Source: a virus (taxonomy: Duplodnaviria > Heunggongvirae > Uroviricota > Caudoviricetes). Taken from it: 31,820 bases of DNA. Each line of letters opens with the position of its first letter. Positions within the stretch are counted from its first letter, which is position 1. The notes below the pieces were generated by a model that had not been told where the DNA came from, ran no database searches, and worked only from the letters and a program-made list of their open reading frames with translations. The position numbers and the translations under genes are program-made. Below, piece by piece: positions 1-31,820 of the stretch. The DNA lies in IMG/VR virus record IMGVR_UViG_3300046820_002180, positions 1 through 31,820 of that record; one strand, written 5' to 3'.

Positions 1-2423
1 AAGTTAAAAAGAGGAACGGTGAATTAGAAGAAATGAGATATGACAAAATCACTAAACGTATTAGTGCTTTATGTCACGATTTAAATATGGAATACGTTGA
101 CCCAACATATATTACTTTAAAGGTAACTCAAGGAATTTATGACGGGATATCAACAATCGAATTGGATAAATTGGCAGCAGAAACTGCCGCACAGATGACT
201 ACAACTCACCCTGATTATGCTAAGTTAGCCGGTAGAATAGCTGTGTCTAATTTACATAAATCAACACCAAGAAAGTTTTCACAGTGTATCAAAGAGCTAC
301 ATTCTTTTATTGAACCTAAGACAGGTAAAGAGTCAACATTGATTTCTGACGATGTTCATAGTTTTGTAATGGAAAATAGAGAAGTTATTGATGGTGCGGT
401 TAATATGGATAGAGATTTGGATTTCGATTATTTCGGATTCAAAACTTTAGAACGTTCGTACTTGTTGAAAATTGGTGACAGAATTGTAGAAAGACCTCAG
501 TATATGTATATGAGGGTTGCTGTTGGTATTTGTAAAGGTGACGTACAAATGGCATTAAGAATTTATGATGACTTGTCACAACACTTCTATACTCACGCAA
601 CACCTACATTATTTAATGCGGGAACACGTAGACCACAAATGTCATCTTGTTTCTTAATTGGTAACAAAGGTGATGATATTGATGGATTGTTTGATACAAT
701 CAAAGACGTTGCAAAGATTTCTAAGTGGGCTGGTGGTATTGGATTACACGTACACGATGTTCGAGCTAAAGGTTCATATATTAAGGGAACTGGTGGAGAA
801 TCTGACGGTTTAATACCAATGATGAAAACATACAATGAAGTTGCTCGTTGGATAAATCAGGGCGGAAAACGTAAAGGTTCATTTGCTATATATTTGGAAC
901 CTTGGCATTCTGATATTTTTGATTTTATCGATTTAAGAAAGAATCACGGTAAGGAAGAAATGAGAGCTAGAGATTTATTCTTGGCTATGTGGACACCTGA
1001 TTTGTTTATGCAACGTGTTGAGAGTGATGGTGATTGGTCACTATTTTCTCCTGACGAAGCACCGGGTTTATCAGATGCGTATGATAGTCCTGAAGACAAA
1101 GCATTTACCCGTTTGTATGAACAATACGAACAAGAAGGTAAATCTCGAAAGGTTATTAAGGCGAGAAAATTAATGGACGCAATCTTAACTGCACAAATTG
1201 AAACAGGTACACCTTATATGTTATATAAGGACCCCGCAAACTATAAATCAAATCAAAAGAACTTAGGCACAATTAAGTCATCAAACTTATGTACCGAAAT
1301 ACTTGAGTACTCCTCTCCAACAGAACAAGCGGTTTGTAATTTAGCATCAATCGCATTACCTAAGTATATTATCAATGGTGAGTTTAATCACGAACTATTG
1401 TATGAATATACCTACCAAGTTGTAAAGAACTTGAATAACGTAATCGATTTAAATTTTTACCCAACCGAAGAAACAAAACGTTCAAATTTCAAACATCGTC
1501 CTGTTGGTTTGGGGGTTCAGGGATTGGCTGATGTATTTTGTCTATTAAGTATTCCTTTTGAAAGTGAGGAAGCGGATAAATTACAAACAGAAATCTTTGA
1601 AACAATTTATTTTGCAGCACTTACATCCTCAAAAGATTTATCTAAAGTGTTAGGTCCTTATGAATCTATTGTTGGTTCACCAATTGAGAAAGGTATTTTC
1701 CAATTCCAAATGTGGGACAAAACAGATAAAGATTTATCAGGTCGTTGGGATTGGAAATCACTAAGAAAAGAAGTGGTAAACTATGGTGTTAGAAACTCAT
1801 TATTAGTTGCACCGATGCCAACAGCATCCACCGCACAAATTTTGGGTAATAACGAAGCGTTTGAACCATTTACAACTAACCTTTATCTTAGAAGAACTTT
1901 GGGTGGTGAGTTTGTGGTAATCAACAAACATTTAGTTAATGACCTATTAAAAGTTGGTATGTGGAATGACACAATCAAAAACAAACTAATTTTTGAAAAT
2001 GGTTCGGTACAAAATATACCTGAAATACCTACAGAGTTAAAAGAAGTTTATAAGACAGTTTGGGAAATGTCTCAAAAGAGAATTTTACAAATGGCGGCAA
2101 ATAGGTCTATTTTCATTGACCAATCTCAGTCATTAAACTTGTTTATAGATAATGTAACCAAACCAAAATTATTGGCGGCACATATCTTTGGATGGAAATC
2201 AGGTTTAAAAACGGGTATGTACTATCTAAGAACAAGAGCGGCGGTTGACGCAATCAAAACTTTGGGTGTGGAAATGTCAGCACCACAAAAAGTGGAAACG
2301 ACATCAGCGAACACACAAAATGTTGAATTACCAACTAAGTCGATTTTGTTTGAACAAAATGAAACAGCTTTAAGTATGAAACCAACTGACTCACCATTTG
2401 AGTGTGAGGGTTGTGGTTCATAA
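1..2423 (+). CDS. nrdA: Ribonucleoside-diphosphate reductase class Ia alpha subunit with N-terminal ATP cone (5' end lies just outside the window)
   Basis: Frame is open from base 3 (VKKRNGELEE, then MRYDKIT), a typical ATP-cone start, so the Met at 33 is internal. Motifs: ATPTLFNAG, QMSSCFL, GGIG, NQGGKRKG, SSNLCTEI (radical Cys), VCNLAS, APMPTAST, DQSQSLN, KTGMYYLRT and C-terminal CEGCGS redox pair. No intein or intron seen. Confidence 0.97.
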   Translation, partial: VKKRNGELEEMRYDKITKRISALCHDLNMEYVDPTYITLKVTQGIYDGISTIELDKLAAETAAQMTTTHPDYAKLAGRIAVSNLHKSTPRKFSQCIKELHSFIEPKTGKESTLISDDVHSFVMENREVIDGAVNMDRDLDFDYFGFKTLERSYLLKIGDRIVERPQYMYMRVAVGICKGDVQMALRIYDDLSQHFYTHATPTLFNAGTRRPQMSSCFLIGNKGDDIDGLFDTIKDVAKISKWAGGIGLHVHDVRAKGSYIKGTGGESDGLIPMMKTYNEVARWINQGGKRKGSFAIYLEPWHSDIFDFIDLRKNHGKEEMRARDLFLAMWTPDLFMQRVESDGDWSLFSPDEAPGLSDAYDSPEDKAFTRLYEQYEQEGKSRKVIKARKLMDAILTAQIETGTPYMLYKDPANYKSNQKNLGTIKSSNLCTEILEYSSPTEQAVCNLASIALPKYIINGEFNHELLYEYTYQVVKNLNNVIDLNFYPTEETKRSNFKHRPVGLGVQGLADVFCLLSIPFESEEADKLQTEIFETIYFAALTSSKDLSKVLGPYESIVGSPIEKGIFQFQMWDKTDKDLSGRWDWKSLRKEVVNYGVRNSLLVAPMPTASTAQILGNNEAFEPFTTNLYLRRTLGGEFVVINKHLVNDLLKVGMWNDTIKNKLIFENGSVQNIPEIPTELKEVYKTVWEMSQKRILQMAANRSIFIDQSQSLNLFIDNVTKPKLLAAHIFGWKSGLKTGMYYLRTRAAVDAIKTLGVEMSAPQKVETTSANTQNVELPTKSILFEQNETALSMKPTDSPFECEGCGS

Positions 2424-2429
2424 AGATAA

Positions 2430-2516
2430 TGGGAGGCTCCCTCAAAGTACTAATGTCGTCAAGGCGTACCTTGAGCTTCCAGGTCTCGAGAATACAGGGG
2501 GTGAATATCAAGACAC
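2430..2516 (+). ncRNA. Candidate structured RNA between the nrdA stop and the terminator (family unknown)
   Basis: About 51% GC by hand count (44/86) in an AT-rich genome. Complementary segments: TGGGAG/CTTCCA, CTCAAAGTAC/GTACCTTGAG, GTCTCGA/TCAAGAC, and a possible pseudoknot of (G)CTCCC with GGGGGT. Confidence 0.5.
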
Positions 2517-2522
2517 CATATT

Positions 2523-2547
2523 AAACCCAACTTCGGTTGGGTTTTTT
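2523..2547 (+). terminator. Rho-independent terminator after nrdA and the RNA candidate
   Basis: AAACCCAAC-TTCG-GTTGGGTTT stem with a C(UUCG)G tetraloop, followed by a T run. Confidence 0.9.
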
Positions 2548-2573
2548 ATTTATTCCCATTTTAGTTTAGTTTA

Positions 2574-2580
2574 TATTTAT
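2574..2580 (+). promoter_or_regulatory. TATTTAT motif, putative phage late promoter
   Basis: 4 nt upstream of the ATG at 2585. The same heptamer precedes eight other starts in the window. Confidence 0.6.
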
Positions 2581-2584
2581 TGAT

Positions 2585-3040
2585 ATGGCGTTAACATCAT
2601 ATGGAATTGACTATCCATTTAGAGATAGTAGATACGGAGATTACTTAAAAACTACCGAGTCTCCACAAAGAGAAGTAAGAGCTAATCTCATACACCTACT
2701 TTTAACAAGAAAGGGTACGAGATATTACTTACCTGACTTTGGGACAAGGTTATATGAATACATATTTGAACAAAATGATGTGGTAACATTCAATCATATT
2801 GAGGAGGAGATTCGTGAGGGTATAAGAAAATTTATACCAAATGTAGAAATCAAATCTTTAAACATAATGTCAGCGGAAAATGACCCTGATGAAACAAAAA
2901 CGTATACACAAGACGAAGACGAAAGATTGTTTAGGGTTTCTGATTATTCGAGTAAACCTTATACAGCTAAAGTTAAACTTGATTATACAGTAAATAACGG
3001 AGCATTTTCAGTATCAGACTTTATAATTATTAACATATAA
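2585..3040 (+). CDS. Baseplate wedge protein, T4 gp25 / P2 gpW-like
   Basis: GIDYPF start, NLIHLLLTRKGTRYYLPDFGTRLYEYIFE signature, IRKFIPNVEI. Lies directly upstream of a gp6/J-like gene. Confidence 0.9.
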   Translation: MALTSYGIDYPFRDSRYGDYLKTTESPQREVRANLIHLLLTRKGTRYYLPDFGTRLYEYIFEQNDVVTFNHIEEEIREGIRKFIPNVEIKSLNIMSAENDPDETKTYTQDEDERLFRVSDYSSKPYTAKVKLDYTVNNGAFSVSDFIIINI

Positions 3041-3041
3041 A

Positions 3042-4871
3042 ATGGCAAAAGAAATATCATACGCAACAAGAGATTTTGCAGGTTTAAGAGACGAATTAGT
3101 TTCATTAACTAAAAAGTATTATCCAGAATTAATAAGTAACTTTAACGATGCATCAATTTATTCAGTATTACTTGATTTAAATGCTGCGGTTGCTGATAAC
3201 TTACATTTCCATATAGATAGAGTTTGGCAGGAAACGATGTTGGACTTTGCACAACAAAGACAATCATTATTTCATATTGCAAAAACTTATGGTATCAGAC
3301 TACCTGGTTTAAGACCATCAGTTGCATTATGTGACTTCTCAATTAACGTTCCTGTTAGAGGTGATAAAGATGACGAAAGATATGAGGGTATTCTAAAAGC
3401 AGGGGCTCAAGTTTCAGGTGGAGGACAAATATTTGAAACTCTTGAGGATATTGATTTTTCAAATCCTTTCAATAGTAAAGGTGAACCTAATAGATTAAAG
3501 ATTCCAAATTTTGATAACAATAGTAAATTAATATCATATACAATCACCAAAAGAGAGGCGGTTGTAAATGGAACAACTAAGATTTATAGAAGAGTTATTA
3601 ACGAGGTTGACCAAAAACCATTCTTAAAACTATACCTACCTGAGAAAAACGTTTTGGGTGTTGTTAGTGTAATCCATAAATCAGGAACAAACTATGCTAG
3701 TAACCCTACATATGATGAATTCACAAACGGAAATAAATGGTATGAAGTTAAATCATTAATGGAAGATAGAGTTTTTATTGAGGACGCAACTACCATTTCA
3801 GATACAGATAATTTTAAATCCGGTGACTACCTTAGAGTTGATAATAAATTTATTACTGAGTATACACCTGAAGGTTATTTCAGTGTTACTTTCGGTTCAG
3901 GAAATGTAGACCCAATGGATAATTTGGATAACTATATGAACGGAACTATGAAAGTTAATATAGCAACTTTCCTTAATAATAACTCATTGGGTAACATACC
4001 AAGAGCAAATACCACATTATTCATCAAATATCGTATTGGTGGTGGTAAAGAATCAAATCTTGGGGTTAATGTAATAACATCAATAGATACAATTGATTTT
4101 GCATTAAATGGTCCAAATTCAACAATAAATGACCAAGTATATCAATCATTAAGAGTTACAAATATAACACCTGCAGTGGGTGGTGCTGATTCACCGACCA
4201 TAGAGGAAATTAGAAATATGGTTGCATATAACTTTGCAGCACAAAATAGAGCGGTAACATTAAATGACTATAAATCTTTAATTGAAACGATGCCATCAAC
4301 TTATGGAGCACCTGCTAAGGTTAGTGTGATGGAAGAAGACAACAAAGTGAGAATTAAATTATTATCGTACGATAGTGAAGGTAATTTAACGGATATTGTA
4401 TCTAACACACTTAAGAATAACGTATTGAACTATTTGTCTAAATTTAGAATGTTAAATGATTTCTTAGACATTATGAGTGGTGAAGTTATCGATTTAGGGT
4501 TGGAGGTTGATTTGGTTGTAAATAAAAACGAAAGTCAAAGTGACGTACTAAAAGAAACTGTTAATACTGTAACAAACTTCTTTGCTATCGACAAAAGAAA
4601 AATGGGTGACCCATTATTTGTTGGTGATTTGATGAGAGAAATAGGTAATGTAACAGGAGTTGTGAACGTTGTGGATGTTAGAGTATTCAACAAAATCGGT
4701 GGGAAATATTCATCAGCCGAAATATCTCAAGCTTACAAGGATAATATTACAAAAGAAATATTACAATTCGATTCGACCATATATATGAAATCAAATCAAA
4801 TTTGTCAAATTCGATTCCCACAAAGTGATATTAAAGTCAGAGTAAAAACTTTAACTTCGGCTACATATTAA
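3042..4871 (+). CDS. Baseplate wedge protein, T4 gp6 / baseplate J-like
   Basis: ISYATRDFAGLRDEL, FGSG, YRIGGGKESN, GGADSPTIEEIR, AQNRAVTLNDY motifs of the gp6/J family. Confidence 0.9.
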   Translation: MAKEISYATRDFAGLRDELVSLTKKYYPELISNFNDASIYSVLLDLNAAVADNLHFHIDRVWQETMLDFAQQRQSLFHIAKTYGIRLPGLRPSVALCDFSINVPVRGDKDDERYEGILKAGAQVSGGGQIFETLEDIDFSNPFNSKGEPNRLKIPNFDNNSKLISYTITKREAVVNGTTKIYRRVINEVDQKPFLKLYLPEKNVLGVVSVIHKSGTNYASNPTYDEFTNGNKWYEVKSLMEDRVFIEDATTISDTDNFKSGDYLRVDNKFITEYTPEGYFSVTFGSGNVDPMDNLDNYMNGTMKVNIATFLNNNSLGNIPRANTTLFIKYRIGGGKESNLGVNVITSIDTIDFALNGPNSTINDQVYQSLRVTNITPAVGGADSPTIEEIRNMVAYNFAAQNRAVTLNDYKSLIETMPSTYGAPAKVSVMEEDNKVRIKLLSYDSEGNLTDIVSNTLKNNVLNYLSKFRMLNDFLDIMSGEVIDLGLEVDLVVNKNESQSDVLKETVNTVTNFFAIDKRKMGDPLFVGDLMREIGNVTGVVNVVDVRVFNKIGGKYSSAEISQAYKDNITKEILQFDSTIYMKSNQICQIRFPQSDIKVRVKTLTSATY

Positions 4872-4911
4872 TTTGTTTTTTAGTTATCTTATAAGAAAAC
4901 CATTGAGTTTC

Positions 4912-4918
4912 TATTTAT
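4912..4918 (+). promoter_or_regulatory. TATTTAT motif, putative late promoter
   Basis: 6 nt upstream of the ATG at 4925. Confidence 0.6.
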
Positions 4919-4924
4919 TATAAG

Positions 4925-7900
4925 ATGATACAAAAACATAGAATTCATACCAATATTGGAGAAGACCAATACATTAAATTCGAAGTCAAACAAGATTTTG
5001 ATTTATTGGAGTTGTTGTCTTTAAAATTATCCCAAAGGGATGTGTACACATCGTTATGTGCTGACTATGGTGTTGTTTGTGGTAGACTTACCGTAAATAA
5101 TGGTTTTGGAGTACCAAACGCTCGAGTTTCAATTTTCGTACCATTAGACGATGACGATGTAAATGACCCTGTAATATCAGCGTTATACCCATATACTGAA
5201 GTTTCAGTTAAAGACGATAATCATTATCGATACAATTTATTACCGGCGAGAAGACAACATAGCGGACACGCGGCAACAGGTACATTTCCTGACCAAACAG
5301 ATATTTTAGATAGAGAAGAAGTTTTAGAGGTGTATGAAAAATATTACAAGTACACCGTAAAAACAAATAGTGCGGGTGACTTTATGATTTGGGGGGTACC
5401 ATTGGGTGAACAAATCATAGTATGTGACGTGGATTTGTCAGATATTAGTTGTTTCTCATTAAGACCTGATGATTACTTAAGAAAAGGATTCGGTTTAGAG
5501 GAATTTAAATCTGCTTATGAATTTAAGGCTAGTGTCGATATTGACTCACTTCCACAAATTAAAACATTTAGAAAAACAATTGAAGTTTATCCTTTTTGGG
5601 GTTCTGAAGATTTATGTGAAATTGGTATAACAAGAACCGATTTTGATTTATCAGACCAAGGAGTTAAAATTGAACCAAAGGCTTACCTTATTGGAGGAAC
5701 TTATACAGACGGTAGAGCGGGAGTCAAAGCAAATTGTAGTATTAAAAGAGATAGTAACAAAAAATGTGATTTAACGACAAAGGCTGGTAAAATAGAAATG
5801 ATTCGTTTTACTGCAGAATACGACTCCAACAACAGACCGATTTTAGAAGTATATGATGTAAAAGAAGACATCACGGATGACGGTTCATTTATTGTGTCGT
5901 TACCGATGAATATGGATTTTGTTTATACAAATGAATTTGGTGAGAATGAATATTCCAATGACCCAAACAAAGGTATACCAACATCAGGATGTTATCGTTT
6001 TAGATTTACAACACAACAACAAGGTACTGCTCAAATATTAGTACCTAACATTAGAGAGTACAGTACAAACATAGACAAGTCATACGCTTGGTCTAATAAT
6101 TATATCGATTACCCATCAGAAGCATTAAGTTTAATACTAAACACATCTGATGGATTTTATGTACCACAAGACTATTTTTATAGATTTACATATAATAAAG
6201 TTTTTACAGTATCATCATTTCATAATTCGTTTTTTAAAAATTCATTATCAACTCTTTCAGGTCAATTATTAGGAATAAAAGAAATTGCACCACCAAGAGA
6301 AGCCGATTGTGAATCTTCAGTTGTAACACCGCCGGTTAATTTTGGTTTTAGAAATTACACGGTTAAATTATTAATTGCAGATATATTATTATTCTTTGAA
6401 CAGTTAGCAACAGTATCTGGTTTTATTTTTAATAACACAGTAGCTAAAATTTTTCATAGATTTTCAGATGCTACGAATTTTTGGCCGATTAAGTCTGTTA
6501 GCAGGGCGTTAAGAAGATATGCTTACGGAATTCAAGATGGTGGACAAAGAGAATTGTTTTTAATTGATTATCCTTCTTGTCTTGAATGTAATAAAGATAA
6601 TGAATACGGTACTGTGGGCGGTTTAGGAAATGGAATTGATTATTGTGAGGTCGGTACTGTAACAATTCAAGGTTCATCTACGGAAACCCCAAGAACCGTA
6701 ACTGCAAGTAATTTTACTTTCTCAAATCCCGACCCTACAGGTATATGTTCAGGAGCGACAGTTCCAAGTGATTTAACAAATTTTTTAAATAATCAAACAA
6801 ATTATATTTTAACAACAAGTAGTAATGGTGTTCTTTTAACTGGTACCACCATTTTTACATCAGGAGCAACAATAACTTTTAACGATGTCTCAGGATTATT
6901 CAATGAGACGATAACATATACCGCAATAATTAGAGATAAAAATGCATCTTCGGTTGAATCAACCACAACTGACATATTAGAAGAGGGTTGTGCAATATAT
7001 GATACACCATATGATGAATCGTTAGTTCAGAAATATTATGTTGCACCAAATAGAACTGAAAAAACACCATTACAATACACTGCCGGAATGGATGTACAGG
7101 CCACCTTAATATCAGACGTTGACAGTAGTAATAAACCATTACCAACAATATATGACGGAGAAACCTATACACCAAGAACACCATCAGGTCAATCTGAATT
7201 TACTAATGGTATTTTTTATATGGTTCCCGGCACTATGACAAATCGTAGAGTGGTTAACATAATGAAAGAATATAGAAGACGTAGACGTATGTCTAAATTA
7301 TTTTGTTCGGGAGTTGTTAACTATTCATTCGTGGATAATTGGTTATCAGGTTCTTTATATTTCTTTACATTTGAAACACAAAAAAGATTTTTATTTTGGA
7401 GTAAATCTGCTTGTTGTGAACAATTAATTAAGAGAACGGTACAGACTAATTTAGAAACAAATCAAAGTGAATCACATTATTATTATAGGGCAACGCCATA
7501 TAATAACGGCACAGGTGTTTGGGGAAGAACATTTAACGGTTCGAGAAAAAGAATCAATAGACCAACAACTATTGTTGATTTAGGTCCGAGAGATGAATTC
7601 ATAAGAGAAATATGTGTAGACCCAAATCTTGACCCTAACTGCTCTGTGTCAAGAGAAATAGGACCAACTTCTTATAAAGATTTTGGTGAGATTCTTGGTA
7701 TGGCAATTAACTACAGAATGGATGTTAGTAACGCTAATTTCGACTTAAGAAATTTCTTTGATAATAATGGATTTTATAATAATGGAATTCGAAGTGCTTT
7801 CGATGGAGATTTATTACAATTAATATCAATTAATAATGAGGTGGGCATTGAACAATTTGATTTACAAAATCCAAAATATATTGGATATAGCTATCAAATA

Positions 7901-8671
7901 TTAGACCCTGAATTATATCCTGACGTTTTTAAAAGAAATGGAGTTTGGGGACCATTACCAATCACTATGGAATTTTCTGAAGATGGTGAAAGAGTAAGGG
8001 CTTGTTTAAATGAACCGACTCACATTGCAAATGATGGAGTAACACAAATACAAGGTCGATTAACTGAATCATCACAACCGGTACCATTCTTCTTATGGGA
8101 TAAAAAGGGTACAGGATTTGGTGCATATAATACTGAAACTCTTGACGACCAATCTTGGGATATTTCAAATGTTCAAGTACAACCTTTACAAGGTATGACA
8201 TATGCATATAATGTAACAGGAACCACTGATGATTCATCAGACAAATATTTGTTATTACCAATAACTTATAATTTTACAGGAACCTCAGTGTCAACACTTA
8301 ATGTTGTTGATGATGAAGGTTTTGCGTATGATGCTGTTATTTCAGGAATTACAGGAAACGAATACCATCAATACGATTCACAATATCCAGGTTATACTGT
8401 TTTACAAGTAACTTCAGGAACATTGGCGAATCCATCTTCAGGAACTTTATACACTCGTTATGGTAATGCTGGAACTTGGGATGGAATTCCTTGGACAACA
8501 TCCACAGATTTCTTCATTAGAAGAACACAAGATTATTATAGTGGAACTAAACAAATCCTGTCAACCCCATTTATGTTTCACTTTGGATTAAAACCTGGTA
8601 AAACTGGTCTCGATAAATTTATTGATAGGTTTGGACCTAAGGGTGCATTTAAATCAACAGACTTAACGTAA
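4925..8671 (+). CDS. Large virion/baseplate-associated protein (1248 aa) with an N-terminal carboxypeptidase-regulatory-like beta-sandwich
   Basis: Long ORF in the baseplate cluster. VVCGRLTVNNGFGVPNARVSIF...TNSAGDFMIWGVPLG resembles the prealbumin/CarboxypepD_reg fold. One hydrophobic stretch and a beta/Thr-rich middle. Confidence 0.6.
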   Translation: MIQKHRIHTNIGEDQYIKFEVKQDFDLLELLSLKLSQRDVYTSLCADYGVVCGRLTVNNGFGVPNARVSIFVPLDDDDVNDPVISALYPYTEVSVKDDNHYRYNLLPARRQHSGHAATGTFPDQTDILDREEVLEVYEKYYKYTVKTNSAGDFMIWGVPLGEQIIVCDVDLSDISCFSLRPDDYLRKGFGLEEFKSAYEFKASVDIDSLPQIKTFRKTIEVYPFWGSEDLCEIGITRTDFDLSDQGVKIEPKAYLIGGTYTDGRAGVKANCSIKRDSNKKCDLTTKAGKIEMIRFTAEYDSNNRPILEVYDVKEDITDDGSFIVSLPMNMDFVYTNEFGENEYSNDPNKGIPTSGCYRFRFTTQQQGTAQILVPNIREYSTNIDKSYAWSNNYIDYPSEALSLILNTSDGFYVPQDYFYRFTYNKVFTVSSFHNSFFKNSLSTLSGQLLGIKEIAPPREADCESSVVTPPVNFGFRNYTVKLLIADILLFFEQLATVSGFIFNNTVAKIFHRFSDATNFWPIKSVSRALRRYAYGIQDGGQRELFLIDYPSCLECNKDNEYGTVGGLGNGIDYCEVGTVTIQGSSTETPRTVTASNFTFSNPDPTGICSGATVPSDLTNFLNNQTNYILTTSSNGVLLTGTTIFTSGATITFNDVSGLFNETITYTAIIRDKNASSVESTTTDILEEGCAIYDTPYDESLVQKYYVAPNRTEKTPLQYTAGMDVQATLISDVDSSNKPLPTIYDGETYTPRTPSGQSEFTNGIFYMVPGTMTNRRVVNIMKEYRRRRRMSKLFCSGVVNYSFVDNWLSGSLYFFTFETQKRFLFWSKSACCEQLIKRTVQTNLETNQSESHYYYRATPYNNGTGVWGRTFNGSRKRINRPTTIVDLGPRDEFIREICVDPNLDPNCSVSREIGPTSYKDFGEILGMAINYRMDVSNANFDLRNFFDNNGFYNNGIRSAFDGDLLQLISINNEVGIEQFDLQNPKYIGYSYQILDPELYPDVFKRNGVWGPLPITMEFSEDGERVRACLNEPTHIANDGVTQIQGRLTESSQPVPFFLWDKKGTGFGAYNTETLDDQSWDISNVQVQPLQGMTYAYNVTGTTDDSSDKYLLLPITYNFTGTSVSTLNVVDDEGFAYDAVISGITGNEYHQYDSQYPGYTVLQVTSGTLANPSSGTLYTRYGNAGTWDGIPWTTSTDFFIRRTQDYYSGTKQILSTPFMFHFGLKPGKTGLDKFIDRFGPKGAFKSTDLT

Positions 8672-10470
8672 TGGAAAAGAGAAAAATTATATTACCTGAA
8701 AAAAGGTTTCACAAAGCATCTTCAGAAGACCAAATCCTCCAAGTTAATTTTGAGGAAGGTAAGAGTTTATTAACTAATGATGATAGAGATATTATTTTAG
8801 ACATTAATGAATTATTTGGTCAAGAAAGAAATGATAGTAAAAGATACAAGTTGTATGGTAAAATAAAGATGGTGTTTAGAAATATGTACAGTGGATTGTC
8901 AAGTTATCTTCCATTGTCTGAAGAGTTAGCATTAGTTGGTGATGGTGATGACGGAGAATTTGATGGTTACTTACCATACAACGAGTTCGCGTTTTTAAGA
9001 AATGATGTGTACAGAGAAAAACCTAATGATATTGATGTTTCAGACTTAAGTACATTTACAGGAATCACCGTAACAAAAACAGGAGACATAACTCACCAAT
9101 TGATTACACCAATGAATGCTCCGTATCACAATTGGAACATTCACGTATCATATGTGTACGACCACGATGAAAACTATCCGATGAAATATACTTTATCGGG
9201 AAATACAACATTAAGTTTTGTCAGCGGTAATGGTATACCATTTAGAATTACCGATAACAACGCAAGTTATAGATTGACAAGTCCTGTTGACCACGGAATG
9301 AGTGAAGGTGAATTTATTATATTAAATGGATATCCATATTATATAAATTCAATTGGTAATGAATATTATAATTCAGAATTATATGTTTTAGATATTTTAA
9401 AATCTCAAATACCATCAGGTACTACAACATTTAATAATACATTAATTACAGGTAAAAGATGTATCGATTCCAAAAACATTTCAGGAACAACATCAACTTA
9501 CTATGTACACAAACATAAAACGGCAACTAATTCTGCGGATTACATTTTAGATAAGGCAGGATTTGAAAGTCCAATATTTGAAGACGAAAGAAAATTAGTT
9601 TTTGAAAACATATCAGGAGCTAACGATGTGTTGGTTGAAAGAAATAGAATGGAATCAGTTCTTTATGATTTTAAAGAACCATTCGTTTTAACAGGACTAA
9701 CCAACAATTTAAATTATGAACCTACAGATTTATATGTAACAATATTATTTAGAAATGGTAATGGTTATTTTGACTATCCACCAAAGGTAGGTTGGAAATT
9801 TAATTTACATAATACTTGGATTGATAATCATTTTAACGGTTCAAATAAAACTCAACCACCGTATGAGTCTGGTTTAGGATTAGGTACATCATTTACAAAA
9901 GGAGGAATTACATTCACTAGTGGAAATACAATACCTGTTGGTACAGTATTAACAGGTGCATTTATAGAGTATAATCCATCGACAATAAAGGAAAGAGTTA
10001 TTTCAGAATCAATGTATAGGTTAACAAACCCAACAAACATTTTCAATTTTAACCAATCAGTTACAGTTGAAGGGTTTTCAGGAGCAACCTCGACAAATAT
10101 GTACGGAGTATTATATCAACCACATTACCGAGTTAAAATTAGAGAACTATCTCCTTATATTGAAACATCATCAACACCCGATATTGAAAATCTACCACAA
10201 AATGCTAAATACTTCCCGTTTGAGAATGTATGGAAATGGAGAGACGTGTATGATTACGGTTATTCGGACGATTTAGGATTTGGAGTGGACTATCCGTTTC
10301 TTAATAATACACACTACGTTAGGAACGATATTAATTTCTATATGAGAAATGAAAAAAATTATCAACACAAAGCTGATGGTATTTTTGATTTTAATGCATT
10401 TATCAATAGATATAATAATAAAAATAACAGATTAGATAGAAATAATTCAAACACAAGTAAAAACTGTTAA
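8671..10470 (+). CDS. Putative virion structural protein (599 aa)
   Basis: TAATG stop/start overlap with both neighbours. Aromatic, beta-rich composition and seven [ST]GxT motifs. Confidence 0.6.
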   Translation: MEKRKIILPEKRFHKASSEDQILQVNFEEGKSLLTNDDRDIILDINELFGQERNDSKRYKLYGKIKMVFRNMYSGLSSYLPLSEELALVGDGDDGEFDGYLPYNEFAFLRNDVYREKPNDIDVSDLSTFTGITVTKTGDITHQLITPMNAPYHNWNIHVSYVYDHDENYPMKYTLSGNTTLSFVSGNGIPFRITDNNASYRLTSPVDHGMSEGEFIILNGYPYYINSIGNEYYNSELYVLDILKSQIPSGTTTFNNTLITGKRCIDSKNISGTTSTYYVHKHKTATNSADYILDKAGFESPIFEDERKLVFENISGANDVLVERNRMESVLYDFKEPFVLTGLTNNLNYEPTDLYVTILFRNGNGYFDYPPKVGWKFNLHNTWIDNHFNGSNKTQPPYESGLGLGTSFTKGGITFTSGNTIPVGTVLTGAFIEYNPSTIKERVISESMYRLTNPTNIFNFNQSVTVEGFSGATSTNMYGVLYQPHYRVKIRELSPYIETSSTPDIENLPQNAKYFPFENVWKWRDVYDYGYSDDLGFGVDYPFLNNTHYVRNDINFYMRNEKNYQHKADGIFDFNAFINRYNNKNNRLDRNNSNTSKNC

Positions 10471-11276
10471 TGAAAGTTTTAAAAAACATTAGAGATAATA
10501 TATTTTTTAATTTAGAAACCAACTTTAAACCTGATTTAGGAAGAGAAGATGCGTTAGAACAATTTGAAAATGAAACAGTAAGGACAATCATTAATCCGGT
10601 TGATAATTACGAAACTATGAGGTTTATACATAAACCTTATTCTGGTATCACATCACATTCTACCGACACTCAATCAGACATTTGGTTTTATTTTTATTTC
10701 TATAATCAAAGTGGAACACATAGTGGTGGGTTAGACTATTCCTTAATTGGTATTGACCATAAGGAAAATGCACAACAATTAATTCACACAACTAAATCGT
10801 TTTTTAGATTGGAATTTTTTATCGTTCCTGACGGAGAAAATCCCGACAGAACAAATAGAAAATTAGTTTTTGCTAAAAATCTTTCATTACCATTAGGTGA
10901 GAAAGTTTTTTACACAGGATTCAATGATTATATAAGTGTACCAATATTCAACGGTTCAAATTATAGAAATAAAGAAAATATGTATCTGTTTTGGTTCCAA
11001 GACGACGACGCGTTCAGAGGAACTATGTTAACAGGAACAACATTTTATATGACGGCTAGATTTTTTAATGGTGAAGATGGAACAGTTTTAAACTTTTCAA
11101 ACACATCATTGGCAACTAACGCTTCAGTTTTAGAATATAGAGATTTATATTATAAGGTAACCATAGACAGGACGGATTATTCTTATCAAGTGTTTAGATA
11201 TTCAGGAACCACAGGAACCAGAATTGGTGAATCGGGAGACCCCATAAAATTTTATGAAATAGTATCTGGAGGATAA
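10470..11276 (+). CDS. Putative virion structural protein (268 aa)
   Basis: TAATG-coupled ORF within the structural operon. Confidence 0.6.
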   Translation: MKVLKNIRDNIFFNLETNFKPDLGREDALEQFENETVRTIINPVDNYETMRFIHKPYSGITSHSTDTQSDIWFYFYFYNQSGTHSGGLDYSLIGIDHKENAQQLIHTTKSFFRLEFFIVPDGENPDRTNRKLVFAKNLSLPLGEKVFYTGFNDYISVPIFNGSNYRNKENMYLFWFQDDDAFRGTMLTGTTFYMTARFFNGEDGTVLNFSNTSLATNASVLEYRDLYYKVTIDRTDYSYQVFRYSGTTGTRIGESGDPIKFYEIVSGG

Positions 11277-12211
11277 TGAATAAAGTAACACATACCATAT
11301 TAAAAACCACAACAGGTCAAACTTTTAATTTACCACTATTTTTAGAACAAAGTATTAAGGATTTGGGAATTATGATTGGGTTTGATGGTAATATTGGTCA
11401 AACTCAACAGATATGTAATTTTACATATAAAGGTAATGGTAATTCAGTTACTGTTTACAATACTGTTAACACAACAAGGTACGGAGCATTAATTGACGCA
11501 ATCTTTACAGTTAAATGGGGAGACGGTGCAACAAGTACACTTACAATGCCGGTTATGAATATCGACGACGTGAGTTTACCAAGTGCTTCACACACATATT
11601 CAAGTAATGGAACATACATTATTGAAGTTACAGTAAGTTCTCCTTGGGACGTTAGAAAGGTAAAAAAGACAATAAAAATCCCCTTTGTTCAATCCTTTGG
11701 GTACCCAACTGATTTAGGGCAATTAACTTTTGACGTTCCGTATAGTGAAGGAGATACACAATCACAAACCTATCTACAAGATTATAGAACCCTAACAGGT
11801 GCCACTAATAGTACCACGGTTACCTTTTTGGGTATTGGTAAAAGTAGAATTGATGAGAAAAAATTATATGGAACAAATGCGGGTTACACAGGGGTAACAG
11901 TTACTTTAGAATATTCAGGATATACAATTGACGGGTTGGTTTATAGAGATTATGAAGATGGGTATACGCATATATCAGGAGTGACTTCAGGAACCACAGA
12001 AACATTTTTTCAAGACGAAATCTACAACGGAATGATTACAAGAAATGAACATTTTTTAGGATTTGTAGACGACCCACAAATTTTTTCAGATGTTTTTGTT
12101 GAGAGAGGACAGATGGGAGTTATGGAAAGAAACTTCAGATTGACCGAAATGGACAACACAGGAGAATTAGATGTTTATGGAAATGGATATTTTAAAGTAC
12201 GAAAACAATAA
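11276..12211 (+). CDS. PKD-like domain-containing virion protein (311 aa)
   Basis: FTVKWGDGATST...SASHTYSSNGTYIIEVTV matches the PKD signature (WGDG...HTY..G.Y). TAATG-coupled. Confidence 0.7.
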   Translation: MNKVTHTILKTTTGQTFNLPLFLEQSIKDLGIMIGFDGNIGQTQQICNFTYKGNGNSVTVYNTVNTTRYGALIDAIFTVKWGDGATSTLTMPVMNIDDVSLPSASHTYSSNGTYIIEVTVSSPWDVRKVKKTIKIPFVQSFGYPTDLGQLTFDVPYSEGDTQSQTYLQDYRTLTGATNSTTVTFLGIGKSRIDEKKLYGTNAGYTGVTVTLEYSGYTIDGLVYRDYEDGYTHISGVTSGTTETFFQDEIYNGMITRNEHFLGFVDDPQIFSDVFVERGQMGVMERNFRLTEMDNTGELDVYGNGYFKVRKQ

Positions 12212-12217
12212 AAATTA

Positions 12218-12224
12218 TATTTAT
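12218..12224 (+). promoter_or_regulatory. TATTTAT motif, putative late promoter
   Basis: In the 29-nt intergenic gap, 16 nt upstream of the ATG at 12241. Confidence 0.55.
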
Positions 12225-12240
12225 AGATAAATAATAAAAG

Positions 12241-13149
12241 ATGGCAGTAGGAAGTTACGGAACTATAAGACCTGCGGATGTTTCACCGGCCGATGTTGAT
12301 ATATATTATCACTTCGTTTCGGGTAGAACCGCTAGTACAGAAGTTCAATTTGAGAAGATAGATAACTCACAAGATATATTAACACCTGTATTCCACAATG
12401 ATTCAACAGGTGGTAATTCAGGTACTGAACTATTGGGTGGTATGTATAACCTAAAACTAGAATCATCAAGATTCTCTGAGTTGGGTATATATACATTATA
12501 CTTGAGACCAAAACAAATCAGAACAGTTGTTTCTGATTGTGGTGTATTGTCATCATTACCATCGGTTAGAGGATTGATTATTGACATTTCCCAAATCGAC
12601 GCTGGCGACACTAACAAATTTACACCCCAAGGTTTAGTAGGTTACCGAGTTGAGTACTTGGATGATTCAGGTGCTAAGATTCCTAATTTTTTTAGAATTG
12701 TTACCTCATCTTTTTACTGTGAACCAGTGTTATCGAATTTAACAAATTCATCACAAAAAGCAATTAGATACAGATATTCTGATATAACAACAAACTTAAT
12801 GTTTTTGACATTAACACCAAGCTCTTCACCGTCTAGTAGACCTAATACCATACCATTTATTGGTCAACCAAATCAAAATATCATTCTAACAAATACACAT
12901 TTTAATCCTGTTATGTTAGAAGTTGAAATGGTAGAACACGATGCAACAACATTGGCACACGCACTTTACGGTAATCAAAGTAAGTCGGTTGTTGATGGAA
13001 TTTACACGATTTATGACCAAAATAATAATATCTATAAGCAGTTTAACTTATACGAAATTAAAGACGATATTAACGAGACACTATACGAAATAAGAGAGAA
13101 GAATGATAATATCGACGAAACATTAAATTTTGATGTTATAACTCAATAA
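12241..13149 (+). CDS. Putative virion structural protein (302 aa)
   Basis: Clean ORF with an A-rich leader, TAATG-coupled to the 2137-aa gene. Confidence 0.6.
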
Positions 13150-16100
13150 TGGCTAAAATAACAAGAAAGGTCCCATATCAGGCGGCTAGTGGTGGTGAAA
13201 CGTTCAATGACAAGCTCATCGGTTTACAAATAACTGATGGTTCTAGTCAATTGGCCAATACCCAATTCCTTATTGATAGAGTAATTCCTGAAAAAGACAG
13301 TAAGACTTTTCACACACAACCATTTTCTGATTTCCTTACTTTAGATACATTAAAAGAAGAAACGAATTCAATTTATGATAATAACTCTACAGGTATTAAT
13401 TTACCTGATAGAAGTAAAAAAATTAAATTTCATAATTCTAAAAACGATGCGTCAAAATCTTTATTTGGTTCCTTATCAACAAGATTAAATGGTGCGGTTG
13501 GGAATATCATCGAAAGTTTTCCTGCCGCGTTATTGGTTGACGTCGACTCACCAGTTTCATCAACTAATGTTAGTGCGGTATTAACGGGTGCAACTCTCGG
13601 GTACGACCCAATTTCAAACACCACACAATTCCAATTTAAAAAATCTTTAATTTACAATCCATTTGATATTGTTATTCAAAGACCTCAAGGGGTTGAAGTT
13701 TTACAATCAACTAATTCATATAGAGATTTTTATTCATCATATACAAAATATGTGGTGGATAACCTCAGTGGTTCAACATATGAAATCGTTTCATACGAAG
13801 AACCTGATAATGATGGTTTTATTACATTAAAAGTAAAAGGATATTGTTTCGGTGGATATTCAATCTACACTGATAACTTTTTAATTAGACCAAATAATGG
13901 TGTAACTGAAGAATTCTTCAATAGTCTTGATGAATTAGAAACCGTATTATTAGATAGAGAATCAACACCCAAATATACCGCAGCATTTAGAATACCGACA
14001 GATTTATATGATGGAGCAGTCACAGAATTACAAAGTGAATTTGCAACTTGGCCATTAAGTCGAGATGGGTGGAACATACAAATAGTTGGTCTTGATTACG
14101 AATCATACGTTTCCGAATTAAGTAATATAGGTAATATTGTTGACGATTATAAATCAAACTTAATCATTAGATTTATGACGTCACCGCAACTTTATGAATT
14201 CGATACTGAAGGAAAAAAGGCGGAGGCAATCTTCCAACTTTATGGACAGAGTTTCGATAAGGTAAAGAAGTTTATTGACAATATTGCGTTTATGAGAAAT
14301 GTTAGCTATGATAAAGCTAACAACGTACCTGACGTATTGTTAAAAAATTTAGCGGAAACATTAGGTCTATCAACAGTCAATCTTTATGATGAAAAGTCAT
14401 TAGAAGAAACTCTTTATACAAGACATACTTCACAATACGAAGGACTTAATATAGGTGCTAATTTATTAGAGGGTGAGTATGAATTTTACAGAAGATTAAT
14501 TGTAAACCTTGCACAATTATATAAATCAAAAGGTACAAGATTAGCGATTGAATTCTTTTTAAAATTCATCGGTGCTCCTGAACCTATGATAAGGTTGGAT
14601 GAATACATCTATCGAGTTGATAGTTTACTACCAAAGGCCACATATGAAAATGATATTAGAGATGTAATCAATGGAGTAAAAGAATTTCAACACGTTGAGT
14701 TTGTACCATTTGCACAAACAATTGATGGTGTTGATTACAATGCATACACTTATAGATTGGTGACCACATCTGGTTCAACCGTACTATCAAGAAGTCAATA
14801 CCCTGTAACAACTGATGGATTACCGAGAGGATTGGAAAGTTCCGATGGTTCATTGTATTTTGCAATGGGTGCCGGTTGGTATAGAAAAACATTAGACCAC
14901 AGGTCTGGTGATATCTTAGACGTTGAAAATTCAGTACTTACGGGTAATACTAAAGTTCTTAAAACAAAATCAAAACCATTTACATATGGTGAAGATTATT
15001 TTAATAACTACAGAAAATTACCTGGTTTAGATTATGGTTACGATTTAAACATCGAAATTGATAATAGAAAAACTGAAGTATTAGATGACGATGGTAATTT
15101 TACATATAAATTAAACAGAAAAAATATTAATATTTTCTTAGATGGTTCAAGAGCAATCGATTATGACATCTATAGAAAAAGTAGAAACTTAACGTTGACT
15201 TTTGGTACTTTACCACCACAGGAAAGACCATCATTCGCCGAGTTTTTAAAAGAAGCGGTTAGTCAAGTAATTAGAAATTCAAGTACAATTAAGTACAAGA
15301 AAGAATACAGACTATTAAAACAAGTCTATGAATCGTATGTAAATAGCGTTTCATTTACACCGTACAATTACATTAAAATAAATGAATTTATTCAAAGAAT
15401 GAGTCCATATTGGGTTAATGTAATTGACCAATTCGTTCCTGCAACGACCCAATGGTTGGGAGGTAACTTAATAGAAAACGGAATATTCGGTAGGTCTAAA
15501 TTCCAATACAAACAACCTTGTACACCAAAAGAATTTGTTGAGGTATTATATCCTGATTTCGAAACTGTAATTGAGGAAGACTTAGAAACAATTTTAGGTG
15601 GAGGGACTACATCATATGAAAACGCATCCAATGAAGATAGTCTAAGAGGATTATTTTCATTTAGCGGTTTAACATATACAATTTATTTAAACATAAATGG
15701 TAATATCTATTCAGGAACAAGTTCAAACTTACGTTCAGAGCTTTTCTCAGGATACACACCAACGGTTAGATGTACTTCATTAACTCAAACATCTTTATCT
15801 GTTCCATTAATTTGTGATTACAAAAATTGGATTAATTTAAATTTACCATTAATTAAAAACAAATGGAAAGAAACATTAACAAATTTAGTACAAACAATTA
15901 ATAGTCAAATAACTCAAGACAACTATGGTTGTATTGATGATTATGCACCATACACGGCAAAGACACAAACAGCGAATTGTTCTCAAATTTATAAAAAGAC
16001 ACTTTCGTTAGAATATTTCTTAGATATTGATGGTGTTGAAAAGGTAAGATTTACATTAGATACTACCGATTGTAGAAACGGTGAAGATATTGATTTTTAT

Positions 16101-19100
16101 TTTGAACCGAATTATGGTTTAGATAAAGACGAATGTAATTTAAGAGTTGAATTGTCAGGACCGGCAATACCATATCAAGGAGTTACAAAAAATTGTCAAT
16201 TAGTTGAAGACGTATACATAACTGTTACAGGAGTAACAACAGGTGTTGAAAATAATGGTATTTGGGATTTAAACATATACGTTACAAGTGGAACAACTTG
16301 TAACTCGGGTGTATGTACTGATTGTGATTTTATTGAAATCAATGACCCTAAACCAATTAAGAGAGCAATATATGCTGACGATTTACAGTTAGTTACTTGT
16401 ACATATATCATCCCTAATGTTAAAGAAACAGACGTATATGATATTATTGTTTCCGACGCCGCAAACTGTGAACAAAAATTTAGAATTGAAGGATTACAAC
16501 AAAAGATAGTTAAAATTTCTGATGAAGTAAGTGGTTATACTATAAATCCAAAAGTTCAATACAAAACATCTTTCGATTATGGTATAAAGAAAGGGACCGA
16601 AATTTACAAATATATTTCAGGGTCAGTTCCAACAACTTGGCAAGGACTACAAAGTACTCTATCATCTGGTGGAGTTGTTGAGACATCAATCGAAGATATT
16701 GAAATAGGTGACACGATTTTAAGTATAAGTCAAAAAGATTGTAATTTACTTCCAACGGAAATGTTTAAGTTCGTTGAGAGTAACGGTTATCAATTTACCT
16801 TTGATTATTCATTAATAAAAGTAGTAAGAAAAGAATGTTTAAGTTCAATTAAGAAAGATGTTATTAATGGTGAGTTTGAAGTGTTACCAACAAGTAAAGT
16901 TTTGGTATACACTAACATTAATGAATACTTAGAAACTGTTCCATATCATTTTACATACAAATATCCTGAAGATTTATTTGTAAGACCTGAACAACCTGAA
17001 GTACCTTGTTGTGAATATCCTGAAGGACATTTTCAGAGTGGAGACTTTATGATAAGTCAATACGGTTTTCCTATTGAGGTAACAAGTGTTGATTTAAATT
17101 ATTGTAATAGAGGAATTTACTACACATTAGTAACATCAGGAACTTCAATCAATTCAGATACAATCTTATTTAATGGACCTTCAAGTGGTATTAATAGAAT
17201 TGTTGTGTCAACTAAAAATGATTCAGCATTCATTAGTCCATTTACAGGAAATAAATTTGAGTGTTTAGATATTGATACTCAACAATATTATTTAGGTTAT
17301 GAATGTGATAACGTACCGAGTGTTGAAAGTTTATTAAGATTAACAGGTTGTACCGATGGTAATTGTACTCAAGTACAGGCAGGACCAAATACACAAAGGT
17401 CATATATTGCTGAAGATACTACACCAACACCAACACCTAGTCCAACTCCAACTCCTACACCGACCCCTACAGGTACACCTACACCTACACCTACACCGAC
17501 ATCAACACCTACACCGACTAGTACTCCCACACCTACCGCAACAGGTACACCTACACCAACACCAACAATTACCCCAACACCTACCGCAACAGGTACACCT
17601 ACACCAACACCAACAATTACCCCAACACCTACCGCAACAGGTACACCTACACCAACACCAACAATTACCCCAACACCTACCGCAACAGGTACACCTACAC
17701 CAACACCAACAATTACCCCAACTCCTGTTTGTAACTTTAATGTGGGTGTAATTTTAGTATCGTCAACCCCAACTCCAACACCTACATCAACATCAACACC
17801 AACACCAACGCCTGTTTGTGACTTTAATGTAGGGGTTACTATTATAGCTTCAACACCGACTCCAACACCTACATCTACACCGACCCCAACTCCAACACCT
17901 GTTTGTGATTTTAACATAGGTGTTAACATTATTGCATCAACTCCAACTCCTACACCAACACCTACGAGTACTCCAACTCCTACCCCAACACCAACACCTA
18001 CACCGGTTTGTGATTTCGGTATTGGAGTGATAGTTATTGCATCTACACCAACTCCAACACCTACACCAACACCAACTAACACACCTACCAGTACTCCTAC
18101 GCCAACTCCGACACCTACACCAACTCCGGTTTGTGAATTTGGAATTGGAGTAACGATTATTGCATCTACACCAACACCAACACCCACTCCAACTAGTACA
18201 CCAACTAGTACTCCTACCAATACACCAACTGTAACTCCAACACCTACACCGGTTTGTGAATTTGGAATTGGAACAATTATTATCGCATCAACTCCAACAC
18301 CTACACCTACTAGCACACCAACACCGACAGCGACTGCTACACCAACACCAACTGCAACTGCAACTCCGACATCAACACCAACTAGTACACCAACTAGCAC
18401 ACCGACACCAACGGCAACTCCAATATGTGAATTTGGAATTGGAACAATTATTATCGCGTCAACACCGACTCCTACACCTACTAGCACACCGACTAATACA
18501 CCAACGCCAACACCTACAAGTACACCTACACCAACTGCCACAGGTACACCTACACCTACACCAACTAGTACACCAACTAGTACACCAACTAGTACACCAA
18601 CTAGTACGCCAACACCAACTGCAACTCCGGTTTGTGAATTTGGAATTGGGGTGATAGTTATTGCATCAACTCCAACACCTACACCTACAAGTACACCTAC
18701 ACCAACTGCAACTCCAACCGCAACTCCAACATCAACACCAGTACCACCTACAGAAACTCCTACACCTACACCAACAAGTACACCAACACCAACAAGTACA
18801 CCAACACCAACAGCTACAGCAACTCCAACGCCAACTGCAACTCCAATATGTGAATTTGGAATTGGTGTGGTAGTTATTGCTTCGACCCCAACACCGACCC
18901 CAACTAATACACCAACTAGCACACCGACCCCAACGCCGACTAATACACCAATACCAACTGACACTCCAACACCGACACCTACTAATACACCAATACCAAC
19001 CGACACACCAACGCCAACACCAACTAACACACCTACTAATACACCAATACCAACCGACACACCAACGCCAACACCAACTAACACACCTACGCCAACACCA

Positions 19101-19562
19101 ACTAACACACCTACCCCTACACCAACAGAGACCCCAACACCTTGTGTGGCGACTATTACTAATACAAGTAACCCAACAAGTTGTGGATTTAACGCTGACG
19201 GTTCATTAACATTAAATGGTTCAGGTGGGGTTGGTCCGTACACGTATTATTTATATGAGGACACAACATTCCCTTATGAAACATCGGGAGGTAGTGTTTA
19301 TCCTGGATTCCCTGTAACTAACCAAACAGGTGGTTACAATGTAACAGGATTAGTACCTGGTGGATATTACTTAAGAATTGTAGATGCGAACGGATGTGAA
19401 GACTTTAGTGAAGTTGTGGTATTACCATATGACGACACTACTTGTGTGACCCCACCACCAACAACATATTTCTGTAAAGAAAATGAAATGAGTCCTTGTC
19501 TTGAACAAGTAAGTCCTTGTACCGGAAGCCAAATAGTTTGTACACAATTTGAACAAGTTTAA
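13149..19562 (+). CDS. Giant baseplate wedge protein (gp7 / P2 gpI-like region) fused to a degenerate Hint domain, a Thr-Pro stalk with nine Cys beads, an SprB-type repeat and a Cys-rich tip
   Basis: [14 protein letters not shown]...[28 protein letters not shown] is the P2-I/gp7-type signature. Hint-like blocks at 16581-17219, TP region at 17418-19142, SprB-like repeat from 19143. Confidence 0.75.
16581..17219 (+). other. Degenerate (probably catalytically dead) Hint/intein-like domain inside the 2137-aa protein
   Basis: Ordered blocks [42 protein letters not shown]...[26 protein letters not shown]...DTILFNG...IVVSTKN follow the Hint pattern. Cys1 is replaced by Gly, the TxxH His is missing and there is no HN. 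Confidence 0.6.
17418..19142 (+). repeat. Thr-Pro (mucin-like) coding repeat, about 575 aa, interrupted by nine P[VI]CxFx[VI]Gxx[ILV][IV][AS]S units
   Basis: ACN-CCN codon repeats. Cys codons at 17730, 17817, 17904, 18009, 18132, 18255, 18426, 18633 and 18849. Confidence 0.97.
17529..17720 (+). repeat. Perfect tandem repeat, 4 x 48 bp ([16 protein letters not shown])
   Basis: Unit acacctaccgcaacaggtacacctacaccaacaccaacaattacccca at 17529, 17577, 17625 and 17673. Confidence 0.95.
19143..19430 (+). other. SprB-type repeat domain (Bacteroidota adhesin-like)
   Basis: [25 protein letters not shown]...[18 protein letters not shown] matches the SprB repeat pattern SC...DGSI....SGG..PYTY...GL..G.Y...V.DANGC. 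Confidence 0.8.
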
Positions 19563-19590
19563 GCCTTTAGAATTATAATAAAAAATAAGA

Positions 19591-19597
19591 TATTTAT
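19591..19597 (+). promoter_or_regulatory. TATTTAT motif, putative late promoter of the Hint + 228-aa cassette
   Basis: 22 nt upstream of the ATG at 19620. Confidence 0.55.
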
Positions 19598-19619
19598 ATA
19601 AAACAAAACAAGCGCTAAA

Positions 19620-20123
19620 ATGAAAAATAATCAAAAAGGATGTTTAATCCAAGGAACATTAATCTCAATGGCTGACGGAACTTCAAAATTAATTGAAGAA
19701 GTTGTTGTTGGTGATGAAGTTAAATCAATTAAATTAAATCAAGAAGCTGGAGTATTTGAAGAAGTTGTAGGTACTGTTGTTGAATTACAACAAGCTGAAA
19801 CTGAATTAGTATACTCAATAAACAATGGTTTAATCGTTGCATCTGAAGACCATAAACATATTGTTAGACAAAAAACACCAGAAGGTGATGCGTACACTGA
19901 AAGATGGATTGTATGTGACACTACTTTTGTTGTTGCTGATGATAAAATGATGGGTGCGGATGGTATTGAAATTGAAGTAACGGATAAAGAAGAGGTTACA
20001 GGAACTAAAACAGTTCATAACTTAGTGATAGAAAACCATAACACATTTATTGCAAATGGTGTTATAACCTATAACGAGATTTTACCTGAGGTAACGGAAG
20101 AAGAAACTCCGGCAGGAGAGTAA
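19620..20123 (+). CDS. Free-standing Hint (bacterial intein-like, BIL-type) domain protein
   Basis: G|CLIQGTLISMADG, IEEVVVGDEV, block B ASEDH, block F/G VHNLVIENHNTFIANGVITYN. The Hint spans residues 8-152, with a 7-aa N-flank and a 15-aa acidic C-flank. Confidence 0.88.
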   Translation: MKNNQKGCLIQGTLISMADGTSKLIEEVVVGDEVKSIKLNQEAGVFEEVVGTVVELQQAETELVYSINNGLIVASEDHKHIVRQKTPEGDAYTERWIVCDTTFVVADDKMMGADGIEIEVTDKEEVTGTKTVHNLVIENHNTFIANGVITYNEILPEVTEEETPAGE

Positions 20124-20141
20124 TTTAAACAAATTTAAAAT

Positions 20142-20828
20142 ATGTTAGCAAGATTTTATTTATCAGGACCATTTTCAGCATCGACATTGTCTGATAATTT
20201 TACAATAGTGGGTAACCCTGGTAATTACATAACCACGGGTGTAACAAAGTCACAAATGCAATATCCTTCATATAAAGAGATTGTATTTCTCGATTCAGTG
20301 ACAGGAGGTACAGTTACCGCAGTTGGTGGTACTTGTAACGGAACATCAGTAAATTGGTCCGTGATTCAAGCAACCCCAACCCCAACACCAACACCAACTC
20401 CAACACAAACACAAGGAGATGGATTATGTTACAGTTATGAAGTTAGTGATACTGTAAATCAAAATAATTATGGTGTAAGATATACTGACCCTAACGTTGG
20501 TACAAGTCAAGATGTTAAATTTAATATGTTACCGGGAGATGATGGTAATAGTTTTACAACATTCAACATATGTAGTACTGTTGACCCAACATTACTTGAT
20601 TACACAGGAGGTTCTCCTACTGGTGTTGGTTCGGTACCTGGTGTGGCACGTTTTGGTGGTCTTACTCCTTGTGAATCATCTTTTGATTGTACCACACCAC
20701 CAGCAACTGAATACTGTTATGTGAACGGACAATCTGTAGTAGTGGGACCTTTCTCTACATTACAAGAATGTCAAGCAGCTGCAGGTTCTTTTGTATGTAA
20801 CCAATGTGTTGGTACTCCACAACCTTAA
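20142..20828 (+). CDS. TP-linker, Cys-rich modular protein (228 aa), putative virion decoration/adhesin
   Basis: Small N-domain with a single Cys, a TP linker, a module shared with the next gene and a Cys-rich tip. No signal peptide. Confidence 0.7.
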   Translation: MLARFYLSGPFSASTLSDNFTIVGNPGNYITTGVTKSQMQYPSYKEIVFLDSVTGGTVTAVGGTCNGTSVNWSVIQATPTPTPTPTPTQTQGDGLCYSYEVSDTVNQNNYGVRYTDPNVGTSQDVKFNMLPGDDGNSFTTFNICSTVDPTLLDYTGGSPTGVGSVPGVARFGGLTPCESSFDCTTPPATEYCYVNGQSVVVGPFSTLQECQAAAGSFVCNQCVGTPQP

Positions 20829-20853
20829 AAGTATAATTAAAATTTATAAAATT

Positions 20854-20881
20854 AAACCCCTTTATTTTAAGGGGTTTTTTT
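20854..20881 (+). terminator. Rho-independent terminator
   Basis: AAACCCCTT-TATTTT-AAGGGGTTT followed by a T run. Confidence 0.85.
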
Positions 20882-20913
20882 ATGGTTTATTTTTAATAAA
20901 AAAAAGGATATAC

Positions 20914-20920
20914 TATTTAT
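20914..20920 (+). promoter_or_regulatory. TATTTAT motif, putative late promoter
   Basis: 5 nt upstream of the ATG at 20926. Confidence 0.6.
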
Positions 20921-20925
20921 GTATT

Positions 20926-22656
20926 ATGGGATTAGTAATTAGACTGCACGACATTGTATCACCTAGTGTGAGCGGGTTTACCGTTTCATATAAAGAAGGT
21001 AGTTCACCATACCCAATGAATAGTGGGTATATCACATATGCAGATTTTCCATCAGGAACATCCACAGTTAATATTAGTGGAGTAACATTAAATTTTAATA
21101 GTAATTATTGGGTTAAAATTACCGATAAATTTACAGGTAGATATATTATTGAGAATATTGAGACGAATGACCCAATTGCTTATATGGACTGTTGTCCTCA
21201 ACCAGTTGGTTTAGGGGCAGTTTGTTATCATAGTTGTTACCCACCAACAATTAATAGTATTACTTGTGTTGGATTGGTACCACCGACAGCAACTCCGACT
21301 CCGACTCCGACTCCGACTCCGACTCCTACACCAACAGCAACTGTAATAGGACCAACCGCCACCCCAACTCCAACTCCTACAAGTACCCCCACACCAACAC
21401 CGACACCAACAGAAACAGGTGATAGTTGCTTGTGTTATTGCGTCACTTATGATGTGAATGATTTACCAAATGACTTATATGTTAGATACTCTGTTTGTGG
21501 AACTGCGAGTGTTGAAACAGAATTAATTTCTGCAATAGAAAGTATGGATAATGGTGATGGAACCACAACTGCGTGTATTTGTGTGAAACAAGGTGGGGCA
21601 TATTCAACACCGGTATGTGTACAGGGAGGTCTTGAAATACTTTGTCCTGAGGGAGTTACTTGGTCAATGGGTAGTAGTTGTACATCATCCGCCACTTGTT
21701 TTATAGTGAGTGACCCTACACCAACAGCAACCCCAACTCCAACCCCTACACCTACAGCAACCCCAACACCTTATTATTTATTATTAAGTCGTTGTGATTC
21801 TGCACCAAATACAGTAACAGGATGGACTATGAATGCGTACACACAATCACAAATAATGGTTGGCGATATATTCTATTCTGCTGGACAATATTATTATCAA
21901 GTGATTAATTATCAAACAGCACAACCAAATCCTGCAGGTATTATAGATGGTACTAAGTCAAATGATTACACATCTTGCGACCAAACACCCGGACATTATG
22001 TTGCACCAACACCTGACCCAGGACAATCAATATTAATTCATATAGGACAAACATTTAGTAACACAACCCAACCTTGTGCAATGTATGAATCTGCAATTGC
22101 AACCAATAGTGCTACGGTATACTTAAATGGACATAACATACCGGTTAATGGTGATTATGCATATAACACCGCCGCTTGTAATGTTGGTGATGAATATAGT
22201 GGTAACTCTAATTACTATGCTGCACTTGCTAATAGTACTAGATATACATTTACAATTGGAAGTGGGGGATATATTAATAACGTTACAGCTTGTGGAGCAA
22301 TACCAACAGCAACTGCGACTCCTACACCAACTCCTACCCCGACCTCTATACCATTAGTTGGATTGTTTAAGTCACAAGGATTGTTAGAATTTAATAGTCA
22401 TTGTGGTAATAACTATTTAATCAATAGTCCATTCTATGGTGAAACAACTTCAATTAATAGTTTATACGGAACATACGTATATTCAGACACAAACTACACA
22501 CCACTTGATGGTGAAAGTAAATGGTATGCGGTAGGTAGTGATGACCAAGCGAATACTTCAGATTTACCATACTACTCAGTACAAATTGCGGGTAATGGCG
22601 AAGTAACAAGTGTTCAATACATAACAAGCTGTTCTGGTGGAGGAAGTCAGGCATAA
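20926..22656 (+). CDS. TP-linker, Cys-rich multi-module protein (576 aa), putative decoration/adhesin
   Basis: Start revised from 20791 to 20926 (MGLVIRL), because the longer version overlaps the previous gene and crosses a terminator. Several TP linkers separate the modules. Ends CSGGGSQA. Confidence 0.75.
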   Translation: MGLVIRLHDIVSPSVSGFTVSYKEGSSPYPMNSGYITYADFPSGTSTVNISGVTLNFNSNYWVKITDKFTGRYIIENIETNDPIAYMDCCPQPVGLGAVCYHSCYPPTINSITCVGLVPPTATPTPTPTPTPTPTPTATVIGPTATPTPTPTSTPTPTPTPTETGDSCLCYCVTYDVNDLPNDLYVRYSVCGTASVETELISAIESMDNGDGTTTACICVKQGGAYSTPVCVQGGLEILCPEGVTWSMGSSCTSSATCFIVSDPTPTATPTPTPTPTATPTPYYLLLSRCDSAPNTVTGWTMNAYTQSQIMVGDIFYSAGQYYYQVINYQTAQPNPAGIIDGTKSNDYTSCDQTPGHYVAPTPDPGQSILIHIGQTFSNTTQPCAMYESAIATNSATVYLNGHNIPVNGDYAYNTAACNVGDEYSGNSNYYAALANSTRYTFTIGSGGYINNVTACGAIPTATATPTPTPTPTSIPLVGLFKSQGLLEFNSHCGNNYLINSPFYGETTSINSLYGTYVYSDTNYTPLDGESKWYAVGSDDQANTSDLPYYSVQIAGNGEVTSVQYITSCSGGGSQA

Positions 22657-22679
22657 TGAAATAAAATTATAAATAAAAA

Positions 22680-24113
22680 ATGGCAGTAGCAAGCATAACG
22701 GTTAATTACACGGCGAGTTGTACAGGATGTACACAAGAATATAGGTATGCCCTTAGTAGTGGTAATATCAATACCGCTACAGTTATACCATATTCAGGTT
22801 CGTCACCTATAGTCATTACAGGTTTAACGACGGGTAATTCGTATGTTTTTCAAATGAGAAATGTGTGTGAATTAATTTCAAGTGATTGGACAAGTGTACA
22901 AACCGTAACCTGTGAAGGAGTAATAACACCTACAGCCACACCTACAGCCACACCTACAGCAACTCCTACTCCTACACCAACGGCAACTGTGGCGGGACCT
23001 ACTGCAACACCAACACCTACACCTACTCCGACCGCAACTATTGCAGTACCAACCCCAACCCCAACACCGACCCCTACATTGAATATAGTTGACCCTGAAG
23101 ACCCAATAGTATATTATTACTATGCTTTAGGTAATTGTAATGATATGAGATACTCAGGTACCGAAACGACTGTTTTTGGTATTGGAGCACCATTAGTGGT
23201 TCCTGTTTGTATGACCTCTGCACAAATTACTCAATGGTATTCTACAGCTAATTTTGCACAACAATCGTTAAGTATTGATTACGACGACCCTTGTGGTTTT
23301 GGTGATAACTATTCGGGAGTTGCCATTGGTAGAAGTACCACACAATTAACAGAAGGAACAGTTTATCTTGTTGGTAACAATTGTTTATCAATTGTTGCAG
23401 TTGAAACACAATACGTTCAAAATTGGAGCGTGAATTTAGATGGAATCTCACCAATAGGTGGTGATAATCCTTGTGGAGCTTGTGACCCACCATTTACAGG
23501 ATATACACTTGCAGGATATAGTGGTGTGACTTGTGATACAGGTGAAAATATCCTTGCGGTATCAATACTTGGTAGTTTAGTGGTGGGTAATGAATATGGA
23601 ATACAATTGTATAGTGGGAATACTCCTATGGCCAATACTAGATGTATGACTATCAACGCCAATCTTGGTCCTCAACTTACTCTTACGGACCCAATAAATA
23701 ATCCATATTCAGGACATCATATCACAGATGGAGGACCATTTGTGTTAGGACAACCAATATTCCAAGGATATACCGATTGTGGAACTTGTAATGCAACACC
23801 TAAAAAATATAAAATAGATGGAGTAAGGTGTGACAACTCTCAATATAGTGTAACTGTATGGTCAAATACATTACCAACAATTGGAATTAACGATACGTTT
23901 AGAGTTAATGATTCATTCTTAAACACATTCTGTTGGAAGGTAATAGCAAAAGATAATTATAAAACAGTAGTATATGGATATCCTGAATATAGTATTTTGG
24001 ATACAGGATGTTCACCTTGTGACGGAACCCCACCAACAACACCAGCACCTACTCCAACCGATAGTGGAGGAAGTGGAGGTAGTGGAGGAAGCTCTGGAGG
24101 ATACAGCGGTTAA
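22680..24113 (+). CDS. FN3-like N-domain + TP linker + three Cys-rich repeats (477 aa), putative adhesin
   Basis: ITGLTTGNSYVFQMRNVC...SDW is FN3-like. Three repeats end in CxxC (CGAC, CGTC, CSPC). Gly/Ser tail. Confidence 0.75.
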   Translation: MAVASITVNYTASCTGCTQEYRYALSSGNINTATVIPYSGSSPIVITGLTTGNSYVFQMRNVCELISSDWTSVQTVTCEGVITPTATPTATPTATPTPTPTATVAGPTATPTPTPTPTATIAVPTPTPTPTPTLNIVDPEDPIVYYYYALGNCNDMRYSGTETTVFGIGAPLVVPVCMTSAQITQWYSTANFAQQSLSIDYDDPCGFGDNYSGVAIGRSTTQLTEGTVYLVGNNCLSIVAVETQYVQNWSVNLDGISPIGGDNPCGACDPPFTGYTLAGYSGVTCDTGENILAVSILGSLVVGNEYGIQLYSGNTPMANTRCMTINANLGPQLTLTDPINNPYSGHHITDGGPFVLGQPIFQGYTDCGTCNATPKKYKIDGVRCDNSQYSVTVWSNTLPTIGINDTFRVNDSFLNTFCWKVIAKDNYKTVVYGYPEYSILDTGCSPCDGTPPTTPAPTPTDSGGSGGSGGSSGGYSG

Positions 24114-24127
24114 AAAAAATTAAATAT

Positions 24128-24772
24128 ATGGGAACATTTAATAGAGAAGCTAATTTAAACGATAGTGTTTTTTTTCAAAGAGGAGTTGTTAAAACAACAA
24201 ATCATTGGACAAGACCATCGTATCAAAAAGTCTATGATTTTTTATTTAATTTATATCTTAAATCAACAATCATTAAAGATTATGATGTTTATTTAATGGG
24301 AGGAGTTTTATTTGATTTCAATAACACTTGGGATTTAGATATGTGTCTTGTCGGAGGTAACCACACTGATGAAAAAATAGAAAAAGATTTAAATTTTATG
24401 ATGGATATGGGATTAAATCAATTTAATCTATTATTAGATGTTACTTGGTATGAACAAAGACCATCCAATTTAAGATATGACCAAATGGTTGAAAACGAGT
24501 TTAAACCGGACAATATTATTCACAAAAAAATAGGATATACCAAAAAACAAATTAATAATGAATTTGAAGAAAAAGATTTAAGAAATGACTCAAACTTTAT
24601 TTTATTGAGTGACTATTTGGTTCAAGGAAATTATGGAGTAAATGGTAGACATACCGAAAAAATGATAAATAAAGTTCAAAATAACACGAAACCGGAAACA
24701 ATAACAACATTTAGTGTTATGGATTTTTTAAAAGAAAATGAAAGTTATTTCCATTCTAACACAAATAGATAA
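24128..24772 (+). CDS. Pol-beta-superfamily nucleotidyltransferase-like protein (214 aa)
   Basis: VYLMGGVL-x6-WDLDMCL gives the hG[GS]...DxD motif. The third acidic residue is in LLLDVTW. Confidence 0.7.
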   Translation: MGTFNREANLNDSVFFQRGVVKTTNHWTRPSYQKVYDFLFNLYLKSTIIKDYDVYLMGGVLFDFNNTWDLDMCLVGGNHTDEKIEKDLNFMMDMGLNQFNLLLDVTWYEQRPSNLRYDQMVENEFKPDNIIHKKIGYTKKQINNEFEEKDLRNDSNFILLSDYLVQGNYGVNGRHTEKMINKVQNNTKPETITTFSVMDFLKENESYFHSNTNR

Positions 24773-24784
24773 AATAAAAAAACG

Positions 24785-24791
24785 TATTTAT
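24785..24791 (+). promoter_or_regulatory. TATTTAT motif, putative late promoter
   Basis: 5 nt upstream of the ATG at 24797. Confidence 0.6.
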
Positions 24792-24796
24792 ACTAA

Positions 24797-25918
24797 ATGG
24801 CACAATTAATATTAACTTGGTCACCACCGGCAGATTGTAGCGGATGTACTTACGAATATAGGTATAAGTTATCAAGCGCATCGACGTATGTGACAGGTGC
24901 AACTAGTAATACTATTGTGACTATTAATGGATTAATTGATGCACAAACATACAATTATAGTGTTAGGACTATATGTCCTGATGCTGGTGGTAATTTAAGA
25001 AGTAGATGGTTAAATAATAGTTCAGTTACTTGTAACACGAATCCACCATTACAACCCACACCTACACCAACAATTACCCCAACACCTACCGCAACGGGTA
25101 CACCTACACCAACCCCTACACCGACAGCAACGGTATCGGCACCAACCGTAACTCCGACCCCTACACCGACTCCTACTCCTACAACAACTGTTGGTTCTTG
25201 TTTAAGTGGTACATTAGAAGCTACAGGTAATTGTTCGGGTTATGAGTCGTCAACATTTACATTAGCAAGTGGATATCAAGCAACAATTACACCATCGGGA
25301 TATTTCTTTAGTGGTACAGGAACAAGATATGCATATGCTTACTTAAGAACAAACACAGGTACAAATATTCAAGAGTTTATATTAACACAAACTAACAGTA
25401 ATACTCCAACTTTTTCACCTGCAACATACACAATCACAACACCGGGAACATATCAATTATATGGTCAACAGGTCAATTGTGGTCAAAATGGTGGAACAGG
25501 TGGTTCAGGTCTTATTAAATTAACTGTTGGTAATTGTCAAGTTTTATCAACCCCAACACCGACCCCTACACCAACGTCAGCACCTTTAAATAGATTTTAT
25601 GTAGCCTCACCGGTTGCTGATATTGATACAACATATTGTGTTTCGCCTGGTTATGTATTAACAGGTGCACTATGGTCATATGCAACTACAGTAAGTGGTT
25701 TAATGAATCAACAAGTTTATATTGACCAATATGGTGATGATGTGTTCGTTGGAGTAGATGGTTATAAGTATGGAATTTCTTTAACAGCGGGAATAAATAC
25801 ATATACTGATGGAACATCTAACTATTATTTAATTCAAATCGACCAATATGGGTATGTATATAATGTACTAGCACCAAATTGTGGTACTTCTGGAGGTGGA
25901 GGTGATATACCACTATAA
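24797..25918 (+). CDS. FN3-like N-domain + TP linkers + two modules (373 aa), putative adhesin
   Basis: LTWSPP...CSGCTYEYRYK...INGLIDAQTYNYSVRTIC is paralogous to the N-domain of 22680-24113. The C-module resembles the last module of 20926-22656. Ends CGTSGGGGDIPL. Confidence 0.75.
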   Translation: MAQLILTWSPPADCSGCTYEYRYKLSSASTYVTGATSNTIVTINGLIDAQTYNYSVRTICPDAGGNLRSRWLNNSSVTCNTNPPLQPTPTPTITPTPTATGTPTPTPTPTATVSAPTVTPTPTPTPTPTTTVGSCLSGTLEATGNCSGYESSTFTLASGYQATITPSGYFFSGTGTRYAYAYLRTNTGTNIQEFILTQTNSNTPTFSPATYTITTPGTYQLYGQQVNCGQNGGTGGSGLIKLTVGNCQVLSTPTPTPTPTSAPLNRFYVASPVADIDTTYCVSPGYVLTGALWSYATTVSGLMNQQVYIDQYGDDVFVGVDGYKYGISLTAGINTYTDGTSNYYLIQIDQYGYVYNVLAPNCGTSGGGGDIPL

Positions 25919-25934
25919 TAAAACATAAAAAGAA

Positions 25935-25941
25935 TATTTAT
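25935..25941 (+). promoter_or_regulatory. TATTTAT motif, putative late promoter
   Basis: 5 nt upstream of the ATG at 25947. Confidence 0.6.
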
Positions 25942-25946
25942 AACAT

Positions 25947-28133
25947 ATGAGTTTTTTACACGAGAATGAATCAGAACATATAGCAGCAAGAATTACCAAT
26001 GAGGGTAGACAAAAAATTGCTGAAGGTAATTTCAACATTACCTACTTCCAAGTGGGTGATTCTGAATACGACTATAATTTTGAGGAGTATGACGGTACTA
26101 CCGGTACCACAAACCCATCTCAAAAGGTATTCACACCTTTGGATAAAGATTCTATTGTAAAATATCCATATAAATTATCAGAATCTACAGTCACAGGTAC
26201 AACATTCGGTAACCCCGTTCAAGTTTCTCAAATTGAAACAATTAGAAATGAAATGGGACCTGCTGGATTTGTTTCTGCTTATTTAGAATATGATGGAATT
26301 CCTTGTACAGGGACAACAGTTGAATGTTCAAATGAAAAAATACCTGTTTCTGCATTATCAGGAACTACAACGTTATACTTAACTGGAAATACATTTTCAA
26401 ATTGTGAGTTTATTACAATAGCATTTACTGAATTAGTTGGTACTGACTTAAATTGTCCAATTATTTCTGGCACATCAACAAGTTTAATATATAGAGTAAC
26501 AAATTTTGTTTCAGGATTAACGTTTAACACATTAACATTAGATAGAGCAACTCCGAGTATGTCAAACATATGTTCGGGAGGTTCGGCGACTGTTATGTGT
26601 AATAAATGTAATCCATTTTTCCCTGGTCCATATGAAACTGATTTAACTTGTTTACCAAATACACAAAACCCTGAAGACCAACAAGACCCTTGGACATTAA
26701 ACATTGTGTGGAGTGAAAGACCTGCGGGTGTTAAAAATCAAGGAGCTGAGATACAAGAATATGTTAGTGGATACACAAGTAACGTATTTGTTTCAACCAA
26801 AGAATTTTTAGGATATGGTTCTTCATCAGGACAGACAGTTAACACAGGTACAACCATCACAAATAGTTTTGGTGATTCTGTAATTGTTTTACCTGAGGAA
26901 CAACATAGTATTGCTATTATTCATTATTCAGAACTTAATACAGAAAGAGAACCTGAAAAATTCTTTAAGTATGAAGATTATATTAGTACTAATAATAGTG
27001 TAGTAGATGCTTTATTATACGATTCAGATGATGAGCCGGTAACAGACTTAGATTATTTTGAAGTTTATATTCCATTTATTTATTATCATAGAAATACAGG
27101 GACAACAGTAGGTGCAAGATTCACAATGGACACTACAGATTATTTTGTTAACTCTACAGCTATTGATACTAAATTAAATAAATTAAAATATAGATATCTT
27201 TTAGATGAAAGAGGATATAGAGTAGGTAGAGTTTATGTAAATCATAAAGTAATTGTATTTGACGACCAAGAAATTGTTGCAGTCTTAGATTACAAATCTA
27301 ATAGAAAATACACCTTACCAATTCCAAGAGTTGCACAAGTTCCTGTTGATACTAAATGTAGCACAACAGGAAACCCGTTAGAACCTTTAATGAGTGGAAC
27401 AACAGGTCAAACTGTTTTTGTAACATATCTATTAGAATTTAGTGGGTCAACTTCATTACATTGTAATCACTATTCAAAAATTACAGGTACATCATTAAAT
27501 GCTGATATATCATTTAGATTCTCAGACAATGATTGGGTTCATATGAAATCAACCAAGTGTGGATTTAAAAATGGATTTATAGCTGACAAATTATATGCGT
27601 TAGTTCAATTGGTAGATACAGGAGACCAACCACAAACAGATTTGTGGAGAAAAATTAACATTACATCTGATATTCCGAACCATATGGCTATGAGTGGTAA
27701 CACAGGAGGATTAATTGACCCTGATAATCTTAGAGGTGCTCGTTTTGTAATAACAAACGATGATTATGATAATGTGATTAATTATGTACCATACGACATT
27801 GAAGACCATTTAGGTGAATTACCGAATCAACCGGCACCTTATGATAACGGTAGTTTTTATCAAACCACACCTCAATTTGGAGACGAACAACCATTCCCTG
27901 GTAGTATTAAATTGGTAAGAGCTTCTGACTTAACGGTTATGAGATTTTTAGTAAACCTACCAAATGGTGAATTTACCACAACACAAAATCCAAGTTATAC
28001 AACAGGTAAAACCAAACGAATAACTGAAGTCGGTTTATTCAATAGTAACAAAGAACTTTTAGTTATTGGTAAAACACCAAAACCAATTCATAGAGTGGGT
28101 ACACAAGTTTTTGCAGTAAAAATTGACCTCTAA
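25947..28133 (+). CDS. Baseplate / tail-fibre attachment protein (tail-collar-fibre, DUF3751-like termini) with a large insertion
   Basis: N-terminal ARITNEGRQKIA...ITYFQVGDSE and C-terminal ITEVGLFNSNKELLVIGKTPKPI match the two ends of the P2 gpH-N/DUF3751-like fold. Confidence 0.65.
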   Translation: MSFLHENESEHIAARITNEGRQKIAEGNFNITYFQVGDSEYDYNFEEYDGTTGTTNPSQKVFTPLDKDSIVKYPYKLSESTVTGTTFGNPVQVSQIETIRNEMGPAGFVSAYLEYDGIPCTGTTVECSNEKIPVSALSGTTTLYLTGNTFSNCEFITIAFTELVGTDLNCPIISGTSTSLIYRVTNFVSGLTFNTLTLDRATPSMSNICSGGSATVMCNKCNPFFPGPYETDLTCLPNTQNPEDQQDPWTLNIVWSERPAGVKNQGAEIQEYVSGYTSNVFVSTKEFLGYGSSSGQTVNTGTTITNSFGDSVIVLPEEQHSIAIIHYSELNTEREPEKFFKYEDYISTNNSVVDALLYDSDDEPVTDLDYFEVYIPFIYYHRNTGTTVGARFTMDTTDYFVNSTAIDTKLNKLKYRYLLDERGYRVGRVYVNHKVIVFDDQEIVAVLDYKSNRKYTLPIPRVAQVPVDTKCSTTGNPLEPLMSGTTGQTVFVTYLLEFSGSTSLHCNHYSKITGTSLNADISFRFSDNDWVHMKSTKCGFKNGFIADKLYALVQLVDTGDQPQTDLWRKINITSDIPNHMAMSGNTGGLIDPDNLRGARFVITNDDYDNVINYVPYDIEDHLGELPNQPAPYDNGSFYQTTPQFGDEQPFPGSIKLVRASDLTVMRFLVNLPNGEFTTTQNPSYTTGKTKRITEVGLFNSNKELLVIGKTPKPIHRVGTQVFAVKIDL

Positions 28134-28136
28134 CCA

Positions 28137-28167
28137 TTTACAAAACAAATAATATTATTTATATATT
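28137..28167 (+). promoter_or_regulatory. Putative promoter of the resolvase gene: TATTTAT (28156-28162) overlapping a sigma70-like TTTACA-N17-TATATA
   Basis: Both elements are visible in the intergenic gap, but the AT-rich context makes chance matches possible. Confidence 0.4.
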
Positions 28168-28172
28168 ATTTT

Positions 28173-28784
28173 ATGGAGAACAATTTAAAAAACAAAGCGA
28201 AGATTTTGGGATTGGATATCTCAACTAAAACAATTGGTTGGGCATTATTTGATATCAATAGTTCTAAATTATTGGAACTAACACACTTTTCCCCTAAAAT
28301 TAAACCACAACCTGAAGATAAAATTGAAGAATTATTATTGAAGGCTGAAGCGTTTAAAAAACATTTATTGGAATATAAAAATATGGGAATCACTCGAGTA
28401 GTGATTGAAGAACCGTTATTACAATCAAATAACATTTATACGGTAGGAACACTATTACGTTACAATACATTAATTTTAAAGAACTGTTATGACGTATTGG
28501 GAATTGTTCCCACATTCATCTCAACATATAACGCAAGAAAATTTGCATTCCCCGATTTAGTAGGAGCAAACGACAAAGGTCGTAATGTTTTATTTGGTGG
28601 TTATCCAAAAGATATTGATAAAAAACACGTTATTTGGGAACACGTTAATAACGTATGTCCTGATGTTAAATGGTTATATGGTAAAACAGGAAGTCTTAAA
28701 AAAGAAAATTATGATATGAGTGACGCAGCAACTGCAGTCATCGGATATGTCAATATGATTAAGAGTGAAAAATCCGGCAACTAA
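28173..28784 (+). CDS. ruvC: RuvC-like Holliday junction resolvase
   Basis: ILGLDISTKTIGW, VVIEEP and DMSDA supply the RNase H-fold catalytic D/E/D/D. Confidence 0.85.
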   Translation: MENNLKNKAKILGLDISTKTIGWALFDINSSKLLELTHFSPKIKPQPEDKIEELLLKAEAFKKHLLEYKNMGITRVVIEEPLLQSNNIYTVGTLLRYNTLILKNCYDVLGIVPTFISTYNARKFAFPDLVGANDKGRNVLFGGYPKDIDKKHVIWEHVNNVCPDVKWLYGKTGSLKKENYDMSDAATAVIGYVNMIKSEKSGN

Positions 28785-28812
28785 TATTTCACTTTAGAAT
28801 TTTATTATTCTA

Positions 28813-28819
28813 TATTTAT
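28813..28819 (+). promoter_or_regulatory. TATTTAT motif upstream of the small RNA candidate
   Basis: Same heptamer, about 5 nt before the GC-rich element. No ATG follows. Confidence 0.5.
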
Positions 28820-28823
28820 TAAT

Positions 28824-28895
28824 AGGACGGGACGTGGGTTAAAATCCACGTTTGGTTGGTGTTCCCTCGGAGTGGTGTCCGAGGGATTTTTTTTT
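28824..28895 (+). ncRNA. Candidate ~70-nt small RNA or attenuator (two hairpins)
   Basis: Hairpin GGACGTGGGT-TAAA-ATCCACGTTT, a G/T-rich linker, then the terminator hairpin. Has its own promoter motif. Confidence 0.5.
28863..28895 (+). terminator. Rho-independent terminator
   Basis: Perfect 9-bp stem TCCCTCGGA-GTGGTG-TCCGAGGGA followed by T9. Confidence 0.9.
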
Positions 28896-28922
28896 CTCCT
28901 TTTTTTTCCTTATATTTTTCTT

Positions 28923-29864
28923 ATGGGTGTATCTAATGATGATTATGAACCAATTATCGAAATACTAGAAGATATTCTAGGTGACCATCGTATGCATAAT
29001 GACTATAAAGGTCAGATGTCATTCGATTGTCCTGTTTGTTCATATGAGTTAAAAGGTTTGGACCACGGAGATGGTAAAGGTAATTTAGAGGTTAATTATA
29101 GACACAACGTTTATAAATGTTGGGCTTGTAGTGAAGTGAACTACACTCACGGTTCATTACATAAATTAATTAAAAAATATGGAACAACCAAACATTTAAA
29201 AAGATACGAGTTATTAGTACCCGAAGAAAGTTTTGAAAACGGTAAACCAAATTTTAAAGCAGTTAAATTACCTGATGAATTTATTCCATTTTCTAAAGTT
29301 AGTGCTGGTTTAAAACTAACACACTATTACAAGACGGCACTAAACTATGTTCGTAAAAGAAATATAACCGATGATATGTTAACAAAATATAACATCGGAT
29401 TTTGTTATAAGGGTCCATATGCGAATAGAATTATAATCCCTTCATATGATGCCGAAAATAGATTAAATTATTTCATTGCAAGGTCGTATGAAGCAAAGAC
29501 TAAATTCAAATACAAAAACCCCGAAGCACAAAAAGAAATTATAATATTCAACGAATATCTAATTGATTGGTTTATGCCGATTTATATTGTTGAGGGAGCG
29601 TTCGATAGTATTTTCTTACCCAACTCAATTCCAATGTTAGGTAAAGTTATGGGAGAAAAATTATTTAGTCTGTTATATGAAAAGGCGTTAGGTGTTGTTG
29701 TAGTATTAGATGGGGATGCTTGGGAAAACTCTCAAAAGATTTATCACAAACTAAATGGCGGTAGATTGTTTGGAAAAGTATGGACAATAAAATTACCATT
29801 GGATAAGGATATTGCTGACCTTCAAGGTAAATTGGATAATTACGAAAAAATACAGTTAGATTAA
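28923..29864 (+). CDS. DNA primase (Zn finger + TOPRIM, DnaG / T4 gp61-like)
   Basis: CPVC...CWAC zinc finger, RIIIP, KYKNP, IVEGAFD, VLDGDA, KDIAD. Start revised to the ATG at 28923 because the GTG at 28872 lies inside the terminator. Confidence 0.9.
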   Translation: MGVSNDDYEPIIEILEDILGDHRMHNDYKGQMSFDCPVCSYELKGLDHGDGKGNLEVNYRHNVYKCWACSEVNYTHGSLHKLIKKYGTTKHLKRYELLVPEESFENGKPNFKAVKLPDEFIPFSKVSAGLKLTHYYKTALNYVRKRNITDDMLTKYNIGFCYKGPYANRIIIPSYDAENRLNYFIARSYEAKTKFKYKNPEAQKEIIIFNEYLIDWFMPIYIVEGAFDSIFLPNSIPMLGKVMGEKLFSLLYEKALGVVVVLDGDAWENSQKIYHKLNGGRLFGKVWTIKLPLDKDIADLQGKLDNYEKIQLD

Positions 29865-29865
29865 T

Positions 29866-30723
29866 ATGAATTTATTAGAAATCTCAAAAGAGATAAACAA
29901 TTTATTAGAAGAAAGAAGAAAAGATTTAGAACTGTCATTCATAGAAGAAGAGCACATCTACTATATGAAGGATACTAATGGTGTGTTAAGAAAAACATTC
30001 CCATCTGTATCTAAAGTTGTTAAGAAATTTCATAAGTCATTTGACGCTGAGGGGACCTCATTAAGAATGTGTAATGGGGACCCCATAGCCGCTAAAGAAT
30101 TACAAGAACAATGGAAAGCGACCGGTCTTTATGCAACAAATATGGGTAGTCGTGTTCACTTCGAATTGGAGAGTGATTTAGTTGAGAGACTTGAAAACTA
30201 CAAAGAAGTTCGTAAACCAATATTTGAATGTGACGAAGCTCAACTTACTAAGAGTGACAATATGATTGTTGCAGGTAAACAATTTCTCGACCTAATGTTA
30301 GAGAGAGGTGCAGTTCTTATCGATACTGAAATTGTTTTAGGTGATAATGAATTAGGATATACAGGACAACCTGATAAGATATGGTTAATGAGTAACAAAG
30401 AAGGTACGGACTTTGGAATTGTTGTTACCGATTGGAAAACAAACCAACCTAAGAACTTTGAAGTACAACATTACACGGGTAGAATGTACCCACCATTCCA
30501 AGAATATCACGATACCGCATTAGGTCACTATTATATTCAACTTCCACTTTATGCGAGGTTATTGATTAAGATGTTAAAAGGAACAAAGTATGAGAACATT
30601 AAATTATTGGGGTGTGTGATTGTTTTATTAAAAGAAGACGGCACATTCGTTGAATACAAAGTTCCACCACAAATTAATAACACACTCCTTCAAATGGATT
30701 TAACAAAATACACTAAAAAATGA
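29866..30723 (+). CDS. PD-(D/E)XK exonuclease (RecB / lambda-exo-like)
   Basis: PSVS, GSRVH, E...GYTGQPD, TDWKT and YYIQLPLY motifs. Confidence 0.85.
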   Translation: MNLLEISKEINNLLEERRKDLELSFIEEEHIYYMKDTNGVLRKTFPSVSKVVKKFHKSFDAEGTSLRMCNGDPIAAKELQEQWKATGLYATNMGSRVHFELESDLVERLENYKEVRKPIFECDEAQLTKSDNMIVAGKQFLDLMLERGAVLIDTEIVLGDNELGYTGQPDKIWLMSNKEGTDFGIVVTDWKTNQPKNFEVQHYTGRMYPPFQEYHDTALGHYYIQLPLYARLLIKMLKGTKYENIKLLGCVIVLLKEDGTFVEYKVPPQINNTLLQMDLTKYTKK

Positions 30724-31538
30724 TTAAGAAAATAATTCACATTGCTGACATTCATATTCGTACAATTCAATTGCACGATTTGTATAGAGAACAATTTGAA
30801 ACATTAATTGATGAGATACGAGAACATAATATCGTGTGGCATCAAGAAGGTATTCAGTATGAAGAAATTCGTATAGTTGTTGCAGGGGACATAGCGCATC
30901 AGAAAATAAATATTTCTAATGAACAGTTATTATTAACAAGTTGGTTCCTAAAAGAATTATCCAAATATGGCAAAGTTGTAATTATACCAGGTAATCACGA
31001 TTTCTTGGAAAATAATACACAACGTATGGATAGTATAACACCAGTAGTTCAGTTATTAGACGACCCAACTATTGTTTATTATAAAGATAGTGGTGTTTAT
31101 AATGATGAGAATGTTAATTGGGTCGTGTATTCATTGTATCAACATAATACAAGACCTGAATTTGAAAAAGAAGAAGGTAAATTTCACATAGGATTATTTC
31201 ACGGACCAATTCAAGGACTATCAACTGATATGGGATTTGAATTTGAAGATGCATATGACCAATTAAACTTTGTAGGATTGGATTTATTGTTATGTGGTGA
31301 CATTCATAAGAGACAAACATTCACATTACCCGAAGGTGGTAAAGCGGTTATGATTGGTAGTCTAATTCAACAAAACTTTGGTGAAACAATTAAACATCAC
31401 GGTTATGGAATTTATGATATGGGAAAGAATGAATATACATTTCACGATTTACCAACCGAACAACCATATATGCATTTTAAAATAACAGATATAAACAATA
31501 TTGAAAATGAACAAGAGGAACTTGTTAACCTTGGGTGA
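30720..31538 (+). CDS. Mre11/SbcD-like metallophosphoesterase nuclease (T4 gp47-like)
   Basis: HIADIH, AGD, PGNHD, FHG, CGDIH and GSLIQQNFGE. ATGA overlap with the upstream gene. Confidence 0.9.
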   Translation: MIKKIIHIADIHIRTIQLHDLYREQFETLIDEIREHNIVWHQEGIQYEEIRIVVAGDIAHQKINISNEQLLLTSWFLKELSKYGKVVIIPGNHDFLENNTQRMDSITPVVQLLDDPTIVYYKDSGVYNDENVNWVVYSLYQHNTRPEFEKEEGKFHIGLFHGPIQGLSTDMGFEFEDAYDQLNFVGLDLLLCGDIHKRQTFTLPEGGKAVMIGSLIQQNFGETIKHHGYGIYDMGKNEYTFHDLPTEQPYMHFKITDINNIENEQEELVNLG

Positions 31539-31820
31539 TGAGTTTCTTGAGTATTGTCGATTGAATGACATCAAAGATGTTGAGAAATTGGCAAAAGAAA
31601 CATTTCAAAGGGGTTTCACTATATTGAAGTATGGTGAGACCCCATATGGTATTAAAGGAAATGAAAAGATAGTTGAGAAAGAAGTAATTAAAGAGGTCAT
31701 CGTTGAAAAAGAAATACTCGTTGAAAAAATTGTTGAAGTTATAAAAGAAGTTCCTGTTGAAATAAAAGGAGAAACTCAAATCATAACTAAAGAAGTTATC
31801 AAAGAGGTTACTGTAACAGA
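31507..31820 (+). CDS. Hypothetical protein with V/I-E-K low-complexity repeats, truncated by the window end (absent from the ORF track)
   Basis: ATG at 31507 opens MNKRNLLTLGDEFLEYCRLNDIKDVEKLAKETFQRGFTILKYGETPYG...EKIVEKEVIKEVIVEKEILVEKIVEVIKEVPVE... with no stop before the end. Confidence 0.8.
   Translation, partial: MNKRNLLTLGDEFLEYCRLNDIKDVEKLAKETFQRGFTILKYGETPYGIKGNEKIVEKEVIKEVIVEKEILVEKIVEVIKEVPVEIKGETQIITKEVIKEVTVT

Follow-up and report, generated by a model that had tools for sequence, protein, structure and literature searches.

The window analysed here, a stretch of 31,820 nucleotides, comes from a large, uncultured aquatic phage and carries the gene for NrdA, genes for gp25-like and gp6-like inner baseplate wedge proteins, and a series of baseplate-module and fibre genes (Table 1). 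Several of the proteins specified by the latter contain the short motif [ST]GxT far more often than expected, an excess that is shared by numerous relatives. Together these form a large group of uncultured aquatic phages, with contigs exceeding 300 kb in some cases, and their hosts are probably Bacteroidota. A tblastn search of a phage collection returned no cultured close relative, and most genes of the virion module have no match in Pfam. Comparisons were made between the present genome fragment (G000) and two near-complete relatives, G005 (92% complete) and G019.

Table 1. Features of the window, with copies of [ST]GxT observed and expected.
Feature	Coordinates	Strand	Observations
NrdA, non-virion control	33..2423	+	Pfam Ribonuc_red_lgC; 0 copies vs 0.45 expected
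gp25-like and gp6-like inner baseplate wedge genes	2585..4871	+	Pfam GPW_gp25, Baseplate_J; 0 copies
1248-aa protein, after gp6 (gp7 position)	4925..8671	+	5 copies vs 1.43; marginal
599-aa baseplate-module protein	8671..10470	+	7 copies vs 0.48 (composition)
268-aa baseplate-module protein	10470..11276	+	3 copies vs 0.30 (composition); weak alone
311-aa baseplate-module protein	11276..12211	+	6 copies vs 0.87 (composition); Pfam, weak PKD-like match alone
302-aa protein inside enriched module	12241..13149	+	1 copy, not enriched; highly conserved
2137-aa giant fibre/stalk protein	13149..19562	+	10 copies vs 5.4, all outside the Thr-Pro-rich stalk
477-aa variable fibre-region protein	22680..24113	+	5 copies vs 1.69; marginal
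214-aa ORF among fibre genes	24128..24772	+	0 copies; no Pfam match
728-aa conserved peripheral baseplate-type protein	25947..28133	+	15 copies vs 1.09 (composition); strongest carrier

Distribution and order dependence of the motif

The enrichment of [ST]GxT is specific to the order of its residues and is restricted to outer virion proteins and domains. A per-ORF recount reproduced exactly the hand counts of an earlier note on this DNA for the 728-, 599-, 311-, 268- and 2137-aa proteins (15, 7, 6, 3 and 10 copies), as well as its zeros for NrdA and the gp6-like protein, and no copy was found in the gp25-like protein or in any ORF between 28173 and 44627. The gp25-like and gp6-like proteins, which serve as negative controls, also lack the motif in G005 and G019. 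The chance rate previously put at one copy per 700 aa suits the Thr-rich carriers, such as the 728-aa protein; from the composition of the genome as a whole, one per 1324 aa is expected.

Orthologous baseplate and fibre proteins of the two relatives show the excess as well. Those of the 599-aa protein carry 8 copies (0.69 expected) in G005 and 17 (1.03) in G019, those of the 311-aa protein 11 (1.15) and 8 (0.88), and those of the 2137-aa protein, the stalk of which reaches 84 Thr plus Pro per 100 aa, 19 (1.33) in G005 and 18 (4.9) in G019. The 268-aa orthologue in G019 has 7 copies (1.11 expected), and the 1248-aa protein has 11 (1.56) in G005 and a single copy in G019. The 302-aa protein, at 62–66% identity with its orthologues, has 1, 0 and 1 copies across the three genomes. 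The sheaths of G005 and G019 (951–965 aa) contain seven copies each; these are confined to the outer part, N-terminal to residue 660, and the Pfam sheath core is free of them. For the G019 major capsid protein the count is just 3 against 0.6 expected; the replication genes have none.

A statistical or compositional artefact, in which Thr/Ser/Gly-rich loops or hidden repeats raise the count, could be suspected because the carriers are Thr-rich. When the proteins were compared with shuffled versions, a check that the earlier note had proposed, the excess outlived control for composition. Residue shuffles gave P ≤ 0.001 for the 728-, 599-, 311- and 268-aa proteins and P = 0.05 for the 2137-aa protein. 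With dipeptides preserved, 2.6 copies were expected against 15 in the 728-aa protein, 1.2 against 7 in the 599-aa protein and 1.2 against 6 in the 311-aa protein, and in each of the three the observed count was reached in 0 of 1000 shuffles. The enrichment in these three amounts to 6–14-fold. Under the same procedure the result for the 2137-aa protein was weak (P = 0.016), and the 268-aa (P = 0.10), 1248-aa (0.056) and 477-aa (0.07) proteins, taken singly, lost significance, as an artefact would have it. In a scan of all 8000 A-B-x-C patterns over the four main proteins, SGxT ranked first and TGxT second (P = 3e-15 and 3.5e-9), though these four were picked after the fact, which again favours an artefact. 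Against it, motifs made of the same residues in permuted order show no enrichment, independent orthologues and hundreds of homologues repeat the excess, and S/T/G-rich fibre ORFs at genome positions 59674 and 105687 show no excess (1 copy vs 7.8 expected, and 7 vs 8.0). BLAST revealed neither similarity between the enriched proteins nor internal repeats, in line with the view already taken that the copies did not arise by duplication, and the codons of the motif are variable, so the signal lies at the protein level and is not a DNA-level motif. The artefact has been largely refuted by these controls, and we regard it as very improbable.

Pooled over 554 virion-side proteins (334 kaa), the motif has 2947 occurrences where 827 are expected; of the resulting ratio of 3.56, pairwise terms explain just 1.3–1.4. 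None of the control patterns in the same proteins was comparably enriched ([DN]G.T, 0.77; [ST]G.[VI], 0.92; [ST]A.T, 0.82; reversed T.G[ST], 1.33), and hence both hydroxyls and the Gly are needed. Position 0 is Thr in 59% of cases, Pro is absent at +2, and hydrophobic residues prevail at position −1, where D, E, K and R fall to 0.1–0.3 of background (Asp to 0.2, from 2582 unique contexts). Position +4 is also hydrophobic, and hydrophobicity alternates further on. The full motif is hydrophobic-[Ser/Thr]-Gly-x(not Pro)-Thr.

Structural setting and turnover of sites

The AF2 model of the 728-aa protein (pLDDT 90.6) has an N- plus C-terminal domain that resembles baseplate and fibre-adaptor chains, although with middling Z values (9h4p_BD, 9.3; 9euf_b, 6.9; 9xpg_A, 6.0). 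All 15 copies of the motif fall in coil, which agrees with the expectation that they lie in surface loops as far as loops are concerned, the aspect that was assessed; since 44 of the 52 Gly residues in the model are in coil, this placement is unremarkable. The copies follow strands, precede strands, lie at a helix N-terminus or sit in long loops, so that in the model the motif does not appear to be one fixed structural element. Given its hydrophobic flanks, the segment may be partly buried.

These features invite an alternative in which the motif is an unmodified loop or strand cap, with [Ser/Thr]-Gly ending one beta-strand and x-Thr opening the next, the hydrophobic neighbours facing the core, and the two hydroxyls bonding each other or the backbone; the clade would simply prefer to build its beta-rich outer domains in this way. 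Such a role would suit the flanks at −1 and +4 with their alternating continuation, the copies at strand boundaries in the model, and those in FN3-like contexts (two in the 477-aa protein, as 'I-TGLT-xG-xY') or leucine-rich-repeat-like ones (L024 5105-7012), where the turn is part of the repeat. It would also suit the non-virion proteins, which do not shun the motif (genome-wide ratios of 0.9). However, the usual equivalents, a D/N cap or V/I at the strand start, are not enriched, and the secondary-structure contexts are mixed, helix N-terminus and long loops included. Nor is there an excess in the virion proteins of T4 (9 vs 8.5 expected; Hoc, 1 vs 0.97), or in the baseplate and fibres of Flavobacterium phage immuto, where 20 copies against 11.6 expected were counted as no excess.

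For the 728-aa protein, the search gave over 1183 full-length homologues. The excess was seen in more than 170 of them (mean 11.5 copies vs 1.0 expected). Six full-length relatives (P0129, P0136, P0138, P0156, P0169 and P0215) have no copy, others having at most 17, and so the motif is dispensable for the fold; this speaks further against the loop or strand cap. When six enriched families were aligned across the three genomes, 85 sites proved private to a single genome and 12 recurred in all three, yet each genome stays enriched, which fits selection acting on the motif itself; turnover this heavy speaks against a structural cap. Convergent origin, as put forward in the earlier note, agrees with this turnover but holds for part of the copies: among 177 homologues of the 728-aa family, eight sites reach a conservation of 50% or more and 19 are intermediate, and about 6 of the 11.5 copies per homologue occupy conserved alignment positions, rare sites being at chance level. 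About half of the copies in this family are therefore inherited, and not every copy arose convergently. Each of the eight conserved sites has its own preferred middle residue, a point in favour of the structural explanation, which on balance we consider unlikely, though far from negligible, and the foremost competitor of the sequon proposed below. The motif load of a 728-aa homologue co-varies with that of the neighbouring virion proteins in a weak and mixed manner.

A generic Asx/ST-turn or beta-hairpin turn was compared with the motif in two further respects, and the motif departs from it in both. Such a turn would allow interchange with D/N and V/I, but the corresponding patterns have ratios of 0.77 and 0.92 against 3.56, and a turn required by the fold is at odds with at least six full-length homologues without a copy.

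Candidate enzymes and known glycosylation systems

A search for glycosyltransferases elsewhere in the genome, also suggested earlier, found many, together with sugar-nucleotide enzymes, both in the genome and across the clade. G000 specifies two GT7 proteins with Laminin_G_3 domains, three GT2 proteins over the Pfam cut-off with one further weak GT2-like match, and two GT1/4 proteins, accompanied by epimerases/dehydratases, an RmlC-like gene, a carbamoyltransferase and radical SAM genes. There are six GT2 matches over the cut-off in G005 and five in G019. A core GT2 of 259 aa, adjoining the late sigma gene, is 62–80% conserved and occurs in all four records of 90% completeness or more; it is grouped with dUTPase and PhoH, so a role in DNA modification is equally possible. 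The GT7-LamG pair and nearly all of the sugar island of G000 are missing from G005, which retains the motif. None of the glycosyltransferases of the genome or clade that were checked could be tied to the motif.

We propose, at a probability of roughly 0.4 and judging from sequence, that the motif is a new O-glycosylation-type sequon read by a phage enzyme. It would act as a short linear signal in loops of outward-facing virion proteins (peripheral baseplate, fibres and outer sheath domains), kept by selection and most likely read in trans by a phage enzyme. The best candidate for the reader would be an O-glycosyltransferase adding a sugar to the Ser/Thr at position 0 or the Thr at +3, and the outcome would be a glycan coat around the tail periphery. 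We infer that a group is attached at the motif, that it is a sugar, and which enzyme is the writer. Weighing against the proposal are the sugar genes missing from G005, the tolerance of the motif in non-virion proteins, the inherited sites of the 728-aa family, the weak co-variation of motif load and the hydrophobic flanks. In a more specific and more tentative form of this proposal, the undescribed sequon would be read by the core GT2 that adjoins the late sigma gene, together with neighbouring candidate GT-B enzymes, the coat would cover the sheath exterior, baseplate periphery and fibres, and a second acceptor, of a mucin-like kind, may lie in the Thr-Pro stalks.

The motif may instead be read by something other than a glycosyltransferase, either for modification (phosphorylation, acylation, phosphocholine-type transfer) or for contact with a decoration protein, a fibre-network partner, a chaperone or host surface glycans. 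The evidence for reading in trans, namely specificity, outer location, turnover and clade restriction, applies equally to such a reader, and the scarcity of Pfam matches in the virion module leaves it room. The 214-aa ORF is a possible nucleotidyltransferase-fold enzyme, a lead from an Atlas feature search in which NTP_transf_2 clusters scored 0.92. Nevertheless, no candidate reader of this kind was found, the most obvious surplus enzymes of the clade are glycosyltransferases, and hydrophobic flanks are ill-suited to an exposed docking peptide; we consider these options distinctly improbable.

To our knowledge, mycobacteriophages are the only tailed phages in which virion glycosylation has been demonstrated, and no sequon has been defined there. 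The features shared with that system are the phages' own glycosyltransferases (G000, G005 and G019), exposed virion proteins as proposed targets, and a proposed surface coat. The mycobacteriophage system is phage-encoded (Freeman et al. 2023, Cell Host Microbe, as cited in PMC12619734), and its glycans, revealed by mass spectrometry, decorate capsid and tail-tube subunits at their C-terminal extensions. In contrast, the candidate sites described here are an internal four-residue motif in loops of the baseplate, fibres and outer sheath, belong to phages of another host phylum, and are known from sequence alone. Acceptors of the mycobacteriophage type, that is, Ser/Thr-rich C-terminal extensions of capsid and tail-tube proteins, do not describe these internal sites.

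In behaviour, the motif is reminiscent of the N-x-[S/T] sequons of viral glycan shields: it is short and ordered, lies in exposed proteins, keeps its number while its positions shift, and requires a hydroxyl at a fixed offset. The likeness goes no further, as the acceptor would be Ser/Thr (O-linked), in the bacterial cytoplasm and with no oligosaccharyltransferase. The general O-glycosylation sequon of Bacteroidota, D-[S/T]-[A/I/L/V/M/T], is read by a host system that works outside the cytoplasm, whereas tailed-phage virions are assembled within it. It recalls the present case in the probable host phylum, in its short length of three residues and in O-glycosylation with a hydrophobic neighbour, but it needs an Asp in front of the Ser/Thr and was rejected as a description of the motif, with Asp depleted at −1 and Gly obligatory at +1. 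Proteoglycan xylosylation occurs at Ser-Gly-x-Gly with acidic flanks, in a pathway that includes GT7-family enzymes. The Ser-Gly core and the two GT7-like proteins of G000 recall this site, which was likewise rejected, given the predominance of Thr at position 0, Thr at +3 and the depletion of D/E at −1; the GT7-LamG pair is missing from a relative that retains the motif.

A further parallel is offered by the 'Moraphages', a large aquatic phage lineage with predicted Flavobacteriia hosts, in which four core orthogroups are putative glycosyltransferases of unknown target (PMC12619734). The phages studied here are similarly large, aquatic and metagenomic, carry T4-type genes for gp25, gp6 and the sheath, and are likewise predicted to infect Bacteroidota, a resemblance and not an established membership; PMC12619734 makes no mention of [ST]GxT.

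If the O-glycosylation proposal is true, a strict four-residue signal would mark the outer tail in a clade of over 1000 metagenomic members, phage glycoproteins would become predictable from sequence, and the many glycosyltransferases that are now orphans in large aquatic phages would gain a suggested function. The proposal would also offer a simple testable pair, a motif peptide and a candidate enzyme. Even if purely structural, the motif would still cleanly mark the domains that face outward in otherwise unannotatable proteins.

Gene context and motif enrichment

The record that carries the window (G000) is a single viral contig of 159,820 bp with 33% G+C, of which the window forms the first 31.8 kb. 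CheckV gives it a completeness of 48%, relatives reach up to 288–335 kb, and by the G019 positions of the BLAST matches it covers only about 180–336 kb of a 335,630-bp relative, G019, so that the genes for capsid, sheath, late sigma and the core GT2 are absent from the record. From the left end the window specifies NrdA, a gp25-like protein and a gp6-like baseplate protein, then proteins of 1248, 599, 268, 311, 302 and 2137 aa that neither Pfam nor PHROGs recognises, followed by a Hint ORF, variable fibre-region genes, the 728-aa protein and replication genes. NrdA is nearest to those of Tenacibaculum and Cellulophaga phages, and the gp6-like protein shares 29% identity with its counterpart in Flavobacterium phage immuto, affinities that make a host among the Bacteroidota likely. 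The clade is similar by description to the 'moraphages' (PMC12619734), large phages of aquatic origin for which Flavobacteriia are the predicted hosts and whose core orthogroups include four of glycosyltransferases, a likeness that does not imply placement in that lineage. Within the enriched module no gene is more conserved than that of the 302-aa protein (62–66% identity to distant relatives), which may be an inner component or assembly factor. The Hint ORF is free-standing, specifies 167 aa with weak Hint/intein-type Pfam matches (E = 4e-4), and follows the giant stalk protein, ahead of the variable fibre genes.

Hand counts of the motif [Ser/Thr]-Gly-x-Thr ([ST]G.T) in the earlier note were identical to the numbers obtained by recounting. 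The enrichment claimed there stands against shuffled proteins for the 728-, 599- and 311-aa proteins, but the 268-, 1248- and 477-aa proteins are not significant singly (see table). In the four main proteins the motif occurs at 11.3 times expectation, with SGxT and TGxT ranking first and second among all 8000 A-B-x-C patterns. It is order-specific: permuted and near forms in the same proteins (T.G[ST], [ST].GT, G[ST].T, [DN]G.T, [ST]G.S, [ST]G.V and [ST]A.T) are mostly at 0–2.5 times expectation, and the gapless [ST]GT is at 5.8 times. Since permuted motifs lack enrichment, a local composition rich in Thr, Ser and Gly can be ruled out as the cause; S/T/G-rich fibre ORFs elsewhere in the genome (59674, 105687) also show no enrichment. 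A DNA-level motif is excluded because codons vary at the motif, so the signal resides in the protein. Repeats and paralogy, hidden or otherwise, are likewise ruled out, as BLAST finds no similarity among the carriers, in agreement with the earlier view that the copies did not arise by duplication.

Features of the contig and its relatives, with motif counts (expected values from composition; shuffles dipeptide-preserving)
Feature	Position	Strand	Observed	Expected	Shuffles	Details
1248-aa protein	window		5	1.43	P = 0.056	
599-aa protein	window		7	0.48	mean 1.2, reached 0/1000	
268-aa protein	window		3	0.30	P = 0.10	
311-aa protein	window		6	0.87	mean 1.2, reached 0/1000	
302-aa protein	window 12241-13149		0-1			no family match
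2137-aa protein	window		10	5.4	P = 0.016	
Thr-Pro stalk	window ~16000-19562					inside 2137-aa ORF
Antisense ORF	window 17369-19243					spurious, 624 aa
Hint ORF	window 19620-20123					
477-aa protein			5	1.69	P = 0.07	
728-aa protein	window 25947-28133		15	1.09	mean 2.6, reached 0/1000	
Sugar gene island	G000 68-105 kb and 112-119 kb (L003:18227 to L005:15813; L006:7074-13509)					outside window
Halogenase-like gene	G000 95195-98213 (L005:5379-8394)					Trp_halogenase, E = 1e-86
Conserved block	G019 133469-140014 (L167)	minus				late sigma-like gene, 259-aa GT2, 351-aa unknown, 228-aa unknown, PhoH, dUTPase, 407-aa protein with weak GT1_4 match
Fibre-region protein of a relative	L024 5105-7012		22			635 aa

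Distribution among relatives

The 728-aa protein has more than 1183 full-length homologues, and 177 distinct ones average 11.5 copies against 1.0 expected. In two relatives whose genomes were read end to end, G005 (288 kb, 92% complete) and G019 (336 kb, 100% complete), the orthologues of the baseplate and fibre proteins also show the excess (e.g., G005 has 8, 11 and 19 copies against 0.69, 1.15 and 1.33 expected, and one G019 protein has 17 against 1.03). Their tail sheaths (951–965 aa) carry seven copies each, all upstream of residue 660, with none in the Pfam sheath core. The gp25, gp6 and conserved 302-aa proteins have 0–1 copies, and the downstream replication genes almost none. Across 554 virion-side proteins the motif is at 3.56 times expectation and its pairwise parts at 1.3–1.4 times; position −1 is hydrophobic and poor in D, E, K and R, +2 excludes Pro, and hydrophobic residues tend to occupy +4. 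Avoidance of the motif by non-virion proteins was not upheld, genome-wide ratios being about 0.9, and orthology, together with control motifs that themselves vary widely, confounds the ratio of 0.34 found for the replication block.

A general trait of myovirus baseplates, Ig-like decoration domains or Flavobacterium phages can be ruled out by the controls: the virion proteins of T4 have no excess (9 copies against 8.5 expected), nor does T4 Hoc (1 against 0.97), and the 20 copies in the baseplate and fibres of immuto, against 11.6 expected, were judged no excess. A literature search found no paper on this motif. The fibre-region protein of one relative (L024) has many of its copies in a periodic, leucine-rich-repeat-like pattern ('..I-SGxT-xxIP-TGxT-xFxIxG..'), so that in some relatives the motif is part of a solenoid repeat. 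Between 1 and 118 kb of G019, the reversed form T.G[ST] is at 3.6 times expectation (159 against 44).

Candidate enzymes and the Thr-Pro stalk

Glycosyltransferases, which the earlier note proposed to look for elsewhere in the genome, were found in a large island of sugar genes. Its members are two GT7(N+C)+Laminin_G_3 paralogues, three GT2 matches over the Pfam cut-off and one weak GT2-like match, two GT1/4 genes, three DUF6734 proteins, four or five epimerases/dehydratases, an RmlC-like gene, thiamine-diphosphate enzymes, two radical SAM paralogues, PhyH, 2OG oxygenases, a NodU-type carbamoyltransferase and a methyltransferase. A flavin-dependent tryptophan-halogenase-like gene, which has three small genes for 2OG-Fe(II) oxygenases as its neighbours, is unusual phage cargo. 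The island is common to G000 and G019, whereas nearly all of it is missing from G005, which nevertheless retains the motif, so that neither the GT7-LamG pair nor the island is supported as the source of an enzyme that would modify the motif. G005 has six GT2 matches of its own over the cut-off.

Outside the G000 contig, a 259-aa GT2 is core to the clade (62–80% identity; 15 of 29 contigs, and all four records at least 90% complete), and adjoins a late sigma-like gene, PhoH, dUTPase and a weak GT-B-like ORF. It may act on DNA just as well as on protein. Between the 728-aa homologue and neighbouring virion proteins, the co-variation in motif load is only weak (Spearman 0.37 for excess, 0.00 for ratio), with concordant cases (L208, L210) as well as discordant ones (L182, L186, L244).

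In the Thr-Pro stalk, Thr and Pro together reach 84 per 100 aa and the PTxT/TPxP patterns occur at 17–20 times expectation; the stalk also produces a local shift in G+C and GC skew together with a spurious antisense ORF. Such stalks would be a classic mucin-like target of O-glycosylation. The fibre proteins of almost every relative examined have similar ones, which rules out that stalks occur only alongside the GT7-LamG island.

Site turnover, structure and interpretation

Diverse representatives of the 728-aa family carry from 0 to 17 copies. Six (P0129, P0136, P0138, P0156, P0169 and P0215) align over their full length but have none, with Gly also gone at most sites, and by this alignment the motif is not a requirement of the fold. 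In a search for genomes that carry motif-free homologues, an IMG/VR scan with P0129 gave no match, and scans with alignment A3 returned mainly motif-rich relatives on short contigs. Turnover is considerable, since six enriched families in three genomes have 85 sites private to one genome and 12 common to all three. Within the 728-aa family, 19 clade-specific sites supply about four copies per protein and rare sites are at chance level, while eight conserved sites, each with its own preferred middle residue, supply about six. These conserved sites, together with flanks that are hydrophobic and the failure to link an enzyme to the motif, make an unmodified structural motif a strong rival, if a somewhat unlikely one.

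Pfam, PHROGs, PDB sequence and Atlas searches gave no name for the 728-aa protein. An AF2 model built on 37 close sequences was of low quality (pLDDT 56), a second built on 132 diverse ones had a pLDDT of 90.6 and a pTM of 0.88, and Foldseek found no match with either. In VIA-align, the N- and C-terminal parts taken together as one domain matched chains of baseplates and fibre adaptors (9h4p_BD, Z 9.3; 9euf_b, 6.9; 9xpg_A, 6.0; 8jou_a, 5.6), and residues 121–220 matched a common beta-barrel; on these middling values the modelled protein is probably a peripheral baseplate component. All 15 copies lie in coil in the model, but so do 44 of the 52 Gly residues, and loop location alone is therefore uninformative. 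Their contexts are mixed: the copies at 146, 189 and 499 immediately follow a strand, those at 138, 300, 486 and 686 immediately precede one, the copy at 274 is at the N-terminus of a helix, and those at 52, 83, 384 and 583 are in long loops.

The O-glycosylation sequon proposed earlier is partly supported. The sharp chemistry of the motif (two hydroxyls and Gly), its dispensability for the fold, its turnover among orthologs, its restriction to the clade and the surplus of glycosyltransferases there are consistent with a signal read in trans, for which O-glycosylation is the most plausible chemistry (probability about 0.4). The motif itself is a real, selected and clade-wide feature of the outward-facing virion proteins of these viruses.

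Follow-up and report, generated by a model that had tools for sequence, protein, structure and literature searches.

A hypervariable accessory locus of ~300-kb freshwater phages encodes what is probably a baseplate appendage of hierarchical plug-and-socket design, in which, as judged from sequence comparison and structure models, split-FN3 sockets would be filled by Cys-led plugs supplied in trans, and the modules they carry would be swappable. The locus spans positions 13149 to 28133 of the window, that is, of the whole stretch of 31,820 nucleotides that was analysed (IMG/VR record IMGVR_UViG_3300046820_002180, Caudoviricetes). Its adhesins are predicted to be interchangeable and are probably snapped onto floppy stalks at the tail base via short Cys-led peptides. 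The anatomy of the block is real, and the mode of joining is probably docking rather than ligation. A preliminary description had envisaged branched appendages made from docked or ligated exchangeable modules; the docking part is supported by module shuffling, plug-socket co-occurrence, the split-FN3 anatomy and a weak complex prediction, whereas the ligating part is at odds with the exteins of the stand-alone Hint protein (Hint167) and with the probable dead Hint of the wedge-like protein W. The open reading frames, the four stalked Cys-rich Thr-Pro (TP) proteins, the Hint protein, the nucleotidyltransferase (NTase) and the SprB repeat all lie where that description had placed them (Table 1).

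The phage is probably a large, myovirus-like one that infects Bacteroidota. A bS21 gene is present in 3/3 relatives and missing from the phage's own record, which is 48% complete; long fibre-like genes lie elsewhere in the genome, at 52-65 kb and 105-110 kb. For W and the 728-aa gene, no relative was found among cultured phages or in GenBank, and a search of mainly open-access literature returned no description of such a locus. In the likely source run, the unique parts are evenly covered and the contigs identical, which makes an assembly artefact unlikely.

Table 1. Features of the appendage block, in window coordinates
Feature	Position	Strand	Basis
W (2137 aa)	13149-19562	+	Open reading frame, as in the preliminary description
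W head, aa 1-969, conserved, baseplate-wedge-like	13149..16055	+	40-55% identity in distant relatives
W segment aa ~970-1410, Hint-like at aa ~1144-1343	16056..17378	+	Co-occurrence with adapter; ESM Atlas features
Thr-Pro stalk, 575 aa, 68% Thr+Pro	17418..19142	+	Composition
CxF plug strands (nine), starts	17730, 17817, 17904, 18009, 18132, 18255, 18426, 18633, 18849	+	Motif
SprB-repeat domain and Cys-rich W tip	19143..19562	+	PF13573, E 1.2e-6, above Pfam cut-off
TATTTAT motif	19591..19597; also 20914, 24785, 25935	+	Position relative to ORF starts
Hint167 (167 aa), BIL-type, optional	19620-20123	+	ORF; profile match to BIL2
TP228 (228 aa): family-1 socket, short linker, exchangeable C-module	20142..20828	+	Model, complex prediction
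TP228 family-1 socket, invariant Cys65	20142-20375	+	Conservation
Intrinsic-terminator-like hairpin	20854..20877	both	Kept in relatives
TP576, near-universal adapter: family-0 N-domain, TP linkers, four shuffled modules	20926..22656	+	Homologs
TP576 CxxP-x6-C plugs (two)	21193-21225 and 21235-21267	+	Motif
TP477 (477 aa): FN3 socket, stalk, Cys-rich module, Gly/Ser-rich tail	22680..24113	+	FN3 matches
TP477 FN3 socket, apparently without strand A	22680-22925	+	FN3 matches
TP477 Gly/Ser-rich tail, ending Tyr-Ser-Gly	about 24060-24110	+	Sequence
Pol-beta-family NTase, 214 aa, optional	24128-24772	+	Motif, model
TP373 (373 aa): FN3 socket, stalk, two shuffled modules	24797..25918	+	Pfam fn3
TP373 FN3 socket, apparently without strand A, invariant Cys60 and Cys79	24797-25045	+	Pfam fn3
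728-aa gene, conserved, closes block	25947-28133	+	Conservation

The wedge-like protein and its beaded stalk

The head of W is the probable anchor of the appendage in the baseplate. Its earlier designation as a gp7/P2-I-like wedge is favoured by the location of the gene after gp25 and the baseplate J/wedge genes, but the Pfam matches stay below the cut-off: 16 of the 34 homologs match Tail_P2_I, at an E of 0.019 in the best case, and Baseplate_wedge is likewise sub-threshold. Further along, aa ~1144-1343 probably adopt a Hint fold, which had been described as a dead Hint. The motif order and the ESM Atlas features (0.88-0.90 to Hint families) agree with such a fold, although hhalign, Pfam and PDB profile searches returned no significant match. 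As for catalytic residues, 12-16 homologs were compared, and neither Cys1 nor a block B His nor a terminal Asn or His-Asn is present. The segment that contains this region was found in 22/22 complete blocks with the adapter family and in 0/6 without it (22/0/0/6), and four independent pairs are all concordant (4/4); it is a candidate docking site and may anchor the TP576 adapter.

Both the beaded stalk of ~575 aa and the SprB repeat that had been assigned to the wedge protein were recovered. The stalk carries nine CxFx[VI]x[VI] beads at spacings of 29, 29, 35, 41, 41, 57, 69 and 72 aa, and such spacers grow outwards, the gradient being positive in 15/15 multi-bead stalks (Spearman 0.54-0.99). 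These nine beads are predicted to take TP228, and probably do so. Beaded stalks accompany the TP228 socket subtype (11/1/2/14), and beads show no association with the adapter, FN3 sockets or family-5 sockets (p 1, 0.13 and 0.25, respectively). Set against FN3 chains, the model of the TP228 N-domain (pLDDT 85) matches from residue 14-20 onward and leaves their first strand uncovered; most of its top matches are FN3 domains, at a middling Z of 5-6. Near-identical sockets of this type bear differing C-modules.

Complex modelling of beads against accessory N-domains, as the preliminary description had suggested, was carried out for the TP228 socket, one of the four proposed joints, and gave a score of 0.41 against 0.02 for the best control, with at least 73% of contacts in common among runs and a partner pLDDT of at least 56. 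Because the mark applied to this score was reached by 58/80 solved and 2/110 mismatched pairs, and passes at or below 0.60 comprise 7 solved pairs and both mismatches, the value of 0.41 lends weak support; it lies in a range in which a pass is frequently false, and it could mirror likeness to solved FN3 folds.

Sockets, plugs and genetic organization

All four TP proteins appear to open with an FN3-like socket that is devoid of strand A, as indicated by sequence for TP373 and TP477, by the model for TP228 and weakly for TP576. The N-domains of TP373 and TP477 are FN3 domains, with strands B-G, the Trp, Tyr and Leu-x-x-x-x-x-Tyr pattern and FN3 matches in the PDB, and PF00041 was detected in 7 of 10 members of their family (best E 1.1e-6). 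The Pfam fn3 match opens at profile position 16, which corresponds to protein residue 4, indicating that strand A is not in the same chain. In intact FN3 homologs, a Cys at the F-G turn is accompanied by CxxP where strand A begins in 94/138 domains versus 3/1039; 13 proteins carry both. At the level of sequence, the block contains both an incomplete domain and a separate peptide matching the missing strand, as in donor-strand systems. The N-domain of TP576 shows weak FN3 likeness (best E 0.003), and a plug for it was sought in W, where none could be pinned down. A 621-aa version of TP576 with a TTG start was discarded, since homologs begin at the ATG (20926) and the terminator falls in the extension.

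The two CxxP-x6-C plugs of TP576 probably take TP477 and TP373. Adapter-borne CxxP-x6-C and FN3 sockets were found together in 7/7 and were jointly absent in 36/36 (0/36 otherwise), with three independent pairs, all concordant. Moreover, two more plug types follow the distribution of other socket families (10/0/4/29; 18/1/0/24 and 16/3/0/24); each co-occurrence comprises 2-5 independent pairs, a number with which no sign test can reach significance, and the 57 rows include two duplicates, of L004 and L047. Adjacent genes are also co-inherited, which weakens co-occurrence as evidence. At four loci, a plug of one type is located directly ahead of its own socket within one chain, and one and the same C-module can follow up to four socket families.

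The preliminary description had promoter motifs and a terminator splitting the block into cassettes. TATTTAT, a probable late promoter or initiation element, precedes the Hint, TP576, TP373 and 728-aa genes; it stands 5-45 nt ahead of an ORF start in 23 of its 37 genome copies and tops its permutations. The hairpin ahead of the adapter gene is kept with varying loops in five relatives (L001, L002, L018, L050 and L077). A generic sigma-70 promoter/terminator scan gave counts at chance level. The 728-aa gene likely has a structural role, and its former name, fibre-attachment gene, is backed by no family or PDB match; by eye only, its ends resemble the N-terminal domain of P2 gpH.

In the proposed assembly, W would be seated in the baseplate, each bead would hold one TP228, and the adapter, held by the Hint-containing segment, would in turn receive one TP protein on each of its two plugs. 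Every socket would be a six-stranded FN3-like sandwich that obtains its strand A from a Cys-led peptide on another protein, and the plug Cys would pair with a free Cys at the F-G turn of the socket. The FN3 pair would form two such bonds, and the pairing would probably follow lysis. Recombination in TP linkers would swap the outer modules while the joints stay constant, and adsorption would thereby be retuned. The Hint protein would not be needed, and the NTase would be an add-on. A bolder version appears rather unlikely, namely a two-tier, disulfide-locked, self-assembling tree with dozens of adhesin modules, at least four mutually specific split-FN3 codes, a domesticated dead-Hint root and a dedicated NTase marking the Gly/Tyr tail of one branch.

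Optional enzymes and rival explanations

The Hint and NTase genes are optional extras. They are not core because each occurs in 3/28 complete blocks, plugs and sockets being present in nearly all, and a 90%-identical relative is without the NTase. Close NTase homologs and catalytic Hints sit inside T/P-stalk gene blocks, which marks them as optional add-ons of this system; the suggested bond of both genes with TP genes thus survives, as homologs are not independent of TP genes, but not as a core feature.

Hint chemistry acts on its own flanks. Hint167, whose presence as a stand-alone Hint protein was confirmed, has Tetrahymena BIL2 as its profile match (E 5e-12) and best PDB match, conserves Cys8 (Cys1) and His78 (block B His), matches the Pfam Hint clan below cut-off (best E 3.7e-4) and was found only in the closest relatives. 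Its N-extein has 7 aa and its C-extein 15 aa, and its C-terminus reads Tyr-Asn then Glu, with Asn152 followed by Glu at +1, instead of the Asn then Cys/Ser/Thr inside a host protein that marks splicing inteins. With such exteins and no +1 nucleophile, Hint167 cannot splice or join TP proteins. Read-through from W into Hint167 was also rejected, given two in-frame stops here and a frame offset that differs in L002. BIL2 (PDB 6TMM/6Y75) conjugates its own N-extein to other proteins (PMC8616854); Hint167 shares with it Cys1, the block B His, the terminal Asn and the absence of a +1 nucleophile, but is almost without exteins, leaving nothing large to cleave or conjugate.

The NTase noted earlier carries GG-x9-DxD plus Asp104, in accordance with the hG[GS]-x9-13-DxD pattern and its third acidic residue, and among 44 homologs G58, G59 and D104 are invariant and D69 and D71 at least 90% conserved. 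Its model (pLDDT 92) matches mostly NTases among the top structures, with no E better than 0.04 and a highest Z of 5.3, and its ESM similarity to PF01909 clusters is 0.92; a PDB sequence search gave no match. MntA, a minimal nucleotidyltransferase, adenylylates a Tyr of its neighbour gene product (PMC7641770). The block NTase resembles it in the G[GS]-x-DxD signature, the third Asp and a weak fold match (Z about 5), but has 214 aa, is flanked by TP-stalk genes and no HEPN gene, unlike an MNT-HEPN pair, and has as its fixed neighbour a structural protein with a Gly-rich tail. Every NTase homolog within a TP block adjoins an upstream gene with such a tail (8/8 versus 8/249), and TATTTAT precedes 0/8 of these NTase genes, which have no motif of their own. 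That TP477 offers, in its Gly-rich tail, the substrate or binding site of the NTase is a tentative proposal, falling somewhat short of an even chance given the rest of the model and a little further short on linkage alone. In run X4, the NTase bin is little covered and its flanks are deep; contigs cannot show absence, and the observation was left out of account.

The N-domains could instead fold by themselves and attach directly to the tail or capsid lattice like Hoc-type Ig decoration proteins, with beads pairing mutually to bundle or cross-link stalks. The TP228 domain does fold alone (pLDDT 85), the family-1 domain heads T/P-stalked genes in another context without the 728-aa gene (L090), and several proteins of one genome bear beads. 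However, such independent decoration, which we consider improbable, does not account for the matching of three plug types to three socket families, for the four loci at which a plug precedes its own socket in a fusion, or for the retention in FN3 sockets of the Cys that is the partner of strand A. It is very improbable that the accessory proteins are non-virion components that act inside or upon infected cells, or once these have lysed, as decoys or in aggregation: Cys-rich, mucin-like, SprB-bearing proteins resemble surface proteins of Bacteroidota, but the genes lie within a baseplate operon behind a motif common to structural genes, the largest scaffold is fused to a wedge-like protein, and crude hydropathy found no hydrophobic signal stretch at the N-terminus of W or the TP proteins, in keeping with the earlier statement that the latter have no signal peptides.

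Scarcely any probability attaches to enzymatic ligation, in which the Hint pair and the NTase would link adhesin modules covalently to the stalk or activate them there. Besides the conjugation by BIL2, the best structural relative of the Hint (PMC8616854), two observations speak for it: at six related loci, a stalked accessory protein has a Cys1-bearing Hint among its modules, either internally or at the C-terminus, and catalytic Hints and NTase co-occur above expectation (4/4/1/48), an association that is inflated by the locus-finding method and mostly gone in independent pairs (about 1/5). Against it stand the dead W Hint, the presence of each gene in so few blocks compared with plugs and sockets, and the flanks of Hint167 with Glu at +1; in this genome, Hint-mediated ligation was rejected on the grounds of tiny exteins, missing +1 nucleophile and rarity. 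Docking of exchangeable modules is the preferred reading.

Known systems and implications for the phages

In the cellulosome, a scaffoldin uses cohesin-dockerin docking, with repeated sites on Thr-Pro linkers and adapter scaffolds. The block resembles it in having a scaffold with repeated sites on Thr-Pro linkers, adapters, type-specific pairing and exchangeable modules, but would use peptide plugs, not folded cohesins; no block protein has a cohesin or dockerin match in Pfam at E 0.1, or a secretion signal by crude hydropathy. In chaperone-usher and type V pili, an incomplete Ig-like fold is completed by a strand from another chain. The block shares the incomplete Ig-like fold and, as predicted, the trans strand; those pili, however, are linear secreted polymers whose assembly depends on chaperones or proteases and in which it is the last strand that is replaced, whereas here strand A of an FN3-like fold is apparently donated, within a branched tree that would be assembled in the cytoplasm.

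Among phages, the tripod BppU-BppA of Lactococcus phage Tuc2009 is similar in that a baseplate extension completes the titin/Ig-like beta-sheet of an accessory carbohydrate-binding protein (PMC4742702). There, one hairpin serves one partner on a rigid baseplate, whereas the appendage would use a single first strand in many copies on long disordered stalks. Its plugs fall into several classes that look orthogonal, and it is predicted to have two tiers and to be locked by disulfides. Phages phiKp24, G7C and CBA120 dock primary, secondary and tertiary receptor-binding proteins hierarchically on a jumbo-phage baseplate (PMC9700779), a likeness to the proposed hierarchy; the proteins concerned are depolymerases that form beta-helical trimers and attach through T4 gp10-like domains, for which the block has no Pfam or PHROG match. 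In addition, bS21-encoding freshwater huge phages, with genomes up to about 330 kb according to the available passages of the source (PMC9723584), agree in genome size, habitat, baseplate genes and the bS21 of the three relatives, and those passages do not describe the locus.

If the plug-and-socket reading is right, an abundant uncultured clade of freshwater jumbo phages builds its adsorption apparatus much as a cellulosome is built, with disordered stalks carrying monomeric modules, and rigid trimeric fibres are not the only adsorption design in the clade. The coupling of tail and NTase would put forward a specific candidate substrate for an orphan family of viral NTases. Plug-socket pairs are small and fall into several apparently orthogonal classes; they lend themselves to tests with synthetic peptides without phage culture, and they might double as protein-coupling tags. 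For the phages themselves, host range would change by the swapping of modules behind fixed joints.

Shuffled accessory genes between W and the 728-aa gene

In almost every relative, a run of Thr/Pro-stalked genes lies between W, the 2137-aa wedge-like protein, and the gene for a 728-aa protein. Gene content of this block varies even among relatives with 90–94% core identity. Across ~200 accessory proteins, the N-terminus is one of about eight domain families, 75–105 aa each, and the outer modules of the four accessory proteins in the window (TP228, the adapter TP576, TP477 and TP373) are found elsewhere behind as many as four of these families. Even where TP228 N-domains are near-identical, the C-halves behind them can be unrelated. 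Because accessory genes are absent from two of the 28 complete blocks (L049 and L072), the entire appendage is dispensable. The near-identity of the TP373 linker to a stalk repeat is a sign of recent inter-gene exchange. In addition, of the 23 TATTTAT copies that lie upstream of an ORF genome-wide, 8 are 11–13 nt 5' of the start codon, a spacing that suggests an initiation element or late transcripts that are almost leaderless.

The preliminary description saw in the block a candidate system of exchangeable adhesin modules. All ORFs that it listed are present in the sequence, as are the 575-aa stalk with its nine beads, the SprB repeat, the terminator and the TATTTAT motifs. Modules are indeed shuffled among relatives, but the Hint and nucleotidyltransferase (NTase) genes are optional. 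Three labels are less secure than that description implied: the wedge label of W goes back to sub-threshold matches, the dead Hint within W has motif order and language-model features in its favor and no other support, and searches gave no support to a role of the 728-aa gene in fibre attachment.

Features of the block, its relatives and the rest of the genome
Feature	Location	Observation
Blocks without accessory genes	L049:6874-9960; L072:5954-9976	Short W, then 728-aa gene directly; natural minimal baseplates
TP373 linker	window 25064-25113	49/50 nt identical to 48-bp stalk repeat at 17559-17608
Minimal adapters	L013:5671-6021; L022:6688-7038; L005:1618-1956	112-116-aa genes; one socket, one terminal bead
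TP576 CxxP-x6-C peptides	window 21193-21225; 21235-21267	Directly after its own N-domain
496-aa ORF	G000:C1:99380-100870	Another weak Hint-like match (E 0.003), towards ORF end; His-Asn-Thr end, then Cys/Trp-rich tail
Accessory gene with and without 157-aa Hint insert	L017:3186-4121; L092:3655-4119	Insert between two Cys repeats; Ile at +1
Glycosyltransferases	G000:C1:113447-118382	Three GT2, two PF00534, above Pfam cut-off; region rich in accessory enzymes
[ST]GxT	window 4925-28133	59 observed, 17 expected (shuffled proteins); 728-aa protein, 15 against 1.2
Separate, unrelated NTase-like gene	L061:8097-8543	In another TP block; G-S then D-x-D pattern by eye
NTase flanked on both sides by family-1 socket genes	L090:5134-7413	Phage without this baseplate context; upstream protein is socket, stalk and Gly tail only
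Intergenic stretch 3' of nrdA	window 2424-2584	GC-richer, with hairpin

Putative strand-deficient sockets and their candidate plugs

The N-domain of TP373 and TP477 is an FN3 domain that begins with strand B: position 16 of the Pfam fn3 profile aligns at residue 4, and PDB FN3 chains align from residue ~17. This socket, devoid of strand A, retains the invariant Cys60 (F-G turn) and Cys79 (end of strand G). Among intact FN3 homologs, drawn from a search of 1.84 billion proteins, CxxP opens strand A in 94 of 138 domains with the F-G Cys and in 3 of 1039 without it, counts that include non-independent repeats (13 proteins have the pair). The TP228 N-domain (family 1) is predicted to be a six-stranded sandwich (pLDDT 85), which aligns to FN3 chains from residues 14–20 onward (Z 5–6); families 1, 2 and 5 are mutually homologous. 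In a search for longer proteins the TP228 domain was N-terminal in 120/120 matches, one with an 18-aa leader, and it is internal in three loci.

The paired CxxP-x6-C peptides of TP576 match the profile of intact strand A. Among 43 adapter loci, such peptides occur on TP576-type adapters in 7/7 with FN3 sockets and 0/36 without, with three independent pairs, all concordant. On other adapters, a CxF[ST]GG peptide accompanies family-2 sockets (co-occurrence counts 10/0/4/29), and a CYDTxxF peptide accompanies those of families 3 (18/1/0/24) and 4 (16/3/0/24). The latter peptide is followed directly by a family-4 domain within a single chain in four loci; this is the unsplit form of plug and socket, and it explains mismatches such as L044 and L081. 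The occurrence of two or more CxF beads on a stalk is associated with family-1 sockets of the TP228 subtype (11/1/2/14). The predicted bead–TP228 complex scored 0.41 against 0.02 for the best control, with 73% or more of the contacts shared and a partner pLDDT no lower than 56. As only 7 of the 58 solved complexes (out of 80) that reached the mark did so at ≤0.60, where both passing mismatches (2 of 110) also fell, the model lends weak support to docking, and its score may reflect likeness to solved FN3 folds. Each plug would bind its socket, presumably with disulfides between them.

W residues ~970–1410, including the Hint-like part, are present in 22/22 complete blocks with a TP576-type adapter (two being duplicate rows) and 0/6 without, and four independent pairs are concordant. 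On the simplest reading, this segment would anchor the adapter. Bead spacers lengthen outwards in 15/15 multi-bead stalks, which could give docked proteins room in a widening cone. If there are six copies of W, as in a six-fold baseplate, and every site is filled, the appendage would hold 54 copies of TP228 and 6 of each other accessory protein.

Hint, NTase and possible modification

The N-extein of Hint167, the stand-alone Hint protein, comprises seven residues, which makes a joining of adhesins by it impossible in this genome. Hint167 is of the BIL type: Cys1 and the block B His are present, and it ends in Tyr-Asn-Glu. Only the closest relatives have it as a stand-alone protein, and it is under relaxed purifying selection, with 25 synonymous and 21 non-synonymous codon changes relative to L002 (RuvC, 64 and 6). 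In six other loci, a stalked accessory protein contains a related Hint, either internally or at its C-terminus, and there conjugation like that of BIL2 (PMC8616854) would be chemically possible. Hint167 is most likely a module that has become detached, and its role minor or structural.

The NTase has a conserved catalytic signature and a weak, consistent fold match. Of the 28 complete blocks, 3 carry it, and its presence changes five times on the tree; homologs of 37–98% identity lie in T/P-rich structural gene runs and the most distant (32–34%) outside them. The gene 5' of it ends in a Gly-rich tail in 8/8 blocks, four of them located via the NTase itself, versus 8/249 other accessory genes, and terminal GGY is found in 6/8 versus 0/249. 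With the NTase next, the TP477 module always ends in this tail (10 sequences); without it, the module continues into another domain (4 sequences, 3 genomes). The tail is also found behind unrelated modules. Since MntA adenylylates Tyr of a neighboring gene's product (PMC7641770), our first guess, put at somewhat less than an even chance, is that the NTase nucleotidylates the tail. Nearly as likely, the NTase is a cassette co-travelling with a recombination-prone Gly-codon repeat. If the appendage carries mucin-like glycosylation, the five glycosyltransferases at 113–118 kb are better candidates for it than the NTase. Judged by its enrichment, [ST]GxT is a possible modification sequon; fibre-like genes at 52–68 kb have no such enrichment.

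Genomic setting and known docking systems

The window takes up the initial 31.8 kb of a virus record of 160 kb (estimated completeness 48%), in which nrdA, gp25 and baseplate J/wedge genes precede the block and RuvC, primase-like and nuclease genes follow. The relatives are uncultured phages on contigs of up to 335 kb, and GenBank phages gave no match to W or the 728-aa gene. Among the top matches of nrdA, the best are mostly Tenacibaculum and Cellulophaga phages. Three relatives have a bS21 gene in common with the freshwater huge phages of PMC9723584, whose predicted hosts are Bacteroidetes; the present phage is probably one of Bacteroidota.

Tuc2009 BppU-BppA (PMC4742702) is a solved phage precedent for the proposed strand-complementation joint. 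Hierarchical docking is already known from branched tailspikes (PMC9700779), and the layout resembles that of cellulosomes, although their defining domains are absent here. No paper describing this locus was found in a literature search. The accessory proteins would be located in the virion and act as adhesins. We regard the system as real and unusual, a variant of strand-complementation docking, to which the present analysis adds a second class of plug, a candidate root on W and a link between Gly-rich tail and NTase.

Follow-up and report, generated by a model that had tools for sequence, protein, structure and literature searches.

Linkers of low complexity in the receptor-binding proteins of phages are usually dismissed as passive spacers. 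An uncultured freshwater jumbo myophage, of which a stretch of 31,820 nucleotides (the window) was analyzed here, encodes a protein in which such a linker includes nine short Cys-bearing elements, or beads, set at intervals that never decrease. The question that this locus raises is whether the array is an accident of slippage or assembly, or a structure maintained by selection and, if so, what the beads bind.

The array is carried by P0001, a protein of 2137 aa encoded in the baseplate gene cluster on the plus strand (13149–19562, from the list of open reading frames and its translation); all the features of this protein given below are on this strand. Its metagenomic homologues delimit a conserved N-terminal anchor (aa 1–1421, 13149–17411). 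A stalk of about 575 aa rich in Thr-Pro follows (aa 1422–1996), which, from the translation and the motif positions, can be divided in a proximal Thr-Pro spacer of 104 aa without beads (aa 1422–1525, 17412–17723), the array itself, and a distal Thr-Pro tract also devoid of beads (aa 1913–1996, 18885–19136). Each of the inter-bead linkers is at least 80% Thr plus Pro. The tip of the protein (aa 1997–2137, 19137–19562) includes a SprB-type repeat (Pfam PF13573) and then a Cys-rich tail.

The initial annotation had described a 14-aa motif present nine times, with Cys-to-Cys periods that never decrease and a directional drift of the bead sequence, and the three observations were reproduced. A regular expression gives exactly nine matches in the frame of the stalk gene, all of 14 aa, between positions 17724 and 18884 of the window: bead 1 at 17724–17765 (starting at aa 1526), bead 2 at 17811–17852 (aa 1555), bead 3 at 17898–17939 (aa 1584), bead 4 at 18003–18044 (aa 1619), bead 5 at 18126–18167 (aa 1660), bead 6 at 18249–18290 (aa 1701), bead 7 at 18420–18461 (aa 1758), bead 8 at 18627–18668 (aa 1827) and bead 9 at 18843–18884 (aa 1899). 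The periods, recounted, are 29, 29, 35, 41, 41, 57, 69 and 72 aa, and of the 8! ways in which these values can be ordered only 4 never decrease (p of about 1e-4). Along the array the bead sequence passes from CNFNV through CDFNV, CDFNI and CDFGI to CEFGI, the last occurring five times.

Bead order and spacing are supported by short-read unitigs, given that those of X1, the sample in which this sequence is best represented, span seven of the eight bead-to-bead intervals without any difference, and those of X3, from a second study, span 18396–18948, including the interval lacking in X1. Two near-perfect repeats in the bead-free tracts (17559–17692 and 19005–19060) are unbridged in X1 and their copy number is therefore less certain. 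A Logan contig from run X5 joins 17439 to 18762 close to the contig's own end; this join is attributed to a strain variant or to a break caused by the repeats, and is not taken as evidence against the assembly. Short-read assemblies break within the stalk repeats. The stalk DNA is microsatellite-like (ACN-CCN), and the perfect repeats of its bead-free tracts are young; the proximal spacer includes a 48-bp tandem repeat (17505–17726, 4.6 copies, 95%) and the distal tract a perfect 54-bp repeat (18975–19090, 2.1 copies).

Such DNA, the breaks that it causes in the assemblies, and an inherited order that could be preserved by local duplication of units are the arguments for a reading in which the beads have no function, being a by-product of slippage or mis-assembly of a low-complexity region, with a spacing ordered by luck or inheritance. 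This reading is highly improbable and already largely refuted. Besides the support of every bead-to-bead interval by the unitigs of the two studies, the whole repeat units are only 75–80% identical to one another as DNA, that is, they have diverged by 20–25%, and yet the bead residues are conserved: between beads of the window 2–8 of the 14 codons differ synonymously, and P, C, F and G are kept. Because of these synonymous differences and of the low DNA identity the units are judged to be old, and to be neither fresh slippage nor assembly copies. A neutral model in which older units have longer linkers was not supported, given that neighbouring units of every length class are about equally diverged (75–80% identity); the lack of an age gradient also counts against a functionless array. 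The distal beads are, if anything, more alike than the others in the window.

The relatives of P0001 add to this evidence. Retention of the Cys in homologous stalks had been set beforehand as a test, and a Cys is present in 369 of the 375 hydrophobic islands found in their Thr-Pro stalks (98%), 332 of which have C-x-F. In the position-specific consensus of 247 distinct beads, Cys reaches 100% and Phe 91%, and V/I occupy +4, +6 and +8; the family-wide motif, 12–14 aa long, is [ND]-C-[DE]-F-[DE]-[VI]-x-[VI]-x-[VI], with C/F/V/V/V on one face and polar, usually acidic, residues on the other. The expectation that homologues would keep the length gradient was largely but not entirely borne out: scored by Kendall tau, the spacing increases from N to C in 37 of 38 arrays with at least five beads, and tau is positive in 19 of 20 representative lineages, negative in none and flat in one. 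One related family has a constant period of 23 aa, and so the gradient is not required for the function of the module. These features coexist with a fast turnover of the arrays, since relatives with identical N-termini are already one unit apart; proximal spacings are common to relatives and distal ones vary. A gradient that is found in 19 of the 20 lineages and reversed in none despite this turnover, and a Cys in nearly every island, count against an array without function. The claim of the initial annotation that random slippage is a poor explanation is thus strengthened, as homologues keep both the Cys and the gradient, which argues for selection.

Other regularities of the family bear on how the array may work. 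Bead number is bimodal, with 0, 1 or at least 5 beads and almost never 2–4, and both odd and even numbers occur. The shortest period of an array is never below 17 aa, 23 aa being the commonest minimum. Bead subtypes shift along the arrays in the same order among relatives, and the polar face and the second half of the bead differ strongly between them. In most lineages the array is preceded by a bead-free spacer, usually of 66–119 aa, and in several relatives a bead-like cap strand (LDC-x-F-x-A-x-F-T-E) is located at the junction of the stalk and the distal domain. The layout is therefore that of a module, formed by an anchor, a bead-free Thr-Pro spacer, an array of at least five beads that widens toward the tip, and an adhesin domain. 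Dozens of related tail proteins of phages have this beaded stalk, on at least three anchors: one of 1400 aa, one of roughly 200 aa (P0130/P0143) and one of 65 aa in L004; one of the three anchor types sits in the baseplate cluster of a related phage. Small proteins that resemble accessory adhesins also carry arrays (L004, 661 aa, and P0130). The distal domains include SprB, cadherin, F5/8-C, laminin-G and vWA-like sequences, which usually belong to single-chain adhesins. Since Cys and C-x-F are kept, the gradient persists despite fast turnover, and several anchors bear the module, we infer selection; judged by these comparisons, the array of the window is one instance of a conserved, selected module and not a slippage accident. 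The linker thus has a conserved position-specific motif and a length gradient that outlasts rapid repeat turnover. A description of the motif or the module was not found in literature searches or as a known family.

The gene context of the anchor is that of a baseplate cluster. A gp25-like gene (GPW_gp25, 2585–3040) and a weak match to Baseplate_J (3042–4871) lie upstream of the stalk gene, with five genes between, and this baseplate gene order is kept in L002, L003 and L005. More than 200 metagenomic homologues share 40–58% identity with the anchor across about 1400 aa and have variable C-terminal extensions. A Pfam search with the whole P0001 protein gave no family with E ≤0.1, a profile of 18 sequences gave only a chance-level match among PDB sequences, Foldseek with the N-terminal model gave nothing at E <0.001, and PHROGs gave nothing useful for ten neighbouring proteins; in addition, megablast and tblastn (with the anchor, and with the stalk plus tip) found no match in 50,697 records of phages, which cover the cultured ones. 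For aa 462–777 of the anchor, modelled with a pLDDT of 58, VIA-align gave matches to 9cuy_P, 9gtp_E, 8kea_c, 9gb2_M, 8v3w_N and 9ki1_a with Z values of 5.3–6.5 over 61–102 aligned residues, below the noise guide of the tool; the best of these weak matches are small wedge proteins of PhiTE, Mu, diffocin and phiCD508. Tail_P2_I matched the anchor below threshold (E 0.26), Tail_P2_I and Gp7_helical each matched one of 49 homologues (E about 0.25), and the sole lead of an Atlas feature search was PF23786 Baseplate_wedge (score 0.86). These predictions are a weak hint that the anchor may contain a core similar to gp7/P2-I/TssG. The location of the gene in a baseplate cluster, after gp25-like and J-like genes, is shared with the wedge proteins T4 gp7, P2 gpI, Mu gp48 and TssG, although P0001 is tenfold longer than P2 gpI.

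At the other end of the protein, aa 2004–2039 match PF13573 marginally (28.5 bits against a cut-off of 28, E 1.2e-6); by eye, the closest homologue has two SprB units. The likeness to the SprB adhesins of Bacteroidota concerns the tip of the stalk only, not the beads, and the host of the phage would be a member of this phylum.

Long Thr/Pro tracts are known from other proteins. The PT boxes of bacterial glycoside hydrolases, such as CenA and Cex of Cellulomonas fimi, are Thr/Pro linkers with slippage-prone repeats; like the phage stalk they form a long extended tract between an anchoring or catalytic part and a binding domain. In contrast, PT boxes are uninterrupted and much shorter, whereas the stalk, of about 575 aa, has Cys-led strands at graded intervals, so that its composition is that of a Thr/Pro linker but its nine conserved beads are not those of a pure spacer. 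In the gel-forming mucins MUC2, MUC5AC and MUC5B the PTS domains are broken by CysD domains, which are thought to cross-link or compact the polymer. A Pro/Thr/Ser stalk punctuated by Cys-bearing hydrophobic elements is common to both, as an analogy that implies no homology; nonetheless, CysD domains have about 110 aa and about 10 Cys, fold by themselves and occur in glycosylated eukaryotic proteins, whereas the beads have 12–14 aa and one Cys and cannot fold alone. The initial annotation had also likened the bead to the terminal strand of HYR/Ig domains, a resemblance for which Pfam profiles, which bear on whole domains and not on single strands, gave no support: no domain is found in the stalk, no HYR/Ig-like domain matches at the beads, and 14 aa cannot be a domain.

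We tentatively prefer, as a possible rather than a probable explanation, that the region is the distal stalk of a baseplate-anchored adhesin whose beads pair with each other in register, likely within one chain, with proximal nucleation and graded loops. The stalk would be an extended Thr-Pro tether in which beta-strand beads are set; the beads would bind side by side so that Cys, Phe and aliphatic residues form ladders, most likely within a single chain, pairing between copies being also possible, and would form a small cross-beta core, the Thr-Pro linkers emerging from it as loops whose size is graded. Tightly spaced proximal beads would nucleate this core, and later beads would dock on the existing template with looser distal loops being tolerated; their linkers could therefore grow by repeat slippage, which would produce the gradient from N to C. 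Once lysis exposes the core to oxic water, disulfides between the aligned cysteines could lock it.

Stacked in-register strands are favoured because the same residue occupies the same strand position in every repeat. The bimodal bead number suggests a cooperative unit, and the minimum period of 17 aa, with 23 aa as the commonest minimum, agrees with a strand of about 10 aa followed by a return of about 12 aa, the arrangement required by a parallel crossover. AlphaFold2, run without an alignment, placed six of six tested beads in paired strands with a mean pLDDT of 45.5, which is only a hint. That one chain is enough may be suggested by the distal domains, of kinds found in single-chain adhesins, and by the genome, in which no other bead-bearing protein was detected within 160 kb. 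Beta-solenoids with residue ladders, such as the Asn ladder of pectate lyase and the Cys-containing 12-aa coils of the Tenebrio antifreeze protein, also have the same residue in the same position of each repeat, and some relatives of the beads have a regular period of 23 aa; however, solenoids have a near-constant coil and short turns, whereas the stalk has graded, pure Thr-Pro linkers of 15–60 aa and periods of 29–72 aa. Against bead pairing, loops of 45–60 residues between neighbouring strands have an entropic cost, the Asp ladders that the polar face would form in most relatives require bridging cations if they are not to repel one another, and the constant period of one family makes the gradient dispensable for the module. 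Moreover, full disulfide pairing within the array cannot be general, because the number of beads is odd in some arrays and even in others. Strands of a membrane beta-barrel were set aside as a candidate, since all bead-to-bead loops are long and short turns do not alternate with them.

A model in which the beads join different chains accounts at least equally well for the long spacer that precedes the array and for bead types that change along it. Several baseplate copies, three, or six round the axis, would converge by means of their long spacers, and identical beads would pair between chains and zip up the stalks; given a spacing that is unequal and widens and a bead type that changes, only the in-register alignment would fit, stiffness would taper from a stiff base to a floppy tip, and disulfides would lock the nodes after lysis. 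Such stapling is a less probable, though still credible, explanation. The bead-free spacer of 66–119 aa found in most lineages would reach about 20–35 nm if extended, bead subtypes change in the same order along the arrays of relatives, non-periodic spacing is the rule, and in-register pairing of identical strands between chains would explain the position-specific conservation equally well. Along the fibre shafts of T4 gp37 and gp12, His-x-His metal sites staple the shaft at intervals. A periodic conserved residue, or tail cysteines, could similarly tie chains together here, but the T4 shafts are folded trimeric beta structures throughout and the bead stalk is mostly of low complexity. PMC10811340 and PMC13576161 concern disulfide-linked phage tails, and provide precedents for such disulfide networks. 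Staples between chains are difficult to reconcile with tip domains of kinds normal on single chains, with arrays of constant period, and with the near absence of arrays of 2–4 beads, given that one bead would suffice. The weak hint of a wedge-like core in the anchor also counts against them, as T4 gp7 is present in one copy per wedge.

The beads could also bind to another virion protein, each one being a free edge strand that completes or extends the fold of its partner; docking of this kind, a one-chain beta core and a staple between chains were the three mechanisms put forward in the initial annotation. Four accessory Thr-Pro proteins of 228, 576–621, 477 and 373 aa are encoded just downstream of the stalk gene, and their N-domains would be the candidate partners, so that a stalk might bear as many as nine accessory adhesins, less crowded toward the tip. 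The lone Cys that had been reported in the N-domain of the 228-aa protein is indeed present, and this N-domain, Cys included, is also conserved beside the closest homologue, itself a beaded protein; the cap strand where the distal domain starts in relatives also agrees with docking. We nevertheless consider docking quite unlikely: the polar face and the second half of the bead are so divergent among relatives that any partner would need to co-vary, arrays also occur on the small proteins of the accessory-adhesin kind, and no partner family that tracks the presence of beads was found among the few loci inspected. A further candidate, that the beads mimic the first strand of a free-standing Hint protein encoded nearby, was discarded by eye, as CLIQGTLISMADG is a usual Hint block A and unlike C-x-F-x-V.

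It is less likely still that the beads contact neither one another nor virion proteins and act as independent ligand or cation patches (D-x-D-x-D) or as breaks that stiffen the stalk. The stalk would then adhere multivalently, by weak contacts, to particles or to the surface of the host, and the gradient would mark where slippage is tolerated. Most beads do alternate an acidic face with a hydrophobic one, the variable part of the arrays is the distal part, and stalks gain or lose length and beads fast, even between phages that are nearly identical. However, an isolated strand of 12 aa with an exposed C/F/V/V/V face is unlikely to remain unpaired, a cation patch would not readily account for an invariant Cys and Phe, and in the beads of the window most acidic residues are gone (G at +3 and +5), whereas C, F and the aliphatic face remain.

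More speculatively, the beaded stalk could be a new phage adhesion organelle, a register-coded zipper in which ladder strands, from one chain or from several baseplate copies, snap together in an order set by the linkers and are locked by disulfides after lysis. Although this is unlikely, such a zipper would be a compact knot or cable that, under a pull on the tip adhesin, pays out tether in defined steps, beginning with the distal loops. The finding suggests that the tail organelles of a large group of uncultured jumbo phages, from fresh water and from the sea, follow a structural principle not recognised so far, and if the beads do self-assemble, they would offer phage structural biology and protein design a compact natural case of protein assembly coded by length or register. 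The bead is also a simple sequence signature with which tail and adhesin proteins of the viral dark matter could be annotated when they lack a Pfam or PHROG match; a profile of two 23-aa units, which probably undercounts the family because of composition filtering, recovered 29 representative clusters at E ≤0.001 among 1.84 billion.

The Thr-Pro stalk belongs to P0001, a 2137-aa protein translated from the plus-strand ORF at 13149-19562, in which a globular region (aa 1-1421) is followed by an almost pure Thr-Pro region (aa 1422-1996) and by a tip (aa 1997-2137) that includes one SprB repeat (28.5 bits, with the cut-off at 28) and a Cys-rich tail. The initial annotation had described in this stalk nine copies of a 14-aa Cys-led strand motif, the bead, whose spacing never decreases and whose sequence drifts stepwise. 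A pattern search returned nine matches at 17724-18884, exactly at the coordinates claimed; the Cys-to-Cys periods were measured as 29, 29, 35, 41, 41, 57, 69 and 72 aa, and the stepwise drift was likewise recovered. A non-decreasing order is expected in approximately 1 in 10,000 orderings of these eight periods. The bead units are not fresh copies, because pairs of the nine beads show 2-8 synonymous codon differences of 14, with P, C, F and G invariant, and because the 87-, 123- and 171-bp units identified with Tandem Repeats Finder match by just 75-80%. The order and spacing of the beads are sound, since they are covered by unitigs from two studies: those of the best-matching freshwater sample span 7 of the 8 bead intervals with zero differences, and those of the second study cover 18396-18948, including the interval missing in the first.

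Repeats of recent origin, a 48-bp unit in 4.6 copies (95% matching) and a 54-bp unit in 2.1 copies (100%), lie in the bead-free flanking tracts, and their copy number is less certain. The 48-bp Thr-Pro unit (17505-17726) has three perfect copies at 17559, 17607 and 17655, and it recurs at 25064-25113, in the linker of a 373-aa gene located 7.5 kb downstream, with 49 of 50 bases identical, which suggests that the linkers of different genes exchanged sequence recently. In a 15-kb contig from another freshwater run, compared over 16900-18812, the match extends up to 17439 and is followed by 47 other letters and then by 18762-18812 near the contig end; this junction would come either from a strain whose stalk is far shorter or from a break caused by the repeats. 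The ACN-CCN repeats of the stalk are strongly C-rich, with a GC skew down to -0.5, and coincide with a 624-aa open frame on the opposite strand (17369-19243, minus), which is most likely a low-complexity by-product and not a gene.

The beads are not restricted to this protein. When hydrophobic islands were sought without any motif inside the Thr-Pro stalks of homologues, 369 of 375 islands contained Cys and 332 the C-x-F motif. From 247 distinct beads the consensus T-[PE]-[ND]-C-[DE]-F-[DE]-[VI]-[DT]-[VI]-[DN]-[VI]-x-T-P-T-P-T was obtained (Cys conserved in 100%, Phe in 91%), which reads as an amphipathic strand with a C/F/V/V/V face opposed to a mostly acidic one; the window beads, which have Gly at +3 and +5, are less acidic. 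The number of beads per protein is bimodal, with 0 in 46 proteins, 1 in 12, and 5-16 in 38, and almost none with 2-4. The module is also carried on other anchors, i.e. by a family with an N-domain of about 200 aa (P0130, P0143 and P0128), by a 661-aa protein with a 65-aa N-domain encoded in the related locus L004, and by several other proteins. A related phage encodes P0130 within its baseplate cluster, at a distance of 9 kb upstream from its P0001 homologue. In that cluster (locus L005), the products encoded upstream of the homologue include both P0130, whose bead period is a constant 23 aa, and a cadherin/SprB protein of 1249 aa (10001-12184 and 15992-19741). The layout is uniform: the anchor is followed by a bead-free Thr-Pro spacer, the bead array, often a bead-like cap strand, and an adhesin-type domain. 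The spacer measures 66-119 aa in 17 of 20 lineage representatives (about 105 aa in the window) and 51, 13 and about 105 aa in the other three; the 13- and 51-aa cases begin inside the stalk and are apparently truncated N-terminally. In the 160 kb examined of this genome P0001 is the only bead-bearing protein, and no description of the motif was found in Pfam, PHROG or PDB entries or in published papers. The beaded stalk is a real and statistically unusual variant of the phage adhesin stalk, and its conservation extends over a large group of uncultured phages.

Homologous stalks mostly keep the length gradient: in 37 of the 38 homologues with at least five beads, spacing is positively correlated with position by rank (mean tau 0.64), and the arrays contain 143 rises, 69 falls and 86 ties. 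When each of the 20 lineages distinguished by bead consensus and anchor was reduced to a single representative, 19 gradients were positive, one was flat and none was negative, the mean spacing being 30 aa in the first half of the array versus 42 aa in the second. Representative series are 31, 31, 39, 39, 49, 49 and 21, 27, 27, 37, 37, 47, 47, 47, 63; the closest homologue shows 23, 25, 29, 35, 41, 41, sharing the run 29, 35, 41, 41 with the window. In long arrays the spacing rises and then reaches a plateau of about 45-55 aa. One bead family has a constant 23-aa period, and therefore the gradient is common, not obligatory.

Turnover of the arrays themselves is fast: identical N-termini occur in two proteins that are one inserted unit apart, and pairs at 70-93% identity have proximal spacings in common and differ in the distal ones. 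Paired spacings, either equal (31, 31, 39, 39, 49, 49) or alternating (31, 49, 31, 49; 43, 57, 43, 57; 47, 63, 47, 63), occur in the stalks of the related proteins P0035, P0044 and P0047 and suggest joint duplication, so that the duplicated or structural unit would often be two beads. The increase from N to C persists through this turnover, with steps of either 6 or 10 aa and on different anchors alike; among these lineages, which are not fully independent, it favors a positional constraint over inheritance or luck. The initial view that random slippage would not be expected to give an ordered gradient is supported by the same persistence and by the widening in nearly all lineages.

The data show that an amphipathic strand led by Cys is conserved, that several copies are required and that the minimum period is 17-23 aa; the proximal part of the array is conserved and tight, and the distal part loose and variable. 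We favor an arrangement in which the beads pair with each other in register, because each repeat places the identical residue at the identical position (Cys, Phe and aliphatic ladders), as in stacked strands, and because a 23-aa unit approximates a 10-residue strand plus a polyproline-type return; the count of at least five beads suggests cooperativity. Docking of accessory proteins on the beads seems improbable, and beads acting as independent sticky patches are a slightly more remote prospect. Under in-register binding, tight proximal loops would nucleate a sheet, later strands would dock on this template and tolerate longer loops, and slippage-driven linker expansion would accumulate distally, which would explain the gradient without a purpose of its own. 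We lean slightly, and tentatively, to a sheet formed within one chain. Its formation between copies on one baseplate is only a little less probable, and both the length of the bead-free spacer and the change of bead types fit this reading well; unequal spacing would also enforce register there. In an AlphaFold2 run without an alignment, each of the six beads tested lay in a paired strand; the pLDDT was 45, and the model gives no more than a hint of bead-bead pairing.

Among known systems, the stalk is comparable in its working to the Pro-Thr linkers found in glycoside hydrolases of bacteria, except that it is not a pure spacer. The nearest architectural analogy, without homology, is the mucin PTS region with its CysD interruptions. 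The residue ladders resemble those of beta-solenoids, whose period, unlike that of the bead array here, is near-constant.

The first 1420 aa of P0001 have more than 200 metagenomic relatives (40-58% identity, on contigs up to 350 kb) with lengths from 1344 to 2974 aa; therefore, conservation resides in the anchor, and the C-terminal extension varies. Precomputed Pfam matches in the extensions include laminin-G, F5/8-C, DUF285, cadherin and SprB, and vWA-like domains were recognized by eye in several relatives. The anchor has no sequence match in cultured phages, PHROGs, Pfam or solved structures. In an AlphaFold2 model covering aa 1-845, whose quality is modest (pLDDT 58), aa 462-777 gave their best structural matches with small wedge proteins from the baseplates of PhiTE, a Streptomyces contractile system, cyanophage A-1(L), phiCD508, diffocin and Mu, with Z scores of 5.3-6.5 that lie under the tool's own noise guide; Pfam matches to wedge families are sub-threshold. 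For this reason P0001 is named a putative baseplate-cluster structural protein, and a gp7/P2-I-like core is at most hinted at. Beyond the stop codon of P0011, a stalk-less homologue of 1348 aa, an in-frame open stretch (L003:13048-15300) encodes small Cys-bearing domains and then a very long bead-free Thr/Ser/Pro tract ending at a run of N; this stretch may represent a stalk gene of its own or a form that is split or read through.

The IMG/VR record from which the window is taken (its first 31.8 kb) spans 159.8 kb and has an estimated completeness of about 48%, and therefore the virus is probably a jumbo phage; the stretch is present in freshwater metagenomes of several studies. With a GC content of about 33%, the window encodes a ribonucleotide reductase, a gp25-like protein, a weak Baseplate_J-like protein, a primase-like protein and a phosphoesterase, as well as a series of large proteins without family match. 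Gene order around the anchor is kept in three other loci (L002, L003 and L005). Directly after the P0001 gene, 19620-20123 encodes a free-standing Hint-like protein of 167 aa (weak Pfam matches Hom_end_hint and Hint) that starts with G|CLIQGTLISMADG; in L002 the gene after the homologue is of another size, encoding 209 aa, and matches the 228-aa protein of the window. The latter and its neighbors of 576-621, 477 and 373 aa (20142-25918) each carry short Thr-Pro linkers between Cys-rich domains and no beads, and the 228-aa protein shares 51% identity in its N-domain with the product of the gene after the closest P0001 homologue.

Follow-up and report, generated by a model that had tools for sequence, protein, structure and literature searches.

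A tail/baseplate-module protein of 2137 residues contains a domain (residues 1142-1357) that is predicted with good confidence from structure modelling to adopt the Hint/intein fold and that carries none of the residues by which Hint domains normally act. We consider it likely that this non-catalytic pseudo-Hint domain has been kept as a structural joint leading from the conserved body of the protein to its variable stalk. The window analyzed comprises 31,820 nucleotides (positions 1 to 31,820) of the IMG/VR virus record IMGVR_UViG_3300046820_002180. A first-pass annotation made from the sequence had proposed a cryptic, catalytically dead Hint fold at 16581-17219, corresponding to residues 1145-1357 of the protein (ORF 13149-19562, plus strand). 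The features of the region are listed in Table 1.

Table 1. Features of the gene for the 2137-residue protein and its downstream neighbor, in window coordinates.
Feature	Position	Strand	Basis
Gene for giant tail/baseplate-module protein, 2137 aa	13149..19562	+	ORF list and translation
Ig-like beta-sandwich domain shortly before the Hint-like domain, residues 1040-1119	16266..16505	+	AF2 model residues 1-80
Predicted Hint-fold (intein-like) domain without catalytic residues, residues 1142-1357	16572..17219	+	AF2, VIA, Foldseek
Gly1145 at the Hint N-terminal nucleophile position (Cys/Ser/Thr 1)	16581..16583	+	VIA alignment
LPTSK loop, residues 1246-1250, block-B equivalent	16884..16898	+	placed by order of secondary structure
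FNG, residues 1341-1343, remnant of the Hint block-G '(A)NG' turn	17169..17177	+	F57, N56, G60 of 63
Last beta-strand IVVSTK, residues 1351-1356, terminal His-Asn site of inteins	17199..17216	+	VIA alignment
Cys-containing neck, residues 1358-1419, from Hint-like domain to Thr-Pro stalk	17220..17405	+	alignment
Thr-Pro-rich stalk with repeated Cys-led hydrophobic beads	17406..19142	+	translation
SprB-like repeat after the Thr-Pro stalk	from 19143	+	translation
Free-standing BIL-type Hint gene, 167 aa	19620..20123	+	phmmer, weak Pfam Hint matches

The structure of residues 1040-1375 was predicted with AlphaFold2 (AF2) using an alignment of 63 sequences from one family. The model had a mean pLDDT of 80.8 and a pTM of 0.76, and within the Hint-like block the pLDDT was mostly 82-94, with 67-72 in the loop of residues 1279-1298. 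A fold search of the model against 48,161 PDB representatives was performed with VIA-align. The best 30 matches all belonged to the Hint superfamily (BIL domains, inteins, Hedgehog Hog, and Vint; Z 5.9-13.9), and the top 27 had Z scores of 8.0-13.9 and an rmsd of mostly 2.1-3.1 Å (up to 3.8 Å) over about 122-147 residues. The leading Z scores were 13.9 for the BIL2 domain 6tmm and 13.9 for the BIL domain 2lwy, followed by 13.5 and 13.2; Hint matches with Z 12-14 superimposed with an rmsd of 2.1-2.5 Å over more than 130 residues, i.e. about 95% of many independent structures. The Hint matches lie within positions 103-318 of the model, corresponding to residues 1142-1357 of the protein, while the next unrelated matches were Ig domains (Z 5.7) located elsewhere on the model, and no competing fold was found. 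Foldseek, suggested as a check by the first-pass annotation, also returned Hint domains, with the BIL domain 2lwy of Clostridium thermocellum as the best PDB match (E 4.7e-5), and Hint domains were likewise obtained against BFVD. The proposed fold was thereby borne out, since the predicted structure matches Hint chains, and its boundaries equal those first derived from motifs alone.

Sequence methods tied the domain to no Hint family. The Pfam models Hint, Hint_2, Intein_splicing, PT-HINT, Hom_end_hint, and Vint gave no match at E values up to 10, either with the window segment or with the 63 orthologous segments. A PHROGs search with the Hint-like segment and its orthologues revealed no Hint signal, a profile search with the segment against PDB sequences was empty, and phmmer with residues 1000-1420 against 1.84 billion representatives returned orthologues and fragments only. 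Within the 159.8-kb record, no paralogues of the domain were found, and a search for family PF13403 gave nothing. The first-pass annotation had aligned the domain by eye with the neighboring Hint protein of 167 aa. BLASTP between the two gave a best HSP with E 0.29, a Smith-Waterman comparison gave z = 0.86 with a score reached by 95 of 500 shuffles, and hhalign of the two family profiles gave a marginal E of 0.03-0.05 at a probability of about 1%. By these comparisons, sequence similarity to the neighboring protein is no better than chance.

Short motif remnants are found in the Hint order, namely G-[IL]-K-x-[GD]-[TS]-x-V (block A), GD-x-[IL]-LS, and FNG. The FNG turn was paired by hhalign with FIANG of the neighboring Hint and is followed in 36 of the 63 orthologues by a last strand of the ILLQH type. 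Because no sequence method ties the domain to the Hint families, the case for homology over convergence rests on the fold together with these remnants. An unrelated beta-rich fold rendered Hint-like by AlphaFold2, or a converged horseshoe, would agree with the lack of any significant sequence or profile match, with an input alignment of only 63 sequences from one family, and with a domain length of about 215 residues compared with 130-150 for mini-inteins. Such a resemblance without homology is nevertheless highly unlikely in view of the Z scores of 12-14 at 2.1-2.5 Å without a competing fold, the identity of structural and motif-derived boundaries, and the correct order of the remnants, among them the FNG turn and, in the majority of orthologues, a penultimate-type His.

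The catalytic positions were compared across the 63 orthologues, as the first-pass annotation had proposed, and none of the catalytic residues was retained. Residue equivalences to inteins were derived from aligned ranges and secondary structure and may be off by one. In more than 15 structures, intein residue 1 falls on position 106 of the model, i.e. G1145, and this position is occupied by Gly in 63 of 63 orthologues and in all 25 full-length proteins. The block-B Thr-x-x-His is absent from the orthologues and the equivalent loop, in a register that may be off by one, reads L-P-T-[ST]-[KQE]-[LV]; whichever plausible register is chosen, the catalytic position of the block-B window FEVLPT[ST]K is not a His. 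No other motif of the domain is as conserved as LPT[ST]K (L63, P59, T57, T40/S23, K44/Q9/E8). At the C-terminal end, the last residue of several full-length inteins falls on position 316 of the model (T1355), and this column contains H36/Y12/F10/T3. A vestigial His is thus kept in 36 of the 63 orthologues, a His-Asn pair is in place in none of them (0/63), and no conserved +1 nucleophile (Cys, Ser, or Thr) follows the last strand. For the WCT triad of class 3 inteins, neither a Trp in the block-B window nor a terminal Asn was present in the 63 sequences. The losses of Cys1, the block-B His, and the terminal His-Asn named in the first-pass annotation are therefore confirmed by G1145, the His-free LPT[ST]K loop, and the empty His-Asn site. 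With the position-1 nucleophile, the block-B His, and the C-terminal Asn lost, the domain is predicted to be incapable of the canonical acyl shift, cleavage, or splicing. Splicing by the mechanism of any described class can be ruled out, since the nucleophile, TxxH, the WCT triad, the terminal Asn, and the +1 nucleophile are all missing.

Two cysteines of the domain, C1230 and C1319, are nearly invariant among the orthologues, in which a PCC motif is also frequent. C1319 lies just before, not within, the block-F strand.

Pretoxin-Hint and BIL proteins, in which a conserved body is followed by a Hint domain and a variable cassette, do cleave, and the layout of the 2137-residue protein recalls theirs. 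Class 2 and class 3 inteins function without a position-1 nucleophile (PMC7664689). The domain could accordingly be thought to be still autoprocessing via a non-canonical nucleophile, a candidate being an internal, conserved Cys of the kind used by class 3 inteins, and to cut the core/stalk junction during assembly; the near-invariance of C1230 and C1319 and the position of the latter just ahead of the block-F strand would suit this. We hold such activity to be very improbable, as the WCT signature is not present (the block-B window lacks a Trp, and there is neither a terminal Asn nor a conserved +1 nucleophile), four orthologues carry almost nothing downstream that could be released, and an N-terminal cleavage would separate the distal part from the baseplate-proximal body.

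The source of the protein is an uncultured large phage. Its relatives comprise 24 orthologous proteins and 440 related IMG/VR loci; tblastn with residues 1-1417 against 50,697 phage records gave no match. The protein consists of a conserved core (residues 1 to about 1420) and a variable tail beyond. In the conservation profile of the family, values of 0.4-0.8 are found up to about residue 1350, followed by a sharp fall past about residue 1400 and values of at most 0.1 past about residue 1500. Ahead of the widely varying tails, the Hint-like domain is the last globular domain to be conserved; some 60 residues separate it from the Thr-Pro stalk further downstream. The Ig-like domain upstream of it gave VIA-align Z scores of 5.1-5.7 to Ig domains of titin and obscurin, a weak match at the level of the fold only, and the neck downstream of it is partly conserved, its modelled part having a pLDDT below 50. 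The tails past the Hint-like domain are lineage-specific, being absent, a module of about 200 aa, or long Thr-Pro stalks. Four orthologues stop 44-51 residues past the domain, and the short orthologues have a length of 1344-1354 aa.

Among 80 related loci examined, the Hint-like domain was present in all 78 that extend that far, the other two being cut by contig ends; a sporadic presence and absence as for inteins was not seen in these 78 loci. The domain is under purifying selection, with a dN/dS of 0.11 compared with 0.067 for the core. The idea of a domain domesticated as a structural or interaction module, put forward in the first-pass annotation, fits both this conservation and the dN/dS value. 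A recently decayed homing intein was also considered and rejected, since the domain occurs throughout the orthologues and is located at a domain boundary. Two orthologues deviate in the domain itself. In one (P0004), an insertion of about 250 aa assigned to PF09603 lies between the block-F strand and FNG, which suggests that this loop is exposed. In the other (P0012), the last two strands of the domain are missing, so either the complete fold is not indispensable or the record is chimeric.

The structural joint that we favor would have originated from a once-active BIL-type domain of the Hedgehog/intein (Hint) superfamily, which would have lost its position-1 nucleophile, block-B His, and C-terminal Asn on the way to the pseudo-Hint domain and would remain in the mature protein as a lasting, folded element. 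The domain lies between the Ig-like domain and the Cys-containing neck, from which the lineage-specific tails emerge. The Hint fold holds its own N- and C-termini close together, so that the pseudo-Hint domain would act as a rigid lateral knob or joint, via which the chain may pass on its way out of the baseplate-proximal body into the distal, exchangeable part. A structural or protein-protein contact is probably the present role of VLPT[ST]K, the loop of the former active site. A further reading, which we regard as unlikely, is that the emptied cleft forms a docking socket for a peptide tail or strand of another virion protein. The socket would lie at the VLPT[ST]K site, resembling the intein cleft that holds the extein junctions or a split intein capturing strands, and its ligands could be products of downstream genes, either the four accessory Thr-Pro proteins (20142-25918) or the free Hint. 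If true, the socket would couple exchangeable decorations to the baseplate non-covalently (or with a disulfide lock), and the orthologue without the last two strands (P0012) would represent a naturally 'split' form.

The product of the free-standing Hint gene downstream has Cys8, the block B sequence SEDH, and a terminal Tyr-Asn, and it matches Tetrahymena BIL2 (6tmm) end to end with a phmmer E of 1.4e-6. Among its cultured relatives, the closest are mini-inteins located in helicases of Vibrio phages, and no longer proteins related to it were found at E ≤ 0.001 in a search of weak power. The first-pass annotation had viewed the two Hints as an active/inactive pair, and a functional pair, in which for example the live domain docks on or acts through the dead one, would be in line with the 57 nt distance of the two genes on the same strand and with BIL2 (6tmm) being among the closest structures of both domains. 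This pairing was not supported by comparison with the related loci. Of the 80 loci examined, 21 contain at least 1 kb downstream of the big gene, and the free Hint adjoins it only in two of them (L002 and L003), whose identity to the window is 99% and 91%; in the other 19, no free Hint was detected by a family HMM or by a pattern scan for blocks A and G. Furthermore, the dead and free domains are not specifically related, without significant sequence or profile similarity between them, and the dead domain has a much greater age and a much wider distribution. The kinship of the free gene with the helicase mini-inteins points to an independently acquired element of the mobile type. We therefore consider a functional pair to be very unlikely.

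The designation of the protein as a baseplate wedge protein, also taken from the first-pass annotation, is weakly founded: its gene shares a module with the homologues of gp25 and gp6, but significant similarity to gp7 or gpI was not obtained. These two homologues are encoded five genes upstream of the big gene. The Pfam family Tail_P2_I (PF09684) matched residues 369-416 with 14.0 bits, below the cut-off of 20.6 (E 0.046), a search for this family in the record of the window gave nothing, and hhalign was not significant against P2 gpI (E 0.49) or T4 gp7 (E 0.2). An AlphaFold2 model of residues 300-620, made as a test for a gp7-like core, was too poor for a fold search (pLDDT 51.6, pTM 0.22). 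As for T4 gp7 and P2 gpI, the gene belongs to the same module as gp25 and gp6/J homologues, and the motif YKSKGT of the protein aligns with the KGT motif of P2 gpI; unlike the genes for gp7 and gpI, it is not adjacent to the gp6 homologue. We know of no Hint-like domain described in gp7 or gpI.

To our knowledge, nearly all Hint domains that have been described are self-processing enzymes with a single turnover, i.e. inteins, BIL domains, Hedgehog, and pretoxin-Hint. The pseudo-Hint domain differs from these in having no catalytic residue, in being invisible to sequence models, and in being fixed under purifying selection, and it is fixed across related giant tail proteins of phages that number in the hundreds (440 IMG/VR loci). 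The structural model thus suggests that the Hint fold can become domesticated in a virion as a component with a purely structural role. In our literature search, whose incomplete coverage makes it a weak negative, no inactive or structural Hint domains in phage tails were found. The pseudo-Hint domain together with the neck marks a defined boundary, after which these phages exchange distal modules, presumably for host recognition, and this boundary can be useful for annotating jumbo-phage baseplates.

Among known systems, BIL domains resemble the pseudo-Hint domain most closely in structure (2LWY and BUBL1 BIL2 of Tetrahymena thermophila, 6TMM/6Y75; Z 13.9 each, rmsd 2.2-2.5 Å, 134-142 residues). 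Like many of them, it is not located in a conserved enzyme site, but at the transition from the conserved body of a surface-exposed protein to its variable C-terminal region. Three insertions make it about 70 residues longer than BIL domains. BIL domains keep Cys or Ser at position 1, the block-B His, and usually the C-terminal Asn, and they self-cleave; the pseudo-Hint domain has Gly, none, and none at these positions in 63 orthologues and is matched by no sequence model. With class 1 mini-inteins (Npu DnaB 4O1R, TvoVMA 4O1S, gp41-1 6RIZ) and class 3 inteins (AceL NrdHF 6ZGQ, MchDnaB1 6RIY) it shares the horseshoe (Z 10.8-13.5), the order of the blocks, the turn before the last strand (FNG versus ANG), and, in most orthologues, a late-strand His. 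In contrast to inteins, it is found in every orthologue instead of being a present-or-absent insertion, and it contains no homing endonuclease. The Hog domain of Hedgehog (1AT0) has the same fold (Z 12.4), and the short orthologues resemble Hedgehog in that a large N-terminal body is followed by a near-terminal Hint domain. Hog self-cleaves and attaches cholesterol via Cys1 and the block-B His, whereas the pseudo-Hint domain has neither of these residues nor a sterol-recognition region.

The first-pass annotation had proposed a cryptic, catalytically dead Hint (Hedgehog/intein) fold at 16581-17219, which corresponds upon translation to residues 1145-1357 of a 2137-aa protein of the tail/baseplate module. 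The fold was settled by structure prediction. An AlphaFold2 model of residues 1040-1375 reached a mean pLDDT of 80.8 and a pTM of 0.76, with a pLDDT of 82-94 across most of the Hint-like part. When 48,161 PDB representatives were compared with the model using VIA-align, the first 30 matches were exclusively Hint-superfamily chains. Matches were obtained with the bacterial intein-like (BIL) domains of Tetrahymena (BIL2, 6tmm; Z 13.9, rmsd 2.5 Å over 142 aligned residues) and C. thermocellum (2lwy; Z 13.9, 2.2 Å over 134), the class 3 AceL NrdHF intein (Z 13.5, 2.5 Å over 143), TvoVMA (Z 13.2, 2.1 Å over 137), NpuDnaB (Z 12.9, 2.1 Å over 131), Hedgehog Hog (1at0; Z 12.4, 2.4 Å over 133) and Vint (Z 8.0, 3.1 Å over 125). 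The Hint chains covered model residues 103-318, i.e. residues 1142-1357 of the protein, so that the boundaries drawn by eye coincide with the structural ones; the next unrelated matches were Ig domains (Z 5.7) on model residues 1-80. Foldseek on the PDB returned 2lwy at E 4.7e-5, and every further match up to E about 0.1 was likewise a Hint chain; on BFVD it returned Hint-domain proteins of phages and giant viruses, among them fusions with FN3, collagen or PASTA modules. The top three viral matches by fold, A0A1C3NF88 (1304 aa), A0A1C3NFC6 (506 aa) and A0A1C3NFC5 (153 aa), have neighboring accession numbers and therefore probably belong to one genome. One of them is a long protein and another a Hint of 153 aa that stands alone; they may represent another virus with several side-by-side Hint-fold proteins.

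At the sequence level, the likeness to the neighboring free Hint protein noted by eye was no better than chance: BLASTP gave a single 13-residue HSP (E 0.29), Smith-Waterman alignment a z of 0.86 (500 shuffles) with equal scores for 5 of 30 other segments of the 2137-aa protein, and hhalign of the 63-member segment profile against the neighboring Hint family profile an E of 0.03-0.05 (probability about 1%). Though marginal, hhalign pairs a 15-residue stretch with DDKMMGADGIEIEVT and ILFNG with FIANG, exactly as had been done by eye. At thresholds as loose as E 10, Pfam Hint models matched neither the segment nor any of its 63 orthologous counterparts; searching PDB sequences with a profile gave no match; and from 1.84 billion representative proteins, phmmer with residues 1000-1420 retrieved 30, all orthologues or fragments of them. 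These searches would suit a resemblance without homology or an artefact of the prediction, to which we give next to no weight. Most orthologues carry FNGN...QILLQH-x at the domain end, which looks like a remnant of the ...ANG-ilv-H-N ending of inteins and argues for descent, not convergence.

For the analysis of catalytic positions, orthologues were collected (24 proteins, followed by 80 loci out of 440 related ones in IMG/VR) and the homologous segment was excised from each, giving an alignment (A2) of 63 distinct sequences with 31-93% identity. Residue equivalences were taken from aligned ranges and strand order, so that a register shift of one residue is possible, but such a shift would leave the loss of catalytic residues unaffected. 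In more than 15 intein structures, residue 1 falls on model residue 106 (G1145), and this column is Gly in all 63 segments and all 25 full-length proteins. The site of block B (TxxH), a loop after a long hairpin, reads L-P-T-[ST]-[KQE]-[LV], the motif best conserved within the domain, with no His in any of the 63 orthologues. Full-length inteins have their final residue at model residue 316 (T1355), where the orthologues have H36/Y12/F10/T3 followed by T/K/Q/E, and none of the 63 carries His-Asn at this place. The His of ILLQH-x, present in 36 of 63 orthologues and replaced by Thr in the protein of the window, recalls the penultimate His of inteins. Thus, the claimed losses of Cys1, the block B His and the terminal His-Asn all hold across the orthologues, and the catalytic residues are gone. 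The class 3 intein signature (block-B Trp, block-F Cys, block-G Thr and terminal Asn; PMC7664689) is missing as well, and non-canonical self-cleavage by the domain is very unlikely. Two cysteines are nearly invariant, C1230 in the long hairpin and C1319 preceding the block-F strand; together with a PCC motif frequent in a low-confidence loop (residues about 1279-1298), they possibly form a disulfide or metal site.

Features of the tail-module region and their positions in the window
Feature	Position (nt)	Strand	Remark
NrdA	33-2423	+	first in listed gene order
gp25 homologue	2585-3040	+	
gp6/Baseplate_J homologue	3042-4871	+	
Five ORFs without family matches		+	between gp6/Baseplate_J homologue and 2137-aa ORF
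311-aa ORF	11276-12211		upstream of giant gene; weak PKD-domain matches (E 0.005-0.007, below cut-off)
2137-aa ORF	13149-19562	+	
KSKGT motif	14523-14537		residues 459-463
Hint-like domain	16572-17219	+	
C1230	16836-16838		
C1319	17103-17105		
Last strand of Hint-like domain	17199-17216		
167-aa Hint ORF	19620-20123	+	directly after 2137-aa ORF
Several Thr-Pro-rich proteins		+	downstream of 167-aa Hint ORF
RuvC-like Holliday junction resolvase	28173-28784		after structural module (PHROGs E 3.6e-7)
DNA primase	28872-29864		after structural module (PHROGs E 1.8e-34)

The domain is functional. It was found in 78 of 78 related loci reaching that region, and between the window and the 91% identical locus L003 its dN/dS is 0.11 (core 0.067, Ig-like domain 0.031, neck 0.105). 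Across 25 full-length orthologues, column identity amounts to 0.35-0.5 in the domain, about 0.2 in the following Cys-containing neck of roughly 45-60 residues, and at most 0.1 beyond about residue 1500. Four orthologues end after domain and neck (1344-1354 aa), while others continue with a module of roughly 200 aa or with Thr-Pro stalks of 370-1050 residues and differing distal domains. This drop in conservation and the three kinds of tail identify the Hint-like domain as the globular unit with which the conserved body ends; its position is the attachment point of exchangeable distal parts. Three short orthologues (P0009, P0010 and P0016), ending 46-51 residues past the domain, share a C-terminal NTIFMHIPN or NTLFMHIPN motif. 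We consider it likely that the domain is a pseudo-Hint devoid of catalysis, derived from an autoprocessing ancestor of the BIL-like type and retained as a structural joint or knob that links the conserved body to the variable distal part. The adjacent termini of the fold would let the chain run on past it, and the former active-site loop may be re-used for a contact. No publication was found on a Hint domain that lacks its catalytic residues and yet is a permanent constituent of a phage tail protein, a weak negative given incomplete literature coverage.

The proposed domestication agrees with these data, but the accompanying idea of an active/inactive pair with the adjacent gene is not supported. 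By its sequence, the free protein is a genuine BIL-type Hint: it aligns end to end with Tetrahymena BIL2 (phmmer E 1.4e-6), with Cys8 at position 1, SEDH as block B and Tyr-Asn in place of the terminal His-Asn. Its family is narrow (8 clusters in a collection of 5.8 billion proteins, 75-94% identity where full length; a search for longer relatives yielded none at E 0.001 or better, which is weak evidence), and its closest cultured-phage relatives are mini-inteins within DNA helicases of Vibrio phages (27-28% identity, E 5e-5). In the set of 80 related loci (30 with the giant gene complete at its 3′ end, 21 with at least 1 kb and 18 with at least 3 kb downstream), it was detected beside the giant gene only in the two nearest relatives, L002 (99% identical) and L003, by a family HMM as well as by a pattern scan for blocks A and G. 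The dead domain is ancient in the giant-protein family and the free gene a recent, local addition, so an obligatory pair is not supported. A functional pair is highly improbable, and a loose association that recurs is conceivable.

The parent virus record comprises 159,820 bases and is 48% complete (CheckV); contigs of relatives reach 345 kb, and the phage is therefore an uncultured large or jumbo myophage. The label "baseplate wedge" for the giant protein is plausible but unproven. In its favor are the genomic module, a Tail_P2_I match, which is sub-threshold (E 0.046, 14 bits versus a cut-off of 20.6), and a YKSKGT motif that hhalign places on the KGT motif of P2 gpI, although at a non-significant E of 0.49. 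Against it, the gene lies five genes away from the gp6 homologue, a family search of the virus record was empty, and hhalign with T4 gp7 was not significant. The YKSKGT motif lies in the most conserved stretch of the protein (330-500, column identity up to 0.81); T4 gp7 has a similar KGT-like motif by eye, with no KGT match being statistically significant. The AlphaFold2 model of residues 300-620 was too low in confidence to be used (pLDDT 51.6).

Two orthologues show what the Hint-like fold tolerates. In P0012 (1507 aa), the last two strands (FNG...IIVS) and the Cys neck are missing after GIYYQLNTISGI and a Thr-Pro linker follows directly, which may reflect a recombination junction within the domain, a fold that is "split" by nature or a chimeric assembly. 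P0004 (2009 aa) carries a PF09603 domain (Fibrobacter succinogenes major paralogous domain; precomputed Pfam) of roughly 250 aa inside the Hint-like domain (residues about 1580-1840), after the block-F strand (GIYYQIDY) and ahead of the LILFNG turn. The loop housing this domain-in-domain arrangement differs from the classic endonuclease insertion site.
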